NCBI GenBank assembly: GCA_036826375.1
Contig: DAISWL010000003.1
Coordinates: forward strand, 1 to 61,185
Source of the DNA: Candidatus Saccharimonadota bacterium
GTDB lineage: Bacteria > Patescibacteriota > Saccharimonadia > Saccharimonadales > HK-STAS-PATE-42
Length of the DNA: 61,185 nucleotides
Reading direction: 5' to 3'
The position numbers were made by a program, and so were the translations under genes. The notes under the pieces were generated by a model, which worked only from the letters and a program-made list of their open reading frames with translations, was not told where the DNA came from and searched no databases. Positions 1 through 61,185 of the stretch are shown here, one piece after another. Position 1 is the stretch's first letter. Each line of letters opens with the position of its first letter.

Positions 1-87
1 GCTATATAACAGAGGAAAAGTTAGTTAAAAACCTCCACGTTTTGTCGTATTACTCATTGATATAGATATATTAGCTTCTAAATTCGG

Positions 88-221
88 GACATCCCCGTGC
101 GAAGCCTCGGCTGGAGGTCGAGATGTCTAGTTTGATGATTATAATATTAGTCATCATCGTAATATGCTATTTAGATTCTTAGTAGCATATTACGCGGCGA
201 CTGGATCCCTCCAGTCGCCGC
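88..221. other. Cluster of hairpins (candidate structured RNA/ssDNA element) downstream of secY
   Basis: Stems 88-93/122-127, 133-141/148-156, 158-169/183-194 (perfect 12 bp), 194-205/210-221 (perfect 12 bp); alternative pairing 108-117/208-217. Confidence 0.5.
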
Positions 222-376
222 ACTAAGTTTATCAAGCTTAATATTATAGAAATGCTAACAGAGAAGCTGGCATACTCAATAAAAACAAATTAAACTTAGT
301 TGATTTAGTGCGGCGATAACAATTAAAGTCAACCATGGTTCTAAATCATAATGGAACCAAACCGAAACTATGGGCT

Positions 377-1858
377 TTAAACTCTAGTTTTTTTACTAAG
401 CTTAAGTTTAGATAGTACCGGTAAGCCTTTTTTATTATTAGGCTTTTTGTTGTTTTCGTCGAAGTCGTAAGTTTCCATTAGAGCCTTCGATTGAACCTGC
501 CTTAGAGTTTCGAGAGCTACCGATACCACAATCAATAATCCTGTTCCACTGATACTAAGTTGGCTAGTGCCTAGCATTTTTTCGGCAATAATAGGAATCA
601 TTGCTAAAATACCAAGACTAGTAGCCCCAAATAGATTCAGTCTATTGACAACAGCCTTAAGATGAACCTCGGTTCTTTCACCTGGCTGAACCCCAGATAC
701 AAATCCGCCCTGCTTTTGCAGGTTTTCGGCTATCTCTTTAGAGTTGAATACTATACCAGTATAAAAATAAGTGAAGACGACCACGAGTAAGAAATAGGCC
801 ACAGGGTATATCCACGCTTGGTATCCAGTTTTGGCTAGAAATTCTTGCGAACCAGGAGAAGCAAACCAATCGACTAAGTTTTTACCCAAATTGGCCATCC
901 AAGTAGTGGATGAATTTTCTATTAAACGCCCCGCGAATTGAGGCATAGATAAAAACGCAAAAGCAAAGATTATAGGTATAACTCCTGCTGAAATAAGCTT
1001 AATTGGTAGAATAGTAGTAATACCACCATAGGTTCTATTACCCTTAACTCTCTTGGCATAGTGTACTGTTACTATACGTTGAGCTTCGTTAAGCTTAACT
1101 AGACAGTAAGTTATTACTAGAGTAGCTATTAAAATAGCTATAGATATGTAAGTTGCCCTGGCATTCAATGGAAGTTGTTGCCCGAACAAAGATATCCTTG
1201 CCACTCCTTGAGAGTTAGAAATAGACGCTTCAATTAAACTGTATATAGTGCTAGGTAACCTAGAGACTATACCGGCAAATATTATTAAACTTATTCCATT
1301 ACCGACACCCTGCTCAGTGATTAACTCCCCCAGCCACATTAGTAGTATAGACGCTGCAACCATGGATACTATCATCAGAATCCACTGGGCGGGGCTGGCA
1401 TTTTTTGTTATATCTATACCAAGACTAGAGGCAACTGTTTGCTGACGTAGTATAAATATTAAGCCTACCGACTGGATTATCCCCAATGGTACGGTAAGAA
1501 TTCTGGTGTATTGATTGATCTTCTGCCTACCAGATTCCCCTTCCTGATTTAGTTCTTCTAGTCTAGGTACGGCCTTGGATAGTATCTGCATAATTATAGA
1601 GGCATTTATATATGGTCCTAGACCCATAATCATAATAGAAAAACTAGAAAGAGCCCCTCCCGAAAGTAGATCTAGAAATCCTAGAACCTGCTCCGAGCTA
1701 AAAGCACTAGAGACCAGTTGCTTAAGTTGTGTGGGTTCGGCTAGCGGTATCGGTATATGAGCCAAAAACCTATAAATAACCATTATAGATAGGACACTAA
1801 GCATAGCCGTGAACATCTTCTTACTCTTTAAAGATCTAAATATCAGCTTCCAATCCAT
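377..1858 (-). CDS. secY: Preprotein translocase subunit SecY
   Basis: Multi-TM protein with GLGPYINASIIMQ, GELITEQGVGNGISLIIFAGI, GTGLLIVVSV motifs; follows rplO. Confidence 0.98.
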   Translation of the reverse strand: MDWKLIFRSLKSKKMFTAMLSVLSIMVIYRFLAHIPIPLAEPTQLKQLVSSAFSSEQVLGFLDLLSGGALSSFSIMIMGLGPYINASIIMQILSKAVPRLEELNQEGESGRQKINQYTRILTVPLGIIQSVGLIFILRQQTVASSLGIDITKNASPAQWILMIVSMVAASILLMWLGELITEQGVGNGISLIIFAGIVSRLPSTIYSLIEASISNSQGVARISLFGQQLPLNARATYISIAILIATLVITYCLVKLNEAQRIVTVHYAKRVKGNRTYGGITTILPIKLISAGVIPIIFAFAFLSMPQFAGRLIENSSTTWMANLGKNLVDWFASPGSQEFLAKTGYQAWIYPVAYFLLVVVFTYFYTGIVFNSKEIAENLQKQGGFVSGVQPGERTEVHLKAVVNRLNLFGATSLGILAMIPIIAEKMLGTSQLSISGTGLLIVVSVALETLRQVQSKALMETYDFDENNKKPNNKKGLPVLSKLKLSKKTRV

Positions 1859-1952
1859 AAAACTAGATCAACCCCTTTTAAGTTTAATTTGTATTATTAT
1901 AGCACGTTGAAACTTGAATAGCTCTTCCTGCAATAACAAACTTGATTTTTAA

Positions 1953-2420
1953 TTAAGATTTATCTGCAGATTTTTCTCTTTTTAATCTTTCGACAATATC
2001 GATGTTGCCACCAGCATCCTCTATAGCCTTCCTAGCTCCTTCACTAGCGTGTTGAACTTTCAAGCTAAGAGCTTTCTGGGGGATTCCTTTCAGTATCAAT
2101 TTAACTTTTACATATGGGTTAGAAATTAGCCCCGCCTCTGCAAGAATAAAATTATCAATAACTTTAGCCTTAATAGATTCTAAACCGCCAGTGTATATAG
2201 TTTCGGCTTTAGGCTTAAAAGATTTAAAGCCTTTAGTTTTAGGTAGACGCTCCGCAAAAGATACCTGGCCGCCCTCAAAACCTATTCTTAACTTCTTCCC
2301 CGTTCTAGATTTCTGTCCTTTAGTTCCTCTCCCCGCTGTCTTACCCTTGCCAGCAGATATACCGCGACCAACCCTAGTATTCTTTTTATTGGATTTTCTT
2401 TCAATTTCGTTAATTTTCAT
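1953..2420 (-). CDS. rplO: 50S ribosomal protein L15
   Basis: RVGRGISAGKGKTAGRGTKGQKSR, GFEGGQ. Confidence 0.98.
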   Translation of the reverse strand: MKINEIERKSNKKNTRVGRGISAGKGKTAGRGTKGQKSRTGKKLRIGFEGGQVSFAERLPKTKGFKSFKPKAETIYTGGLESIKAKVIDNFILAEAGLISNPYVKVKLILKGIPQKALSLKVQHASEGARKAIEDAGGNIDIVERLKREKSADKS

Positions 2421-3169
2421 TATTTATCTCCCTCTTTTTTAGCGGTAGATTTTTTAACTGTAGGCTTTTTAGCTGGAGTTTTCTTGTTCACCGGAGCTTT
2501 TTTGGCTGCAGATTTCTTAGTAACTGCGGCTTTTTTAGCTATAACCGCTACCTCAGGCTTAACATTTATTTTCTTGGGTTTTGCCTTGTCGGCTTCTTTT
2601 TTTGCAGATACACCCTTAGCCGCGACAGAATTATTAAGCTTAAGAGCTTCAACGCGATGATCTTTCATCCATTTACTCTTAGGGACTAGGGATCTTAAGG
2701 CTGACATGGTTGCATAAGCTGTATTAATTTTATTAGATGAGCCTAACGACTTGCTTAATATATTATGTATACTGGTCAGATTTAATATTGATCTAACTGT
2801 GCCGCCGGCGATAATACCAGTACCTGGGGAGGCGGGCTTTAACATTATACGAGATCCCCCAACCTTACCTTCGGAATCATGAGGTATAGTTTGAGCATAA
2901 AGAGGAATATTGATCATATTCTTCTTGGCTACGGCCGTAGCCTTTACTACTGCTGCCTGAACATCGCCGCCCTTCGAAACACCTATGCCAACTTGCGTAG
3001 AGCCGTCTCCAACCGCGACTAAAGCTTGAAAGCGGAACCTTCTACCACCCTTAACAACTCTAGCTACCCTATTCAGAGATATTACAACTTCTTTAAACTC
3101 TGGTTGCTCAACAAAACCTTCACTAGTTGATGACTTCGCAGGATTAGATTTAAATTTAGTATCCGCCAT
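2420..3169 (-). CDS. rpsE: 30S ribosomal protein S5 with Lys/Ala-rich C-terminal tail
   Basis: RVARVVKGGRRFRF, PASPGTGIIAGG. Confidence 0.98.
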   Translation of the reverse strand: MADTKFKSNPAKSSTSEGFVEQPEFKEVVISLNRVARVVKGGRRFRFQALVAVGDGSTQVGIGVSKGGDVQAAVVKATAVAKKNMINIPLYAQTIPHDSEGKVGGSRIMLKPASPGTGIIAGGTVRSILNLTSIHNILSKSLGSSNKINTAYATMSALRSLVPKSKWMKDHRVEALKLNNSVAAKGVSAKKEADKAKPKKINVKPEVAVIAKKAAVTKKSAAKKAPVNKKTPAKKPTVKKSTAKKEGDK

Positions 3170-3171
3170 AA

Positions 3172-3525
3172 TTATACCTCTATACCTTCCTTTCTTAGAG
3201 CTTCAGCAAGAGCCTTAATTCTACCATGGTACTTTTTGCCATTTCTATCAATAACGAGCTTAGATATTTTAACTTTATTAAGCTTAGTTACTAAATCAGA
3301 GCCTAATTTGCTAGCCTGTTCGGTTAAAGGCTTATCTGACTTAAGACCAACCGTGGAAGCTGAAACCAAAGTTAGGCCCTTCTGGTCGTCTATAACTTGA
3401 CAATGTAGATGTCTATTGGAAACTCTAATACTCAAACGAGGTCGTTCTGCTGAGCCGGAAACTTTAGAGCGAACTCTACCCTTTCTTAGGCTCAGGTTGA
3501 CTTTTTTTAGTTCATTAGCCTTCAT
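3172..3525 (-). CDS. rplR: 50S ribosomal protein L18
   Basis: RPRLSIRVSNRH, DRNGKKYHGRIKALAEALR. Confidence 0.97.
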   Translation of the reverse strand: MKANELKKVNLSLRKGRVRSKVSGSAERPRLSIRVSNRHLHCQVIDDQKGLTLVSASTVGLKSDKPLTEQASKLGSDLVTKLNKVKISKLVIDRNGKKYHGRIKALAEALRKEGIEV

Positions 3526-4061
3526 TATTTAGAACCCGCCTTTCCTGCTTTTCGCAGTATTTGTTCATCTATATACTTTATTCCCTTGCCCTTGTATGGC
3601 TCGGGTTTTTTCAAAGCCCTAATCTCAGCAGCAACCTGACCAACTCTTTGTTTTGATATACCGCTTACTGAAATCTTATTCCTGTCTACAGAAACCTGAA
3701 TATCTTGAGGTACTTTATAGATAACGTCATGTGAAAAACCTAATGCAAACTTAATATTGGTACCTTGTATTTCAACCTTATATCCCACTCCGTTAAGCTC
3801 TAACTGCTTTTCGAACCCCTTAGTTACACCAATCACCATATTATTGACTAGTGAACGGATCAAACCGTGTTCAGATCTGGCCTTTTTAGTTTCATCTTTC
3901 CTCGCTACGCTGACGACGCCGTTATCTTGGCTTATAGTAACATTAGGCGATGACTGCTGGGTTAGTTCTCCCTTAGGGCCTTTGACGGTTATTATATGAC
4001 CGTCGACCGTGATTGTCACACCAGCTGGTATTTCAATTGGTAGTTTTCCGATACGACTCAT
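3525..4061 (-). CDS. rplF: 50S ribosomal protein L6
   Basis: MSRIGKLPI, PEPYKGKGI. Confidence 0.98.
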   Translation of the reverse strand: MSRIGKLPIEIPAGVTITVDGHIITVKGPKGELTQQSSPNVTISQDNGVVSVARKDETKKARSEHGLIRSLVNNMVIGVTKGFEKQLELNGVGYKVEIQGTNIKFALGFSHDVIYKVPQDIQVSVDRNKISVSGISKQRVGQVAAEIRALKKPEPYKGKGIKYIDEQILRKAGKAGSK

Positions 4062-4091
4062 TATTTTAATCCTTTCTTGTTTAAATATTAT

Positions 4092-4493
4092 CTAGTAAAT
4101 TTTGCAGATAATCTCTCCGCCAACTTGACTAGCTTTGGCGCTGACGCCATCTATTATCCCCTTTGAAGTAGATATTAGAACCATGCCTCTACCGTTTTTG
4201 ATAGTTGGGATATCTTTAGCTTGAACATAATAGCGTCTACCGGGTTTAGAAACTCTTTCGATGCTTGATATTCTCGGAGTTTGACCATCGGTATTTATTA
4301 CTATTTTAAGCTTATTCTGAGGCTTTTCCTCTATAACTTCAACTGAGGTTAGATATCCAGATTTAACAAGCTGCTCCGCAACCTTAACCTTAACTTTTGA
4401 GCTAGGTAGAATTATTTGTGTTTTACGAGCGTTGATAGCATTCCTAATTCTGGTTAGCATATCAGCGATGGGATCTGTTGATAATAATGACAT
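4092..4493 (-). CDS. rpsH: 30S ribosomal protein S8
   Basis: DPIADMLTRIRNA, SKPGRRYY, STSKGI. Confidence 0.98.
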   Translation of the reverse strand: MSLLSTDPIADMLTRIRNAINARKTQIILPSSKVKVKVAEQLVKSGYLTSVEVIEEKPQNKLKIVINTDGQTPRISSIERVSKPGRRYYVQAKDIPTIKNGRGMVLISTSKGIIDGVSAKASQVGGEIICKIY

Positions 4494-4520
4494 ATAAACT
4501 TACATAAACCTTTCTTGCTT

Positions 4521-4790
4521 TTACCAGCTTGATTTCTTAACTCCAGGTATTTGACCAACTGAAGCTCTTAATCTGAATTCTATCCTAGAGAGACCGAATC
4601 GACGCATATAACCTCTTGGCCTACCACTTTGAGCACATCTATTTTTATGACGACAAGGGCTTGAATTATTAGGCAGAAGCGCCAAGCCCTCTCTATCCCC
4701 TAAAGCCTTAAGCTCTGCTCTCTTGGCGGCATATTTTTCAATCATCTTTATTCTCTTCTTATCTCTAGCTATTATGGATTTCTTAGCCAT
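4521..4790 (-). CDS. rpsN: 30S ribosomal protein S14 (89 aa, zinc-independent type)
   Basis: [36 protein letters not shown]. Confidence 0.97.
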
Positions 4791-5381
4791 CTATTTTACT
4801 CCTTTCATAAAAGGCATGCCGAACTTAATAAGTAAGGCCTTATTCTGCTCACTAGAATCTGAACTCATGACAAATGTTATTTGTAAGCCGTGGGCCGTTG
4901 AAGTATCTTCAAAAGTTAGTTCCGGGAATACAGATTGTTCGGTTAAACCCACGTTATAGTTACCCGTTTTATCAAAAGATTTATTCGAGACCCCGTGAAA
5001 ATCTCTTACGCGTGGTAGAACCACCGATATAAATCTATCTAAGAATTCGTACATCCTGTTGCCACGCAAAGTAACTTTCAGCCCAACTTTGTTTAAGCCT
5101 CGACGAATTTTAAAGCTGGCTATAGATTTTTTGGCCCAAAGCTCAACTGGTTTCTGACCAGTTATCTTAGCTAGAGTATTTGTTGCTACCTCAACTTTGC
5201 GCTTATCGTCTTTGAACTTACCAGTCCCAATACTAACAACTATTTTCTCTAGTTTAGGAACTTGATTAACATTAGATAAAGCTAATTCGTCTTTAAGCTC
5301 TTTTTTGAATTCTAATAAGTACTGAGCTTTTAGGCGTGGCACCATTTTTGAGTTAGTAGCACTAGCATCTTTCTTAGCCAT
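4791..5381 (-). CDS. rplE: 50S ribosomal protein L5
   Basis: VPKLEKIVV, KKSIASFKIR, VTLRGNRMYEFL, PRVRDFHG. Confidence 0.98.
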   Translation of the reverse strand: MAKKDASATNSKMVPRLKAQYLLEFKKELKDELALSNVNQVPKLEKIVVSIGTGKFKDDKRKVEVATNTLAKITGQKPVELWAKKSIASFKIRRGLNKVGLKVTLRGNRMYEFLDRFISVVLPRVRDFHGVSNKSFDKTGNYNVGLTEQSVFPELTFEDTSTAHGLQITFVMSSDSSEQNKALLIKFGMPFMKGVK

Positions 5382-5701
5382 TAGTTTATCTCCTTGCCGT
5401 TAGTTTTTGTGACTCTGGATTTCTTGCCATCCTTGATTTGATAGCCAATTCTAGAAGTTTTACCTGTACTTTCGTCTACCAAGAACTGCACTTTTGATAT
5501 ATCTATCGGCTTGTTCATCTCTTTGATAGATCCTGTAGATTGGCCGTAGCCTGGTTTGACGTGTTTCTTAATGATATTAACACCCTCTACTACAACCTGG
5601 GCCTTGGCTGGTAGAATTTGCAATATTTTACCTATCGCACCTTTTTCGGCACCACTTATAACCTTAACTTTATCTCCTAATTTAAGCTTAATTGCTGACA
5701 T
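5381..5701 (-). CDS. rplX: 50S ribosomal protein L24
   Basis: KOW motif GDKVKVISGAEKG, VVVEGVN. Confidence 0.97.
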   Translation of the reverse strand: MSAIKLKLGDKVKVISGAEKGAIGKILQILPAKAQVVVEGVNIIKKHVKPGYGQSTGSIKEMNKPIDISKVQFLVDESTGKTSRIGYQIKDGKKSRVTKTNGKEIN

Positions 5702-5702
5702 C

Positions 5703-6071
5703 TTAGAGTACCTCCGGTGCTAGTGAAATTATTTTAGCATAACCCCTATCTCTAAGCTCTCTAGGGATAGGACCGAAAACTCTGGTTGCCTTCGGCATCT
5801 TATCATCACCGATAATAACTGCAGCATTCTCATCGAAAGATATTGTTGATCCATCTGGGCGTTGTATCTTGTTTTTAGTTCTAACTATTACGGCCTTGAC
5901 TACGCTCTTTCTTTTTACGCTTCCTGTCGGATTAGCAGTTTTAACACTGGCGACTATAGTATCTCCCACTCTCGCGTATCTACGACGAGTTCCACCTAGA
6001 ACTCTAATGCAGAGTATAGTTTTTGCACCGCTATTATCTGCTACCTTAAGCATTGACTCTTGTTGTATCAT
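5703..6071 (-). CDS. rplN: 50S ribosomal protein L14
   Basis: [25 protein letters not shown]. Confidence 0.99.
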
Positions 6072-6352
6072 AGTTGAGCCTCCTCTGCGCCAGTTATTAA
6101 ATCTTCGGCTGAAACTGGTCTATCTACAATCTTTACTAGCGACCATTTCTTTGTCTTGCTAATTGGGCGGACTTCTTGGAAATCGACAATATCACCCTTT
6201 TTAGATTGATTCTCCTCATCGTGGACTTGGAATTTTTTAGATGTAGTGTAGGCTTTATTATAAAGAGGATGTCTAACTCTTCTATCAACCCTTACTACGA
6301 TAGTTTTACTCTGACTATCTGAAACTACTTTCCCTTGTAAAATTTTCGACAT
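6068..6352 (-). CDS. rpsQ: 30S ribosomal protein S17
   Basis: [20 protein letters not shown]. Confidence 0.97.
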
Positions 6353-6585
6353 TACTCTTTGCCTCCTTGCTTGGAATCAACTTCCTCCGTCATAGATTCT
6401 TTAACAACGCTTAGTGTTCTAGCTAGTGATCTTTTTAAACCGTTAAGCTCTTTAGAGTTTTTTAACTCGTTAGCCTTAAGTTTAACTTCAGTCGCTAATA
6501 TTTTAGACCTTAAATCTAAAGAAGCAATCTCTAATTCCCTTTTGGCCATAGAGCGATATTTTTTCAATTCATCTAGCCTTTTCAT
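6352..6585 (-). CDS. rpmC: 50S ribosomal protein L29
   Basis: Position between rplP and rpsQ; small helical protein with LKRSLARTL. Confidence 0.85.
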   Translation of the reverse strand: MKRLDELKKYRSMAKRELEIASLDLRSKILATEVKLKANELKNSKELNGLKRSLARTLSVVKESMTEEVDSKQGGKE

Positions 6586-6998
6586 TAGCCTTGCTCCTTT
6601 ATGATAAATTTGGTTTTAACTGGTAACTTATGGGCAGCTAAGCGCATGGCCTCTCTTGCGATGTCTTCATTTACACCATTCATTTCAAAAAGCATTGTTC
6701 CATCCTTAACTCTAGCTATGAAGTGGTCTGGAGATCCCTTACCCTTGCCCATCTTAACATCATGAGGTTTTCTGGTTACTACTATATGAGGGAAGATCCT
6801 AATCCAAATTTTTCCGCCACGTTTTACATATCTAGTCATAGCACGACGGGCAGCCTCAATTTGACGAGATGTTATCCTCTCATTACCCTTACTCTGCAGT
6901 CCATACTCCCCGAATGATACCTCGTTAGCCTTAGATGCTACGCCCTTATTTTTACCTTTGAATTCTCTGCGATATTTAGTTTTTTTCGGTAAAAGCAT
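6585..6998 (-). CDS. rplP: 50S ribosomal protein L16
   Basis: [30 protein letters not shown]. Confidence 0.98.
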
Positions 6999-7628
6999 TT
7001 ACGCCTCCCCCTTATAGATCCAAACCTTAACACCGATGGTACCGGCTTGGGTTTTAGCTGTAGCTTGATGATAATCAATATCTGAACGAAGTGTATGAAG
7101 AGGCACCGAGCCTTGGCTCTCCTTTTCTCGTCTCGCCATTTCTGCTCCATTTAAACGTCCGCCAAGCTCAATCTTAACGCCTTTAGCACCAGCACGCATA
7201 GTCGAGCTAGCTGCAAACTTCATAGCTCTCCTAAACGGTATTCTTCTTTGTAGCTGACTGGCTATATTTTCGGATACCAGTTTAGCATTTAAATCTGCTC
7301 TTTTAATTTCTAATATGTTAATTCTAACATTTTTGGTATCGAATATCTGATTTAAGCGCGATACCATTTCTTGAGAGCCAGATCCACCACGACCGATTAC
7401 TACGCCAGGCTTTGATGTATGAACGGTAATCAATATCTCACCGCCAGATCTTTCGATACGCACATCTCCTATAATTGAACCATTTACATATCTAGATTCT
7501 ATGTACTTTCTAGCTTCAATATCTTGATTCAAAAAAGATGCAAAATCTCTTTTATTTACAAACCACTTAGATTTCCAATCTTTAGTGACTTGTAACCTCA
7601 TACTGATTGGATTAACTTTCTGACCCAT
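6999..7628 (-). CDS. rpsC: 30S ribosomal protein S3
   Basis: MGQKVNP, GRLNGAEMAR, VPLHTLR, GVKVWI. Confidence 0.98.
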   Translation of the reverse strand: MGQKVNPISMRLQVTKDWKSKWFVNKRDFASFLNQDIEARKYIESRYVNGSIIGDVRIERSGGEILITVHTSKPGVVIGRGGSGSQEMVSRLNQIFDTKNVRINILEIKRADLNAKLVSENIASQLQRRIPFRRAMKFAASSTMRAGAKGVKIELGGRLNGAEMARREKESQGSVPLHTLRSDIDYHQATAKTQAGTIGVKVWIYKGEA

Positions 7629-8119
7629 TACTTGCTCTCCTTTGCTACCTTCTTGGTGCTGGTTTTAACTTTTGTAGTTCGCTTAGGGTCAGATTTAAGG
7701 TTGGCATCTTTTGGTTTAGACGGTGCATCTACTACCTTTTTATTGGAAGATGAGTTGGCTTTAAGTTGACCGCTGACTACTACATAGATATTGGATGTTC
7801 GGTGCATATATGGGTGAGCGGAGCCTCTGGCAATAGGGCGGAATCTCTTATACCTAACGCCAGGACCAACCTGTATAGAACTGATTACCAACGCCTTTTC
7901 TTCTATGCCGTGATTATTAGTAGCATTAGCCGCCGCTGAGGATATTAGCTTATGTATAGATTCGGCAGCTCTTCTTGGAGTATGATTCAAGATTGTTAGA
8001 GCATCACTAACACTTCTACCCCTAACTAGAGCAGCTACTTCACCGGTTTTGCGTGGAGATATCCTTAAGCCAATAGCGCTAGCCTTAGCAGTGTTTAGAT
8101 TTAATGATTTAGCCGCCAT
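7628..8119 (-). CDS. rplV: 50S ribosomal protein L22 with basic C-terminal extension
   Basis: RISPRK, RFRPIARG, RTSNI. Confidence 0.97.
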   Translation of the reverse strand: MAAKSLNLNTAKASAIGLRISPRKTGEVAALVRGRSVSDALTILNHTPRRAAESIHKLISSAAANATNNHGIEEKALVISSIQVGPGVRYKRFRPIARGSAHPYMHRTSNIYVVVSGQLKANSSSNKKVVDAPSKPKDANLKSDPKRTTKVKTSTKKVAKESK

Positions 8120-8385
8120 TACTTCTTATCCTTTCCGCCATGTTTTCTAAACTTACGTGTAGGAGAGAATTCTCCTAGTTTATGTCCAACCATATTTTCA
8201 GTTATAAATACCGGAATATGTAGCTTTCCATTATGGACAGCTATAGTTCTTCCAACCATTTCTGGTGATATCGTACTAGAACGAGCCCAAGTTTTAATTA
8301 CAGTCCTATCTTCCTTGGCTAAAGCTGAAACCTTCTTTTGTAGTTTAGGGTCTATAAAAGGACCTTTTTTTAGAGATCTACTCAT
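8119..8385 (-). CDS. rpsS: 30S ribosomal protein S19
   Basis: [22 protein letters not shown]. Confidence 0.99.
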
Positions 8386-8391
8386 GAGTTA

Positions 8392-9228
8392 TTACCTCCT
8401 CTTCCCTTCATGTCTACTTCTGACTATGTATTTATTAGTATCTTTTCTTGAACGAGTTTTGTAACCCAGAGTTTTCATGCCCCATGGTGTTCTAGGAGCT
8501 TTACCTGTACCGTGGCGTCCACCATCTCCACCACCGTGAGGGTGATCTGTAGCATTCATGACTACACCTCTGACTGAAGGTCTCCATCCTTTATTACGCT
8601 TTCTACCGGCTTTGCCCCATTTAATGTTCTGATGTTGCTCATTACCAACGGAACCGATAGTAGCCATGCAATCTACAAGAACTTTACGCATTTCTCCGCT
8701 TGGTAGCTTGATAAGAGCGTACTTACCTTCTTTAGCATTAAGTTGAGCGCCTGTTCCGGCACTACGAACTATTTGAGATCCACGTCCTGGCTGAAGCTCA
8801 ATGTTGTGGATATAAGTACCAGTTGGAATATCGTTAAGCTTAAGACGATTATCTGGTTCTATTGGAGCTCCAACCCCAACCTGAATAGTTTGACCTACGT
8901 AGGTTTTAGAACCAGCGATTACGTAATGAAGCTTGCCTTCTTGATCTTCAAGCCGAGCAATTCTAGCTGAGCGATTAGGATCATATTCTATTTCTTTGAC
9001 TATAGCTTTCATGCCATCGAAAGGTTTAAAATTAATTAATCTTAAGAATTTCTTGTGTCCACCGCCACGATGACGAACTGTAATTTTTCCCTGATTATTT
9101 CTACCAGCCTTACTCTTTTTGATTTTAAGCAAAGATTTAACAGGCTTGTTTGTAGTGATCATTGAGAAATCTTGGTTAGTCATTCCTCTACGACCCGGAG
9201 TTGTTGGTTTATAGGTTTTAAGCGGCAT
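8392..9228 (-). CDS. rplB: 50S ribosomal protein L2
   Basis: GRNNQGKIT, EYDPNRSA, VRGVVMNATDHPHGGG. Confidence 0.99.
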   Translation of the reverse strand: MPLKTYKPTTPGRRGMTNQDFSMITTNKPVKSLLKIKKSKAGRNNQGKITVRHRGGGHKKFLRLINFKPFDGMKAIVKEIEYDPNRSARIARLEDQEGKLHYVIAGSKTYVGQTIQVGVGAPIEPDNRLKLNDIPTGTYIHNIELQPGRGSQIVRSAGTGAQLNAKEGKYALIKLPSGEMRKVLVDCMATIGSVGNEQHQNIKWGKAGRKRNKGWRPSVRGVVMNATDHPHGGGDGGRHGTGKAPRTPWGMKTLGYKTRSRKDTNKYIVRSRHEGKRR

Positions 9229-9547
9229 TATTATCTACCTCCTCGAAAGCTGAAATGTTGATTTTATCTCCGTCTTTAACGGTTACATAGGCTAACTTCT
9301 GGGTCGAGCGGCGTCCATAAACAGGTCTACCGGAACTCCTACGGCCTATCCTTACAGATCTAGCTTTCTTGCCCTTACGATTGATCGTCCTGACATCTGT
9401 TACGCCAACTCCGTATTGAGATTCAACCGCTTGCTTAATTTCAATCTTATTAAGATCGGAATCTATGTTAAAAACATAGACGTTACCATTAACAGATTGA
9501 GCATAAGCTTTCTCACTAATTCTTGGTATTAAGCTGATAAACTTCAT
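9218..9547 (-). CDS. rplW: 50S ribosomal protein L23
   Basis: PRISEKA, NKIEIKQAVE, KLAYVTV. Confidence 0.96.
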   Translation of the reverse strand: MKFISLIPRISEKAYAQSVNGNVYVFNIDSDLNKIEIKQAVESQYGVGVTDVRTINRKGKKARSVRIGRRSSGRPVYGRRSTQKLAYVTVKDGDKINISAFEEVDNNAA

Positions 9548-10143
9548 TATTTATTGCCTCCTAGCCAATCGCTTATTAAACTTAAAGAACTTGGCGAAAT
9601 TATTATCGAATTGGCATTCATTACTACGAAAACATTTAAATGAGTTGCTGTTTTAAAATCTACATTTGGCAAATTAGCTAAAGACTTTTCTAATTTTTCA
9701 TCTCTTTCGGCAGTAACAACTAGTATTCTGCCCTTAGCTCCTAGTTGATCTAGCTGCTTGGCAGCATCTTGTGTGCTGATGTTTTTAAGATTAAGTTCGG
9801 CAACTTGGACTTGTTTAGATCTGTTAGCCAATGTTAAGGATTGCTTAATAGCCCCTCGCTTCATCTTCTTAGTTAGATTTAGCTTGTAATTTTCGCTACC
9901 GCTCGGGCCGAAGACTACTCCACCACCACGCCAATGAGGGGCTCTAATTGAGCCTATCCTAGCTCTACCGGTTCCCTTTTGGCGCCATGGTTTCTTACCG
10001 CCACCACTAACCTCTCCTCGTTTAAGGGTACTAGCGGAGACAGAACGACCGTTAGCAAGGTAAGCCTTGTAGGCTAAATCTATTAATTCATAATTTTCGA
10101 CCTTAACGTCAAACACATTTTTGGGAAGAGTTAGATCTGACAT
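9547..10143 (-). CDS. rplD: 50S ribosomal protein L4
   Basis: RGEVSGGGKKPWRQKGTGRAR, WRGGGVVFGP. Confidence 0.98.
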   Translation of the reverse strand: MSDLTLPKNVFDVKVENYELIDLAYKAYLANGRSVSASTLKRGEVSGGGKKPWRQKGTGRARIGSIRAPHWRGGGVVFGPSGSENYKLNLTKKMKRGAIKQSLTLANRSKQVQVAELNLKNISTQDAAKQLDQLGAKGRILVVTAERDEKLEKSLANLPNVDFKTATHLNVFVVMNANSIIISPSSLSLISDWLGGNK

Positions 10144-10144
10144 A

Positions 10145-10774
10145 TTATTTACCTCCTCCTTGTGATTGAATTTGGATACTTACATAAGATTTTCTAGGAC
10201 CCGGGACAGCACCTTTAATACCGATAACCCCAGCTTCTTTGTCAATATAAGCAACACTAAGATTAAGCACAGATACTTTATCGTGTCCCATCTGACCAGG
10301 CATTTTTTTGCCTTTAAATATTTTTTGTGGGTACATGGATCCTATAGAACCTAGTTTTCTAGTATCGCCTTTGCCTCCGTGAGTTTTAGCTTGACGATGG
10401 AAATTGTGGCGTTTAATGCCTCCGGCGAAGCCCTTTCCTTTGCTGGTTCCGGTAACCTTCACCTTATCGCCAATTTCGAATTCAGAGACATCAAAAGAGC
10501 TACCAACAGAGGTAGCTTCTTCGTCAAAATCTATTCTAAATTCTTTAAGTTTAGCCGGCATAATACCTGACTTTTTTGCGTGTCCCGCCAGAGATTTACC
10601 GATCTTCTTGCCGCCATCAAGTCCAACCTGAACAGCTTTATAGCCATCCTTATCTACGGTTTTGACTTGCGTTACAGTACATAGACCTGCACTTATAAAA
10701 GTGACAGGAACAACTGAGCCACTATCGCTAATGATTTGGCCCATGCCTAACTTTCTTCCGAAAATTGCCTTCAT
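10145..10774 (-). CDS. rplC: 50S ribosomal protein L3
   Basis: SKGKGFAGGIKRH, GKKMPGQMG, GAVPGP. Confidence 0.98.
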   Translation of the reverse strand: MKAIFGRKLGMGQIISDSGSVVPVTFISAGLCTVTQVKTVDKDGYKAVQVGLDGGKKIGKSLAGHAKKSGIMPAKLKEFRIDFDEEATSVGSSFDVSEFEIGDKVKVTGTSKGKGFAGGIKRHNFHRQAKTHGGKGDTRKLGSIGSMYPQKIFKGKKMPGQMGHDKVSVLNLSVAYIDKEAGVIGIKGAVPGPRKSYVSIQIQSQGGGK

Positions 10775-10821
10775 AACGCTCCTAATTATTAACTTTTAGT
10801 ATTATTTGATGTTAAAAGATG

Positions 10822-10933
10822 CTTGAACATGGTGAAATTTGATTTAAAAAAATTCACATGTACAAGGAAAAATTCCTGATTATCTTGAGGTTTCTAAGAA
10901 AATATGTTCTCAGACCTGCAAAACTATCAAGAT
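10822..10933 (-). promoter_or_regulatory. Two-hairpin structured 5' leader of the rplC operon
   Basis: Imperfect stems 10822-10840/10850-10866 and 10882-10888/10927-10933 with inner stem 10889-10916. Confidence 0.5.
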
Positions 10934-11017
10934 CTCACATTAACAACTGGTCATTATCTGAAACTATTCATCTCAAATAGGCTACAGAAGTTCTCGCAAA
11001 TTTTTAACTACCATATA

Positions 11018-11047
11018 AGTTTATCAACTTGAGGTGCCTAATGTCAA
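11018..11047 (-). promoter_or_regulatory. Sigma70-type promoter of the rplC operon
   Basis: Minus strand TTGACA-N18-TAAACT with TG extended -10. Confidence 0.65.
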
Positions 11048-11185
11048 CACTATTATAAAATTAATAAGATTGGTTTACAAAATTATGCCGATCCAGCAAG
11101 TTACACTGCAGGCAGGTATACTCGAGAGAGCGTGCGCTAGCTACTAAGCTTATAGTATTAGGCTGGCCACATTAAGCTTAATTAT

Positions 11186-11737
11186 TTATTGGTAGAAGCT
11201 AATTTTAGCTCTAGCCATTATTTTCTCACTAATTAAACATAAATCTTCAATATTTTCTGGAAGCTCCTCTTCAACCGGAGAGGAAACTACCATTATTCCA
11301 CCCTCCTTAAGAATTGGCGATAATTCCTCCAGGTACCTAATCTTAAAATTATTATAGGGAGGATCGATAAAAATAATATCAAACTGCAAATATTTATTAT
11401 TTCTTACAAAATTATAAGAAGATGACCTCCTAATAGAATAGGCTGACGGATCAATCCTTAAGCCTAATATATTTTTCTTAAGTTCGGCAAAAGTAAACCC
11501 ATCCTTCTCCACGAACTGAGCAAAAGATGCTCCACGACTCAAAGCCTCTATTCCTAAAGATCCACTACCGGCAAACGGGTCTAGTACTCTGGCTCCGTCG
11601 AGCTTAGTGTTTAGAGAATTAAAGATAGCCTGGCGTTGACGATTGCCCATCGGGCTAGATGCGAACCCCTTCGGGACCCTTAGCTTCTGGCCCTTAAACT
11701 TACCTGCTATTACTCTGACTATTTTTTGATCGGGCAT
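11186..11737 (-). CDS. rsmD: 16S rRNA m2G966 methyltransferase RsmD family
   Basis: RVIAGKFKGQKL, VLDPFAGSGSLGIEALSRGA, DIIFIDPPY. Confidence 0.92.
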   Translation of the reverse strand: MPDQKIVRVIAGKFKGQKLRVPKGFASSPMGNRQRQAIFNSLNTKLDGARVLDPFAGSGSLGIEALSRGASFAQFVEKDGFTFAELKKNILGLRIDPSAYSIRRSSSYNFVRNNKYLQFDIIFIDPPYNNFKIRYLEELSPILKEGGIMVVSSPVEEELPENIEDLCLISEKIMARAKISFYQ

Positions 11738-11739
11738 AT

Positions 11740-12543
11740 TTATACCTTGCGAGCATCCTGGGTTGCCTTAAGCCAGCTAGTCAACACCGTGCAGGATAGG
11801 GTTGGCATCAGCACTTTTTTGGTTTGATTGGCCAACTTTGGCGTCCAGCCATACTTTAAAAATTTCTCAAACATGTGTAGAGAGTTAATTTCTCGAGCAG
11901 CTTGCTTAAAAATATCGATAACATCCTGGTTAATATTAAAAGTAATCTCTTCATTTTTTATATTAAGTTTAGTACGACCCAATACGGCAATAGAAGCAAT
12001 GCCAAATTCAAAGCCGGCATGCGAAATAATCAGGCCCTTCGTCCCCCAAAAAGCCCAATTTTTGCTAGCAGATTCTCTCTTGGTTCGACCTTTAATGTAA
12101 AGCTTCTTCCCGATTAGAGTTTCGCCATCTACAGAATTTGACCTCAGATTTTCTACCTCCTCTAGATAGGGATGGTGGTGGGCGGGAGTTAGCCCATCAA
12201 CAATACTATGCGATAGCCAGGCAGCTTCGAAAGCCGCTTTTTCGCCTTCCTTGGCGGATAGAGCCTTAACTAAATTTAAGTAGTGCTCTTTAATATGTTT
12301 AATGATTTCTTGATCATCATCGCCCATTACGTTGTAGAAGTGAGCAGGTTCATCGCATCCAGCGCTCTTACGTTTAATGCCGTCCGGCCCATTATTGCCT
12401 TCAAAGCTTAATATTTGTCGCGAACGAGGGAAGAATACTCCTGGTCTAAGCTCCTCTAATTTCTTGCGAGCAGTTCTATCTATTTTTTGATGCACTCCAA
12501 TCAAGTTTCCAGAGTGATTTCTGAGGGTGGTTCCTGAATACAT
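11740..12543 (-). CDS. Hypothetical protein, possible zinc-dependent phospholipase C/P1 nuclease-like
   Basis: His/Asp clusters (GVHQKID, EPAHF, WLSHSIVDGLTPAHH); likely ATG start at 12543 (MYSGTT) rather than TTG at 12633. Confidence 0.5.
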   Translation of the reverse strand: MYSGTTLRNHSGNLIGVHQKIDRTARKKLEELRPGVFFPRSRQILSFEGNNGPDGIKRKSAGCDEPAHFYNVMGDDDQEIIKHIKEHYLNLVKALSAKEGEKAAFEAAWLSHSIVDGLTPAHHHPYLEEVENLRSNSVDGETLIGKKLYIKGRTKRESASKNWAFWGTKGLIISHAGFEFGIASIAVLGRTKLNIKNEEITFNINQDVIDIFKQAAREINSLHMFEKFLKYGWTPKLANQTKKVLMPTLSCTVLTSWLKATQDARKV

Positions 12544-12827
12544 AGTATTAAGTTTAATTATACTCGACTTACGCAAAACCTTCCAATCAACAGGATCCGC
12601 TCGGCCGGTAAAAACTAGTTTCGCATCTACCAACGCAAACTACTAGCTTCGCCCCCATTAGATAAAACTACTTTTTCTTGCGCCCAAATCTGAACCTAAA
12701 GAGCCACAATTTTTCGGGTAAATCGGATATAGCATAAAAATTAGGGATATCAGATCATTTTCATTAATTAAACCAGCAATTAGGCGTGGCGGTTCGACCA
12801 TGAATAATGACTTACCACTGTTGAAAT

Positions 12828-13226
12828 TTAAGCTGGTTCAGAAGCTGTGACAGCTTCTTCTTTTGTATCAGTTTCTACTGAGGGCTCTTCTAACTCTGGA
12901 GTTGGCTCCTCTTTTGGCTGATTTTTTCTTAGCTTATCTGGATTTCTTATTTTAGATTCGTGTTTTGCATCGAACTTGAACCAAGCTGGCATCTTTATTC
13001 CTTCATTGACCATGAGCCTAGCAACTCTTTGAGTTGGTTGAGCGCCGTTAAGAAGGTATTTATTCGCATCGTCCTTGTCTAAAACTAGCTCTTTAGTATG
13101 AGGATTATATCTACCAATTAGTTTTACAATTTTGCCACTAGTCGGTGTTAAATGGGATTGTTGGACAACGATCCTGTAAACTGGATATTTTTTACGGCCG
13201 ATTCTTTGTAACCTAATTGAAAGCAT
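12828..13226 (-). CDS. rpsP: 30S ribosomal protein S16 with acidic tail
   Basis: MLSIRLQRIGRKK, GRYNP, GAQPT. Confidence 0.97.
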   Translation of the reverse strand: MLSIRLQRIGRKKYPVYRIVVQQSHLTPTSGKIVKLIGRYNPHTKELVLDKDDANKYLLNGAQPTQRVARLMVNEGIKMPAWFKFDAKHESKIRNPDKLRKNQPKEEPTPELEEPSVETDTKEEAVTASEPA

Positions 13227-13288
13227 AAATTTAAAATATTCCCTTCTGTATGAATTTATTTAAGCCTGAGTTTAACTTATTAACCCTA

Positions 13289-13318
13289 ATTGTAACTTAA
13301 GTTTAGCTGCCCTGTCAA
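13289..13318 (-). promoter_or_regulatory. Sigma70-type promoter of rpsP
   Basis: Minus strand TTGACA-N18-TACAAT. Confidence 0.65.
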
Positions 13319-13502
13319 TGCCACTAACTAATTATTTTAAAGCTTGCTCTAAAATATTAATCCCGCTCCTGTTGTTAAAATAAAGATACAAGGATCAACA
13401 GCCCAGAGATATAGGGGCCATAATGATCTAGGGATACATGTAAGAGTATATTCGGGTAAGGGGAAGTCTCACCTGAGATCCAGATCTAAGCCAACGATTG
13501 CA

Positions 13503-14759
13503 TCACACACCACCGGTTATATCGTATTCACTGACTATCTCTTCCCAGATACGCCCAAGATGGTTGTTCCCTTTTCCATCTTCTCCTTCCCCCCAAAACG
13601 AATCTGATCTATTCGCTTCGATAATCTTCACGCCCCTAAGACTAGAGAGTCTCGTTTGTATCCAACAATTTTGTGCTACTTTCTCCCTCACTATTTCCTT
13701 CATCCATTGTATCTTGTCATCGGAAGTTACTTGCCCCTGTAGCAAATGGGCGTTTTTTTGTGCGATCTTTAATGCATCTATAGGAGAACTTGCGTTAAAT
13801 ATTGCCTCAGCAACTTCCGTGTCAACGTCCCTGTACTTACGCCATTGGTACGCATGTTCAGAAGTAGGAAAGCATTTGTCGAATATTGAGACTGGAAACG
13901 CAGACATGTTTGAGAGATACTGGTATGGCCCTAAAAAAAATCTTACCTCACTATCATCCATATAACTCGCCTCTCTTTCTTCTCCCGGTTCTAGCAATGT
14001 TTTAATAAAATTTGTAAATTTTGGGTACCTATCTCGTAATATATCTTTTGAGATGATACCATATCTCCCAGGATTCTTATATGGTCTGTCGATGTATACA
14101 GGGAACCGAGGAACAAGGTTTAGGATCCTATCTTCAAAACCCCAACTGACCGAATTGACAGCACTAAATCCCGCAGCTTCCGGGGTCGGTGCATTTTCGG
14201 TTAAACCTATCATATCTGCACTAGCAAAACTCGGATTAAGCGCCATAAAAGCATAGCGAATGTCGTGCCCAGTGGGATCCAACCTTTCTCTGATCTTGGC
14301 AATTTGATTCCCAGTTACGCACCAATCATCTAAGTAGAGTAGTCGCTTTTTCTTTTCATCACCAACCGCATCTGAAAAAGTAAATATAGGGGGGGTAGAG
14401 CTATCACTACTTTCTCGGATTAGTCTTGCAGTCCACCAAGGGTTACTTCTTTCCAGTCTGTCATCAACCAATAAGCCATCATACCCATTTATTCCATCTA
14501 ATACCCGACCAATAGCGTTTAATATATCCTGATCTGATAAGTAAATTATTCTACCCAAGAAACTATCTTTACTATCAGGGTTAAGTTGCTCGATCGATTC
14601 TATATACCGGCCTAGTGTTATTATTTCAGGATCGCCCGATTTAAAAAAGTGATCTGAACGAGAACCACCAATAGCAACACCGCCGACTCCCCGTACGTTA
14701 ATTTCTCTATTTAATTCAACTGACGGGACGTCTTGTTTAATTCTTTCTATTCCTACCAT
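13503..14759 (-). CDS. PRTase-like domain fused to C-terminal NADAR (YbiA-like) domain
   Basis: LLYLDDWCVTGNQ (PRPP-loop-like); YLSN..FPTSEHAYQ..IIEA..DSFWG..G.N.LGRIWEEI (NADAR). Confidence 0.8.
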   Translation of the reverse strand: MVGIERIKQDVPSVELNREINVRGVGGVAIGGSRSDHFFKSGDPEIITLGRYIESIEQLNPDSKDSFLGRIIYLSDQDILNAIGRVLDGINGYDGLLVDDRLERSNPWWTARLIRESSDSSTPPIFTFSDAVGDEKKKRLLYLDDWCVTGNQIAKIRERLDPTGHDIRYAFMALNPSFASADMIGLTENAPTPEAAGFSAVNSVSWGFEDRILNLVPRFPVYIDRPYKNPGRYGIISKDILRDRYPKFTNFIKTLLEPGEEREASYMDDSEVRFFLGPYQYLSNMSAFPVSIFDKCFPTSEHAYQWRKYRDVDTEVAEAIFNASSPIDALKIAQKNAHLLQGQVTSDDKIQWMKEIVREKVAQNCWIQTRLSSLRGVKIIEANRSDSFWGEGEDGKGNNHLGRIWEEIVSEYDITGGV

Positions 14760-14892
14760 TATTGATATAATACAATAATTGCATATTTAATACAACTATT
14801 TAATACGGCCCGCTCCTATAGGCCATTAGTCCGTCTGTCGAACTGAAAGTCGCGATTGATCTAGCGACAGATTTATTCTGGACATATACATC

Positions 14893-17694
14893 TTACAAAT
14901 ACTTCCCTGTCCAGCTGGTTTTGTTAAGCTTAATTTGTGATGGAGTTCCAGTTGCTACCACCTGTCCGCCTCCGCTTCCGCCTTCCGGGCCAATATCGAT
15001 GATGTGATCAGCCGCCCTTATTACATCAAGATTATGCTCAATAATAATCATACTGTTGCCGGAATCGACGAGAGCATTCAACACGCTTAAAAGTTTTTTG
15101 ACGTCATCTATATGTAAGCCTGTGGTTGGTTCATCTAGAATGTAGATTGTTTTGCCGGTTGCTCGCTTACTGAGTTCGGTTGCTAACTTAACTCGTTGAG
15201 CTTCACCTCCTGAAAGAGTAGTAGCTGGTTGCCCTAAGGTAACGTAGCCCAGGCCAACATCTACTAAAGTTTGGAGTTTTTTACCAATACCTGGCTGATT
15301 TTTGAAGAAATCTAGAGCATCATCAATAGTTAAGCTTAGTACTTCGCTGATGTTTTTGCCGCCAAAAGTAATTTCAAGTGCCTCGGTATTGTAACGTTTG
15401 CCTTTGCAAGATTCACAAGGGACGTATACATCTGGAAGAAAATGCATTTCTATTTTAATCATGCCATCTCCCTGACAACTCTCGCATCGCCCGCCTTTAA
15501 CGTTAAAACTGAAACGACCAGATTTATAACCACGAATGTTGGCCTCTGGAGTAGCTGCAAATAGTTCACGTATCGGAGTGAACAAGCCAGTGTAAGTTGC
15601 AGGGTTAGAACGAGGAGTTCTGCCAATTGGCGATTGATCAATTAGTACAATTTTATCCAGATTTTCAATTCCGGTAATTTGATCGTGCTTGCCCGGAACT
15701 GTGCTAGCTCGGTTAAGTTGACGGAGTAGCTCCGCTGCCAAAATACTATTAACCAAGGTTGATTTACCAGATCCGGAAACGCCAGTTACGGTAACCATTT
15801 TACCTAAGGGGAAATCGACATCTATATTTTTAAGATTATGTTCCCGCGCGCCCTTAACACTTAAGCTTAAGCCGTTGCCAGCTCTAACTTTTTTAGGTTT
15901 AGGAATAGATTTCCGGCCAGAAAGATAATCGCCAGTTATGCTGTTTTTGTCATCCGCAACCTGCTTTGGGGTTCCCTGGGATATCAACTGTCCACCGTGG
16001 ATGCCCGCCTTCGGGCCTATATCCACTAGCCAATCAGCGCTCTCGATAGTCTCTTCATCGTGCTCAACAACAAGAACTGTATTTCCAATATCTCTAAGAT
16101 GTTTTAAGGTTTTTATAAGTTTAGCGTTATCACGTTGATGCAACCCAATTGAAGGTTCATCTAGAACATATAGAACGCCTTGAAGACCAGAGCCGATTTG
16201 GGTAGCCAGGCGAATCCTTTGGGCTTCGCCTCCTGAAAGAGTGTTAGCAGCCCTATTTAAGCTTAAGTAACTGAGGCCAACATCACTTAAAAAACTTAAC
16301 CTTTCATTTACTTCTTTAATAATTGGGCCGATGATTACATCTTGTTGCTGAGATGTAGATAAATTCGAGAAATACTTCAGCGCATCTTCTGTGGTTAATT
16401 GAGAAATTTGATCTATCGATTCACTATTAAACTTAACCGCTAAAACAGACGGCTTAAGTCTAGATCCGTTGCAAGAATTACAAGGCAGCTCACGCATATA
16501 CTTTTCAATGTCTTTCCTAACAGCATCACTTTCGGTTTCTTGGTAGCGTCTTTCTAAATTATTGATTATGCCCTCGTATTTAGCATCGAAAGTACGGCCG
16601 CTAGAACCAAGGCGTACTGCGTACTTTTGCTTTCCCGTTCCGTAAAGAATTAAGTTTAGTTGTTCAGGTTTTAAATCTTTAACTGAAGTATTAAGATCAA
16701 ACTTATAGCTATCGGCTACGGCACGCATTAAGTTCATATACCAGCCATCGTAGCGCATCCCGCCAAAAGGGCGAATTGCACCCTGTAAAATAGAAAGATT
16801 TTTATTAATCAAAAGCTCGGGATCAACCTCCATTTTGCTACCCAAGCCTGTGCATTCTGGGCAAGCTCCGTGTGGTGAATTGAAACTGAAAATTCGCGGT
16901 TCTAGCTCTGGAATCTCAACCTCAGGATGATCAATACAGGCGTAAGTCATACTATATTTGTTAATCTGATCGTTATCTGCGTTCATTAAGCTTAAGTGGC
17001 CAGTTCCAACCTCAAGAGCTTGCTCTACGCTATCAGCGATTCTGGCTCGTTCGGAATCTGAAATCACAACTCTATCTATAACAACTTCAATGGTATGTTT
17101 TTTTTGTTTCTCTAGGGTTGGGAACTCATCTAACTGGTAGATGACGCCATCGACTCTGACTCTGGCGAAGCCTAATTTTTTGTATTGCTCGGGGATGTGA
17201 GCAAACTCGCCTTTTTTATCGTTAACTACTAATGAAAGGATTATAGATTTTTGCCCTTGATTTAAGCTTAATACCTCTTCTAGAATTTGATCTTTAGTTT
17301 GTTTACTAACTTTTTTACCGCACTTTGGGCAGTGCGGGATCCCAGCCCGAGCAAAGAGTAGACGCAGGTAATCGTAAATCTCGGTTACTGTTCCAACTGT
17401 AGAACGGGGGTTGCGGCTGGTAGATTTTTGATCGATAGATATAGCCGGAGAAAGGCCTTCTATTCTATCAACATTTGGTTTTTCCATCTGGCCTAAAAAC
17501 TGGCGAGCATAACTACTTAAACTTTCTACATAACGGCGTTGACCTTCGGCATAAATTGTATCAAAGGCTAAGCTAGATTTCCCCGAGCCTGAAAGCCCAG
17601 TTATTACCACAAATTTATTGCGTGGAATATCGATATCAATATTCTTAAGATTATGCTCGCGAGCACCTCTGACCCTTATAAATTCCTCACTCAT
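14893..17694 (-). CDS. uvrA: Excinuclease ABC subunit A
   Basis: [14 protein letters not shown], two ABC domains, LSGGEAQR twice, zinc fingers. Confidence 0.99.
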
Positions 17695-17744
17695 TAAGCT
17701 TAATTATAGCACGGGGAACAAGCCGACTCACATATCATCTAAAG

Positions 17745-17764
17745 GGCTAACTTAAGCGTTATAC
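17745..17764 (+). other. attI-like simple site at the left end of the array
   Basis: GGCTAAC-ttaagc-GTTATAC: inverted AAC/GTT cores with 6 bp spacer. Confidence 0.5.
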
Positions 17765-17864
17765 AAAACTCCGCTTCGCATAACTAAATTCTTTCCGTAA
17801 TCCTTTATCCTTGATATACTAACGTATATCGGAGTAAAGGACTCCGGAAAGACCCTGCCCATTA
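17757..17864 (+). repeat. Internally deleted copy of the 18521-18687 palindromic repeat
   Basis: Matches 18521-18687 with one substitution, except for a 59 bp deletion bounded by GCTTCGC microhomology. Confidence 0.9.
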
Positions 17865-17954
17865 AACGCAATTCAAAAAATATTTTTCTCAACATAAGGA
17901 ATTTTTATAGGCTTAAGAAAATTTAATAAACTTCAATCTATAAGCAATATTATT

Positions 17955-18344
17955 ATGAAAACAATATTAGTAGACGCAATCAACGCCTTTGTTCTAAAAG
18001 ATGAAGGAATCTTTAATGAAATGTATAAAATGCTTGAGCAGTATCCAAATAGAAAAATCATTCTTACAGGTGCAAATGATGAACAAATGGAAAAATTTGG
18101 ATTAAACGATATGCCCTATGAGGTTTTTACTCTCAAGCACGACCCTGAAAAAACTGATCCAAATTATTTCAAGATTATGCTCAAGCATTTTAATTTGAGC
18201 GCTGATGATGTTGTATATTTTGAACATAATGAGGATGCTGTAAAAAGCGCTCAATCAGTTGGAATCAATACATTTCATTACGACAAAGACGCAAAAGACC
18301 TTGGGGCGTTGAAGAAGTTTATCGACGGAAGCCTATCAAAATAA
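17955..18344 (+). CDS. HAD-like hydrolase (cassette gene)
   Basis: ILVDAINAFV (motif I-like), K..P.YF, YFEHNEDAVKSAQSVGI (motif IV-like). Confidence 0.7.
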   Translation: MKTILVDAINAFVLKDEGIFNEMYKMLEQYPNRKIILTGANDEQMEKFGLNDMPYEVFTLKHDPEKTDPNYFKIMLKHFNLSADDVVYFEHNEDAVKSAQSVGINTFHYDKDAKDLGALKKFIDGSLSK

Positions 18345-18428
18345 ATATAGAAACGAAAAATATTTTTTGAACTTCTCGCTATCGCTCGACCACGCTGCGC
18401 TCTCACTACACTTCGTTTCGTTCGGGGC

Positions 18429-18528
18429 GTATAACAAGGGATAAAAGGTTCAGCCCTCGGCTCGGGCTTCACCCAAATTTTTCTTCCACTTCGTTCCAGA
18501 AAAACTTCTTTTATCCCTAACGTTATAC
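18429..18528 (+). repeat. attC-like site 1
   Basis: GTATAAC-aagggataaaag...cttttatccctaac-GTTATAC. Confidence 0.65.
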
Positions 18529-18690
18529 AAAACTCCGCTTCGCTACGTTTTGTATAATGGGCAGGGTCGTTAAACTTAGTTATAGCTTCGCTTTCGCTTC
18601 GCATAACTAAATTCTTTCCGTAATCCTTTATCCTTGATATACTGACGTATATCGGAGTAAAGGACTCCGGAAAGACCCTGCCCATTATAC
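18521..18690 (+). repeat. ORF-less palindromic unit (37 bp hairpin plus AAT/ATT variant attC-like site)
   Basis: TTATACAAAAC/GTTTTGTATAA hairpin; GTATAATGGGCAGGGTC (18552-18568) pairs perfectly with GACCCTGCCCATTATAC (18674-18690). Confidence 0.7.
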
Positions 18691-18752
18691 GACATTTGAG
18701 CTGGGGCCTACAAAAGCAAAGATTTATTACTTTTCTAATTAAACCTAATATT

Positions 18753-19253
18753 ATGGATGATGAAAACTTTATGAAAGAAGCACTCAAAGAAGCGGAAATC
18801 GCTTTGAAAGAAGGCAATTGGCCAATAGGTTGTGTAATTGAACTTGATGGAAAAATTATTGCTCGCGCCCATAACCAAGTTTATACTTTGAAAGATAAAA
18901 CCGCCCATGCCGAAATGCTCGCAATAAAACAAGTTCAAAATATTTTAAGAGAGAATAAGAGAAAAGCTACTTTATACACAACCTACGAACCTTGTCCAAT
19001 GTGCTTCGGCGCCACAATTCTTAGTAGAATTAAAAGAGTTGTTTCTGGAATTGATTTAGACAAAAGTGGCGCCATGTTTTTTAGAGATAATCTTCCGCTT
19101 CTTTTCAAACAAGAAAAATTTCATGTTGAATTTACGAACGGAGTTCTTGCAGAGGAATGCCATAAAGTTTTCATCCAAGGGGAACCAACCAAAAATTTAA
19201 TTAGAGATGGTTTAATTAGAAAAAATCATGATTCTGAAAAGTTAGATTTATAG
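18753..19253 (+). CDS. Zinc-dependent nucleoside deaminase (TadA/guanine deaminase family; cassette gene)
   Basis: HAEMLAI and EPCPMC motifs; ATG at 18753 (MDDENFM) preferred over TTG at 18696. Confidence 0.9.
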   Translation: MDDENFMKEALKEAEIALKEGNWPIGCVIELDGKIIARAHNQVYTLKDKTAHAEMLAIKQVQNILRENKRKATLYTTYEPCPMCFGATILSRIKRVVSGIDLDKSGAMFFRDNLPLLFKQEKFHVEFTNGVLAEECHKVFIQGEPTKNLIRDGLIRKNHDSEKLDL

Positions 19254-19330
19254 ACGGCCCCAGCTCAAACGCTTCGGATTTTCTACGAAAATCCTCGTGC
19301 CGTTGCACTCTCGGACTTCGTCCTCGCATC

Positions 19331-19446
19331 GTATAACAGGGGATAAAGAGTTCGAAGGGTTGCACCCTTCTCTCCCAAATTTTTTTCTCAGCCAGTTCGC
19401 TATCGCTCACGGGAGAAAAAAACTTTCCTTATCCCCGATGTTAGAC
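19331..19446 (+). repeat. attC-like site 2
   Basis: GTATAAC-aggggataaag...ccttatccccgat-GTTAGAC; homologous to 18429-18528 with compensatory changes. Confidence 0.65.
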
Positions 19447-20088
19447 CCTACCAACCACCTCATCTAAACTTTTTCTAAACTTAGGCCTTTTTAAGTATCC
19501 ATCAGCCTGATCCCTCACCCCGATTCCCATAACGACTGTGGAGGTTAAGCTTTGCTCACTTAAGTTTAGTATCTTATTGAACTGAGATGAATCAAAGCCT
19601 CCCATGGGGTTGGCATCTATGCCAGCTAGAGCTGCGGTGGCTAGCATAAAGCCGAGGGCGATGAACACTTGGTTTTTAGCGAAGGCCGTAAATGCCTCTT
19701 TATCCATGCCTGCAAGCATACCGTTAATCGAGGCCTTGTAGCCGTTTAAAGATTGGTCATCAACACTTAAGTTTTGTGATTTCGCCACTCTTGCGAAAGC
19801 GGCATTAGCAACCTTTTGCTTATCGGTTTCAGCCGCTAGAACTATAAAGTAACTGGCTTCAGTTACTTGAGGCTGGCCGTGGGCTGCGGATCTTAATTGC
19901 TCGCGAACTTTGGTATCTTCAATAATTAAGAACTTCCATGGTTCTAACCCGTTGCTAGATGGAGCCATCCGCCCAGCCTCTAAAATTAAGTTTAGGTCAG
20001 CTTCAGATGCAACCTTAGTGGTATCGTATTTTTTAATAGCTGCTCGCCAGTTTAGAGCTTCTTGAAGTTCTTCTGTGCTAATCTTCAT
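19441..20088 (-). CDS. Nitroreductase family NAD(P)H-dependent oxidoreductase
   Basis: WRAAIKKYD, APSSNGLEPWKF, GIDANPMGGFD. Confidence 0.92.
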   Translation of the reverse strand: MKISTEELQEALNWRAAIKKYDTTKVASEADLNLILEAGRMAPSSNGLEPWKFLIIEDTKVREQLRSAAHGQPQVTEASYFIVLAAETDKQKVANAAFARVAKSQNLSVDDQSLNGYKASINGMLAGMDKEAFTAFAKNQVFIALGFMLATAALAGIDANPMGGFDSSQFNKILNLSEQSLTSTVVMGIGVRDQADGYLKRPKFRKSLDEVVGRV

Positions 20089-20145
20089 TTTGTTTATGAT
20101 GCCTTTCTTATTAATTATTGATAAATTTAAACATTTAGATATTTC

Positions 20146-20433
20146 TTATATTAATAATTTACTAAGCTTAATTCCAACAGATTCTAACAAATCGTGATTA
20201 ATTATGTAGTAGATGCCCCTACCTTCTTTTCTTTGAATTATAACTCCGGAGCTAACAAGAATTTTAAAATGGTGACTCAAGGCAGGTTGGGTTAAGTTGA
20301 AGCCAACCGATAAACTAGCACAACTTGAACCCTGAATCGGACCCTCGGCTATCTTTTTTATTAAGCTTAATCTAGTTTTATCAGCTAAAGCAGATAGAAC
20401 CTGTATTCTGAATTCTAGGTTATGTTCTTCCAT
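20146..20433 (-). CDS. ArsR/SmtB family transcriptional regulator
   Basis: ALADKTRLSLI, TQPALSHHFKIL, RKEGRGIYY. Confidence 0.92.
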   Translation of the reverse strand: MEEHNLEFRIQVLSALADKTRLSLIKKIAEGPIQGSSCASLSVGFNLTQPALSHHFKILVSSGVIIQRKEGRGIYYIINHDLLESVGIKLSKLLI

Positions 20434-20686
20434 AAATTAAGTTTAACATAAACATATTTATATATATAGATGTTTGTATACAAGTTGATATTAACCATTA
20501 ATCTTAGCTCACCTGAAGTTCTTTTGGCTATTCAAACTTTAGGGAATAGGGCTCTAGGTCATCTGAATAGTTCAAACTTTTAGTAAGATGTATTGATTAA
20601 CTATCAATCGATAATAGGAGTGCTTACGTGGTATAATTTTAAGTATTAGCAGTTAATCATTAACTACAAGTAAAGGAAAAATATAA

Positions 20687-22141
20687 ATGGCGAATATCTA
20701 CATCTCAACTTCCATCCCCTACGCAACCGGAAAACCCCATACCGGCAACGTGATGGATCTTATATACGCAGATACCCTGGCTCGCTACAACCGTATGATT
20801 GGCAATGAAGTTTTATACTCGGCTGGTAGCGATGAACATGGATATAAAATTCAACAAAAGGCTGAATCGCTTGGAATCACCCCGAAGCAATTTGTCGATG
20901 ATAATGTTAAGCTTATAGAGCAAGCTAACACCGAGGTTTATAGTAGTTATACCAACTTCATTCGTACCGATTCTGACCAGCACAGAAGCATTGTGGCTTT
21001 ACTGTGGCAACAAATGGCTATGAAGGGCGACATCTACAAGAAAGATTACGAAGGATGGTATTGCCAGGGATGCGAAGAGTTTAAAACTGAAACTATAGTT
21101 AAAGATACCAAAGGCACCTGCCCAGATCACAATTTGCCCTATAACAGAGTTAACGAAGTAAATTATTTCTTCAGGCTCTCTAAATATCAAGAGAGCATCA
21201 AGAAGCTTTTCGAAGACAGAGATTTTAGAGTGGTGCCATCTCATAAGCAAAATGAGATACTTAGCCTCATTAACAGCGGCCTAGACGATATAAGTGTTTC
21301 ACGACCAAAATCTGCTGTATCATGGGGAATAACAGTGCCAGGAGATGACACTCAGAGCATATACGTTTGGTTCGAAGCCTTGATGAACTATATAACCGTG
21401 CTGAACTATCCTGATGGTGATTTATTTAAAAAATTTTGGCCAACTGAAGTTCAAATTGTAGGTAAAGATAATTTGAGATTCCACGCCGCCATCTACCCAG
21501 CTATGCTATTAAGCTTAGGTCTGCCGATGCTTAAAAATCTATTCGTCCACGGTCATTTAACTATGAACGGACGCAAAATGAGCAAAACAACAGGCAACTT
21601 ATTGAATGCAGATGATGTTATTAATATTTATGGAGCTGACGCTTTGAGGTTTTACATCTTAAAGCACGTGCCTTCTTATGATGATGGCGACTTTTCTTGG
21701 GATAAGTTTAAAAGAGCCTACAACACTGAACTAGCTGATGAACTAGGCAACCTAGTATCACGGCTTTCTAGCATGATCAAAAAATATCTTAACGGACAGA
21801 TTGGAGTTTTTGAGATATCTACCCATGATGACGAACCCTATCATAAATATATGGATAACTATCAATTTGATAAAGCCATGGATTGGACCTGGCGCAAAGT
21901 TAGGGATTTAAACGCCTACATTGAAGAAACTAAGCCCTGGGCCATCGCTAAAAAAGGCGAATCCGATCACCTACAGTCGGTTCTATCGAATGCTGTTGGA
22001 GATCTGCTACAAGTTGCTGAGATGCTAACTCCTTTTTTACCGAAAACTGCCGAGGCCATAAATATCACTTTTGCCAGCGGTTCAATAGCCGATGTTGGGA
22101 TCTTGTTTCCTAAACTAGAAGCTAGCGAAAATAGTAAATAG
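20687..22141 (+). CDS. metG: Methionine--tRNA ligase (short form)
   Basis: SIPYATGKPHTGN (HIGH), YVWFEAL, KMSKT. Confidence 0.97.
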   Translation: MANIYISTSIPYATGKPHTGNVMDLIYADTLARYNRMIGNEVLYSAGSDEHGYKIQQKAESLGITPKQFVDDNVKLIEQANTEVYSSYTNFIRTDSDQHRSIVALLWQQMAMKGDIYKKDYEGWYCQGCEEFKTETIVKDTKGTCPDHNLPYNRVNEVNYFFRLSKYQESIKKLFEDRDFRVVPSHKQNEILSLINSGLDDISVSRPKSAVSWGITVPGDDTQSIYVWFEALMNYITVLNYPDGDLFKKFWPTEVQIVGKDNLRFHAAIYPAMLLSLGLPMLKNLFVHGHLTMNGRKMSKTTGNLLNADDVINIYGADALRFYILKHVPSYDDGDFSWDKFKRAYNTELADELGNLVSRLSSMIKKYLNGQIGVFEISTHDDEPYHKYMDNYQFDKAMDWTWRKVRDLNAYIEETKPWAIAKKGESDHLQSVLSNAVGDLLQVAEMLTPFLPKTAEAINITFASGSIADVGILFPKLEASENSK

Positions 22142-22263
22142 CTAGTACTTGACGGAGATGCTAATTAGACAGGGCTATTTGATTAGTTTTTATCGGTCGA
22201 ACGAAGACTGAGTGTCCGAAGGTTTTGCACAAGTCGAGCTAACTATGTAGAGATTTATAGAGG

Positions 22264-22689
22264 CTAGTTCTTAGATTTTTTCGTAATCACAGTTCCACCC
22301 TTAAGTTTAATTGAAAGCTCGTAAGAGCCGCACTTAGATTCCTCGCATTTAGACGGTAGGTATTTAAATTCTTCATTATTCTGAGCCGCTTGGGCGCCAT
22401 CCCGCTTTAAACTCTCAGGATTCATCCATGGGAATATGTCTGATTTTAACTTATCGGGGTAGTGACCGTTCATTTGGTAAAAGTATTCCAGAGAATAGTA
22501 TACTGATTCTATATTATCCTGGTATCGAATATCCATCTTGTTACTTTCAATTTTGCGAAACGTAAATGTGCCAGCTAAGCCGAGTATGGCAACTATTAAG
22601 ATCGCAACCATCCCTTCGAAAGCTGTATAGCCCTTATCGACTGAAAGGATGCATCTTATAATTCTATTGTTACTTGTATTGGTGCCCAT
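22264..22689 (-). CDS. Type IV pilin/pseudopilin-like protein
   Basis: KGYTAFEGMVAILIVAIL prepilin-like N-terminus; LEYFYQMNGHYP. Confidence 0.7.
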   Translation of the reverse strand: MGTNTSNNRIIRCILSVDKGYTAFEGMVAILIVAILGLAGTFTFRKIESNKMDIRYQDNIESVYYSLEYFYQMNGHYPDKLKSDIFPWMNPESLKRDGAQAAQNNEEFKYLPSKCEESKCGSYELSIKLKGGTVITKKSKN

Positions 22690-22699
22690 CGTTATAAGT

Positions 22700-23965
22700 T
22701 TAGCCGTTAGACTTAATTAATTCAATAAGGTCGCTTAAAGCGATATCCCCGCGCATGGCCTTTATTAAACCATCATAGTGCATCGCCAACATACCGCGAG
22801 ATACCGCCCTCGCTAGCAAATGCCCTCGTCCGAGATCTCCAGCCTCAATAAAGCGCCTTACGGCACTATCTACTACTAAACACTGATTAATAGTGGTTAA
22901 AACTGGAGTGTGACTTAGGGCACTAACTGAATTATCTATAGATAAGGATTTTTTGGACCAAAATAAAGGTCTATCAGTAAAACTTAAGTTACCGATAGTA
23001 GCCAAGTCGGGCCAGGCATCAGTTGAGCTAAGCCTGAAGATGCCCTCTATTTTTTTCAGATTAACATCAGAAGGCGTAAAGCTTTCACCCCGCTTATTCA
23101 GAAACGGTATACTCTTGAGGCTAACAACCAGGCTTAGGGCATCTGCGACTAATCGCTTAGAGCCTGAGAAGTTTCTGTACAGTTCATAGATTACAGACTC
23201 TGGATTTATATTTTCAGATCCAGCGATAACTACAGTCCCCCCTAAGCTTAACTTAATCATTAAATTAACAATATTGGGATTATCTAGCCAATCCTCTACG
23301 ACCAAAACCCCGGGTCTAATTCTGGTAATTAACTTGGCCAAATTCAAACTTGCAAAATCAGTTTTTGGATATCCATAAATATCTAGGCCTTCTAATTCAG
23401 GAACAGCATTGGGGTTACTTGATATAGATATTACTTTGGCAGAACCATTAGAACTTAAGGCGGCTATTGAGTACATCGTTTTATTTACAATTCTAGGTTG
23501 ACCGCATATCAGAGCTATTCCTCCATTGGAAAATGCAATATCTGTGAGCTGATTCAAGTTTCTCCCCCAAAATCCCAAATGATGGAGACTAGTAGTTATC
23601 ATGGGGTCTTCTACGAAAATTAAGGCACTAATCAGCCCAAATCTATCCTTAATAAATTTTATATTTAATTTATGAATTATATTTTTACCCGGAAGTTTTA
23701 TGTTTACAGAATTAACTGAATCATCTCTAAATTTAATTTTAGAACTATCTAGCAGATATTTGATTATTTCTTGATTTATTTTGGAGGTCGTTATCTTCTC
23801 AAGCCTAGTTAAGCGACCTCCGACCGAAATCTTAATACTATTAGAAGATACTTCTATATAATCGGCATCTTTCTTGATGGATATATCAATTAAACCAGTT
23901 AACAATCTGGCTGTTGAATCTATATTTTCACTATTTAATTTAATCTCACCCACCCTTTTCATCAT
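22700..23965 (-). CDS. GspE/PilB-like ATPase homologue with degenerate Walker A
   Basis: SLHHLGF..GGIALICGQP, RIRPGVLVVED, LSLVVS, AMHYDGLIKAMRG resemble PilB/GspE; no GxxGxGKT. Confidence 0.65.
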   Translation of the reverse strand: MMKRVGEIKLNSENIDSTARLLTGLIDISIKKDADYIEVSSNSIKISVGGRLTRLEKITTSKINQEIIKYLLDSSKIKFRDDSVNSVNIKLPGKNIIHKLNIKFIKDRFGLISALIFVEDPMITTSLHHLGFWGRNLNQLTDIAFSNGGIALICGQPRIVNKTMYSIAALSSNGSAKVISISSNPNAVPELEGLDIYGYPKTDFASLNLAKLITRIRPGVLVVEDWLDNPNIVNLMIKLSLGGTVVIAGSENINPESVIYELYRNFSGSKRLVADALSLVVSLKSIPFLNKRGESFTPSDVNLKKIEGIFRLSSTDAWPDLATIGNLSFTDRPLFWSKKSLSIDNSVSALSHTPVLTTINQCLVVDSAVRRFIEAGDLGRGHLLARAVSRGMLAMHYDGLIKAMRGDIALSDLIELIKSNG

Positions 23966-24117
23966 TCAATATTAAGATCCCTTTAAGTTTGATATTGTAA
24001 GTTAGTTTAGTATAATATTAACATAAGCATTAAAATAAATATTAATTAAGTTTAAAATAAAGGTAGTTGGATTAATTCACACAAGCACTAGAATTGTAAA
24101 ATAACAGAACCCAAATT

Positions 24118-25398
24118 ATGTCAGTAATAGATAAAATAAAGTTTAAGTTTAAAGATCAAAATCGAAAAGCTATTTTAGATGATCAGATAGTAGCTCTTGA
24201 CATAGGAACTGAGTACGTAAAGGCATTAGTATCGAAGGTATCCGGTGATGAGATCAATATATTTGGAGTAGGCCGTACTCATCAGCAGCTAAGTGATATG
24301 CATTCCGGAGCAATTGCAGATATATCAGCAGTGGTGGCTAATTGTTCCAGAGCCCTCACTATAGCAGAGGAAATGGCTGGTTTTCGAGCAAAAAAAGCAA
24401 TCATAGGCATAGCCGGGGAGCTAGTTAAAGGTATAACTCATACAGTAACTTATAAAAGACCTGATTCCGCTCGGCCAATCGATACCGAAGAGATAGGCTT
24501 AATAATAGAAAAGGCTCAGGAAAGAAGCGAAGAAAAAGCAAGGGCTGAGTTGGCATGGGAAACCGGTAACAACGAAATGGATATAAAGCTTGTTAATTCT
24601 GCAATTGTCGCCATGTATATTGACACTTATAAAGTCAGCAATCCGATAGGCTTTCAAGGGGGCAGAGTAACCGTTCAGTTGTACTCTGCGTTCGCTCCCA
24701 TGATTCACATCGGAGCTCTAGAAAAAACTGCACAAGAGTTAGATTTAGATTTAATTGCTGTAGCAGCCGAGCCCTTCGCTGTATCACGCTCCATTATTGG
24801 TACTGATGCAAGCTCTAACTTAACTGCGATACTGATAGATATTGGCGGTGGTACAACCGATATAGCGGTTGTAGATGACGGCGGAGTTCAGGGCACCAGA
24901 ATGTTCGGTATTGGGGGTAGAAGTTTCACTAAAGCTATAGCGGCCGAGTTGAATATGGATTTCATCATGGCGGAAAAACTTAAATTACACCTAAATAGCC
25001 CCAGTCAATCAACCCATGTGAGATCACATGCGCTTAAGGCGTTAGATAAAACTATTGACGTATGGATAAGCGGCATCGAGTTAGCTTTAACTGAATTTAA
25101 AACTCTAGACCATCTACCCAATAGAATTCTCCTTTGTGGCGGAGGCTCAAGCCTGGGACCGCTAGTTCAAGCTCTAAACCATAATCAGTGGTATAAAGAC
25201 TTGCCATTCGCTCATAAACCAACTATTCAGCATATTAAGCCTGGTGAAGTTAATGGTATCTATGACCTAACTGAAAGAGTGAAAGATCACACCTTCGTGA
25301 CGTCAATGGGTCTTTTGAGAATAGGTTATGATACAATGATAAGCAGTAGAAAGAATTCTGAGCTTTCAGAATCCATACAAAGAATGTTAAGGAACTAA
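24118..25398 (+). CDS. FtsA-like actin-fold ATPase
   Basis: ALDIGTEYVK, IDIGGGTTDIAV, LCGGGSSL. Confidence 0.85.
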   Translation: MSVIDKIKFKFKDQNRKAILDDQIVALDIGTEYVKALVSKVSGDEINIFGVGRTHQQLSDMHSGAIADISAVVANCSRALTIAEEMAGFRAKKAIIGIAGELVKGITHTVTYKRPDSARPIDTEEIGLIIEKAQERSEEKARAELAWETGNNEMDIKLVNSAIVAMYIDTYKVSNPIGFQGGRVTVQLYSAFAPMIHIGALEKTAQELDLDLIAVAAEPFAVSRSIIGTDASSNLTAILIDIGGGTTDIAVVDDGGVQGTRMFGIGGRSFTKAIAAELNMDFIMAEKLKLHLNSPSQSTHVRSHALKALDKTIDVWISGIELALTEFKTLDHLPNRILLCGGGSSLGPLVQALNHNQWYKDLPFAHKPTIQHIKPGEVNGIYDLTERVKDHTFVTSMGLLRIGYDTMISSRKNSELSESIQRMLRN

Positions 25399-25405
25399 AA
25401 TAAAT

Positions 25406-27124
25406 ATGGCAGCAGCAAAAAGAGAAGTAATTTATGTAGATTCAGAAGATGATATAACTTCAATAATAGACAAGGTTAAATCTGGTAGCAGCAAGGTGGT
25501 AGCCGTAGCTCCATCTAAACGTTTAGGTCCCCTACAAAGCGCCGTAAACTTAAGACTACTCCAAAGAGCATCCCAGACCGTAGGCAGAAAACTGGTAATT
25601 GTCAGTAACGATTCTTCTTTAATGAGGATCGCTGGTGGAATAGGCATATACGTATCTAAAGACCTCCATACCAGGCCCGAAATACCCAAAGTGGCCGGAG
25701 CGCCAGATCACAACTCGGAAGAAGAAATACCGTCCGAAGACCTTGAATCTCTTAAGAAAAAAATTGAGCAAGAAGCGCCCACCGCTAATCAAGAGAATGA
25801 GGAAATAAAAGATGAGATAGAAGACACTGCAGAAAAAATGGTAGTGGCTTCCGCTATAAAAGAAAAACAAGCTAGGAAGATAGAAAGAGCAAGAGCTAAA
25901 CAGGAACAAGAGATTAAATTAGCCGAAGAGGCTGAAAGAAATTCAAAACCAGATAAAGATAAATCGGAGCCTGATAAAAATGCCTTCAAGAAAAGGTTAA
26001 TATTACTAGGTTTATTTATATCAATATTTGTTGTTATTTTATCATGGGCACTTTTACAAAAGCCATCCGCGACTATAGTTATTAAATCGAAAACCAACCC
26101 AGTTCAATATGACCAAGCCTGGGTAATAGATCCATCCGTGGATAGCAGCGCAAATGCTAAAACATTTAAATCTAAGCTCGATTCTAAGGAGGAAGTAGTA
26201 TCTGCAGATTTTGGGGCAACCGGTCAAAAAGATATAGGAACTAAGGCAACAGGTCAAATAACCATAGTTAATTGTAATGACTCTAGTATTACGATAGCGT
26301 CCGGGACAGCATTTGCCGCGGGCGGAAAGAATTATATATCCGATAACTCAGTTAAAATACCAGGATCTAACTTCTTTAGCTCCGGACAGTGCAAGGAAGA
26401 TGGAAAAGGTAATGTATCGGTTACAGCAGTACAATCAGGAGAATCATTCAACCAAGCGGCAACATCGTATCAAATCGCTGGATCCCCAGGTAATGTATCG
26501 GCGGATGGAACTGCAATGACCGGTGGAACAACCAACTTAGTCAAGATAGTCCAACAATCAGATATAGACGCAGCCAAACAAAAACTAGTGGTTAGCTCAG
26601 ATTCTGAGTATAAAAATAAGCTTAGTGTCGATATTTCCGACCCGCAAAAAATTATAGATAGTACATTTAAAATTGATAAAACCGAGGCGACTTCATCTGT
26701 ACAAGCCGGCCAACAAGCCGATAATGGCAAGGTTGAAATCAAAATCAACTACTCTATATACTCAATCAATGAAAAAGAATTTAAATCTTTGCTAGTAGAT
26801 TCAATGAACAGTGAGATTGCTCCAAACAACCAGAAAGTTTACCAAGATCCGGGCGAAATTAAGCCTGAATTCAAGCAGGATACTCAATCGACTAGCTCAG
26901 GGGCCCTTAAGTTTAGTGTCAAAACTATTCTCAACACTGGGCCTAACTTCAATGAAGATCAACTAAAAACTGAGTTAACATCCAAGAAAAAAGGTGAAGT
27001 GATTTCTAAACTTGAAGCTGTTAGTGGAGTATCAAGAGTAGATGTTTCTATATCGCCGTTCTGGAAACAAAAAACTCCTGGAGATTCTAGCAGAATTACT
27101 ATTAAGTTTAGTGTCGATGAATAA
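25406..27124 (+). CDS. Bitopic membrane protein with baseplate J/gp47-like region
   Basis: Cytoplasmic N-terminal domain, charged linker, one TM (RLILLGLFISIFVVILSWALL), KATGQITIVN...VTAVQSGESFN. Confidence 0.65.
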   Translation: MAAAKREVIYVDSEDDITSIIDKVKSGSSKVVAVAPSKRLGPLQSAVNLRLLQRASQTVGRKLVIVSNDSSLMRIAGGIGIYVSKDLHTRPEIPKVAGAPDHNSEEEIPSEDLESLKKKIEQEAPTANQENEEIKDEIEDTAEKMVVASAIKEKQARKIERARAKQEQEIKLAEEAERNSKPDKDKSEPDKNAFKKRLILLGLFISIFVVILSWALLQKPSATIVIKSKTNPVQYDQAWVIDPSVDSSANAKTFKSKLDSKEEVVSADFGATGQKDIGTKATGQITIVNCNDSSITIASGTAFAAGGKNYISDNSVKIPGSNFFSSGQCKEDGKGNVSVTAVQSGESFNQAATSYQIAGSPGNVSADGTAMTGGTTNLVKIVQQSDIDAAKQKLVVSSDSEYKNKLSVDISDPQKIIDSTFKIDKTEATSSVQAGQQADNGKVEIKINYSIYSINEKEFKSLLVDSMNSEIAPNNQKVYQDPGEIKPEFKQDTQSTSSGALKFSVKTILNTGPNFNEDQLKTELTSKKKGEVISKLEAVSGVSRVDVSISPFWKQKTPGDSSRITIKFSVDE

Positions 27125-27572
27125 ACCTAAAACCGCCCAAGTTATTCTGGCTATTGATTACGGTTCAAAATCTACTGGGTTAGCGGTTGCATCTGGTGTG
27201 AGAATCTCTAAGCCTCTTAAGAGCCTAGATTCTACCGAAAACCAAAACCTAATTGACGGTATTAAAACAATAATCGAAGATCTTAAAGTAGATCTAGTAG
27301 TGATTGGGCAACCCCTCAACATGAGAGGTGAAACGAGCCAACAATCTTTAACCGTTGAAAAATTTAAACTGAATCTTAGCCAACAGATTGCTCAGCCAAT
27401 CATATTTCAGGCCGAAACAGATACTACTAACCTGGTTAAGCAGGAGTTAGGTTTAGACTCTATAAAGCTTAAATCCGCCAAAGAGAGTGGGCAAATAGAT
27501 GCCCTCGCTGCCGCTAGAATCTTACAAGATTATCTCGATCAATACGGATTTTCAATTCCTAAAAATATTTAA
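27117..27572 (+). CDS. ruvX: YqgF/RuvX family RNase H-fold nuclease
   Basis: ILAIDYGSKSTGLA, VVIGQPLNM, IDALAAARILQDY. Confidence 0.9.
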   Translation: MNKPKTAQVILAIDYGSKSTGLAVASGVRISKPLKSLDSTENQNLIDGIKTIIEDLKVDLVVIGQPLNMRGETSQQSLTVEKFKLNLSQQIAQPIIFQAETDTTNLVKQELGLDSIKLKSAKESGQIDALAAARILQDYLDQYGFSIPKNI

Positions 27573-27638
27573 TGCCATAACTTTTTAGCAATAATTCTAC
27601 AGAGTCAAATTCTTACTTATAAATATTAAGTTTAAAAT

Positions 27639-28790
27639 CTAAAGCCAAATAAATTTATTAGTATTAATTAAGTTTAGTAAAGTTTTGGCAAAATCTTCAA
27701 TATTTTTCTGAGTAGTACTGCGTCCGACGGTAATTCTTAATGAACTGGAGGCGTCCTCTTTACTAAGGCCAATCGCCTGTAAAACATAGCTAGGTTCATC
27801 ATCGCTGGCGTTACAAGCAGATCCGGTTGCTACCATAAATCCAAGATTATCAAGCTCCATAACTAAACGTTCTCCATCTACCCCTGTTATTGTTAGGTTA
27901 ATATTGTTTGGCAAACGATTTTTGAAATCACCATTAAACTTAATGCGCTTATCTTTAGCCAAGAGCGAGATTAAACTTAATTGTAACTTCTTCATTTTTT
28001 TAGATTGATGTTCGCGCTTAACTCTGGCATCTTCAAGAGCCGTGGCAAGGCCCGCAATAGTAGCTAAACTTTCAGTTCCTGCTCGCATGCCTTTTTCTTG
28101 CCCCCCGCCCATTATTAGCGGCTTAAGCTTAATGCCGGATCTGACATAAAGAAGACCAGATTGTTTCGGTCCGTAGATTTTACCTCCGTTAATAGTCATT
28201 AAATCTACGCTCAATCTATCAACACTTAAGCTTAAGTAGTTACCGGCCTGAGATGCATCAGTATGTAAGTAAAGCGGCAGCGTATTCCCTCCCAGCTTTC
28301 TATCTGCAATTATTTGATTTATTAAAGTTTTAACTTTCGCTAATTTCTGGATCACTCCAATTTCATTGCTAGCTAAGATGATAGATACCATCACCGTACG
28401 CTGATCGATCAGTTCTTTTAGTTGATTAAGCTTAATATGCCCCTTGGCATCAACTTCTAGCTTGTTATTATTAAAAAGATCAGCTGGAGCCAGAACAGAC
28501 TTATGCTCAATATTAGTTGTAATCAGGTTTGCTTCAGGATAAAGATTCATAACGCCCTGGATTGCCAGATTATTAGCTTCACTCCCCCCTGCGGTGAAGA
28601 TAATCTCAGAAGGCTTAGACCCTATAACTGAAGCTATTTTAGATCTTAAATCATCTTTTTTCGATTTAAGTTTAGCAGAGGCAAGGTACAGCGAAGATGG
28701 ATTATAAAACTGATCGCTAAAATAAGGCAACATAGATTTTAAAACAGATTTACTAACGGGTGTAGCGGCAGCGTAATCTAGGTAGATCAT
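27639..28790 (-). CDS. iscS: Cysteine desulfurase (IscS/NifS type)
   Basis: YLDYAAATP, HTDASQA, GGKIYGPK, TGSACNA, SLRITVGR. Confidence 0.95.
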   Translation of the reverse strand: MIYLDYAAATPVSKSVLKSMLPYFSDQFYNPSSLYLASAKLKSKKDDLRSKIASVIGSKPSEIIFTAGGSEANNLAIQGVMNLYPEANLITTNIEHKSVLAPADLFNNNKLEVDAKGHIKLNQLKELIDQRTVMVSIILASNEIGVIQKLAKVKTLINQIIADRKLGGNTLPLYLHTDASQAGNYLSLSVDRLSVDLMTINGGKIYGPKQSGLLYVRSGIKLKPLIMGGGQEKGMRAGTESLATIAGLATALEDARVKREHQSKKMKKLQLSLISLLAKDKRIKFNGDFKNRLPNNINLTITGVDGERLVMELDNLGFMVATGSACNASDDEPSYVLQAIGLSKEDASSSLRITVGRSTTQKNIEDFAKTLLNLINTNKFIWL

Positions 28791-28975
28791 TTTGTTAATT
28801 CAATTCTATCGGTTTTAAGCTTAGTTATTTTGTGACGCATCTTTATGAAATTATTTTTTAGAGTATTTAATTTTGTCTAGTCTATCTAAATTTAAAAAAG
28901 TGTTATCAGTATTACGGTTGCTAGCTGTTAATTTATCCATCACTATTCTTTAGTATAGCTAGATTATTCAATTAT

Positions 28976-29437
28976 TTAAAGTTTAAGTGTTGGGATAGCA
29001 TCAACGCTTCTGCCATACACCTTGGTCATAACCAACTTATAATATAGTTTAATAGCTTCAATTAAACGCTCAGCTTCATCATCTTGAACCATGCTATGAT
29101 TTTTACTGTTTATCACTTTCAGTACTCCGTTAGGGTGAAGCTCGTAACGAATAACCATCTGTTTTTTGTTTCCGTCGATTAAATCTACATAGTTATTTTG
29201 ATAAACCCATGTACGCTCATCGAGGCAGTAGAAACGACGTTCTTCATCGGGGCGAGAGGGGCCAAAAACTTGTCCACCAATCTCGGATTCAATTTCAATA
29301 AGTTGCTTAATTTTTTGATCTTTAGTTTTAAGACGTTGCTTGGTATTGGCTGCATCTTGTTTAGCTAACTTAAAAACTTCGGGATCAACTCCCATAATAA
29401 ATTCTAGAAATTTGTGCCAGTTGTTTGCTTGTTTCAT
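28976..29437 (-). CDS. Hypothetical protein
   Basis: 153 aa ORF co-oriented with neighbours; SEIGGQVFGP..RRFYCLD..W. Confidence 0.7.
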   Translation of the reverse strand: MKQANNWHKFLEFIMGVDPEVFKLAKQDAANTKQRLKTKDQKIKQLIEIESEIGGQVFGPSRPDEERRFYCLDERTWVYQNNYVDLIDGNKKQMVIRYELHPNGVLKVINSKNHSMVQDDEAERLIEAIKLYYKLVMTKVYGRSVDAIPTLKL

Positions 29438-29479
29438 TGGTAAAAGTATCCCTTACAATCTGCACGTTGCAGGTTAAGC

Positions 29480-29821
29480 TTAAGCTGCTAAAGCGAATTC
29501 CGCATTGGGGTTATTAGTAGTAGTCGCTTCTCGAGCGCAACAGATATCAGGGCCAACTTCTTGCATTACAGCTACTAGTTTGGGAACGCCGAGTCTTTCT
29601 TCAGGCGTATTCGGTGCGGTGCTGACAATAGTAACGGGTTCACCATTTGCCCGTTGTTCTGCACTCGGCCCATGCGGAGCTGTTCCGACCTTATCAACGG
29701 TAGTTCCAACAATAGCCGCAAAAAAGGCTCTCTCGACAGCTGCTCGAGCGGATGCTACTGTATCATCATAGCGCGTTGGTTCATCAGAACCGCCATGAAC
29801 CCGTGATTCAACTGTTGGCAA
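29480..29821 (-). CDS. Hypothetical protein ending in an ssrA-tag-like peptide
   Basis: 113 aa ORF, GGAG upstream of a TTG start, C-terminus NNPNAEFALAA. Confidence 0.5.
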   Translation of the reverse strand: MPTVESRVHGGSDEPTRYDDTVASARAAVERAFFAAIVGTTVDKVGTAPHGPSAEQRANGEPVTIVSTAPNTPEERLGVPKLVAVMQEVGPDICCAREATTTNNPNAEFALAA

Positions 29822-29846
29822 TTTATAACTCCTTTATTTTTAAATT

Positions 29847-30836
29847 TTATAGGCTTTTGTTCAAGCCAAATAAAAAACAAGCGTTAGCAGTAGTAGTTCT
29901 AGCCACATCGGCTAAACTTAAACAACGCTTGCTAGAAATATCCTCAGCCACTAATTTAACATAAGCTGGCGAATTGATTTTACCACGATAAGGACTGGGA
30001 GTCAAGAAGGGCGAGTCAGTTTCTAAAATAATACTTTCAAGCGGTATCTGATTGAACATTTCAAGCTGAAGAGCATCTTTAGTAAACGTTGATATTCCAT
30101 TCAAGCCAAAGTAAAGGTTACGCTCTAAGCCTTTATGCATATTATAGATGTTATCTGTAAAGCTATGCAAAACTCCTCTGGGCTTAAATTTATCGTAAAT
30201 AGGCCAAAAATCGTTAAAAGATTCTCGAACATGAAAACTTACGGGTAGATTAAATCTGCGCGCTAAACTTAACTGGTATTGTAACGATTCTATCTGTTTA
30301 CCTCTGGGGGAGTTATTATAATAATAGTCCAGGCCAATCTCGCCAATGCCAACTATCTTAGATTTAAGCTCAGCGTCTCTTAAAATAGTCTCTAATTGTT
30401 TTAGGTTGTCTAAATCTTTTTTTGCTTGATGAGGATGCGAGCCTATAACCGCAAAAACTCTATCATACCTCAAGGCAAACTGAGCTGCCAGAAAGCTATC
30501 TTCAACGCTTGTTCCGACAACCAAAATCATTTCAACGCCAACTTCAAAAGCATCCTTAATCAGCTGATCAGGATTTTCAAACTTAAATTCAGGATCATGA
30601 ATATGAGCGTGTGTATCAACAAATTTAAGCTTAGCTGGAGCAGTTGGCTCGCTTTCACCAGATTCTAACTTAAGCTTAGATGTGTAGCTCAGGTGGGAGG
30701 TAACATCCACCGCCAAGCCGTCGTGTGCGGCTAAAATCTGTTTTCTAGCAGAGGTAACTTCGCCTAGCTTGAAAACTTTTTCATCTTCAGCCACGTCGTT
30801 AATTAAACTTAAGTGTTTTGTAGAATATTCATCCAT
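29847..30836 (-). CDS. tatD: TatD family nuclease with N-terminal extension
   Basis: DTHAHI, GSHPH, IGEIGLDYY, HVRES, GVLHSF, ETDSPFL. Confidence 0.93.
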   Translation of the reverse strand: MDEYSTKHLSLINDVAEDEKVFKLGEVTSARKQILAAHDGLAVDVTSHLSYTSKLKLESGESEPTAPAKLKFVDTHAHIHDPEFKFENPDQLIKDAFEVGVEMILVVGTSVEDSFLAAQFALRYDRVFAVIGSHPHQAKKDLDNLKQLETILRDAELKSKIVGIGEIGLDYYYNNSPRGKQIESLQYQLSLARRFNLPVSFHVRESFNDFWPIYDKFKPRGVLHSFTDNIYNMHKGLERNLYFGLNGISTFTKDALQLEMFNQIPLESIILETDSPFLTPSPYRGKINSPAYVKLVAEDISSKRCLSLADVARTTTANACFLFGLNKSL

Positions 30837-30859
30837 AACTATGTTAGAATTATAACACT

Positions 30860-31381
30860 ATGGTGGATTTAGTTTTGGTAGGAATCGCTCTCGTTGCTAA
30901 CTTTAATGGTGGTCAAATCGGACCTAATTTTAAACCAGATGATTCAATCAAAACTAATTTAAGCTGTCCGGCTGAGCAGGCCGGTGATTTTCTAGTTGAT
31001 TTAAATTCTAACGTTAAGATTAATAAAGCTATATACTTACAAACCGGCTTAATGATTGCAGATGCTAATACGGCCGGTTATCCACTCAAGATTGATAATT
31101 CCTACAGAACCTGCCAAGAGCAAGTGGAGCTTAGAAAACAAAATTGTGAAACCATTAAAGAAGATGAAATCTACACTAAAAAACCTGAAAATTGCAAAAT
31201 ACCAACTGAAATTCCGGGGCAGAGTCTGCATTCCCAGGGGCTGGCAGTTGATGTCGCTTGTGAAGGCTCTATAAAGTTTGAGGAATCTCCCTGTTATCAA
31301 TGGATGAAGAAGAATGCTCACAAATACGGGCTCCATGAGCACAAAAAAGAACCTTGGCACTGGAGCTTAACTGGCGAGTAG
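30860..31381 (+). CDS. M15B (VanY-like) D-Ala-D-Ala carboxypeptidase
   Basis: NSYRT..Q, PGQSLHSQGLAVD, EPWHW. Confidence 0.9.
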   Translation: MVDLVLVGIALVANFNGGQIGPNFKPDDSIKTNLSCPAEQAGDFLVDLNSNVKINKAIYLQTGLMIADANTAGYPLKIDNSYRTCQEQVELRKQNCETIKEDEIYTKKPENCKIPTEIPGQSLHSQGLAVDVACEGSIKFEESPCYQWMKKNAHKYGLHEHKKEPWHWSLTGE

Positions 31382-31442
31382 CTAATATAAACTTATTTTT
31401 AAAACCGAGTTAATTTCTAGAAAAGCTAGCTCATTATAAAAA

Positions 31443-32384
31443 TTAATAGTAATCATAAATTTGTTTGTACAAATTACTAACTCTGTCTACTCCTTCATTC
31501 GGCCGCTGCCATTCGCCGCTCATTATAGAAACTAAGATGGGGCCGCCATCAGTATACAGAACCGCTACCGAGTTAAGATATCCTCCAAAACGAGCTTCAT
31601 TGTAAACTGCTTGGGCTGAAAGAGGCAACTTGGCTAGGGGCATAGATTGATCGCCGCTAGCAAGTATGCTGTAGCCTAAATCACCTTCTTTAGGCTTATA
31701 TTCATCTTGCTCTCTCCAAGCCGAAAATATCATCTCCATAGACTTAGCAGAATCTGCAGCAGTAGTAGATTTATCTTCAGTTTTGCCGAAAAAAGAGTTC
31801 TTAAAACCTAAATTAGTTAAACTCGAATAACCGAGGTTATCTGAAACTATATTTCTTATTTCAGAGGTGCATGGATCGGAGTAATCACTCAGCATCCTAT
31901 CTAGGCATTGGTTCATGCTTAATGCCCTAGCGTTATCTACTATTTGTTCGTAATTAAGTTCACCCCTATCTATCTTAGATCTAACGACATTAACAATAAA
32001 CAAGCTATCGAAGTTTATAGCATTAAACCCGTTTGTTGGGTTTGAGCTAGCTTCTTCTCCGGTTATTAAATCTTTAACATATATGCTTATTTTGCCGGAG
32101 TCTTCACCAGAATTAAGTGAGTTCATAAACTCTTGCAATTTTGTTAAGCCATCTGGTTTGCCGGAATCTGATTGGCTAATTGTTCCGGGAATAAATACCC
32201 TGCCGTTGAGCTTAAACAAACCACTAACAGAAGGGGTATGGGGTTGGTTCTCCGCAGATATTCTGACTTGCGCCCTACTTATAAAACCGCCAACCACCAA
32301 AAATAAACTGCAGACTATAGCAACGAAACCTAGCCCTAAATCTTTCTCTATTATTTTTTTTCTATGGCCTTTTATATACTTCAC
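31443..32384 (-). CDS. Class A beta-lactamase-like serine hydrolase, catalytic motif degenerate
   Basis: ISIYVKDLITGE, MLSDYSD, TTAADSA, YLNSVAVLY; no SxxK visible. Confidence 0.65.
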   Translation of the reverse strand: MKYIKGHRKKIIEKDLGLGFVAIVCSLFLVVGGFISRAQVRISAENQPHTPSVSGLFKLNGRVFIPGTISQSDSGKPDGLTKLQEFMNSLNSGEDSGKISIYVKDLITGEEASSNPTNGFNAINFDSLFIVNVVRSKIDRGELNYEQIVDNARALSMNQCLDRMLSDYSDPCTSEIRNIVSDNLGYSSLTNLGFKNSFFGKTEDKSTTAADSAKSMEMIFSAWREQDEYKPKEGDLGYSILASGDQSMPLAKLPLSAQAVYNEARFGGYLNSVAVLYTDGGPILVSIMSGEWQRPNEGVDRVSNLYKQIYDYY

Positions 32385-32466
32385 TCTACTGCGTAACTCC
32401 TGCTAGATAATACTTATGTTTAAATTCTACCATAATTTAGAACAAAATTGTGCTAACATAAACTTA

Positions 32467-33561
32467 ATGGTAATTTTAACTAGTCTAGCAGTTCTACTTG
32501 CAATAATTTTAATTGCTCTAATTCTTAATTTAACTATTAAGTTAGGGCGAGACGGGGTCAGTTCTGAAATTAGTTCCAACTATCTGAAGAAGGATATTGA
32601 TGGCGTATCGCAAAATTTAAGAGAGCTACAGAACTCTTTACAAGAAAAGATCAATGAAAAGCTAGAGAGGAGTCAGAATCAAACCAACCAGACCATCCAA
32701 CGTCAGTTTGAGCAGAGCGCTAAAATTATCGCGGATGTCCAAAAACAGCTTACTCAATTAGATGAAACCAACAAGCAGGTTAAAGATGTTGCTGGTGATT
32801 TAAAAACCTTACAGAACGTTTTAACTAACCCTAAGCAACGTGGAGTATTGGGCGAATATTATCTTGAAACTGTACTGAAGAATGTGTTGCCACCCGAAAG
32901 ATTCCAACTCCAGTTTAAGTTTAAAGATAATGAAACGGTTGATGCGGTAATTTTCTTAGAAAAAGATAAGGTCCTCCCCATTGATAGTAAATTTAGCTTG
33001 GAAAATTATAACCGTCTGGTTGGCATGAATACGGAAACAGAAGAAAGAGCTAAACTAGAGCGCCAATTCAAGAATGACCTCAAACTCCGAATAGACGAAA
33101 CCGCAAAATACATTCGACCTGAAGAGGATACTATGGATTTCGCTTTTATGTTCATACCTAGTGAAGCGATTTATTACGATCTACTAGTCAACAAGATAGG
33201 TTCTAATACTGTTAGTTCGCGCGACCTAATTGAGTACGCCTTTAGAGAAAAACATGTAATAATCGTTAGCCCTACTAGCTTTATGGCTTATTTGCAAACT
33301 GTAATTCAAGGGTTAAGGTCGCTTCAAATCGAAGAGCAGGCTAAAGAAATTCAAAAAAGGGTCGGCGAATTAGGGAGACACCTCAAGGTATACCAAGATT
33401 ACCAAAAGAAGCTTGGAAATAGCTTAAAAACTACCGTGAACCACTATAATGCTAGCGAAAAAGAGTTTAGAAAATTAGATAAAGATGTAGTAAAAATTAA
33501 TGGTGGTGATCAGTTTTATTATGAGGTTGATTTATTAGAATCGCCGTCTTACGACGACTAA
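32467..33561 (+). CDS. rmuC: DNA recombination protein RmuC
   Basis: NPKQRGVLGE, PIDSKFSL, DFAFMFIPSE, IVSPTSF. Confidence 0.95.
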   Translation: MVILTSLAVLLAIILIALILNLTIKLGRDGVSSEISSNYLKKDIDGVSQNLRELQNSLQEKINEKLERSQNQTNQTIQRQFEQSAKIIADVQKQLTQLDETNKQVKDVAGDLKTLQNVLTNPKQRGVLGEYYLETVLKNVLPPERFQLQFKFKDNETVDAVIFLEKDKVLPIDSKFSLENYNRLVGMNTETEERAKLERQFKNDLKLRIDETAKYIRPEEDTMDFAFMFIPSEAIYYDLLVNKIGSNTVSSRDLIEYAFREKHVIIVSPTSFMAYLQTVIQGLRSLQIEEQAKEIQKRVGELGRHLKVYQDYQKKLGNSLKTTVNHYNASEKEFRKLDKDVVKINGGDQFYYEVDLLESPSYDD

Positions 33562-33588
33562 GTTTAAACGAGTTTACCTATTCACTGT

Positions 33589-34881
33589 TTATTTTAGCTG
33601 CTTGTCGCTTGGCAACGGGAACTGTAAACAGAATTTTTCAACCTCTGTTCTAATTTCTTCAAGTGCTTTTTGGTCGACCCTAAGCTTAATAGTATTGGCC
33701 ATCCATTTGGCAATTAAAGCCATGTGCTCTTCTTTCATGCCACGAGTTGTAATCGCCGGTGTACCAATGCGTAGCCCGCTAGGCTTAAAAGGCGGAAGTT
33801 TATCTTTAGGTATCGAGTTACAGTTTGCTGTCAAATGTACTGAATCAAGCAGATTTTGAGCCTCTCTTCCGTCAATACCAAAGCTTTTCATCATATCTAT
33901 TTGAATTAGATGGTTAGATGTCCCTCCGGTAACCAGATCGAAGCCTTGATCTTGTAACGCTAAACTTAAGGTCTGAGCATTATCTAAAATACTCTGAGCA
34001 TAAATTTTGAAATCTGGTTGAAGAGCCTCTCCAAAAGCTACAGCCTTAGCAAGAATATTATTCATATGTGGGCCACCTTGCATGCCTGGAAAAATGGCTC
34101 TATCTATTAAAGTAGGAATATTTTCTAAAGAATGTCCGGGGTCTTTTAAAGGATTACCGACAGCCCCTCTTGAAAGAATTAACCCGCCGCGTGGACCACG
34201 CAAAGTTTTATGAGTGGTTGAAGTTATCACGTTGAAGCCGAAATCAAACGGGTTAAGTTTAACCCCACCCGCAATTAACCCAGCGATGTGAGCCATATCG
34301 GCCATCAGCATACAATCTGAACCGGCGGCATCAGCAGCAAGACGAAACTTAGAGTAATCAAGATCGCGTGGATATCCAGAAAAACCAGCTAAAATTATTT
34401 TAGGCTTAAGTTTTCTAGCGTCAGTAATCATTTTATCGTAATCTATTTCGCCAGAGGCGGGATCTTTAATACCATAACGAACAAAGTTGTAGATTTTAGC
34501 CGAGCCAGTTACCGGATGCCCGTGAGTTAAATGCCCACCGTCTTCTAGCGACATCGCCATTACCGTATCCCCCGGCTTTAACCAAGCCTGGTAAACTGCG
34601 ATATTAGCGGGAGCTCCGCTATGAGGCTGAACGTTAGCATGGTCTGCTCTGAACAGTTTTTTAGCTCTTTCGATAGCGATTAGTTCAATCTGATCGGTGA
34701 ATTCTTGACCTCCATAATAGCGTCTACCCGGGTAGCCTTCGGAGTATTTATTAGTGAAAACTGAGCCTAGAGCCTCTAGTACATCAGCTGAAACATAATT
34801 TTCGCTAGGTATAAGCTCTATCCCCCTACGCTGACGAGCGAGCTCCTGGCTTAATAAATCTGTTAATTTCTTATCTTTCAT
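33589..34881 (-). CDS. glyA: Serine hydroxymethyltransferase
   Basis: LIPSEN, NKYSEGYPGRRYYGG, TSTTHKTLRGPRGG, SGLRIGT. Confidence 0.98.
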   Translation of the reverse strand: MKDKKLTDLLSQELARQRRGIELIPSENYVSADVLEALGSVFTNKYSEGYPGRRYYGGQEFTDQIELIAIERAKKLFRADHANVQPHSGAPANIAVYQAWLKPGDTVMAMSLEDGGHLTHGHPVTGSAKIYNFVRYGIKDPASGEIDYDKMITDARKLKPKIILAGFSGYPRDLDYSKFRLAADAAGSDCMLMADMAHIAGLIAGGVKLNPFDFGFNVITSTTHKTLRGPRGGLILSRGAVGNPLKDPGHSLENIPTLIDRAIFPGMQGGPHMNNILAKAVAFGEALQPDFKIYAQSILDNAQTLSLALQDQGFDLVTGGTSNHLIQIDMMKSFGIDGREAQNLLDSVHLTANCNSIPKDKLPPFKPSGLRIGTPAITTRGMKEEHMALIAKWMANTIKLRVDQKALEEIRTEVEKFCLQFPLPSDKQLK

Positions 34882-35017
34882 TTTGTAAATTCCTCCTCCT
34901 TATAATAACTTAAGATTGATTCAATAGATAGAGTTCATCTTGTTGTAGATTCAACTCTGGCATATTTTCATTTTAAACTTAATTGACTAGTTATATCTTA
35001 AAAGATATAATCTACAA

Positions 35018-36547
35018 ATGAGCCAAGATTTATATCTACAAAAAATTGGTAAGATGATAACCAAAATGCGCCAAGAAAAAGGCTTAACCCAATCAGAGTT
35101 AGCCAAAGATTTAGGCACCAGTCAATCCGCCATAAACCGTATAGAATCTGGGAATCAGAATTTGACCCTTGAAACTTTAGCTAGAATTAGCGAGGTCCTA
35201 GATCAAGAAATTGTTAGTATTTCAGATCAGAAACTAGATTTCAAAATTAAAGGCGGCTTCAAATTAAGAGGCAGTGTTACCTGTAGTGGAGCTAAAAATT
35301 CAGCCCTCGGCGTAATTTGTGCCTCTATTTTAAATCAAGGCACTACAACTCTTAAAAATGTACCCAAAATTGAAGAGGTTAATCGCATCTTAGAAGTTTT
35401 AGCTAGCATAGGAGTTAAAATCAAGTGGGAGGAAGATGGCGATTTGATAATTACCCCTCCTACTAAACTTAAGCTTAGTAGTTTAGATGTCGCAGCCGCT
35501 AAGCGGACCAGAACTGTAATTATGTTGATGGGACCACTAATGCATCTTGCTAAGAAATTCAACCTTCCCTTTGCTGGAGGCTGCCAACTAGGAGCGAGAA
35601 CCGTAGAGCCTCATATAATGGCGCTCTCTAAGTTAGGCTTGAAGGTAGATGTTGAAGATGATAGCTACCACTGCATATCTAAGCCTAAAAAAGCAGATCG
35701 AATTGTACTAATAGAACGAGGAGATACTGTTACCGAAAACTTAATTATGGCTGCATCCGTAGGCAAAGGCAAGGTAGAAATTGTTAATGCCAGCTATAAC
35801 TATATCGTACTGGATTTAATATACTACTTAAGAGGTTTAGGGGTTAAGTTTAGCGGGATTGGTACATCTAACTTAGTTATTGAGGGAGTAGAAAATATAA
35901 ATCAGGATACCACTTATGGTATAACTGAAGACCCTATTGAAGCAATGAGTTACCTAACCGCCGGGATAGTGACAGACAGCAAAATAAGCGTTAAAAGGGT
36001 CCCTAGAGATTTTATAGAAATAGAACTATTGAACCTATCAGCGATGAATCTTAAGTTTAAATTGTCACCAACCTATAAAGCTTTGAACGGAGAAACTGAT
36101 TTAGTTGATATAGAACTGGTCAACTCTTCCCTTTTGAAATCACCTGTTGATAAAATTCATTCTCAAAGTTACCCAGCAATAAATATGGATAATTTACCTT
36201 TTTTTGCTTTAATCGCCTCCAAGGCTAAAGGCAGAACTTTAATTCATGATTGGAGCTACGAGAGCAGGTTAATACATCTGTTAGATTTAACCAGAATTGG
36301 CGTTAATATTGAGCTAGCAGATAAACACCGTATTTTTGTTGATGGGCCAACTGAATTTAAGCCGGCCAGTGTAACCTGCCCACCGGCCTTAAGACCTGCG
36401 ATGCTAATCTTAATTGGGATGTTAGCAGCCCCTGGAACCTCTATTTTAAGAGACGTTTATTCTATCAAACGTGGCTACGAGAGTGTTGTCGAAAAGCTTA
36501 ATTCTTTAGGAGCGAAAATATCTGTAATGATAGATATCCAAACTTAA
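35018..36547 (+). CDS. murA: UDP-GlcNAc enolpyruvyl transferase with N-terminal XRE HTH
   Basis: LTQSELAKDLGTSQSAINRIESG; GAKNS, AGGCQLGAR, RGYE. Confidence 0.93.
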   Translation: MSQDLYLQKIGKMITKMRQEKGLTQSELAKDLGTSQSAINRIESGNQNLTLETLARISEVLDQEIVSISDQKLDFKIKGGFKLRGSVTCSGAKNSALGVICASILNQGTTTLKNVPKIEEVNRILEVLASIGVKIKWEEDGDLIITPPTKLKLSSLDVAAAKRTRTVIMLMGPLMHLAKKFNLPFAGGCQLGARTVEPHIMALSKLGLKVDVEDDSYHCISKPKKADRIVLIERGDTVTENLIMAASVGKGKVEIVNASYNYIVLDLIYYLRGLGVKFSGIGTSNLVIEGVENINQDTTYGITEDPIEAMSYLTAGIVTDSKISVKRVPRDFIEIELLNLSAMNLKFKLSPTYKALNGETDLVDIELVNSSLLKSPVDKIHSQSYPAINMDNLPFFALIASKAKGRTLIHDWSYESRLIHLLDLTRIGVNIELADKHRIFVDGPTEFKPASVTCPPALRPAMLILIGMLAAPGTSILRDVYSIKRGYESVVEKLNSLGAKISVMIDIQT

Positions 36548-36602
36548 TCATAATATTAGCCAGACTAGGGAGAAAGGCTTAATTCAAGAATATAATTAAG
36601 AT

Positions 36603-37238
36603 TTAATTTTTAAGTTTAGCCTCAAACACCTCGCGACCATCGTCAGAGCCCTTTAATGTGCAGCTGTAGAGGGTAAGCTTAGCATCTTTAATTTTGTCTT
36701 TAACCGGATCTTCAATCGCGATATCAGTTGGCTTAACTCCATATTTTTTAGTAATCTCATAATTGTAACGCTTGCCCTTGTAATCTACTATAAATTGATC
36801 CCCTACGTTTAGTTTGCCGACATTATAGAACGGGGAGCTATCCATAGTAGCACCGGGGGTCCATTTCATGATAAAACGATGAGCACTCAGAATAAAGTTA
36901 CCGCCGGTTTCGGGATCTCCCCTCTCCGGATAACGATGCCAAGCTCCTTGCTCCATAACGCTTTCATCGCCAGTAAGAAACGGTACCTCTAAACCAATTT
37001 TTGGTATATAGAGGATATTATCTCCGGGCTTGGGTTCGCTTTGAGCGACTTTTGCTGGCTGACCTAAAATTATTCCCGACTGAAGAGCAGGAGCAAAAAC
37101 CAGAGTCATCAAATACACTCCCGCAAAGAATAAACTTATAGATATAAAATTTAATGATAATTTTGTGAATCGCTTTTTATTGCGCGTTTTAATTACCCCC
37201 TCGATGCTTGAGTAATGTATATTTTTTTTACTATTCAC
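36603..37238 (-). CDS. Sortase
   Basis: N-terminal TM, LYIPKIGL, GNFILSAHR, LTLYSCT...R. Confidence 0.88.
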   Translation of the reverse strand: MNSKKNIHYSSIEGVIKTRNKKRFTKLSLNFISISLFFAGVYLMTLVFAPALQSGIILGQPAKVAQSEPKPGDNILYIPKIGLEVPFLTGDESVMEQGAWHRYPERGDPETGGNFILSAHRFIMKWTPGATMDSSPFYNVGKLNVGDQFIVDYKGKRYNYEITKKYGVKPTDIAIEDPVKDKIKDAKLTLYSCTLKGSDDGREVFEAKLKN

Positions 37239-37273
37239 CTTTATTAATGCACCCCTTAGTCATGTATCGCCAA

Positions 37274-37753
37274 TTAATTGATTACGATTCTTTTGTTAGA
37301 TAGCTTTATTATAGCATCTCTGTTGAAGAAACGGTTTTGGCTAAGTATCTTGCCTTTCAGACTATTAACTTGGTAATAGAACTTAACTAGCTCAAAGTTG
37401 GAATCGCTAATTACATAATCCGTGATGTAACCTATTTTTTTACTTGAGGAATCCTCTATGGTGAGATTAAGGATGTCAAAATTAAGAGACAATGTCTTCT
37501 GAAGCCTTACTAAATGACTGTCTAGCTCAACAAGATTTTTATAACCATCGACACTAAAACCCTCTATATCTGATTCTCTTATATCGTCAGTGAATACTAC
37601 CCTGCTAACACGATCATCCCATATTTTAAGCTTAAAGGCTATTATTTTTAAAGAATCTGGGGCAATGATAGGATATTCAACTTTGGCTACAGGCTCACCA
37701 GTTTCTAAACTGAAAATAGTTCTATCTTTTAAATCTGAAGCTAGGATCAACAT
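37274..37753 (-). CDS. PRC-barrel domain protein
   Basis: Two PRC-like repeats (IFSLETGEPVAKV; IEDSSSKKIGYITDYVI). Confidence 0.65.
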   Translation of the reverse strand: MLILASDLKDRTIFSLETGEPVAKVEYPIIAPDSLKIIAFKLKIWDDRVSRVVFTDDIRESDIEGFSVDGYKNLVELDSHLVRLQKTLSLNFDILNLTIEDSSSKKIGYITDYVISDSNFELVKFYYQVNSLKGKILSQNRFFNRDAIIKLSNKRIVIN

Positions 37754-37756
37754 ATT

Positions 37757-38422
37757 CTACTCGGCCTCCTCTGTTTCAGTCGAGTTAGTAGTATCCTGAA
37801 CGCCCTCAGATTGAGTTTGAAGATCGGCGGAATAGTTGTCCCCACTGCCGCCGGTCTGCTGAATGGTCTGGTCGTCAGATGTAGAATAAATGTCTATCTT
37901 ATATCCGTCGCAAAGGGCAGTATCGTTATTACACCCCTCCGGATAGGTTACATACTTAAACATGTCAGATCCTATACTATTACCATAACCATCATCTAAG
38001 AGAACTTCTAGTCTTGGATTAAGCTTAACCCAATATTCATCTTCAAGATTAGATTCTAGAGGATATTGGCCCTTCTGGCTGAAATACAGATCTAGCTCTG
38101 CGGCCATAGCTTCAGCCTTATAGTATTTTGCACTATCCTCGGCTACATTTTTAATAGAAATAGCCCTTCTGTAACCAAACAGGAATATACCACCTATAAT
38201 AAGTACTGCCAACAGCAATTCTCCTAGAGAGATAGTCTTTTCGTTATTGGAATGGGTTGTTGATCCGAAAATTAAAGCTGCTTTTTTGTTTACTGATTCA
38301 AGGCTATCAATCCCATTTTTCTGACTAACGTTTTTTTTAGATTTTAGCGCTTTATTCTTTTCTGATACGGATGAATTAACCGATTTTTTATTAATATTAT
38401 TTAATGATTTCTTAGCTGCCAC
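37757..38422 (-). CDS. Pilin/pseudopilin-like membrane protein with long basic leader
   Basis: ISLGELLLAVLIIGG, LDLYFSQKGQYP, FKYVTYPEGC. Confidence 0.6.
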   Translation of the reverse strand: MAAKKSLNNINKKSVNSSVSEKNKALKSKKNVSQKNGIDSLESVNKKAALIFGSTTHSNNEKTISLGELLLAVLIIGGIFLFGYRRAISIKNVAEDSAKYYKAEAMAAELDLYFSQKGQYPLESNLEDEYWVKLNPRLEVLLDDGYGNSIGSDMFKYVTYPEGCNNDTALCDGYKIDIYSTSDDQTIQQTGGSGDNYSADLQTQSEGVQDTTNSTETEEAE

Positions 38423-38514
38423 AGCGATATACCTACTAAACTCTTAAGCTTTTATTATTATTTAATTCTACCATAAATTGCATTGATGATGTATAATAAA
38501 TGATGATTAAAAGC

Positions 38515-38589
38515 GCGGGTGTTGTATAGTGGCTATTATGCCAGCCTTCCAAGCTGGAGACGAGAGTTCGATTCTCTCCACCCGCACCA
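38515..38589 (+). tRNA. tRNA-Gly (TCC)
   Basis: Acceptor GCGGGTG/CACCCGC, anticodon loop CTTCCAA, GTTCGA T-loop, encoded CCA. Confidence 0.97.
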
Positions 38590-38623
38590 AAAGTACATTC
38601 ATATTTTAAATTCAAGATGGTAC

Positions 38624-38700
38624 GCCTCGGTAGCTCAGTGGATTAGAGCAATGGGCTTCTATCCCACAGGTCGGGGGTTCGAATCCCTCCCGGGGTACCA
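38624..38700 (+). tRNA. tRNA-Arg (TCT)
   Basis: Acceptor GCCTCGG/CCGGGGT, anticodon loop CTTCTAT, GTTCGAA T-loop, encoded CCA. Confidence 0.95.
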
Positions 38701-38734
38701 AACAAAGAGCTGGCTGGTAGGCCAGTTTTTTGTT
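38701..38734 (+). terminator. Intrinsic terminator after the tRNA pair
   Basis: CTGGC/GCCAG stem (extendable to 14 bp with G-U pairs) followed by a T tract. Confidence 0.75.
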
Positions 38735-38803
38735 GGGTTATCTCACGTAAGTGAGAATTCGAACCACCGCCGGGCGTTCGGGCGAAGCTTTGCATTAGCA
38801 AAC

Positions 38804-38819
38804 ATCCCTCCCGGGGTAC
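38804..38819 (+). repeat. Direct repeat of the tRNA-Arg 3' end (att-like scar)
   Basis: ATCCCTCCCGGGGTAC identical to 38683-38698. Confidence 0.85.
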
Positions 38820-38846
38820 TATTCTAGACGTAAAGCGTCTAATAAA

Positions 38847-39629
38847 TCATTTTCCATCTGTTGAGATACTATCCCAACCTGCGATCAATTTAAGTGCTAT
38901 GCTTTTTAAGCAAATTATATTTCTAGAATTCAAACTGCGGGCAGCAATTTCTAACTGATCGTCTAACCGCTTGAGATTATTTATAATTAAAGCATCATTC
39001 AGCGCAAATTGTAGAAGTTGATCGGCAAATAACGGATTTCTACTCAGTATTGGACCATGAAGATAACTGCCAAAAATATTAAACTTAATAGCTCCTTCTT
39101 GATTGTCGCCTCCGTTATTACCGCTTCCGGAAACAACTTTTCCGAACGGCTTGGTTGATTCAGATTTAATAAAAGTTCTTCCGCTATGGTTTTCAAAACC
39201 ATACAACTGACCGTAGGCGGAATCTATTTCGATATTACCAATTAACCTATCCTCAGAACCAATAGTTTCAATATCCAAGATTCCAATACCTTCAAGTTCC
39301 TTTCCTTCAGATGTTACAAACTTCAATCCAAATAATTGATAGCTTCCACAAATAAGTAGCATCGGTACTCCTCTTTTGGCTAAAGCAAGTAGTTTACCAG
39401 CCTTAAGCTTAATATCTTTTGCAACTTTAATCTGGCTACTATCCTGGCCGCCGCCAGATACAATCAAATTAGTATCGTCAGGTATATCTTCACCGATACC
39501 AACCTGTAAAATTTCAGATTCCACACCTCTCCAACTTAACCTTTTTTGCAGAATTAAAGTGTTACCAGTATCCCCGTAAACGTTTAGCTCTTTTGCATAA
39601 AGGTGCACAATTTTTATTTTTTTACTCAC
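38847..39629 (-). CDS. gatD: GatD (CobQ-like) glutamine amidotransferase
   Basis: YGDTGN, GGGQD, ICGSYQLFG, GFENHSGRT, SYLHGPIL. Confidence 0.93.
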   Translation of the reverse strand: MSKKIKIVHLYAKELNVYGDTGNTLILQKRLSWRGVESEILQVGIGEDIPDDTNLIVSGGGQDSSQIKVAKDIKLKAGKLLALAKRGVPMLLICGSYQLFGLKFVTSEGKELEGIGILDIETIGSEDRLIGNIEIDSAYGQLYGFENHSGRTFIKSESTKPFGKVVSGSGNNGGDNQEGAIKFNIFGSYLHGPILSRNPLFADQLLQFALNDALIINNLKRLDDQLEIAARSLNSRNIICLKSIALKLIAGWDSISTDGK

Positions 39630-40945
39630 TTTGTGCCCTCGCTTAGTTTACTTAAAATTCTATAGATTTCAACCATCGCAGTATAACTAGCAAAAACAGT
39701 TTTATTTTTATGGGGCTGAGCAAGCAGCTTCTGAAGTGCTTTAGAAACTATAAGATCAACATCTTCCATGCCAACCATTAAATCAGCATATTTAAGTCTA
39801 ATTGCCATATCATAAGCTCGTGATCCACAAGTCTTTACATTTTTAAGCTTAAGTTTAGTAAAATCAACATCCCATATCCAGCTGATGTCGCGGCCATCAG
39901 CGTAATCATCGTTTAAGGCAAATAAGGCACAGCCACCTCCATTAGTTCGAGATTCTTGAATGACATGATTAAACCCATTAGGGTTTTTAACTAGGTGTAA
40001 TTGGATAATAGTTCCATCAATTTCAAATTGCTGACTTCTACCCCATGCTGGCTTAAATAATTTTTCAGATTCTTTTACTAAACTTAAATTTAACTTTTCG
40101 TCAATTACAGATTGAGCGGCGGCAAGAGCAGCAACAAAGTTAAGGCCGTTATAAATGCCCTGTAGATTAATTGTTAATACTAAACTCAATTTATTAATTC
40201 TAATTTTAAGTTTAAGATTAAAATTATCGCCAATCTCGGCATCTTCTAAAATAACTGCTTCAGCATTTTTGGGCGGATTAAATTTTGAGCTGAGGGAACC
40301 TTCAGTAATAATTTTTTTAGCTAATTCTTTTTCTGCTCCAAAAAAAATAATATCTTGTGATTTAAACTTAGCATATAGGGCTGTGGTTGAAGGTTCGAGC
40401 AGATTAAGTATTAGTTTATCTGATTTAGCCGCTACATCTTCAAGTATTTTTTGAGTAGCATCAATCTCTCCGAACCTGTCAAGCTGATCACGCGAGATGT
40501 TTAAAATTAGCAAACTACCAATATCTACCTTAGCCGCAAATTGCTTAGCCTAGGCTTCATCTAGCTCCAAAACAGCAATATCAAACTGTTTGGCAATTGG
40601 CCTAAACTTAATATCCCTTATTAGCTCGCTGGCAATACCCCTGGTAAAATTGCTGCCGCTAGGGTTAGTTAAAACCTTTAAGTTCTGTGATTTAAATATT
40701 TCTGCCGTTAATTTCGTAGTAGTAGTTTTACCGTTCGTGCCTGTAATAACCAGAGGCTTAAACTTAAGATGATTAAGGCTGTAATTCAAAAACCCTGGGT
40801 AAAGTTTTTCTATAATTAAACCCGGGAGAGCAGATCCCTGCCCTTTGCCACTAAGCTCTAACATCTTAATAAGAACTTTTCCACAGATAATTAATAGCCA
40901 GAATCGGATTGATTTTACAATTTTTAAAAATTTAATCATCTTCAA
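39626..40945 (-). pseudogene. murT: MurT ligase interrupted by an in-frame TAG at 40550-40552 (nonsense mutation or base-call error)
   Basis: ITGTNGKTTT and LELDEA*AKQF..LNISRDQLDRFGE continue in one frame; LVKNPNGF, DGRDISWIWDVDF in the C-terminal part. Confidence 0.85.
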
Positions 40946-40993
40946 TAATAGCAGATCTGATGGGTTTAGCAGTTTTGTAAAGTTGAACTAAAT

Positions 40994-41158
40994 TTAAGAT
41001 ATCGCTCTTAAAATCATGAATTCAATAAAGGCAACTATCACCACGCAGATACCAGCTCCAATTCCAGCAGTTTTGCTATCTCCGTTGCTTCTCATGAAAA
41101 CATTGTAAAGCCACATACCTACTCCGGCACTAGACATAATAATAAAAAAGGGTTCCAT
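40994..41158 (-). CDS. Small two-TM membrane protein (54 aa, not in the ORF track)
   Basis: MEPFFIIMSSAGVGMWLY...GAGICVVIVAFIEFMIL; TGcTAAACT 9 nt upstream of ATG. Confidence 0.6.
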   Translation of the reverse strand: MEPFFIIMSSAGVGMWLYNVFMRSNGDSKTAGIGAGICVVIVAFIEFMILRAIS

Positions 41159-41188
41159 CTATTATTAAGTTTAGCACATTAAGTCTGA

Positions 41189-42283
41189 TTATGAATCCTT
41201 AGGTTTTATGTTTTTATACGCATCCCTCAGCGCATTTAAAGTCAATTGCTGGTTTTTAAAATCGGTTTGCAGATTCATCTGCCCTATTCTGACCACCGGT
41301 AAACCGAATGATCCGCTAATGTCAATTCCGTGCTTAAGCTTAATAAGCTCAACTATCTCGGCGGAATCCCTTCCCCCGGTTTCAATGGCGATAACTGAAT
41401 TGAGGCGATGTCCTTTATCGGCCCATAAACTAAAACCGCTAACTTTAAGATCTTCTATAAACTTAGTGGAGGATGATTCATGATCGGAAATCCATTTATC
41501 AACCCCATATTTGCAAATGTTAGAGGTGGATTGATCCAATGCCGAGAGTAGTCCTCCGGGAGCTGTATAGTGGTAACCGCCCTGATCCCAAAACTTAACT
41601 ATCTTAGCGAAATCATACAGCCAGCGAGTAGATTTAGTTTGAATGGCAACATCATAGGCATCACTTGAAAATATAAAAACACCGAGGCCGGTTAGAGATC
41701 CTAACGCTTTTTGAGATCCGCTCACTACCGCATCAATACCCCATTTATCCATGCTAAACTGAAGAGCTCCCAAAGTGCTGACGGCATCAACCACGCTTAA
41801 GATATTGTTCTTCTTCAACAGTTTACAGATGCTTTCTATATCCTTAAGTTTAGTTCCATTACTAGTTTCACCGTGCGTCATTAAACAAATATCAAACTGC
41901 TGATTTTTTAGCTCATCTTCAACCATCTCCAAATTAACAGATTTCCTTTCCTCCGGCTCTAAAACTGTAAAGCTAAAAGCATGTAAATCTAAAAGCTCTA
42001 TCCAACGCTTATTGAATTCTCCATTGGTGCCAACTATTAGAACTCTAGATTTTTCAGTGATTAAGTTAGCTACAACTGCCTCCATGGCCGCACTGCTACT
42101 GCCTGCCACACAGTAAATATGTTCAGATTTAGTTTTGGCGATTTCTGCTAGATTGCTCCTTAAACTTAATATCAGTTCGTGCATATCTGAGCCTAGGTGG
42201 TTGATTACTTGCCCGGCCGCAGCGGCGACATCTTCAGATACATTCACCGGACCGGCGCCCATCAGTAGAGTTTGTTTAATCAT
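41189..42283 (-). CDS. Class V PLP aminotransferase (alanine-glyoxylate/serine-pyruvate type)
   Basis: LMGAGPVNV, THGETSNG, VVDAVSTLG, SGSQKALG. Confidence 0.9.
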   Translation of the reverse strand: MIKQTLLMGAGPVNVSEDVAAAAGQVINHLGSDMHELILSLRSNLAEIAKTKSEHIYCVAGSSSAAMEAVVANLITEKSRVLIVGTNGEFNKRWIELLDLHAFSFTVLEPEERKSVNLEMVEDELKNQQFDICLMTHGETSNGTKLKDIESICKLLKKNNILSVVDAVSTLGALQFSMDKWGIDAVVSGSQKALGSLTGLGVFIFSSDAYDVAIQTKSTRWLYDFAKIVKFWDQGGYHYTAPGGLLSALDQSTSNICKYGVDKWISDHESSSTKFIEDLKVSGFSLWADKGHRLNSVIAIETGGRDSAEIVELIKLKHGIDISGSFGLPVVRIGQMNLQTDFKNQQLTLNALRDAYKNIKPKDS

Positions 42284-42311
42284 TTTAAGATAGTCCCTCC
42301 TTAATTTTTAT

Positions 42312-43499
42312 TTAAAACTGCTTCAAAAAGTTAGTTTGAAAAGTTGTGGTTAAAGTCTGCTCAGATTTAAATCTGGTTTTTGCTAGCTCTATTAACTTTA
42401 AGTTTAGCTCAACCGCTGAAAAACCGCTGGCCATCCAGTTATGAAGGTAGAGCGAGCCGGGTAATGGGTTAATCTCATTAAAATAGAGCGTGCCAGATTT
42501 GACATCTATTAGCATATCAACTCTAGCTATTCCATATAGCCCTAGTTCTTGCCAAACCTTTCTGCCCATAGTTTTGGCTTGCTCCATCAGATCTGCACTA
42601 ATTTCAGCAGGTATTTTACTATATCCTTCAGCGCTAAACTTTCCGGAACCAGAGATTTTAGAGCCTTTACCATTTTTACCGCCTTGACCGATATATTTAG
42701 CATCAAAATCGAACACGCCATCGGCATTAAGTTTAGATTGCTCAACACTGGCCAGAATTGGCTCCTCAGTAGTACCCATGATTGGCAAGGTAATTTCTAT
42801 TAAATTATCAACTCCTTCTTCAACTAAACAAAGCTGATCATGATGCAAAGCAACTTCAATGGCGTTATTGAGCTGATCCTTACTGTCAACTTTGCTAATT
42901 CCAATACTACTGCCCAAGTGAGCTGGCTTAACAAAAAGCGGGTATCTTAAGTTTTCATTTATTTTGGTGATGATTTTCTGTCCACCACTTATAAACTCTG
43001 AGTTACTAAACTTAAGGTAGTTGGTGATTTTAATTCCGGCACTCTCGGCTAACTGCTTGGTTAAAACTTTATTCATGGAAACTGTACTAGATTCCAATCC
43101 ACACCCGACAAAGGGAACTCCAGCCATTTTCATTAAACCTTGCCAAGATCCGTCCTCACCGTTGGTGCCGTGCAAAGCACTGTAGGCTACATCTATTTTA
43201 ATAGATTTTCGGCGCCCAGTTATGCCACCAGTTTTAGTTAGATGCGCTCCTTCTGGGCCAAATTCTAAGCTGGCAGGCTTAAGTTTAAGTAAATATTGAT
43301 CAATTTCTCCACTGGAATAAAGTTTAATATCGGCTAGTTTGTCATCCCAGTACCAGGCTCCATCTTTGGCGATGTAAACCGGCTCAACCTGATACTTGCC
43401 ACTAGATTTTAACGGCCCAATAATAGCGACGAGCGCAGTTATAATTGATACATCGTGTTCGGCAGATTTTCCACCAAAAAATACAAATACATTTTCCAT
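42312..43499 (-). CDS. ddl: D-alanine--D-alanine ligase
   Basis: FGGKSAEHDVS, LHGTNGEDG, FVKPAHLGSSIGI, NEINPLPG. Confidence 0.95.
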   Translation of the reverse strand: MENVFVFFGGKSAEHDVSIITALVAIIGPLKSSGKYQVEPVYIAKDGAWYWDDKLADIKLYSSGEIDQYLLKLKPASLEFGPEGAHLTKTGGITGRRKSIKIDVAYSALHGTNGEDGSWQGLMKMAGVPFVGCGLESSTVSMNKVLTKQLAESAGIKITNYLKFSNSEFISGGQKIITKINENLRYPLFVKPAHLGSSIGISKVDSKDQLNNAIEVALHHDQLCLVEEGVDNLIEITLPIMGTTEEPILASVEQSKLNADGVFDFDAKYIGQGGKNGKGSKISGSGKFSAEGYSKIPAEISADLMEQAKTMGRKVWQELGLYGIARVDMLIDVKSGTLYFNEINPLPGSLYLHNWMASGFSAVELNLKLIELAKTRFKSEQTLTTTFQTNFLKQF

Positions 43500-43605
43500 A
43501 ATAAAAGATTCCCCCTTCTAAGCTTAATTGCTTTAAAGTTAGTATAGCAAGATTCTGAAATCCGGTACAGTTAGTAAGTACAGTTTTTTCTACAGTTATC
43601 TTGAA

Positions 43606-45042
43606 TTAGGCTCCATCCGGTAAATCATTCTGAACCAAAATAACATCGCCGTTAGCCAAAAAAGATTGAATATTTTTCAAAAACTTAAGCGGATCTTCAA
43701 TAAACTCGGGTTTGGAATTGGGATTAAGCTGCAACATCGTATTAAAGATGATTTCGGTATTAGAGTTTTTAAACAGATAAATCCTATCAAAATTAGATTC
43801 TGCCAACAACTGTCCTATCTTTTTATGAACTGCTGTATTCTGTTCACCCTGAGCAATTAAACCAGGCGTGGCGTAAATTTTCCTCCCACCAACCTTAAGT
43901 TTAGTAAGAGTTTCAATCCCAGCCTCAATACCCTCGATGTTACCATTGTAGCCATCGTTGATCATAGTTGCACCGCCTAAACTAATTGGCTGCATCCTAG
44001 CCTCAAAAGCTTTAGTTTGAGCTATGGCCGCGGCGATATCGGCATCACTAAGCTTAAATTTTTTGGCCAGAACTGATATTAAACCAAGTGAGCCCGCCAT
44101 ATGCTGACCAAGTATTTTAGAATTAAGTTTAGTTGAACCTAGTTTAAAAGAAATCCCATTTATACTACTGGCATCTATTCTGCTGATTTTTTGCCCCAAC
44201 ACCAACTGGTCAGAATAACTGTTAGCAAATTTCAAGCGAGCATCTAGATGCTTCTTGAGTTGCTCGCTACCAGCGTTCCAAAAAACCTTTTCGGCATCTA
44301 CAAAATTTAATATCGAGCCCAACTCATCGGCTACGACATCTAAGTTTTTCATGGCATCAAGATGCGCCGGAGCCATTCCGGTTATAATGGCGTAATCGGG
44401 ATGCGTAACTGTAGCCATTTTAGCAATATCACTAGGATGTTCCTCCCCGTATTCAATAATTATGAAATCTTCATCGCCCTTTAAACTTAAGGCGAACCTG
44501 GCGTGGGCAATTTGAGTGTTCATGTTGCCAGGCGTGAACGCCACTTTGTATTTGCTGGCCAAAACTTGAGCGAGTAATTCTTTAACAGTGGTTTTGCCAT
44601 AGCTGCCTAAAACCGCAATTTTAATGGCAGATGTCTTTTTGAAGATGTCCTCCGCCCGCCTATTCATTCTGAACATCTTAGGCTTAATATAGAAGAATCT
44701 GAGCATAGATACCGTGGGCAGAAGTAAAATATATTCAATTAGCGGTGCCAGTAAAATTAAGATTGGCCCCACCGGAAACAATAAGTTTTTTAGTACTAAA
44801 AACAAACCCAGCAAGTTAAGTAGTATCCTTAAGATTATTAAAATTAACAGAATTATTTTAGCAACTACAGTTTTTTTGAGTTCTCCTCGGTAAGAAACTT
44901 GCCTAAAGTTAGGGAACTTCCAGTACCAAAAGCTAAACTTACCAATTTGATATTCTGACCGCTGCAACATATAAACAATAGCTTTTTCGTAAGATGCCGA
45001 ATAGAAGCTCAAAAATCTATTTAACATTGATAAACCTTTCAA
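43606..45042 (-). CDS. murF: MurF-like Mur ligase with N-terminal TM segments
   Basis: AVLGSYGKTTVKE, INDGYNGN, QNDLPD. Confidence 0.85.
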   Translation of the reverse strand: MKGLSMLNRFLSFYSASYEKAIVYMLQRSEYQIGKFSFWYWKFPNFRQVSYRGELKKTVVAKIILLILIILRILLNLLGLFLVLKNLLFPVGPILILLAPLIEYILLLPTVSMLRFFYIKPKMFRMNRRAEDIFKKTSAIKIAVLGSYGKTTVKELLAQVLASKYKVAFTPGNMNTQIAHARFALSLKGDEDFIIIEYGEEHPSDIAKMATVTHPDYAIITGMAPAHLDAMKNLDVVADELGSILNFVDAEKVFWNAGSEQLKKHLDARLKFANSYSDQLVLGQKISRIDASSINGISFKLGSTKLNSKILGQHMAGSLGLISVLAKKFKLSDADIAAAIAQTKAFEARMQPISLGGATMINDGYNGNIEGIEAGIETLTKLKVGGRKIYATPGLIAQGEQNTAVHKKIGQLLAESNFDRIYLFKNSNTEIIFNTMLQLNPNSKPEFIEDPLKFLKNIQSFLANGDVILVQNDLPDGA

Positions 45043-45790
45043 TTAAATTTAGTGTTTTTTCAGGCTGATCCAAAAAGACGTAGTGTCCAGCGCCGCTAAT
45101 AATATTAAGCTTAGCGTTTTGAATCTCTGAGGCTAGTATTTCCCCGAACTGAGGCGGTGTATCTGTATCATCTTCACCATAAATAATTAAGGTGGGTATC
45201 TTAATTTTACCAGCCAAATTTTGGATGTCCTCCTCCACCACTTTTCGGAAGGTTTGCTCTAATGCCGGATTATCCAAAGCCTCGCTACCAGCTGCTTGGT
45301 ACAGTTTTCGCTTAAGTTTATTTTGTAAAGAAGCGGGCAAAACGGATGTAGCCGCTGAGCCAACTTTGGCCACTAACTTAAAAATATTCTTTTTGGTTTT
45401 TTGTTGATTGCGAATCCCAGCTGAGCCAACCAATATTAATTTACTAAGCTTAAGGTTCTTGGTTGTAAGTTGATCGGATGCTATTTTGATAGCTAAAGTT
45501 CCTCCGTTACTATGGCCCAGAATAACATCTAACTTTTGCAAATTAAGCTTAAGCAAAAATGCCAGAATGAAATTTTTATAGTTATCAAGATCCCAAATTT
45601 GTTGAGGAGCCTCGCTTTTGCCCATGCCTGGTAAATCTAAACTTATTATTTTAAATTTTGAAGATAATTCGCCAGTTAAACTACTAAAAGCTTGGGAGCT
45701 AGATCCCCACCCGTGCAATAACAATAGGGTTTTGGATCCTGAACCTGAAATCTGATAATTAGTTAAAATATTGTTGACGATGATTTGCAT
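45017..45790 (-). CDS. Alpha/beta hydrolase
   Basis: LLHGWG, DLPGMG, GHSNGG, GAGHY. Confidence 0.93.
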   Translation of the reverse strand: MQIIVNNILTNYQISGSGSKTLLLLHGWGSSSQAFSSLTGELSSKFKIISLDLPGMGKSEAPQQIWDLDNYKNFILAFLLKLNLQKLDVILGHSNGGTLAIKIASDQLTTKNLKLSKLILVGSAGIRNQQKTKKNIFKLVAKVGSAATSVLPASLQNKLKRKLYQAAGSEALDNPALEQTFRKVVEEDIQNLAGKIKIPTLIIYGEDDTDTPPQFGEILASEIQNAKLNIISGAGHYVFLDQPEKTLNLIERFINVK

Positions 45791-45813
45791 TACTTTAAGT
45801 ATTCTAACATTTT

Positions 45814-46134
45814 TTAGGCTAGATGCAGATGCTCCGCAAAATTTATAATCTGATGATTGTCATTAAACTTAAGGCCTTCATCTTCTAGTAACTGCTTTTG
45901 AAGATCTCGCCCCCCGCCAGGAAATCCTTCAGCAAGGGAACCATCTTTTTTAACTACTCGGTGCCAGGGTAAATCTGGCGGGCCAAAGTGGGCGATGCCG
46001 CCCACAATTCTCGGTGCTTTTGGATTCCCAGCCAGCGCGGCAATTTGACCGTAAGTCATAACTTTACCGTGTGGGATATCGGCTACCAGCTGGTAAACTT
46101 TATTAGCGAAATTAAGCTTAGTGTTTTTGTGCAT
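45814..46134 (-). CDS. Alkyltransferase-like (ATL) protein, MGMT family
   Basis: IPHGKVMTYGQIA, LPWHRVV (W in place of catalytic C). Confidence 0.9.
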   Translation of the reverse strand: MHKNTKLNFANKVYQLVADIPHGKVMTYGQIAALAGNPKAPRIVGGIAHFGPPDLPWHRVVKKDGSLAEGFPGGGRDLQKQLLEDEGLKFNDNHQIINFAEHLHLA

Positions 46135-46146
46135 AATACTTGAAAT

Positions 46147-46410
46147 CTAAAAACCTCTATAAACTTCTCGACGATGACCAACTGCTACAACTAAAATTAC
46201 TAATCTATCATTTTCTATTTTATAAATAACCCGGTAATTTCCTATTCTGATTCGATAGTAACTGTTTAGCCCCGCTAACTTTTTACTGCCCACCGGCAGC
46301 GGGTTAGCAGCCAAATTGCTAATCTTAACGGCGATACGATTTCTATCTTGGGCGCTAATTTTTAGTAATTCTTTAGATGCAGTTTTGTTAAATTCTATTT
46401 GGTACTGCAC
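46147..46410 (-). CDS. RelE/ParE family toxin
   Basis: LAANPLPVGSKKL, YRIRIGNYRVIY, VGHRREVYR. Confidence 0.92.
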   Translation of the reverse strand: MQYQIEFNKTASKELLKISAQDRNRIAVKISNLAANPLPVGSKKLAGLNSYYRIRIGNYRVIYKIENDRLVILVVAVGHRREVYRGF

Positions 46411-46417
46411 TTGTTTT

Positions 46418-46663
46418 TTAGCTCTGTTTTAGAATATCGTTATGATAACTTAAACCGCACTCTTCTAGGACATCCTTAAAAGCTACGGTCTCTTCGCCTT
46501 CACGTTTAAACGCTTCATTGGCATCATATAGATCTTCCATATGACCAAGGAGGTTATTTATTATACTAGAAACTGAGTTGCCGGTATCGGCAGCGCTGAG
46601 TTTTAAGGCCCTCTTAAGTTTAGGATCTAAATAGATAGTGGTTTTGGCGGTTAATTTTGTCAT
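46418..46663 (-). CDS. Putative RHH antitoxin
   Basis: Directly upstream of RelE; KTTIYLD..LKRALKL..SVSSII; acidic C-terminus. Confidence 0.75.
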   Translation of the reverse strand: MTKLTAKTTIYLDPKLKRALKLSAADTGNSVSSIINNLLGHMEDLYDANEAFKREGEETVAFKDVLEECGLSYHNDILKQS

Positions 46664-46707
46664 AGTGCCATTATAGCGCTATAGCGTCATGACGTCAATT
46701 CTAGGGT

Positions 46708-48477
46708 CTAGCCATTAAACTTAAGCATCCAATTTGCTAGTTCCGTGAGAGGTATTTTATCTTCTTTAGTTTCTGCTCCATCGAAGTATCTGAGTGAAAC
46801 TGTCTGGGCTTCTTCATCTTTAGGCCCAACAATAATTATTACTGGGATTTTTAGTTCTTCAGCAGATTTTATCTTCTTACCTAAGTTTTCTTTACGTAGA
46901 TCTGCAGAAAAACGCAATTCATTGAATTTAAGTGGCTGCATTAAAACTACATTGGATAGAACATCTTGAACTCGTTTGACGTAATCATTAACTTTATCAT
47001 TGACTGTAACTATTCTGATCTGTTCTGGAGCGAGCCAAAACGGGAAGTGGCCTGCAGTTTTTTCGATCAGCATAACTAAGAATCTCTCTAGTGAGCCTAA
47101 TATTGCCCTGTGAACCATTATGGGTGTCTGTTGTTGTCCATTTTTATCAATATACACCATTTCAAAACGCTTTGGGGTAGCAAAATCAAGCTGGATTGTA
47201 GCTAATTGAGTTTCCTGACCAGTAACAGTTTTATACATGAAATCTAGCTTAGGCCCATAAAGCGCTGCCTCACCCTCCATAGGAATGGCGTTAAGATTTC
47301 TTTTTGCTGCTATCTCTCTTAGGGTAGATTCCGCTACTTGCCAATCCTTATCATCGCCGATATAGGCTTCAGGCTTATTGGGGTCCCGAAGTGAGAGCGA
47401 GACCCAGTGATCACCGTAAATCCCAAGCGCCGTATGAACTTCTTTTATTATACTAAGGAAAGATTCAATAACTTCTTCGATATTATCTGGTGCTAGAAAT
47501 ATATGTCCATCATCAACAGATATAGCTCGAACTCTTTGTAAACCACCTATTTGACCTGGCTTTTCATCTCTGTATTGCATGGTAACTTCGGAATAATGTA
47601 TTGGTAAATCTTTATAGCTTCTAGGGTTAGATTTAAAAATCTGTATATGATGGGGGCAATTAACTGGCTTCATCACAAAATCTATATCATAATGGCTTTC
47701 AACATTGAAGAGCTCACCACCAAACTTCTGAGCGTGCCCAGATATTTCGTAAAGCTCTTTTCTAGCAATGTGTGGAATCTGAACCTCTTGCGAGCCATTT
47801 TTAGCGCCAACCTGCCGCATCAACTCAATTAAGAGCCTCCTGAGGGTTGTTCCTCTCGGTGTAAATAACGGCAACCCTGGGCCGACTAAATCTGAAAAAG
47901 TGAATAAATCCAGCTCTTTGCCTAATTTGCGATGATCTCTTTCTCTGGCCATTTCTTGCTGTTTTAGGTATTCATCTAACTTTAGTTTTGTTTCAAAAGC
48001 TACACCGTAAATTCTAGTTAACATGATGTTTTTTTCATCACCCCGCCAATAAGCTCCAGCTGTTTTAGTTAGATGAAAACTAGCTGAATCTATTAAGCTT
48101 AAGTTATCGGCGTGGCCGCCTTTGCATAAATCATCAAAACCGCCCATAGTGTAAACCGTTAGAGTTTTACCGCCTTCGGCAAATTCTTCAGCCAGTTCAA
48201 TTTTGTATTTGTTATCTGCAAAAATTTCTTTAGCTTGAGCCAAACTTACTTCTTGCTTTTTAACATCTGTCCAGGCCTTAAGCTTAGCCCGCATTGCTTC
48301 TTCAATTTTGGGCAGGTCATCTTCACTGATTTTGCCTTTGATTTCGAAATCTTGGTAGAAACCGTTTTCTATAATTGGGCCGATGGCGTTTTGGCTTCCG
48401 GGAAATAACTCTTTAACTGTTTGGGCTAGCAAGTGAGCTAAGCTGTGGCGAACGCCTTCTATTGATTGATCTTTCAT
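46708..48477 (-). CDS. thrS: Threonine--tRNA ligase
   Basis: RHSLAHLLA, DLCKGGH, RDHRKLG, KPVNCPHH, PIMVHRAILGSLERF. Confidence 0.97.
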   Translation of the reverse strand: MKDQSIEGVRHSLAHLLAQTVKELFPGSQNAIGPIIENGFYQDFEIKGKISEDDLPKIEEAMRAKLKAWTDVKKQEVSLAQAKEIFADNKYKIELAEEFAEGGKTLTVYTMGGFDDLCKGGHADNLSLIDSASFHLTKTAGAYWRGDEKNIMLTRIYGVAFETKLKLDEYLKQQEMARERDHRKLGKELDLFTFSDLVGPGLPLFTPRGTTLRRLLIELMRQVGAKNGSQEVQIPHIARKELYEISGHAQKFGGELFNVESHYDIDFVMKPVNCPHHIQIFKSNPRSYKDLPIHYSEVTMQYRDEKPGQIGGLQRVRAISVDDGHIFLAPDNIEEVIESFLSIIKEVHTALGIYGDHWVSLSLRDPNKPEAYIGDDKDWQVAESTLREIAAKRNLNAIPMEGEAALYGPKLDFMYKTVTGQETQLATIQLDFATPKRFEMVYIDKNGQQQTPIMVHRAILGSLERFLVMLIEKTAGHFPFWLAPEQIRIVTVNDKVNDYVKRVQDVLSNVVLMQPLKFNELRFSADLRKENLGKKIKSAEELKIPVIIIVGPKDEEAQTVSLRYFDGAETKEDKIPLTELANWMLKFNG

Positions 48478-48641
48478 TTTAGAAACCTTTCTTAAACTAT
48501 AAAACTTATTAATATCTTTTTTGGGAAAATTATATTAACCCCTAAGGGTCGTTATGGAGTTAAACTTAAGTTTGGTGGCTATAAAATAATTCATTAAGCT
48601 TAATTATAACATGAGCTTTACGGGGAATCTAACTGCTTGAG

Positions 48642-48747
48642 CGCTAAAAGAATAGCGAAGTTATAGCCTCACCCTGGCTGGATCAAAGATCCAACCTGTC
48701 CCTCTCCTGAAAGAGAGGGATGTCAGCGACTAACTGTAAGTTTAGCG
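48642..48747. ncRNA. Unassigned structured RNA candidate (branched stem)
   Basis: Nested stems 48642-48648/48741-48747, 48659-48663/48731-48735; hairpins 48676-48696 and 48699-48720. Confidence 0.45.
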
Positions 48748-48938
48748 TACTTCTCTTTGATTTAATCTTAATTCAAGATTATTGATTCTTGCATCTTAAT
48801 TCTTAATTATCCTCCCATAGATTAAGCCATCGGCATTCTCAACTTCATTTACCTGCTATAATATAACCATCCTTAAGCAGAAGTTCTGAGGTCGTCTTTT
48901 GGTGTTAAGTAGTAGAAATTATGAAGATATAAAAATTA

Positions 48939-50279
48939 ATGGCAAAAAATAAAACTTATTATGTTTGTGAAGATTGCGGAGCCGAACACGGTAAGTGGTC
49001 GGGCAAATGCGAAACTTGTGGAGCTTGGAACAGCTTAAAAGAGTTTCATCCTGCCAAATTAAACTTAAGCGGGAAAAGTTTTCAGGGCTCAGTTTTAGAT
49101 CCTCGGCAAAATCAAGGTTTAGAGCAACAATCAACCGGATTCAAATCTGGAATTGTTTTTTTAGATTCCGTGCTGGGCGGACAGATTGTTGCTGGGTCGG
49201 TCATCTTATTGGCCGGTCAACCGGGGATGGGGAAATCTACCCTGCTAACCCAACTTATTGCATCGATTTCCACTCAGCAAGAAACGCTTTATGTTAGCGC
49301 TGAGGAAAGTGTAAATCAGGTTAATTCTAGAATTAGTCGCTTGAATGGAGAAAGTGCTAATCTTAATTTAGTACATTCCACCAGCGTTGAAGATATTGTA
49401 GCCACAATTGCCAGCAAAAAATTTAAGCTTATTATTATAGATTCAATTCAAACTATTACCAACCAAGAGGTTAGTGGTATGCCCGGAAGCGTATCGCAAA
49501 TTACTAGCTCTACAGCCGCCATTGTGAATGCTGCAAAAAATTCAGATACAGCAATAATTTTAGTTGGTCACGTTACTAAAGAAGGCAACATCGCCGGGCC
49601 AAAATTATTAGAGCATTTAGTAGATGTAGTTTTGTACCTTGATGGCGAGCGTACTGATGGCTTTAAGTTTTTGCGCGGAATTAAAAACAGATACGGATCC
49701 ACAAACGAAGTTGCAGTTCTGGAGATGGATTCTGAGGGCTTAAAGGAGGTTTTGAACCCTTCAGCTGCTTTATTGGAAGAAAGGCAAGCTAGCGATGGCA
49801 GTATAATTTTTGCCGGAATTGAAGGCAATCGTCCGATTCTGATTGAGGTTCAAGCTCTGGTGCATAAAACCAGCTTCGGCTATCCTAAAAGAACCGCCAG
49901 CGGGTTCGATTTAAACCGTTTGCAGCTTTTAGCGGCAGTGATTTCCAGAAGAACTAAACTTAATTTAAGTGAATACGATATTTACATCAACTTTGTTGGC
50001 GGATTCAAGGTTAATGAGCCTGCGGCAGATTTAGCCGTAGCCATGGCCATTGCCAGTGCCGCCAGCGGAAAAGAACTACCCGATGATTTAGTGGTTTTTG
50101 GAGAAGTTGGTTTAAGTGGAGAAATCAGGCGAGCCGGCAACGCTGAAAAAAGAATAGCTGAAGCCAAAAAGATGGGCTTCAAAGCTGCGGTTGGCCCGGC
50201 ATCTAATGCCAAAAAAGATGCAAAGTTTATTAGGCCCGTCAAAAATATTCGCGAAGCCTTCATACAATACTTAGAATAA
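48939..50279 (+). CDS. radA: DNA repair protein RadA/Sms
   Basis: CEDC..WSGKCETC, GQPGMGKST, KNRYG, GEVGLSGE. Confidence 0.98.
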   Translation: MAKNKTYYVCEDCGAEHGKWSGKCETCGAWNSLKEFHPAKLNLSGKSFQGSVLDPRQNQGLEQQSTGFKSGIVFLDSVLGGQIVAGSVILLAGQPGMGKSTLLTQLIASISTQQETLYVSAEESVNQVNSRISRLNGESANLNLVHSTSVEDIVATIASKKFKLIIIDSIQTITNQEVSGMPGSVSQITSSTAAIVNAAKNSDTAIILVGHVTKEGNIAGPKLLEHLVDVVLYLDGERTDGFKFLRGIKNRYGSTNEVAVLEMDSEGLKEVLNPSAALLEERQASDGSIIFAGIEGNRPILIEVQALVHKTSFGYPKRTASGFDLNRLQLLAAVISRRTKLNLSEYDIYINFVGGFKVNEPAADLAVAMAIASAASGKELPDDLVVFGEVGLSGEIRRAGNAEKRIAEAKKMGFKAAVGPASNAKKDAKFIRPVKNIREAFIQYLE

Positions 50280-50294
50280 AAATTCAAAGCGCAA

Positions 50295-50332
50295 GTCATC
50301 CTGTCCGCTGGCTGGCGGATGATTCAGGATCC
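50295..50332 (+). repeat. REP-like palindrome after radA
   Basis: GTCATCCTG-[TCCGC tggctg GCGGA]-TGATTCAGGATCC nested inverted repeats. Confidence 0.5.
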
Positions 50333-50375
50333 CACCAAGATATTATAATTATTACTCAAAAAGAGAAGGAGAGAA

Positions 50376-51206
50376 ATGTTTAGAAAAAATAATCAAATTA
50401 AAGATCAGCTAGTGGTAGATACCAGCGGGCTGATGGATGGTCGCATCCAAAAAATATTAAACTTAGGTTTTTTAAATTACGAAATTTTAATACCCAAGTT
50501 TGTGGTTCTAGAACTTCAAACAGTGGCAGATAAAAGTGATAAAATCCGCCGCGACAGGGCTAGAGATGCCTTAAGCTTAGCTGGCGAGATGATAAAATCT
50601 GGCCAAGCTCATCTATTTGAGCAGAATTTAGTTAAGCCCGATGAAGTTGATAATATGCTAATTGAACTGAGCCGAAAACTTAAGGCTAAGCTCTACACCA
50701 CCGATGCCAACCTCCAGCGTGTAGCAGAAATTCAAAGTGTTAGAGTGCTGAATCCTAACGAGCTAATTCATGGCATTAAACTTAATTTCGTACCGGGTGA
50801 AAACATTAAACTTAAGCTTAGCGATAGAGGTCAAGAGAAGAATCAGGCAGTTGGCTATATTAATGGCGTTATGATTGTAGTTAAAGATGCTATCGCTAAA
50901 ATCGGTCAGACTGTTGAAGTTAAAATCTCTAACTTAATAGAAACTGAAAACGGACATATAGTTTTTGGAGAGCTGATCAATACTAAAATGATTTCGCCCA
51001 CCAAACCCAATAAGAGTTTAGCTCCAATTAGAAAATCACCGAATAAAAGTAATATGGTTAAACCTGGTAGAACTGGAGCGGTTAAGAATAACAGCAACTC
51101 CCCAGCTAGATTCAAAAAGCCGAACCACAACAATAGAAGGCCCCACAGAGAAACGCCTGAAGATAAGATGTTGGCCTCAATTGAACAATTCGGAGATGAA
51201 GTTTAA
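50376..51206 (+). CDS. PIN/TRAM domain protein (YacL-like, no TM part)
   Basis: VVDTSGLMDGRI, ELQTVAD, GQEKNQAVGY; follows radA. Confidence 0.88.
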   Translation: MFRKNNQIKDQLVVDTSGLMDGRIQKILNLGFLNYEILIPKFVVLELQTVADKSDKIRRDRARDALSLAGEMIKSGQAHLFEQNLVKPDEVDNMLIELSRKLKAKLYTTDANLQRVAEIQSVRVLNPNELIHGIKLNFVPGENIKLKLSDRGQEKNQAVGYINGVMIVVKDAIAKIGQTVEVKISNLIETENGHIVFGELINTKMISPTKPNKSLAPIRKSPNKSNMVKPGRTGAVKNNSNSPARFKKPNHNNRRPHRETPEDKMLASIEQFGDEV

Positions 51207-51241
51207 GATGCTAAAAAGCAACTCGATGTTATAATTAAGAT

Positions 51242-51457
51242 ATGAATAGATCCTTAGCCTTAAGCTTAATAGTTGTTTGTATCATCTACCTAATTAACCC
51301 CACCCTTGGGGTTTTCGAACTAATACCAGATAACCTCCCGATTGTTGGCAATATAGATGAGGTTTTTGTATCAGGCTTACTGCTAAGCTTAATCAATTTT
51401 TTAAGAACAGGTGAATTTAAGTTACTAAAGCAAAACCGGGGTGGAAAAGAAAAATGA
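51242..51457 (+). CDS. DUF1232/YkvA-like small membrane protein
   Basis: YLINP...ELIPDNLPIVGNIDE. Confidence 0.8.
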   Translation: MNRSLALSLIVVCIIYLINPTLGVFELIPDNLPIVGNIDEVFVSGLLLSLINFLRTGEFKLLKQNRGGKEK

Positions 51458-51659
51458 CGTATTCAGTGGTGCCATAAAGTAGGCGCCGACACTTTCCAAC
51501 CAGATAGACTGTATAGATTTAGTGAAAACAGTAATTTGGAATGGAGGCAAATGGTTTTTTTGTTACTTTTTTGTCCATAAACAAAAATAGTAAGTATTAA
51601 GCTGCCCTAATACACAAAGTTCGAAGAATTGTTAAGCTTAATCTAAACCTAAGCACAGA

Positions 51660-52340
51660 TTACCACTCTATTTCATCTTTATCCATAAGTTTAAGATATC
51701 GATTTGCCTGCACAAAATGCCCGCAGCCGAAAAATCCGCTATGAGCTGAAAATGGCGAAGGGTGCGGAGACGTTAAAATTAAATGCTTGTTAGCATCTAT
51801 TAAACTTAATTTTTGTTTGGCGTAATTACCCCATAGCATAAAAACTAAGCCAGATTTAGATCCGGAAAGCTGAGAGATAATGTGATCGGTGAAATCCTCC
51901 CAGCCTTTTTTAGCATGAGAACCCGGTTTACCAGCTTCTACCGTTAAAACTGAATTGAGGAGCAAAACCCCCTGCTCGGCCCAACAGCTTAAATCTCCAT
52001 TAAACTTATGCTCGGCGGCGGATTTGTGGCCTAGTTCAGATTCTAATTCTTTGAAAATATTTTGCAAACTTGGAGGATTTTTAATGCTAGCCGGAACTGA
52101 AAAGCTGAGCCCCATCGCTTGACCCGGGCCGTGGTATGGATCTTGCCCTAAAATAACCACCTTAACTTGATCTGGCGAGGTTAAGTTTAAGGCATTAAAG
52201 ATGTTTTTAGGATGCGGATAAATTTTTTTACTAGAAAGATATTCTGAGCGCACGAAATCTGCGGTAGCCTTAAACTGGTCTGAATCTAAATAATTCGCCA
52301 GAAGCTGCTTCCACCGATTATTAAGTTTAACTTCTGTCAT
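51660..52340 (-). CDS. ung: Uracil-DNA glycosylase
   Basis: ILGQDPYH, PPSLQNI, VLLLN, HPSPFS. Confidence 0.98.
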   Translation of the reverse strand: MTEVKLNNRWKQLLANYLDSDQFKATADFVRSEYLSSKKIYPHPKNIFNALNLTSPDQVKVVILGQDPYHGPGQAMGLSFSVPASIKNPPSLQNIFKELESELGHKSAAEHKFNGDLSCWAEQGVLLLNSVLTVEAGKPGSHAKKGWEDFTDHIISQLSGSKSGLVFMLWGNYAKQKLSLIDANKHLILTSPHPSPFSAHSGFFGCGHFVQANRYLKLMDKDEIEW

Positions 52341-52347
52341 AAAAAAC

Positions 52348-53100
52348 CTATCTCATAATTAAGCTTAGTGCCATAATAAAAGATATCACTACTACGGCTT
52401 TTTCTATAAAATCATCACCCTTTTTTACTGCGACATGAGATCCTATGTAGCCACCTAGATATGTCGAAAGTAGTAGCGTTAGCCCCATTTTGTAATCTAC
52501 TAAGCCTGTTCTGATATAGACCGCAAGCGCAACAATTGCAACTACGAGTTGCGTAGTTCTTCTAGTTGCAATAGCTACGGTCGGCCTGAGACCAACGAAC
52601 TTATTAAGAACTAGATACTGCAGAAATCCTATACCGCTGCCCATAGCTGATTGTAATGTTATCAATACACTAAGTAAACCATAGCCTGAGTATTTCTTAA
52701 GCTTTGATGCTTTAGCTTTACCGTCTTTAGATTTTAGCTGTTTTTTAAAAATGACGAAAGGCAGCACAAACAAAATTACCCAACCCACAAGTTTTTCTAT
52801 AAAATCAGAATTTGATTGGAGACCAACCAGCAAAAGGCTGCCAACCAGGGCAGAAATAGCTGCAAAAATACTTAAGTTTAGGGCTAGTTTTTTATCTATC
52901 AAATTCTTTTCTTTTCGAAACCTCATAAAAGAACCTGCCGATATGCCCAGCCCACTGAATTTCATACTTGCTAGCACCGTAACTGGTGGGAAACCTAGAT
53001 ATATGGCAGCAGGGACGGAAATCATACCTCCAGCTCCACCAGACATGCCACTCAAAACTGATGCTATAAAAGCTATAGCCGCTAGTTCGGTATATTGCAT
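52348..53100 (-). CDS. TauE/SafE (TSUP) family membrane protein
   Basis: GMSGGAGGMISVP, multiple TM segments, GGYIGSH. Confidence 0.85.
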   Translation of the reverse strand: MQYTELAAIAFIASVLSGMSGGAGGMISVPAAIYLGFPPVTVLASMKFSGLGISAGSFMRFRKEKNLIDKKLALNLSIFAAISALVGSLLLVGLQSNSDFIEKLVGWVILFVLPFVIFKKQLKSKDGKAKASKLKKYSGYGLLSVLITLQSAMGSGIGFLQYLVLNKFVGLRPTVAIATRRTTQLVVAIVALAVYIRTGLVDYKMGLTLLLSTYLGGYIGSHVAVKKGDDFIEKAVVVISFIMALSLIMR

Positions 53101-53111
53101 AGAAGTGCTTC

Positions 53112-54287
53112 CTACTTTTTGAGGCTTTCAATATATTTTCGGATGTTAAGAGCAGCTGTTGCGCCCTCACCAGCAGCGGATGCAATCTGCATGGTGGCAC
53201 CCGAGCGGACATCTCCGCTAGCGAAAACCCCTGGGATGTTAGTCATTAAGCTTAAATCGGTATCAACAAACCCGTATTCATCTAACTTCACATCTGTGTA
53301 TTTTAAGAACTTAGTGTTAGGATCCAAACCAATAAAAATAAAAGTACCGTCGACGTCAAACTTGATACTCTTAGAGCCTTGCGTTCCATCAATATGAGTA
53401 ACTTTAGATCCATCACCAACAATCTCTTTGATGCTAACATTTTTATGCACGGTTATTTTTCCTGCTTCAACGGCTTTGTTCAATTCTTTAATTAGCACCT
53501 CGCTAGCCTTTATTTCACTTCTAACTAATAAGTTTATGTGGCTGGCAAATCTGGTTAAGAATAGTGCCTCTTGCACAGCGGAATTGCCTCCGCCAATAAC
53601 TGCTAAAACTTTATCTCGGTAGAAGGCTCCGTCGCAAGTAGCACAGTAGTGTACTCCACGTGATAAATATTCTTCCTCGCCTGGCACTCCTAGTTTTTTA
53701 TAAGATGAACCCGTTGAAATTAAAACTGCTTTAGCCTCAATATCACCTTCGGTGGTTGAAACTTGAATTCTATCCCCTTGTTTTTGGATGTCCACCACTT
53801 CACCGAAATCTATTTTGGCCCCGAAACGCTCCGCCTGTTTTTCTAGTTTGTCGGCGAAATCTATGCCGGTTACCCCATCTTCAAAACCTGGATAATTATC
53901 TATCTGATCGGTGATAGCAGCTAAGCCACCAATTGCTCCCTTTTCAATAATTAAAGTTTTAAGATCTTCACGAGAAGTGTAAATCGCGGAGCTAAGCCCG
54001 CTGGGGCCTCCACCTATAATCAGCACATCTACCTTTTTAGCTATTTCTATTTTTAAGTTTAATAGACTAGCCATTTTTTGATGTGATGGATTTTGGTAAA
54101 CTTGCCCATCAATTACAACCGTTGGGATCAAATAATTTTGGTTGCTTAAGTTTAACATTTCGGCAACGATTTCTTCTCCGTCATCGACATCTTTATAAAC
54201 AAAACTCTGGTTTGCATCGGTGAGAAATTTTTTTAAAGATTGGCAATAAGCGCACCAAGTGGCTCCGTACAAGATAACTTCTGACAT
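53112..54287 (-). CDS. trxB: Thioredoxin reductase with N-terminal glutaredoxin/NrdH-like domain
   Basis: WCAYC N-terminal domain; IIGGGPSG, YCATCDG, IGGGNSA, FASGDV. Confidence 0.93.
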   Translation of the reverse strand: MSEVILYGATWCAYCQSLKKFLTDANQSFVYKDVDDGEEIVAEMLNLSNQNYLIPTVVIDGQVYQNPSHQKMASLLNLKIEIAKKVDVLIIGGGPSGLSSAIYTSREDLKTLIIEKGAIGGLAAITDQIDNYPGFEDGVTGIDFADKLEKQAERFGAKIDFGEVVDIQKQGDRIQVSTTEGDIEAKAVLISTGSSYKKLGVPGEEEYLSRGVHYCATCDGAFYRDKVLAVIGGGNSAVQEALFLTRFASHINLLVRSEIKASEVLIKELNKAVEAGKITVHKNVSIKEIVGDGSKVTHIDGTQGSKSIKFDVDGTFIFIGLDPNTKFLKYTDVKLDEYGFVDTDLSLMTNIPGVFASGDVRSGATMQIASAAGEGATAALNIRKYIESLKK

Positions 54288-54332
54288 TTAATTTATTGCC
54301 TCCTTATGACCTATAGTGATTAAAAACTTACT

Positions 54333-54584
54333 TTAACTTAAAAGAGAACTAAGTTGAGCGGGATTGTAGCCTACTGAAAAACCTTTAACTGAACCGTCAT
54401 CGTCGCTGACTGCTATTACCGGAACGGTCATCGCACCGCCGCTGATAGAGATAGCCTCTTGCCTTAAGTTTGGATCTTGATCAACGTTGAGCTCTTGGTA
54501 ATCTCTACCTTTAATTTGCAAAAACTTTTTGACCATTCGACAAGCTGAACAATTATTACTAGTGTAAACTTTAATCTGCGACAT
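54333..54584 (-). CDS. Glutaredoxin/NrdH-like protein
   Basis: VYTSNNCSACRMVK, TVPVI. Confidence 0.88.
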   Translation of the reverse strand: MSQIKVYTSNNCSACRMVKKFLQIKGRDYQELNVDQDPNLRQEAISISGGAMTVPVIAVSDDDGSVKGFSVGYNPAQLSSLLS

Positions 54585-54690
54585 TTTAATTACCCTCTTT
54601 TATTAATTTTAATATTTTTTGAAAGATGTATTTACATTATATAGTGTTTAAGCTTAAGCTTCAAGCGCTATATATTGTGTATTTTACAAA

Positions 54691-55485
54691 TTACTGCGCC
54701 TGAGCTGTTGAAGGATTAACTTCCAAGAGCTCAACTCTAAATACCAGATTAGAATTTGCTGGTATTGAGGCATTGGCTTGGCTGCCATAAGCTTTATCTG
54801 ATGGTATTCTCAAGACCCTAGTTCCCCCTACTTTCATGCCGGGTATACCTTCTTGCCAGCCGGCGATAACAGAACCTAAGCTTAAGTCTATTCCCTGATC
54901 GTTTTGATCAAAAACTTCGCCACTAGATGCTAGAGCGCCTTTATATTTAACCTTGATTGTATCTCCAGCCTTGACTTCTGTTCCATCGCCAGTTTTTTCA
55001 TCAACAATCTGTAATGAATCCATAGCGTCAGAGTACTTGAGAGATTCGTCATATTCTTTTGGCTTATTAGCTGCCTCTTCTTGAGCTTTCTTAACAGCTT
55101 CTTCGTACTGTTTATTATAGTCTTCCTGTTGCTGCTTTTGCTGCTTTGAATCACGGTCGCTCATCCAGGCAGCTATAATTGGCCCTCCTACAAAAAAGAA
55201 TATTGTAGCCGTAATCGCTAGCCACTTAAAACCAAACCTTAAAGCGTGCCCAATTTGAGCTAAATTTATGTTTTTAGGCATACTATAACTAAATTTATTT
55301 ATTTTCTTTGGTTGAGATGATTTAGATTTAGTTTTTAAGCTAGAGCCGTCTTTTTTATTTTTAAGCAGAGTTGAATTAGGTGAACTTGAGTTGAAATTAT
55401 CTTTATTTGTTTTAGCTTTAGCGACAACCTTGTTTGACTTAGTGCTCTTAGCACCTTTTGATGCGGCCATTAGAATACCCTCCAA
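54691..55485 (-). CDS. Membrane-anchored FKBP-type peptidyl-prolyl isomerase
   Basis: VIAGWQEGIPGMKVGG, IPSDKAYG, LVFRVEL. Confidence 0.93.
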   Translation of the reverse strand: MEGILMAASKGAKSTKSNKVVAKAKTNKDNFNSSSPNSTLLKNKKDGSSLKTKSKSSQPKKINKFSYSMPKNINLAQIGHALRFGFKWLAITATIFFFVGGPIIAAWMSDRDSKQQKQQQEDYNKQYEEAVKKAQEEAANKPKEYDESLKYSDAMDSLQIVDEKTGDGTEVKAGDTIKVKYKGALASSGEVFDQNDQGIDLSLGSVIAGWQEGIPGMKVGGTRVLRIPSDKAYGSQANASIPANSNLVFRVELLEVNPSTAQAQ

Positions 55486-55518
55486 ATTTAATTTAATTGA
55501 TTTAGCTTATTATAACCT

Positions 55519-56172
55519 TTATTTGACTTGGCGCTCAAGCTTATTTTCAATTTTTAACTTTTTAATTAAGTTATTGACCGAATCGACCACCATCCCCGGG
55601 TTGACTCGCTCCAAACTAGAAGCTGAGTTAAGACCCCATGCAACGGATATGCATTTAATTTTTATCTGATTACAAGAATTAACATCTTTGATTTCATCGC
55701 CAATATAAATAATCTCATTTTTATTTATATTAAGCTTAGATATTATTTTTTCTAGACCCTTAGATTTGGAGAAGAAACCGAGCCTCCCCCAAGTTTCAGT
55801 AAAATACTTATCGATGCGATTATTCTTTAAAAAAGCATCCACAACCAATTTGCTATTAGAGCTAGCCACATACATTTTGATGTTGTTGGATTTTAAATAT
55901 ATAAGAACGGTTTCGATCCCTTGAATCGGCTCTAGCTGGTTGCGTCTAGATTTAATCTGCCTTCTAGCCTTCAAAATATAGTAGACTAGCTCCAACCTAC
56001 TAAGACCTAAAGTCTTTACAGCCTGGCGAGGGTCTTTATCTGTATAATCCTGTAGGTTTTTCTTAGAGAAGTTATCTGGTAGTTTCCTTTTCATGACAGT
56101 CATGAAAACATCCTCAAGCATATCCCTACTATCGGCCAAGGTTCCATCTAAATCAAAAATTACTATTGGCAT
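55519..56172 (-). CDS. HAD family phosphatase
   Basis: IFDLDGTLADS, SSN, YIGDEIKD. Confidence 0.93.
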   Translation of the reverse strand: MPIVIFDLDGTLADSRDMLEDVFMTVMKRKLPDNFSKKNLQDYTDKDPRQAVKTLGLSRLELVYYILKARRQIKSRRNQLEPIQGIETVLIYLKSNNIKMYVASSNSKLVVDAFLKNNRIDKYFTETWGRLGFFSKSKGLEKIISKLNINKNEIIYIGDEIKDVNSCNQIKIKCISVAWGLNSASSLERVNPGMVVDSVNNLIKKLKIENKLERQVK

Positions 56173-56268
56173 ATGTATGTTTACATTATACTAAACTTAA
56201 CTTAGAATGGGGGGCTATTTTATACAGAACGCTAAAGATGGTTAAACATGGGCCTTAGATAGAAACCA

Positions 56269-56304
56269 AAAGAGTCTGAATATTTTTTTCTATTCAGACT
56301 CTTT
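56269..56304 (-). terminator. Intrinsic terminator
   Basis: Perfect 14 bp stem AAAGAGTCTGAATA/TATTCAGACTCTTT, T-rich tail on minus strand. Confidence 0.75.
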
Positions 56305-56339
56305 ATTTAAGCAAGCAAACTTAGGTTAATTGGTTAGTA

Positions 56340-56996
56340 TTACTTATTCCCGCTTTTGCTATTAGAGACGGCTTTATATACAAGTGTAACTATCAGCCCG
56401 GCTAAGATTAGTTTAGCCCAGTTTCTAGATATCCAACTTCCCTTATCAGAACTAGTTGACTCATTCTGCTGCTCAGAATCTTGGTTGCTTGAACTACTAT
56501 TCGAATTATCATCTTCATTTTTAGACTCATCTTTATTGGATTCACCACTATCCTTGGCATCTTGTACCTGCTTGTTAACTTGAACGTTGGTTTTAGAACC
56601 GTCGATAATAGCCTGTATTGAAGTAGTGTCGGCGTACTTCTGCCAAGCAGCCTGTTGAGAAGGCGTGAGACTTTTAGAGCTACCGATGTAATCTTTAAGT
56701 TTAGCTTTGCTAACATGAACATCTTGATTAACGTCTAGCCAATAGGCGCCCATATCATTAACAGTATTGGTTTCGGCGTATATCCTTTGAGCAGCGTTTA
56801 GATCTTCACCGTTATCATTACAATAGCGGTTAATAGAATCGCGTACTACATAACTAAGGTTATCCCCTCCAGATGCAACATAGTCATAAGTTCCCGCAGA
56901 CTGCTGCTCCTGAGCATGGACGCTAGGTCCACCAAGTATAAAAGTAGCCGCGATCATGATAACTGCGCTACTTACTAGTATTTTTAGATTTTTCAT
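56340..56996 (-). CDS. Secreted/membrane-anchored hypothetical protein
   Basis: Signal peptide, YDYVASGGDNLS domain, S/N/D/E-rich linker, C-terminal TM. Confidence 0.7.
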   Translation of the reverse strand: MKNLKILVSSAVIMIAATFILGGPSVHAQEQQSAGTYDYVASGGDNLSYVVRDSINRYCNDNGEDLNAAQRIYAETNTVNDMGAYWLDVNQDVHVSKAKLKDYIGSSKSLTPSQQAAWQKYADTTSIQAIIDGSKTNVQVNKQVQDAKDSGESNKDESKNEDDNSNSSSSNQDSEQQNESTSSDKGSWISRNWAKLILAGLIVTLVYKAVSNSKSGNK

Positions 56997-57111
56997 ATTT
57001 TTGAGTGAACCCTCCTCTATTAAAAGAAAATGCCCACCAAAATTGATATATAGTATTAACTATAATACTGTTTAAGCTTAAAATAAGATATTGTAGATTT
57101 AGCTACGAAAT

Positions 57112-57798
57112 TTAATTATCTATATTTAGAGTAATCTGATAAAGAGCTATGCCGGCTGCGACGCTAACATTAAATGATTCTTTCTTGCCCCTCATCGGAA
57201 TCTCAATCTTAATATCAGCTAGAGCAAGCTCTTCACTATTAAACCCTGTTGCCTCTGGGCCCAAAAAGAGAGCAAGCTTGCCGTGCTTAGGCTTGAACCT
57301 GTCTAGCATTTCAGAAGTTTTAGTTTGCTCAAGAAAAACTAAATCAAAACCCCTCCCTTTGAGACTATCGGCTGCAGAAGTTAGATCTGCAAAATAGTAA
57401 GTTGTAATGTTCTTCTCGGCACCAAGAGCCGTTTTAGCTATACCGCTAGCAAGCTTAATCTTAATGTGTGGCAGACGTTGGTCTCCTTTTATCTCCGGAT
57501 AAGGGGTTGACCCTATAGCAATAAACTCTTTTATACCGAAGCCATCGCAAGTTCTCAAAATAGACCCTACGTTATATATACTCCGCAAATTAACAGCCGC
57601 CACTACAACCTCTAGGTTTGATCCTTCTGAATTTGATCCATAATATGATGGCAAGTTTGCATCTATTTTAGATGAAGAGCTGGGAGCCCCATCATCATCA
57701 GAATCATCGGCTAGTGCTTTACCTGAAAAACGTTTTGTTGGCAAAACTGAACTTGAACTTTGTGATAATTTATTAGATTTTAATTTATTGTAGACCAA
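57112..57798 (-). CDS. TrmH/SpoU family RNA methyltransferase (start uncertain)
   Basis: NLRSIYNVGSILRT, LGPEATG, IPMRGKKESFNVSVAAGI. Confidence 0.92.
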   Translation of the reverse strand: MVYNKLKSNKLSQSSSSVLPTKRFSGKALADDSDDDGAPSSSSKIDANLPSYYGSNSEGSNLEVVVAAVNLRSIYNVGSILRTCDGFGIKEFIAIGSTPYPEIKGDQRLPHIKIKLASGIAKTALGAEKNITTYYFADLTSAADSLKGRGFDLVFLEQTKTSEMLDRFKPKHGKLALFLGPEATGFNSEELALADIKIEIPMRGKKESFNVSVAAGIALYQITLNIDN

Positions 57799-57815
57799 TT
57801 CAAATCACTCCGGGC

Positions 57816-59585
57816 CTATTCTGACTCTAACTTAAAGTATGGGATCTTACTTAGATAATCTTGAATATCTATTGCCGAATTATCTCCTATCGAAGATATC
57901 TTATACCTACTGACTAAGCTTATGGATTGAATATAAAGAGGCTTAGCGGGAGCAACAGATGCCCAGGTTTGGCTAAACTTAAGTAGAGCTTGTTGTTTCT
58001 GGGTTTGGTCTGAGTAATTTTTGAAAGCAAATATTAGGCCTTCTATTCTGGAATCATTAAGATTGGAGAAGTTAAGATCTTTATTTGGTTGATCTGAAGA
58101 CCAATAGGTTTTAATATCCGGTTTGATTCCCATATCTATACTATTGATTAATATGTCGTAATTATGAGAAATATAATATTCTTCTTTAAAATCTTGAGGA
58201 CTAATTAGGCTTAGGTCTATAGTTATTCCAAGGTTCCTGAGCTGATCTACTAGTAAGTTAGCGGTTTTGGTGCTAATTTGATCATCAAGGGCTACTATTC
58301 TAAATCTCAACGTAGCATTACTGTCTGATTTAACTAAACTACCGTTATTGTTTTTATAGCCTAGTTGGTCGAACAACTTAGCGGCTTCCTCTTTGTTGAA
58401 CCCTAGCGAGCCACCATCCTGAGATTGAGAAAGTTGATATTTATTGAAGAGACTAGCGTTATCTACGCGTTTGACCTGGCTTGATATATCCTTTTCGTTA
58501 ATAGAATAAGCTAAAGCCTTCCTTAGGTTGGGATCCGTAATTCTGGTTGTATTGAAGAAGACATATACCTGTCCGGGGGTTTGATAAAAGTATTGATTAG
58601 CAGGAGTATCAACATCCAGACTGTCTAATTGAGGAGTGGCGCTAATGAAGCCATTATTAAAATTATCTATAAGCTTCTTCTTGCTATCAACAAATCTTAG
58701 ATTAACCCTCCTATTGGTAACCTTATCATAATTTGCATAATTACTATTTGCACCGAGTTTAACCTCTAAGCCACCATCAATAATATTGAGACCTTGGTAT
58801 AAATAGGGACCTCCATATATTTCGGCACCAGATTGAACCACTGAACCGTTGTTAATATCATAGTTATGTTTTGGCGCGAGGATGACCTGACTTAAATGCT
58901 TGTAGAAATTTATATTTGGCTCGGATAAGTTAATACTTATCTCACTATCGTCAACTTTCGTTACAGTAGCCCCCTTGAAAGACTGATAGCCGTCCTTAGT
59001 TGAACTGCTTTTTATAAATTGGTTCAAACTGAATGATAAATCTTCGACATCTACGTTTTTGCCATCACTCCATTTCAGCTGGTTCTTATACTTTAAACTA
59101 TAAGTTTTACCATCTTCCTTAGGTATGATATCTAGGATCAAAGACTCATAAGTACCTTGGTGGTTTTGCTTGGTTAGTGGTAAAAAAAGTAAGTTCAGTA
59201 AAATCTGATTAGCTCCGGTTGCATCCGTTTTAAGAGGATCGATATCTATATTCAACTCTTTAAAATAATAACCTTCTGTATAGATTCTAGGAACATTCTT
59301 ACCCGGCAAGAAGAATATAGCCCCAAATGAAGCTAAAGCAACGAATAATAATACTACGTGCTTAGAACTAAGCACTCTGGCCAGCTTTGCTAGAAATGGG
59401 TGCAAGGTTTTATTGCTAATTGGAAGCTGCTTATTCTCAACAGAACTTGTGGCAGAAACTATTCCATTCCCGGCAACTTGATTCTCTATTTTTTCATTCA
59501 GCTTAGCGTGCCCACTAAGTTTATTTGAAATATCTTTGAGCTTATTAGTTAGCTTTGGTTTAGTTTTAAGATTATTGTTACTCAT
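57816..59585 (-). CDS. Family 5 (OppA/DppA-like) solute-binding protein
   Basis: LKWSDGK, GGPY, FFNT..DPNLRKAL, NFSNLND..I. Confidence 0.8.
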   Translation of the reverse strand: MSNNNLKTKPKLTNKLKDISNKLSGHAKLNEKIENQVAGNGIVSATSSVENKQLPISNKTLHPFLAKLARVLSSKHVVLLFVALASFGAIFFLPGKNVPRIYTEGYYFKELNIDIDPLKTDATGANQILLNLLFLPLTKQNHQGTYESLILDIIPKEDGKTYSLKYKNQLKWSDGKNVDVEDLSFSLNQFIKSSSTKDGYQSFKGATVTKVDDSEISINLSEPNINFYKHLSQVILAPKHNYDINNGSVVQSGAEIYGGPYLYQGLNIIDGGLEVKLGANSNYANYDKVTNRRVNLRFVDSKKKLIDNFNNGFISATPQLDSLDVDTPANQYFYQTPGQVYVFFNTTRITDPNLRKALAYSINEKDISSQVKRVDNASLFNKYQLSQSQDGGSLGFNKEEAAKLFDQLGYKNNNGSLVKSDSNATLRFRIVALDDQISTKTANLLVDQLRNLGITIDLSLISPQDFKEEYYISHNYDILINSIDMGIKPDIKTYWSSDQPNKDLNFSNLNDSRIEGLIFAFKNYSDQTQKQQALLKFSQTWASVAPAKPLYIQSISLVSRYKISSIGDNSAIDIQDYLSKIPYFKLESE

Positions 59586-59620
59586 TCGCTAGCCACTAAT
59601 AATACTATTAAATATAGAAT

Positions 59621-59842
59621 CTACGCCCCCGCAATAGATACTATTATTGATCCGACAAATACTATTGCCAGGACTATGGTTATTTGCATCATAGTCTTAT
59701 CTGCTCCGCGACGAGTAGTGTAGAGCTCAGACGACGACCCAAAACCAGCACCTAAACTTGCCCCTCTAGTCTGAGCTAGAATAAAGATCACCATTAAAAC
59801 ACCGCTTACGATCGTGAACCATTCTAAAATTGTTAATCCCAT
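59621..59842 (-). CDS. secG: Preprotein translocase subunit SecG
   Basis: ILAQTRGASLGAGFG, TRRGADK, two TM segments. Confidence 0.93.
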   Translation of the reverse strand: MGLTILEWFTIVSGVLMVIFILAQTRGASLGAGFGSSSELYTTRRGADKTMMQITIVLAIVFVGSIIVSIAGA

Positions 59843-59881
59843 AATGTTTTTATCAAACTCCTTAACGTTAATTCTTAGAAA

Positions 59882-60259
59882 TCATTCTTGTGATCCAGAA
59901 TTTTTACCGAACCATTTTCTATCTACTAGATAGTTTACCAAACCTACAGCCAATCCGGCAAGGATGCTATACCAAAAACCGTTGACATTGAAGCCTGGTG
60001 TTATTTTATCTGTTAAATAGATTACGAAAGCATTGATTAGAGCGAAGAAGACACCAAAACTTATTGCTATCACAGGTAGACTGACCACTACGATTATAGG
60101 TCTTAGCGTGTTATATATAACAGTCATCACTAAACTTGCAACCGCTAAGCTTAGTAGACCATGGTAACTAATGCTATCCTTAAAAGTAAAACTAAGTATA
60201 ATTAGACTTATAAAAGTAAATGTGACCCTTTGACTTAATCTTTTTAAACCGTTTCTCAT
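59882..60259 (-). CDS. 4-TM phage-holin-family (YvlD/DUF360-like) membrane protein
   Basis: LRPIIVVVSLP..TFG-like ISFGVFFALINA, GFNVNGFWYSI. Confidence 0.8.
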   Translation of the reverse strand: MRNGLKRLSQRVTFTFISLIILSFTFKDSISYHGLLSLAVASLVMTVIYNTLRPIIVVVSLPVIAISFGVFFALINAFVIYLTDKITPGFNVNGFWYSILAGLAVGLVNYLVDRKWFGKNSGSQE

Positions 60260-60405
60260 TGCAATTCCACTAAAATTTTAAATTATTATTTATTTGTTGT
60301 GATTTAGGTTTAATTTAAACCGTAATACTTAATATTATTTACTATTGTATCAGTTTTGTTTATAATTAGCTATGTTCCTGAAGCTTGTAGCAGACGATGA
60401 GCTAT

Positions 60406-60482
60406 CGGGGTGTGGCGCAGTTGGCTAGCGCGCGCGGTTTGGGACCGCGAGGTCGAAGGTTCGAGTCCTTTCACCCCGACCA
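60406..60482 (+). tRNA. tRNA-Pro (TGG)
   Basis: Acceptor CGGGGTG/CACCCCG, anticodon loop TTTGGGA, GTTCGAG T-loop, encoded CCA. Confidence 0.97.
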
Positions 60483-60488
60483 AGAAAT

Positions 60489-61071
60489 ATGATTATGGAA
60501 TCTTCCCCTTATCCACCCAACCCAGAAGAAATGACACCTTTAGAGAAACTTAAAAGTGCCGTGAACGACCATCATGAATCTTTTTTAAAACTAGTCCCTA
60601 ATTTCGATAGAAATATTTGGCTGCCTTATGAGGCTCTATCTAGCAGGGGGGGGGAGCTGTGCGGCTGAAGCTTTTTTTGTAGCTCATAAGCTTTTAGAGT
60701 CTAAAGCTGTGGCAATTGAAGATTTAAGTTTAGGCGTATTTAGGGATCATGGCGAACTAGTTAGAGCAGGTTTCATAGGTTCAGAAAAGCCAATCTCTGG
60801 GCATGCAATACTTTTTGTAACACTTGATAATCAGACTTACGAATTTAACTTCAGGATGAATAGAGCGGACGATGATCCTAGCATTGAATCGGTCTCCAAA
60901 GATTCGCTGAGTGAAGATCGACTCAAATGGGTGGAGCCTATTAACGAGGCTCTATCCAGATACGGCACAGAGTTATTAGATAACAGGGGGTGTGGGTCAA
61001 CAATACAGGCGTGCACTACCGACCCCAAGAACGAATACGCTATCCCCTTGATTATTAATTCAGATTTCTAA
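60489..61071 (+). pseudogene. Hypothetical Cys-His enzyme gene frameshifted at a G9 tract (60646-60654)
   Basis: Upstream frame (ATG 60489/60495) stops at 60666-60668; deleting one G joins it to the 60628-61071 frame. Confidence 0.65.
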
Positions 61072-61185
61072 ATTAAAATAACTATTCGAGAAATGAAAAA
61101 CTCAAGATGTAGCGACCGAAGACCCTCCCATGCCTATACTCAAATAGATCGTGTACACCCTCTAGTTTAGAATAGTTAATACAAA

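Follow-up and report, generated by a model that had tools for sequence, protein, structure and literature searches.

Does a short word scattered through a bacterial chromosome mark that DNA as resident, and if so, for what purpose? The question is raised by a window of 61,185 bp (the whole stretch of DNA analysed) from a member of the Saccharimonadales, in which a sequence-only reading had noticed a highly iterated octamer, TAARYTTA, and had likened it to HIP1 and to DNA uptake sequences. TAARYTTA occurs 171 times in the window, compared with 17.8 ± 4.1 occurrences (largest 29) in 100 dinucleotide-preserving shuffles. Under an order-3 background model with sites masked, TAAGCTTA exceeds expectation ~27-fold and the pair TAAGTTTA/TAAACTTA (96 sites) ~14-fold. 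The fourth form, TAAATTTA (14 copies), reaches 2.3-fold on the same background and is not enriched within coding sequences (10 copies versus 11.1 after synonymous-codon shuffling), so that the word is TAAGYTTA on either strand and not, as first proposed, TAARYTTA. Other transition-type one-off neighbours are also mildly elevated (TAGGCTTA/TAAGCCTA 4.3-fold, TAAGTCTA 4.1-fold), and the remaining one-off neighbours stand at ~1.4-fold. The 8-mer is specified in full: AAGCTT lacking the T...A flanks is found at expectation (58 versus 74.8), and the T...A context holds 61 of the 91 AAGCTT sites. Beyond the word, the flank logo shows T at −1 and A/G at +1, giving TTAAGYTTAR as the usual form, and carries no information outside these positions. 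The mean distance between family sites is 388 bp, with ~2.6 copies/kb in the core genome. The first two lie at 224 and 291, upstream of the start at 397 that had been assigned to the family, and the last at 60725-60732; the coordinates listed earlier for nine sites in uvrA and seven in iscS are all correct. The description of TAAGYTTA as a hyper-abundant, DNA-level, clade-specific word, far beyond chance, is close to certain.

The excess is not a product of coding constraints, and the tests that the sequence-only reading had proposed as refuting leave it standing. Inside coding sequences, TAAGCTTA occurs 51 times, compared with 5.6 ± 2.3 after synonymous-codon shuffling, and the two variants TAAGTTTA/TAAACTTA occur 78 times, compared with 15.6 ± 3.5. 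The enrichment also survives a codon-order model and persists at 2.6–4.6-fold over the dicodon expectation of a first-order codon Markov model, and 72% of all Lys-CTT dicodons are found within the T...A context. Both stop-free frames are used by TAARYTTA (88 copies as xxT AAR YTT Axx and 51 as xTA ARY TTA). Its density is 5/kb in non-coding DNA (32 sites in 6.4 kb) versus 2.5/kb in coding DNA, sense and antisense copies stand at 38:40, and the asymmetric form is divided 52 to 44 between the strands of a window whose GC skew is negative throughout (13:9, 18:13 and 21:22 in successive thirds). This strand balance, together with the higher non-coding density, excludes a signal at the level of RNA or peptide. 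Most copies are intragenic and show no positional logic.

Comparison with related genomes revealed that the carriers form one low-GC (38%) Saccharimonadales clade. The word is present, at 0.7–2.0 palindromes/kb, in all relatives with an IscS identity of at least 66%, and is lacking in relatives at ~55% IscS identity, in 25 Saccharibacteria uvrA loci, in 63 RadA loci and in outgroups of equal AT-richness. This clade-limited distribution, coupled with the codon and dicodon models, bears out the suggestion of a lineage-specific, HIP1- or USS-like signature at the level of DNA. Within the clade, with 8-mers as controls, the same position keeps a family member at 20 of 39 sites at 74.6% nucleotide identity, whereas a lenient control gives 14.9% (P = 1e-7), and at 8 of 15 sites at 67.8% identity, versus 8.9% (P = 1e-5). 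Among sites with no amino-acid change, 50% are identical, compared with 17% of controls; three of six alignable intergenic sites are retained, and in a relative whose IscS is 66% identical, five of the seven iscS sites have kept their codon positions. Retention this far above controls shows that something maintains the sites, as had been supposed. TAAGYTTA is a perfect palindrome only if Y is C, and the non-palindromic form is equally conserved (12 of 24 variant sites and 8 of 15 palindrome sites in the relative L096), so the original description as a palindrome fits only part of the family. Within the species, none of 48 window sites is lost at 1.45% divergence; between lineages, about half of the sites are lineage-specific, and the palindrome and its C→T and G→A variants interconvert often. 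Strains show an identity mosaic, with blocks of 100% identity adjoining blocks of 88–97%, as expected in a recombining population; this mosaic could partly reflect chimeric metagenome assemblies.

Features of the window, which carries many genes for recombination and repair (uvrA, radA, rmuC, ruvX and ung), are collected below.

Positions of the TAAGYTTA family and of the loci discussed
Feature	Position	Strand	Remarks
TAAGYTTA array (either strand), 157 copies	224..60732	.	61 TAAGCTTA + 52 TAAGTTTA + 44 TAAACTTA
Chained, overlapping copies	397..410	.	example: TAAGCTTAAGTTTA
Further chained copies	35464-35477, 39844-39857, 50807-50820
Ribosomal-protein operon	1953..10774	-	resident, highly conserved; 10 sites, 1.1/kb versus 2.8/kb elsewhere
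Two TAAGCTTA copies 28 bp apart	11145..11180	.	in 412-bp non-coding gap upstream of rplC
NADAR-domain gene	13503..14759	-	0 sites versus ~3.2 expected; not significant alone
Nine sites in uvrA	14925..17270	-	14925, 15331, 15862, 16116, 16258, 16428, 16651, 16987, 17263
TAAGCTTA exactly between extended −10 box and uvrA start codon	17695..17702	-	GTGCTATAAT-TAAGCTTA-ATG; sequence read directly
Cassette-like insert: HAD-like and cytidine/dCMP-deaminase genes	17772..19410	.	1 site in 1.6 kb
iscS gene and flanks	27627..28823	-	densest large gene, ~7 sites/kb
VanY and beta-lactamase-like genes	30860..32384	.	1 site in 1.5 kb
Intergenic site abutting −35 box (TTGACT) of HTH-murA gene	34974..34981	.
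Same 15-mer as at uvrA start, TAATTAAGCTTAATG, after TGTTATAAT	48595..48602	-

Several intergenic copies occupy promoter-like positions. The copy preceding uvrA has a leaderless-type arrangement; the same 15-mer heads a 19-codon open reading frame (MNYFIATKLKFNSITTLRG) upstream of thrS, and the second copy upstream of rplC is also followed by ATG (minus strand). The copy next to the HTH-murA −35 box is kept as TAAGCTTA in L096 (73% IscS identity) despite diverged flanks.

The proposed bias of proteins toward KLK, LSL and LNL is also evident: LSL, LNL and KLK are 4–7 times commoner in clade proteins than in outgroups. Compared with 16 motif-free UvrA proteins of Saccharibacteria, the protein has an amino-acid replacement at every one of the nine uvrA sites, examples being LEL to LSL (LEL in 12 of the 16 outgroups), VTVH to VKFN and DRLI to AKLI. 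Keeping the word has cost amino-acid changes, the proteins being bent to fit it. Protein composition shaped by uptake sequences has been described.

Whether the word marks resident DNA was assessed both in the window and in accessory segments from sibling strains and a relative. A T4SS-like conjugative island (5.2 kb, GC 45%), a restriction-modification island (1.9 kb, GC 28–31%) and a giant surface-protein gene (4.4 kb) contain no sites, compared with 2.1–2.9 sites/kb in adjoining core DNA; IS copies carry ~1 site/kb. These segments support the resident-DNA claim, but the window's own genes are not convincing. The NADAR-domain gene and the two cassette genes are indeed site-free, as had been noted, but this is not significant within the window, where the counts per gene are compatible with a Poisson distribution (chi-square p = 0.22). 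The cassette-like insert is flanked by 102-nt direct repeats, and different genes are found at its position in the relatives L091 and L096. The ribosomal-protein operon is resident yet site-poor, so a low count alone is no mark of foreign DNA; likewise, the VanY and beta-lactamase-like genes are syntenic in all clade relatives and are therefore resident genes with few sites.

To account for these properties, we tentatively favor a self-DNA tag for natural transformation, of the USS/DUS/HIP1 type, at somewhat less than an even chance. According to this model, a sequence-specific protein would read the 8–10 bp word on double-stranded DNA during transformation, either on uptake or immediately ahead of recombination, and perhaps solely when the word is methylated. 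Conspecific DNA would be preferentially taken up or recombined, word-carrying alleles would spread, and alleles losing the word would be replaced. Such preference would account for both the accumulation of the word and its positional conservation. Saccharibacteria outside this clade have been shown by experiment to be naturally transformable via ComEC (PMC10633639), and HIP1, the closest formal analogue, has now been reported to increase the efficiency of transformation and put forward as a candidate uptake signal (bioRxiv 10.1101/2024.09.10.611283, 10.64898/2026.06.24.733823). Against the tag, any chromosomal site under selection would likewise be retained in position and be missing from foreign DNA, so that these two properties do not point to transformation in particular. 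Moreover, the commonest form here is palindromic and the window holds only two close intergenic pairs, unlike USS and DUS. A self tag of this kind has not been reported for the phylum in the literature searched, and the 61-kb window contains no DNA methyltransferase (a search that the sequence-only reading had suggested), restriction enzyme or identifiable uptake receptor. Its sole methyltransferases are the rRNA/tRNA types RsmD and SpoU, and no reader or writer gene for the word was found.

An internal chromosomal role without DNA uptake, as in Elhai's model of HIP1, is doubtful but deserves first consideration among the alternatives. An orphan methyltransferase would modify AAGCTT or AGCT within the word, and the mark would serve mismatch-repair strand discrimination, the timing of replication or epigenetic control. 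The most frequent of the forms, at 8–10 bp, is perfectly palindromic and includes HindIII and AluI sites, and CGATCG and GATC methyltransferases are found together with HIP1 (PMC4390886). Yet the 61% of family sites without AAGCTT and AGCT (TAAGTTTA/TAAACTTA) are as strongly retained as the palindrome and highly enriched, AAGCTT is not enriched outside its T...A flanks, and the window encodes no such enzyme. Sites in the window are spaced a little more regularly than chance would give (CV 0.85, P = 0.02), with few gaps of 10–50 bp (7 versus 14.9), as would be expected if one site per stretch matters, but this regularity was not seen again in three other clade loci.

Binding by an abundant, clade-specific nucleoid-associated or chromosome-organizing protein, the reading of HIP1 favored by Xu et al., is improbable. 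It would suit an orientation-independent, evenly scattered, position-conserved DNA word that is missing from newly arrived DNA, with several intergenic copies fixed in promoters (the −10 box/ATG gap and abutting the −35 box). Known nucleoid proteins, however, recognize structural or degenerate motifs and not an 8-mer that is specified in full and present in thousands of copies; no candidate for such a protein was found, and the intragenic majority of copies lacks positional logic.

Slightly less probable again is an origin without function, in which a mutation or repair bias of this lineage that depends on sequence (biased gene conversion, for instance, or repair resembling the very-short-patch type) leaves the word as a by-product. 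The enriched transition neighbors (2.3–4.3-fold) and the frequent exchange between palindrome and variants are in its favor, but all eight positions are kept, beyond the central C/G, and orthologous retention is 3–5 times above controls across ~25–32% nucleotide divergence. In addition, resident islands remain unconverted (IS copies at ~1/kb, conjugative and restriction-modification islands at 0), and the amino-acid cost points to a force that is strong and directional.

A polar signal for recombination or segregation, comparable to Chi or KOPS, is very unlikely. Such a reading draws on the over-representation of the 8-mer, on the many recombination and repair genes of the window and on the Chi-like role that has been suggested for HIP1, but the absence of strand skew largely refutes it, and the commonest form, being self-reverse-complementary, cannot carry polarity. 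The genome is AT-rich and Lys-rich, and KL and LSL, which the word encodes, are common peptides, but trivial origins have almost no chance of being correct, as codon, dipeptide or composition bias is refuted by the synonymous, codon-order and dicodon models, the non-coding enrichment and the AT-rich outgroups without the word, a MITE or REP element or other dispersed repeat by the lack of conservation past ±1, and an assembly or cloning artefact by the recurrence of the same sites in assemblies made independently from Logan, ENA and JGI samples.

Among known systems, Chi and KOPS are likewise over-represented core-genome 8-mers read on DNA, but they have a strong replication strand skew, whereas TAAGYTTA is unskewed and largely self-complementary. 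HIP1 (GCGATCGC, cyanobacteria) is closer: this octamer occurs about once per kb, exceeds expectation by tens of fold and frequently grows into a 10-mer palindrome. It lies both between genes and within them, there in several frames, is better conserved across genomes than control motifs, and is lineage-restricted, with exceptions among relatives (PMC4390886, PMC5861425). The present word, from the CPR, is unrelated to it in sequence, AT-rich and contains TAA on both strands, which forbids one reading frame. The fourth and fifth positions are the least variable in HIP1, whereas here position 5 (4 on the other strand) is tolerant, yielding a non-palindromic majority form; HIP1 has known cognate methyltransferases, and for the present word none was identified. 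In Campylobacter jejuni, transformation depends on methylation of RAATTY by CtsM for self-recognition. That motif, too, is a short, AT-rich, palindromic word with central purine/pyrimidine degeneracy, and it marks self DNA for transformation, as is proposed here. However, it has six bases and is only as abundant as composition predicts, discrimination relies on the methyl mark and not on hyper-abundance, and no methyltransferase is known for TAAGYTTA. Classical uptake sequences, the USS of Pasteurellaceae and DUS of Neisseriaceae, are non-palindromic 9–12-mers, often arranged as inverted pairs in terminators, an arrangement not seen for TAAGYTTA. They have been demonstrated to be taken up preferentially and to have a receptor (for DUS, the ComP pilin). 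The density of TAAGYTTA is higher (2.6/kb for the family). USS and DUS occur at ~1 copy/kb, equally on both strands and mostly within genes with an effect on peptides, as clade-specific “dialects” that are rare in recently acquired DNA and conserved in position between related species. Strand balance, intragenic location, an effect on peptides, dialects, rarity in foreign DNA and positional conservation are each found for TAAGYTTA, whose host phylum is also naturally transformable.

The octamer TAARYTTA occurs 171 times in the window (61,185 bp, 38.9% G+C), against 17.8 ± 4.1 (maximum 29) in 100 dinucleotide-preserving shuffles, and the positions that a sequence-only reading had assigned to its sites in uvrA and iscS were all correct. 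The four forms contribute unequally, with 61 copies of TAAGCTTA, 52 of TAAGTTTA, 44 of TAAACTTA and 14 of TAAATTTA. An unbiased ranking of 8-mers and 10-mers against an order-3 Markov model is headed by a wide margin by TAAGCTTA, the pair TAAGTTTA/TAAACTTA and TTAAGCTTAA, the palindromic extension of TAAGCTTA (29 sites versus about 1 expected). TAAGCTTA reaches 1.0 per kb (about 1000 per Mb), an 11-fold excess over the order-3 model. When word sites were removed before the background was estimated, TAAGCTTA stood 27-fold and TAAGTTTA/TAAACTTA 14-fold over expectation; on this masked background the remaining one-mismatch neighbours, pooled, reach 1.4-fold, with a small excess restricted to transition neighbours (TAGGCTTA/TAAGCCTA, 4.3-fold; TAAATTTA, 2.3-fold). 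TAAATTTA was rejected as a family member, its 10 copies in coding sequences matching the 11.1 found in synonymous shuffles. Lysine codon choice was examined in the same contexts: within T-AAR-TTT-A, AAG is used 23 times and AAA 6 times, although AAG makes up 36% of lysine codons overall, while both are frequent within T-AAR-CTT-A (33 AAG, 26 AAA), and the T...A context holds 72% of Lys-CTT dicodons. The family is thus exactly 5'-TAAGYTTA-3' on either strand. The sequence-only reading had proposed the degenerate palindrome TAARYTTA; its hyper-abundance is borne out, but neither the membership of TAAATTTA, which lies at background level, nor palindromy as an essential property survives, the enriched non-palindromic forms TAAGTTTA/TAAACTTA accounting for 96 of the 157 family sites.

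Flanking preferences are limited to T at −1 (74%) and A or G at +1, giving TTAAGYTTAR, and information falls to about zero past ±1, indicating that the word is not a fragment of a longer repeat. A dispersed repeat of the REP or MITE type was excluded by these uninformative flanks and by the location of 81% of TAARYTTA sites (139/171) wholly within open reading frames. AAGCTT lacking the T...A flanks occurs 58 times versus 74.8 expected on both strands, so the unit is the whole 8-mer; AAGCTT as the true unit, or as the target of a type II restriction-modification system, was rejected on this count and because the window contains no restriction-modification genes. Chained patterns such as TAAGCTTAAGCTTA are very rare in the clade, with none in 128 kb of its sequence.

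Codon and amino-acid bias were excluded by three models. Under synonymous-codon shuffling, which preserves the proteins, 51 copies of TAAGCTTA in coding sequences compare with 5.6 ± 2.3 expected, and 78 copies of TAAGTTTA plus TAAACTTA with 15.6 ± 3.5; shuffling codon order lowers these expectations to 2.4 and 6.6. A 2.6- to 4.6-fold excess remains under a dicodon model that is deliberately over-conservative, since the word's own codon pairs are already inside it. The enrichment therefore persists through the codon- and dicodon-preserving controls that had been proposed for it. Reading frame gave the same answer: 88 sites are read xxT AAR YTT Axx and 51 xTA ARY TTA, the remaining frame being impossible because TAA is a stop codon, so that both stop-free frames are used rather than one. 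TAARYTTA is denser in non-coding DNA (5 per kb; 32 in 6.4 kb) than in coding DNA (2.5 per kb). The asymmetric form is evenly divided between sense and antisense orientations in genes (38 and 40) and between DNA strands (52 versus 44; 13:9, 18:13 and 21:22 in successive thirds of the window), and its strand ratio is unchanged along a window whose GC skew is uniformly negative. This absence of strand skew within the window excludes polarity of the Chi/KOPS kind, and the balance in both genes and DNA indicates a non-polar signal on double-stranded DNA, carried by neither RNA nor peptide.

The word leaves a visible mark on proteins. Each of the nine sites in uvrA falls on an amino-acid replacement when compared with 16 Saccharibacteria that lack the word; the changes include LEL (12/16 outgroups) to LSL, VTVH to VKFN and DRLI to AKLI. 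This shows how strongly proteins in a reduced genome can be reshaped by a constraint at the DNA level. The bias toward KLK, LSL and LNL suspected from the sequence alone was confirmed: relative to outgroups that include equally AT-rich genomes, the frequencies per 1000 residues are 2.0 versus 0.4–0.9 for LSL, 1.8 versus 0.25–0.46 for LNL and 1.9 versus 0.3–0.46 for KLK, and KF stands at 4.5 versus 1.4–2.8. Sites are fewest in the most conserved genes, the ribosomal-protein operon carrying 1.1 per kb versus 2.8 per kb elsewhere.

Site turnover was followed in 17 orthologous genes, aligned by codon with those of L096, a word-bearing clade relative, at 74.6% nucleotide identity. A family member lies at the identical position for 20 of 39 window sites, and the 8-mer itself is identical at 11; identity is found for 9.9% of control 8-mers taken from the same two frames (P = 1e-3), and 14.9% are retained (P = 1e-7) under a lenient rule in which the outer six bases are identical and the inner two identical or changed by transition. 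In the more distant relative L098 (67.8% identity), 8 of 15 sites are retained versus 8.9% of controls (P = 1e-5). Among sites with unchanged overlapping amino acids, 50% are identical, versus 17% of controls, indicating that synonymous positions are held as well; of six intergenic sites that could be aligned, three persist despite diverged flanks. Within the species (1.45% divergence), none of 48 window sites is lost in the compared stretch, and differences fall in 1 of 390 word columns versus 1.45% elsewhere. About half of the sites are private to each lineage. Palindrome and variants interconvert freely between lineages, for example through AAG/AAA and AGC/AGT exchanges; with L098 as third taxon, only about five sites were informative by eye as to the direction of change, and these show changes in both directions. 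In the comparison with L096, retention is equal by form (palindromic 8/15, variant 12/24). These results describe a fully specified, non-polar 8-mer of double-stranded DNA that is maintained against mutation and protein preference.

Among the matches listed in a search of one-genome-per-species bacteria, the closest UvrA relatives are Saccharimonadales (Saccharibacteria, CPR) at 65–68% identity, and the word was not seen in 25 Saccharibacteria uvrA loci or in 55 more distant loci among the matches listed. Look-ups by exact protein match found the same species again in many independent assemblies (Logan, ENA, JGI), with nucleotide identities of 98.6–100%, a recurrence that excludes an assembly or cloning artefact. 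When relatives were ranked by IscS identity to the window, the word was present down to 66% and absent at about 55%, where no alternative outstanding 8-mer was found either. This graded pattern identifies it as a shared derived character of a single low-GC clade, in agreement with the lineage specificity that the sequence-only reading had supposed. When a metagenome collection was scanned with RadA, the matches had at most 56% identity, and none of them bore the word or belonged to the clade.

Density of the palindrome and its variants in loci ranked by IscS identity to the window
Loci	IscS identity	G+C	TAAGCTTA per kb	Variants per kb
L091–L095	95–96%	38–39%	0.7–0.9	1.7–2.3
L096–L097	73%	38%	0.95–0.97	1.5–1.6
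L098–L099	66%	38–44%	1.7–2.0	1.4–3.3
L106, L107	~55%	52–53%	0	0

The proposal that the word marks resident DNA and is missing from acquired DNA holds for accessory islands of sibling strains and of one relative, but its application to the window's own genes lacks significance. The NADAR gene has no site in 1.26 kb and the deaminase/HAD cassette one in 1.6 kb, neither significant alone. Per-gene counts fit a Poisson distribution (p = 0.22), and resident DNA such as the ribosomal-protein operon and the VanY/beta-lactamase-like genes is likewise site-poor; counts within the window thus do not demonstrate that its motif-free genes are foreign. Outside the window, a T4SS-like conjugative block of a sibling strain (45% G+C) lacks the word in its first 5157 bp and has just one copy, at 6066 within the HTH/Mrr part. 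No site is present in 4.4 kb of a giant surface-protein gene (43% GC) or in a 1.9-kb R.PabI-type restriction-modification island in L098 (28–31% GC). Insertion sequence and integrase genes carry about 1 per kb and the core DNA beside islands 2.1–2.9 per kb. Since the empty islands lie both above and below the core in G+C, their emptiness is not compositional. Maintenance of the word is limited to the vertically inherited genome of one clade. The word is a sensitive marker for binning clade contigs and for flagging acquired islands (core about 2.6 per kb; three islands with none in 1.9–5.2 kb). The signature is a real and strong one, specific to its lineage.

Sites in the window are spaced slightly more evenly than expected at random (CV 0.85, P = 0.02), gaps of 10–50 bp numbering 7 versus 14.9 expected; this evenness was not reproduced in three other clade loci. 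A small minority of copies are placed in promoters. The 15-mer TAATTAAGCTTAATG is common to three copies. In two of these, TAAGCTTA comes immediately after an extended −10 box (TGCTATAAT or TGTTATAAT) and immediately before ATG, so that the word occupies the interval from the −10 box to a leaderless start. The genes so headed are uvrA and a 19-codon ORF upstream of thrS, possibly encoding a leader peptide that senses threonine. A further copy, conserved in L096, lies directly against the −35 box of HTH-murA. Further features of the region are collected below. The in-frame TAG of the MurT-like gene could mark a pseudogene, a strain-specific nonsense mutation or a sequencing error, and the mosaic identity among strains points to what may be either frequent homologous recombination or chimeric metagenome contigs. 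A pattern search of metagenome contigs with the insertion sequence ends gave no match.

Features of the window and of sibling-strain contigs
Location	Strand	Feature	Remarks
10775–11185		412-bp gap without a called gene, between RsmD-like gene and rplC	Usual place of rpsJ (S10); two TAAGCTTA copies; no Rfam family match
11145/11173, 48561/48595		Close intergenic pairs of the word	Only two; neither resembles a G+C-rich terminator
13503–14759		418-aa protein, C-terminal NADAR domain	N-terminal half called "PRTase" in the sequence-only reading
17757–19410		Cassette-like insert between uvrA and nitroreductase gene	DUF2200 and epimerase genes at this position in L091, L096
17772–17873, 18595–18696		102-nt direct repeats framing the cassette, 96% identical	Also 23–24-nt repeats and 20-nt inverted repeats
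17955–18344		HAD-like gene of the cassette	
18696–19253		Cytidine/dCMP-deaminase gene of the cassette	
19441–38559		Mosaic identity to strains L081, L085, L091, L094, L095	100% blocks abut 88–97% blocks; L091 nitroreductase/ArsR segment 68% identical to window, its ortholog identities to window matching the L096 lineage
22264–22689	−	141-aa ORF, type IV pilin-like N-terminus by eye (G-YTAFE, then hydrophobic helix)	Beside ftsA and two unannotated genes (421 aa, 572 aa); no informative match for the 141-, 421- and 572-aa proteins in PDB sequences, Pfam or NCBIfam
35018–36547		MurA (EPSP_synthase fold) with N-terminal Xre-type helix-turn-helix	Fusion conserved in clade relatives
38847–39629		GatD-like amidotransferase	Adjoins MurT-like gene
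39626–40945	−	MurT-like Mur ligase gene	Broken by in-frame TAG at 40550–40552 (...LELDEA*AKQF...)
48534–48608	−	Leaderless-looking 19-codon ORF MNYFIATKLKFNSITTLRG	Three Thr codons; start 8 nt past TGTTATAAT box; ~60 nt upstream of thrS
L105:1–6200		T4SS-like block: VirB4/DUF87, CHAP peptidase, TraG-like coupling protein, HTH protein, Mrr-like nuclease	Adjoins tRNA-Pro end of window region in one sibling strain
L100:8385–9600, L103:5900–7300, L104:5000–6300		IS (~1.2 kb, Transposase_mut family), ~30-bp terminal inverted repeats GAGTAATACGACA...CGTGGAGGTTTTTAAC	Just past window's left end in sibling contigs, plus at least 2 other loci; copies differ at a minority of aligned positions

As to what maintains the word, our tentative preference is for a self-DNA tag serving natural transformation. 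All the population-genetic properties known for USS and DUS are found here, the asymmetric majority form would suit a protein reader better than a symmetric methylase site, and the strains are mosaics of identical and 88–97% identical blocks. Other Saccharibacteria have been shown experimentally to be naturally competent through ComEC (PMC10633639), which also speaks for a self-DNA tag and makes the function of the word testable by experiment. An internal, methylation-linked chromosomal role alone is unlikely, the non-palindromic majority form fitting a symmetric methylase site less well; within the window there is no DNA methyltransferase or restriction enzyme, the only methyltransferases being RsmD and a SpoU-type RNA enzyme. 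That the word is a binding site for a nucleoid protein is rather improbable, and that it reflects a functionless repair bias slightly more so. A Chi-like polar signal is scarcely credible given the near-equal use of the two strands.

The self-DNA tag may be taken further, and with a little less assurance: TAAGYTTA might be the first DNA uptake or self-recognition sequence of the CPR, by which a clade of competent Saccharibacteria would selectively import or recombine DNA of its own kind, possibly through a methylated word. If so, the word would keep the recombining gene pool distinct from host DNA. The Saccharibacteria in culture live on Actinobacteria. As actinobacterial DNA is generally G+C-rich, copies of this AT-rich word are expected to be very scarce in the DNA of such hosts. 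If a protein reads the word, TTAAATTTAA is expected to remain unbound, in contrast to TTAAGCTTAA and TTAAGTTTAG. Should the word promote uptake or recombination, its addition to constructs could improve genetic tools for the CPR, as reported for HIP1 in Synechococcus.

Full-text literature searches returned no paper linking Saccharibacteria or Patescibacteria to uptake sequences and none on such a CPR word, in line with the sequence-only reading, which knew of no such motif in the CPR; among the matches listed, a search for the word itself returned only unrelated primers and sequence listings. USS and DUS are likewise hyper-abundant, strand-balanced, clade-specific core-genome words that are rare in foreign DNA. 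They are, however, also defined by preferential uptake and a receptor that binds the word in a naturally competent organism, whereas the likeness here is one of genomic distribution, and their inverted terminator pairs have no counterpart in the two close intergenic pairs. Nor does the word show, within the window, the replichore orientation bias of Chi and KOPS. HIP-type words are short palindromes present at roughly 300–2700 copies per Mb, tens of fold over Markov expectation; TAAGCTTA has this abundance, and the word is conserved above control motifs both in and between ORFs, but palindromy is not essential to it, since the variants are the majority, are enriched and are retained equally, and TAAATTTA lies at background. 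HIP1 itself is GCGATCGC, with co-occurring CGATCG and GATC orphan methyltransferases, whereas here the sequence is another and no DNA methyltransferase lies within the window; variation is tolerated centrally, where HIP1 is most constant. HIP1 sites are distributed with periods of 10–90 kb; in the 61 contiguous kb here, local spacing is mildly under-dispersed. A methylation-dependent rise in transformation of up to 100-fold has been reported for HIP1, which has been proposed as an uptake signal (bioRxiv 10.1101/2024.09.10.611283, 10.64898/2026.06.24.733823). Judged by form, the word joins the hyper-abundant genomic words as a new member of that class, distinct from HIP1, and adds a CPR instance to the very few clear cases of selectively maintained words, USS, DUS and HIP1.

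Follow-up and report, generated by a model that had tools for sequence, protein, structure and literature searches.

Sedentary chromosomal integrons, such as the Vibrio superintegron, carry a tyrosine recombinase gene that adjoins and diverges from an array of co-oriented, mostly single-ORF cassettes, each of which ends in an imperfect palindrome with the inverse cores ..AAC and GTT.. and is exchanged at G|TT. Further traits of such arrays are duplicated cassettes, cassettes without an ORF, and content that varies between strains. The integron integrase IntI is said to have derived from a Xer-like ancestor by gaining a helix that reads extrahelical bases. On Acinetobacter plasmids, gene modules bounded by short sites (pdif modules) are moved by a Xer-type enzyme, the pdif sites being 28-bp duplexes in alternating orientation. 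IntI is a tyrosine recombinase with an additional domain around patch III, according to Messier and Roy (2001) as cited in PMC9668308. The folded canonical attC site presents an unpaired central spacer and two extrahelical bases approximately 6 bp apart, and its AAC/GTT triplet is essential (PMC7439510). Clusters of attC sites without an integrase, termed CALINs, are common (Cury et al., 2016, IntegronFinder, PMC9024848). Archaeal integrons involved in cross-domain transfer encode IntIs with the additional domain and attC sites with canonical folding (Ghaly et al., 2022, PMC9668308).

We analyzed a stretch of 61,185 nucleotides from a Candidatus Saccharimonadota bacterium (the window). With a probability of roughly 80%, positions 17758-19446 are the cassettes of an integron-like element for gene capture on the chromosome of a Saccharibacteria-like bacterium of the Candidate Phyla Radiation (CPR). 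The element and its counterparts in related strains resemble the chromosomal integrons and CALINs described above in the placing of the recombinase gene, in the cassette traits, and, approximately, in the cores and the crossover point. Unlike in classical integrons, however, the associated recombinase is without the IntI-specific domain, the sites bulge on one side only and follow a module of about 45 nt, and the cassettes are strongly self-complementary. The host also differs: CPR is not on the 2021 list of integron phyla (PMC8618304). Our literature search found no paper on CPR integrons, which is not proof of novelty. If the reading is true, integron-type gene capture reaches the CPR, with its ultra-small, host-dependent cells and reduced genomes.

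Layout of the array

The array lies between uvrA and a nitroreductase gene, within a strain-variable island between uvrA and MetRS, and consists of four cassettes, two of them ORF-less. The features of the locus are as follows.

14893-17694, minus strand: uvrA, the conserved left flank; ORF of 933 aa
17728-17756, minus strand: integrase remnant, the 3' end of a deleted tyrosine recombinase gene (..K-(frameshift)-SPLDDM-stop)
17745-17764, plus strand: junction "simple site" GGCTAAC-TTAAGC-GTTATAC; the first cassette begins after the G at 17758
17759-17861, plus strand: cassette 0, ORF-less; 5'-truncated b-type site ending ATTAAAC
17862-18522, plus strand: cassette 1; HAD-like gene 17955-18344 and a-type site 18429-18528
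18523-18684, plus strand: cassette 2, ORF-less; mini-hairpin, then b-type site 18552-18690
18685-19440, plus strand: cassette 3; deaminase gene 18753-19253 and a-type site 19331-19446
19441-20088, minus strand: nitroreductase gene, whose closing codons, Val and the TAA stop, fall within the R' core GTTAGAC of the final site

Each cassette begins with TTAxAC, right after a G|TT or A|TT crossover point, and ends in an imperfect palindrome with the arms R'' (GTATAAC) and R' (GTTATAC). All eight core heptamers listed in the earlier note are present at the positions given there: GTTATAC (17758), ATTAAAC (17861), GTATAAC (18429), GTTATAC (18522), GTATAAT (18552), ATTATAC (18684), GTATAAC (19331), and GTTAGAC (19440). 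The junction at 17745-17764 resembles the L'-6 nt-R' half of a canonical attC, e.g., CTTAAC-TCAAGC-GTTAGAT of aadA1.

Cassette 0 shares a 23-nt exact repeat (17757-17779 = 18521-18543) and a 102-nt repeat at 96% identity (17772-17873 = 18595-18696) with the region of cassette 2. The latter repeat is a b-type copy without its 5' arm, the deletion falling between two CGCTTCGC direct repeats, and this truncated site is probably dead. Cassette 1 carries a terminal inverted repeat of 17 nt with 100% complementarity (17872-17888/18355-18371); its gene product shows a weak HAD_2 match (E 7e-4) and scores 28.1 bits with NCBIfam HAD-IA, slightly below the cutoff. A conserved pre-site module (around 18390-18428) precedes its a-type site, which reads GTATAAC-A-AGGGATAA..TTATCCCT-AAC-GTTATAC. 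Cassette 2 opens with the mini-hairpin TTATACAAAAC..GTTTTGTATAA (18523-18558), and its b-type site reads GTATAAT-GGGCAGGGTC..GACCCTGCCC-ATTATAC. Cassette 3 encodes a CMP/dCMP-type deaminase (PF00383, E 3e-26) and contains nested perfect inverted repeats (18695-18708/19256-19269, 18731-18745/19209-19223, and 18759-18773/19161-19175), a pre-site module (around 19298-19330), and the a-type site GTATAAC-A-GGGGATAA..TTATCCCC-GAT-GTTAGAC.

Strain variation, cassette reuse, and the integrase remnant

Two contigs of the same species, L015 and L016, with flanks 96.5-98% identical to the window, carry other genes at the same position. Alternative cassette content, whose absence would have spoken against the earlier note's reading, is found within the species. 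The L016 island comprises an integrase, GmrSD, HTH, a 136-aa ORF, DUF6994, DUF6326, an epimerase, and DUF2200, and that of L015 an integrase pseudogene, a methylase, GmrSD_N, HNH, and GyrI/Cass2; the cassettes are co-oriented and mostly contain a single ORF, and they have been replaced between strains. No recognizable site separates several of the array genes of L015/L016, and some mosaic breakpoints between these contigs fall inside ORFs instead of at sites, indicating that other processes remodel the island too. If the reading as an integron-like element holds, strain-level turnover at a single hotspot imports defense genes (GmrSD, methylase, HNH) and small metabolic genes.

On the uvrA side, the 98% nucleotide identity with L015 extends as far as position 17714, and the TATAAT and ATG leader of uvrA (17692-17713) is kept in relatives, its promoter/start block being invariant in the alignment. 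On the other side, the ArsR gene (20146-20433) and the nitroreductase gene constitute a divergent allele inside the island. This module is only 67.7% identical in nucleotides to that of L015/L016, compared with 96.5-98% for the flanks, which places the variable island at approximately 17714 to 20653. The nitroreductase, previously regarded as resident, is therefore itself part of a variable module. A further nitroreductase (L019, 75% identical) has other surroundings and gave no information.

Altogether, three contexts contain the deaminase cassette. It is 93.6% identical over 18685-19340 in L104 and 96.1% identical over 18685-19273 in L105, two unrelated contexts, and in both contigs the homology begins exactly at TTATAC, just past the crossover point in G|TT proposed earlier. 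L104 also contains a short site, GCGTATAAC-GGGT-GTTATACG (GTATAAC-GGGT-GTTATAC), which resembles a 6-bp overlap flanked by two 8-bp arms.

The left end of the array retains a trace of an integrase gene. A tblastn search identified SPFDDM/SPLDDM at 17748-17731, and the nucleotide alignment with the intact gene of L016 and the L015 pseudogene, a larger remnant coding for HTLRHSYATHL...YTH, showed that about 30 nt (the last ~9 codons) are kept in the window, with a 4-nt deletion. Apart from this 3'-end remnant, tblastn detected no recombinase gene in the 61 kb window, in agreement with the earlier note. The left flank of the array is thus not directly the uvrA promoter region, as had been assumed, but the last ~9 codons of the lost gene (..SPLDDM*). 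By the alignments, the window's strain formerly possessed a recombinase gene beside uvrA, which was deleted to ~30 nt, leaving the array integrase-less. An integron-like array made by a tyrosine recombinase, as suggested before, is supported by these data; the label trans-acting needs correction, since the recombinase gene was in cis at the locus and was then lost. An enzyme may act in trans today. We also considered the b element as a remnant of the integrase N-terminus; the tblastn match (E 4.8, interrupted by stops) is noise, and we rejected this origin.

The reconstruction of an empty site fared less well. The arithmetic of joining the flanks into CTAAC-TTAAGC-GTTAG is correct, but an ancestral empty site is unsupported: the integrase remnant lies next to its left half, and the sole cassette-free uvrA-nitroreductase allele found (L011/L012, from a different species) holds an unrelated, GC-richer small ORF without any simple site, so that we rejected it as the empty allele. 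Among the contigs compared, the species itself showed neither an empty allele nor a circular junction that would document recombination directly, which counts against the integron-like reading.

Recombination sites and the recombinase of relatives

The imperfect palindromes 18429-18528 and 19331-19446 are homologous to each other. Their DNA folds reach z-scores of -3.8 to -5.2, the bottom strand being the more stable one, and the compensatory changes claimed for them are confirmed at the first stem position (AGGG/CCCT versus GGGG/CCCC). The b site 18552-18690 forms an 18-bp closed hairpin with folding energies of -36.7 (top) and -40.6 (bottom) kcal/mol and z-scores of -9.1 and -10.5, respectively. 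Whereas GTATAAC/GTTATAC deviate from RYYYAAC/GTTRRRY at one position each, the b site has AAC/GTT altered on both sides to AAT/ATT, the paired C-to-T and G-to-A changes preserving the hairpin pair. As canonical attC sites require the AAC/GTT triplet, b-type sites may be inactive.

Within the 61 kb window, the a-type 5' motif has two matches (0.04 expected), the b-type arm three (0 expected), and a 30-mer of the b element two (0 expected), while 0.01 matches are expected for GTATAAC-N60-90-GTTAKAC. Generic scans for TAAC..stem..GTTA with G-T pairs or one mismatch give about five chance matches per 61 kb; sites were called only from zero-mismatch matches in the expected place, afterwards inspected by eye.

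Comparable arrays exist elsewhere. The Nomurabacteria MAG L026 has a textbook array beside a 53%-identical recombinase, with the same site type, pre-site module, and attI-type junction, and the Paludibacter MAG L066 contains a similar array. At least 11 sites from four genomes follow the common pattern R''-A-stem...stem-(1-6 nt)-R', with stem sequences that are wholly different yet always complementary, and a conserved module of ~45 nt precedes R''. The inner parts of the sites vary too much to be aligned cleanly. At eight of nine sites, the stability of the bottom strand equals or exceeds that of the top strand. In the window, L026, and L066, the sites have their arms 86-130 nt apart in direct orientation and show a one-sided bulge of 2-5 nt between R box and stem, followed by 10-21 uninterrupted base pairs. 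In contrast, the attC sites of aadA1, IMP-1, and aac(6')-IIc, treated by the same method, have a two-sided 5/6-nt spacer (5/4 in aadA1 as folded) and two single-base bulges. With aadA1 attC as the folded control, the sites of the window, L026, and L066 thus lack the canonical unpaired spacer and the two extrahelical bases, in line with the divergent, non-canonical attC class envisaged in the earlier note.

In five loci (the window, L015, L016, L026, and L066), the array starts directly beside a recombinase gene or what remains of one. In L016, the gene encodes a tyrosine recombinase of 277 aa, adjoins uvrA, and is directed away from the cassettes. The attI-type junctions end in G|TTRRRY, reading ..TAATAAC G|TTAGGC at the integrase start in L016 and ..CGAGC G|TTATAC in L026, and another is found in L066. 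The best NCBIfam match of the recombinase is the integron integrase TIGR02249, with 205.6 bits, below the cutoff and nearly tied with XerA_Arch; scores range from 190 to 217 bits, in two stretches, against a cutoff of 265. The sister-strain integrase likewise aligns with VchIntIA in two blocks (9-180 to 9-180 and 205-274 to 248-317), which leaves out some 43-44 residues of the IntI-specific domain; BLASTP places the gap opposite residues ~195-250 of IntI1. The C-terminal ..SPLD tail is common to the recombinase, IntI4, and IntI1. Alignment with XerA (PDB 5hxy) is full-length (E 8e-34), and the NF040815 (XerA) cutoff of 220 is exceeded in L026 (238.5 bits) and L021 (222.5 bits). By these comparisons, the enzyme is IntI/XerA-like without the IntI-specific domain. 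Its family has hundreds of relatives in Bacteroidota and would be missed by integrase-based surveys requiring that domain. If the reading is true, it provides a natural "minimal" IntI-like recombinase with simplified sites and bears on the origin of integron integrases from Xer-like ancestors.

Could the locus be a canonical integron remnant instead, with ordinary attC sites served by a classical IntI whose gene lies in another part of the genome or in another member of the community, and with an incidental Xer-like gene? The window does have three complete sites plus a truncated one, and its 61 kb include no integrase, compared with the CALIN definition of at least two attC and no integrase nearby, although the label depends on taking these non-canonical sites as attC. 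The cores approximate RYYYAAC/GTTRRRY with crossover at G|TT, the imperfect palindromes of 100-140 nt are more stable in the bottom strand, and one L016 site carries the canonical core GTTAGGC. CALINs are frequent, and DPANN archaea that have the same deaminase gene also contain integrons (PMC9668308). We nevertheless consider this explanation unlikely, as the recombinase gene or remnant abuts the array start in all five loci named above, the adjacent enzyme is devoid of the 43-44 IntI-specific residues, and the sites have neither the two-sided spacer nor the two single-base bulges of the three canonical attC sites.

Quite improbable is an exchange of double-stranded modules at dif-like cores by a Xer-like enzyme, as for pdif or IMEX, with the palindromes as passengers. 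The XerA-like scores, the short dif-like L104 site, the left junction of the window (CTAAC-TTAAGC-GTTAT), and the modular organization would fit such a system. However, the arms of most sites, 86-130 nt apart, can meet only through hairpin or cruciform folding, the stems covary between sites, and the paired change in the b site keeps the hairpin pair. The sites, mostly palindromes of 100-140 nt, stand in direct orientation with co-oriented genes, as in integrons, and not as 28-bp duplexes in alternating orientation; short sites occur only in L104 and the left junction of the window. Unlike XerA and XerC-XerD, the enzyme is associated with cassette arrays and not with a single dif site, and it keeps the IntI-type ..SPLD.

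Non-mobile repeats (REP/MITE-like or terminators) flanking two horizontally acquired genes by chance are highly improbable: palindromic intergenic repeats are common and the b element is duplicated locally, but the site repeats are restricted to gene boundaries of the array with no copy outside 17745-19446 within the 61 kb window, which speaks against the dispersed family considered earlier, Rfam matched nothing in the array region (only three tRNAs in the whole window), the promoter/terminator scan gave nothing above background, and the boundaries match cassette homology breaks in other genomes to the base.

Self-complementary cassettes and a possible mechanism

Many cassettes of these CPR arrays are strongly self-complementary, including the coding sequence, with 3-6 perfect inverted repeats of 12-19 nt each and synonymous-shuffle z-scores down to -3 to -7. 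Neither control genes nor class 1 cassettes share this property. Covariation of the long-range stems over seven homologues was not significant: eight pairs changed on both sides, a number reached in 142 of 500 shuffles. Sense and antisense strands fold equally well and the cassette copies contain few G-U pairs, by which an RNA-level cause is disfavored, albeit not decisively. Self-complementarity across whole cassettes lies outside the current integron model and suggests a role of whole-cassette DNA folding in mobilization.

For the integron-like element, the following mechanism can be envisaged. As in a classical integron, the recombinase of sister strains would act from a gene in cis beside uvrA, divergent from the cassettes. 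It would bind the sites as folded hairpins and exchange strands at G|TT or A|TT, which fits the somewhat higher stability of the bottom strand and the C-to-T/G-to-A change in the b site. The self-complementarity presumably acts at the DNA level; folding of the cassette might bring both flanking sites together or stabilize a single-stranded cassette intermediate. In the window's strain, the array should be static unless the recombinase is supplied from elsewhere.

We tentatively propose that these arrays form an unrecognized integron-like class in CPR and Bacteroidota, with an IntI-related recombinase that lacks the helix reading extrahelical bases and sites that lack those bases. The CPR cassettes may have evolved into long self-complementary structures, in which nested repeats of 12-19 nt close the cassette inside the core sites, and the whole cassette could fold as single-stranded or cruciform DNA in excision, transfer, or capture.

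Such folding may be connected with exchange between the CPR and DPANN archaea. As in the archaeal integrons, a cassette gene is common to Bacteria and DPANN-type archaea. In the archaeal contigs examined, which carry genes for ribosomal protein L15e, Alba, thermosome, and PolB, the deaminase gene stands without intact flanking sites; the protein is 82-86% identical to that of cassette 3, and the nucleotide identity amounts to 78-85%, including the UTRs.

A cassette array between uvrA and the nitroreductase gene

The array lies in an AT-rich window (G+C content of approximately 39%), where two open reading frames (ORFs) and a set of recombination sites separate uvrA from a nitroreductase gene. 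Named relatives of the ribosomal protein S16 encoded in the window belong to Candidatus Saccharibacteria and Saccharimonadales. On an 899 kb contig, a more distant relative has no cassettes at this position. All heptamers listed in the earlier note are present at their positions.

Features of the array and its flanks
14893-17694, minus strand: uvrA, left flank
17759-17861: cassette 0, ORF-less, with a truncated site
17772-17873: copy of the b-type site
17862-18522: cassette 1, with the HAD-like gene
17955-18344, plus strand: HAD-like ORF, weak match
18429-18528: a-type site
18523-18684: cassette 2, ORF-less
18552-18690: b-type site
18685-19440: cassette 3, with the deaminase gene
18753-19253, plus strand: CMP/dCMP-type deaminase, clear match
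19331-19446: a-type site
19441-20088, minus strand: nitroreductase, right flank

The site repeats are highly non-random, and no further copies exist elsewhere in the 61 kb window. The a-type sites follow the pattern GTATAAC-A-stem...stem-AAC/GAT-GTTAKAC, and the b-type site is a tightly closed hairpin with the cores GTATAAT/ATTATAC. The b-type copy is 96% identical and has lost its 5′ arm by a deletion between two CGCTTCGC repeats. The match of the HAD-like protein (129 residues) to HAD-IA profiles is confined to their C-terminal half and falls just under the cutoffs; the protein is possibly a HAD hydrolase that is truncated or divergent.

The deaminase cassette occurs in other contexts on two contigs, L104 and L105, with nucleotide identities of 93.6% and 96.1%. 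Both homologies start exactly at TTATACGACATTTGAG (position 18685), directly 3′ of the G of a different upstream site, which is GCGTATAAC-GGGT-G|TTATAC in L104 and a 142-nt palindrome with the end CCTC-G|TTATAC in L105. At the 3′ end, L104 departs from the window just past GTATAACAGG, and L105 changes to a module like that following the HAD gene of the window. These breakpoints set the cassette boundaries and thereby the four cassettes, and the switch in L105 suggests that the inner parts of the sites are exchangeable. A short-read contig from another sample (L006) ends at the equivalent of window position 19340, exactly three bases past the 5′ core (R″) of the last site, where the homology of L104 also stops; this end may be an assembly-graph branch, i.e., alternative neighbours in that population.

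The locus in relatives and the lost recombinase

Ten contigs from several samples that encode the identical nitroreductase match the window base for base across the overlaps, and most of the short-read ones break within the 102-nt repeat formed by the b-type site and its copy. Two contigs of the same species, L015 and L016, share 96.5–98% identity with the flanks, towards uvrA up to position 17714 and towards MetRS starting at position 20653, but differ from the window throughout the region between. In L016, a 277-residue tyrosine recombinase is encoded directly beside uvrA and transcribed away from an opposite-strand gene array (GmrSD, an HTH protein, a 136-residue ORF, DUF6994, DUF6326, an epimerase, and DUF2200). 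In L015, this recombinase gene is a pseudogene, and the gene set differs in part (a methylase, GmrSD_N, HNH, and GyrI/Cass2). The window retains approximately 30 nt of the recombinase 3′ end (17728-17756, ..SPLDDM-stop, with a 4-nt deletion), which extends to the base preceding the first GTTATAC; no other relative of this recombinase was found encoded in the window. The locus itself formerly encoded the recombinase in cis. The earlier note correctly recognized an integron-like array with no integrase in the window and a divergent site class, and the array has lost its integrase, but the trans-acting enzyme the note proposed gives way to one once encoded here.

The empty site postulated between uvrA and the nitroreductase gene is unsupported. 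In a more distant species (L011/L012), the 460-nt gap between both genes holds an unrelated small ORF, with neither recombinase nor sites. Nor is the nitroreductase a stable resident gene: the ArsR-nitroreductase module (19442-20653) shows only 67.7% identity between strains with 96.5–98% identical flanks, indicating that the strain-variable island continues beyond the cassettes, up to a point shortly upstream of MetRS. Some mosaic breakpoints between the sister arrays (L015 10293-10392 compared with L016 7164-8684) lie inside ORFs, including a 22-codon hybrid ORF joining the start of the 136-residue gene to the end of DUF6326, so that non-site-specific recombination also remodels the array.

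Comparison with canonical integrons and related arrays

As canonical references for the sister-strain recombinase and the sites, we took IntI1 and class 1 cassettes carried by R100 and two further plasmids. The recombinase shares 29% identity with IntI1, and the alignment has a gap of 44 residues where IntI1 carries the IntI-specific domain. An alignment with the VchIntIA crystal-structure sequence shows this gap too, but XerA can be aligned over its full length. The recombinase does have the C-terminal ..SPLD tail of the IntI type. NCBIfam scores place the recombinases between families, with 190–217 bits for the integron integrase TIGR02249 (cutoff 265) and 197–239 bits for NF040815 (XerA_Arch, "tyrosine recombinase/integron integrase"; cutoff 220). 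The IntI-specific domain contacts the extrahelical bases of attC. Canonical attC sites (aadA1, IMP-1, and aac(6′)-IIc) read R″-5 nt-GTT...AAC-5/6 nt-R′; their folded form shows a two-sided spacer together with two bulges of one base each. In the present sites, the bulge is one-sided, and 10–21 uninterrupted base pairs come after it (feature definitions from PMC7439510). A recombinase without the IntI-defining domain and sites without extrahelical bases make a coherent pairing, from which we infer a functional link. The element is integron-like in its working, yet it falls outside two defining criteria of integrons, the IntI domain and the attC architecture of spacer and extrahelical bases. Our literature search found no publication describing integrons in Candidate Phyla Radiation (CPR) bacteria, which are also missing from the list of integron-bearing phyla in a 2021 review (PMC8618304).

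A genome scan with the recombinase as query returned 325 relatives, the nearest in CPR metagenome-assembled genomes (MAGs; 53–68% identity), followed by many from Bacteroidota (42–52%). In a Nomurabacteria MAG (L026), an attI-like junction (..CGAGC G|TTATAC) comes after the recombinase on the opposite strand, and next to it lie three cassettes, each terminated by a site built in the same way. Among these sites, GTATAAC-A-AAGGATAT..ATATCCTT-AAAC-GTTAGCA is a clear homologue of the a-type sites. In a Paludibacter MAG (L066, 1-4144), a 45%-identical recombinase precedes a same-direction attI-like region with repeated GTTGCGCATAC motifs and then three cassettes, whose three sites (ATATAAC-A-stem..stem-NNNCC-GTTATAT) have the same one-sided bulge. 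The range of the family thus seems to include Bacteroidota, a group in which classical integrons are reportedly very rare (PMC9024848).

Across at least 11 sites from four genomes, the stems are unrelated in sequence but complementary in every case. At the core-stem junction, the 5′ side always has a single base and the 3′ side 1–6 bases (3–6 in all but one site). In eight of nine sites tested, the bottom strand equalled or exceeded the top strand in stability. A module of approximately 45 nt with ..ACGTTGCACTCTCACTACACTTCGTTYCGTTCGGG.. preceding R″ is conserved in the window (~18390-18428 and ~19298-19330), L026 (~8817-8861 and ~8042-8086), L104 (~1514-1552), and L105 (~1591-1626 and ~2356-2395). 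The module (..ACGYTGCRCTYTC..CTTCG..) lies immediately 5′ of R″ in cassettes from unrelated genomes, and TCGCTATCGCTC-like motifs are repeated within and alongside sites.

Self-complementary cassettes and the deaminase outside arrays

A cassette-specific inverted repeat flanks each ORF just inside the core sites, and the coding sequences hold additional nested perfect inverted repeats of 12–19 nt. The self-complementary regions comprise window 17862-18428 and 18685-19330, L026 7150-9905, and L016 8241-8651.

Inverted repeats flanking cassette ORFs (5′ arm; 3′ arm)
Window HAD cassette: TTCAAAAAATATTTTTC; GAAAAATATTTTTTGAA
Window deaminase cassette: TTTGAGCTGGGGCC; GGCCCCAGCTCAAA
L026 cassette 1: TTGCTCGAAATACC; GGTATTTCGAGCAA

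Against dinucleotide shuffles, the two whole window cassettes fold with z-scores of −7.4 and −11.2. The excess persists in coding sequences alone against synonymous-codon shuffles.

Folding z-scores against synonymous-codon shuffles
Window HAD: −3.7
Window deaminase: −4.0 to −4.8
Deaminase cassette in L104 and L105: −4.5 and −5.7
L026 cassettes: −7.3, −3.4, −2.9, −3.3
L016 136-residue cassette: −5.2
L015/L016 cassette genes without excess: DUF6326 −0.7, DUF6994 +2.9, GyrI −0.7
One L066 (Bacteroidota) cassette: −0.7
Class 1 cassettes (n = 6): −2.4 to +2.9
Non-cassette and archaeal deaminase homologues: −1.7 to +0.8
Control ORFs (n = 17; flanking, integrase or unclassified): −1.9 to +1.4

Of five CPR cassettes examined, four carry 3–6 perfect inverted repeats with a length of 12 nt or more, against a chance expectation of ~0.01–0.06; L026 cassette 3 and the four control regions have none. 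Sense and antisense strands fold equally well with few G-U pairs, a pattern that favours the DNA level over mRNA. Covariation in the cassette stems is weak (seven homologues), so the case for self-complementarity rests on shuffle statistics and repeat counts. Whole-cassette folding may bring both flanking sites together or, alternatively, stabilise a single-stranded cassette intermediate, in which stem-internal repair would keep the arms perfectly matched.

The same deaminase occurs on two contigs (L106 and L107) as an ordinary gene without sites. Together with parts of its untranslated regions, it shows 78–85% nucleotide identity to contigs L100 (5946-6573), L101 (5963-6501), and L103 (6001-6474), which bear the archaeal markers ribosomal protein L15e, Alba, thermosome, and PolB. 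This similarity suggests recent transfer of the deaminase between CPR bacteria and DPANN-type archaea.

A sliding-window scan also revealed folding unusually stable for the G+C content at window positions 1-560 and 38251-39060, the latter containing two tRNA genes at 38515-38586 and 38624-38697.
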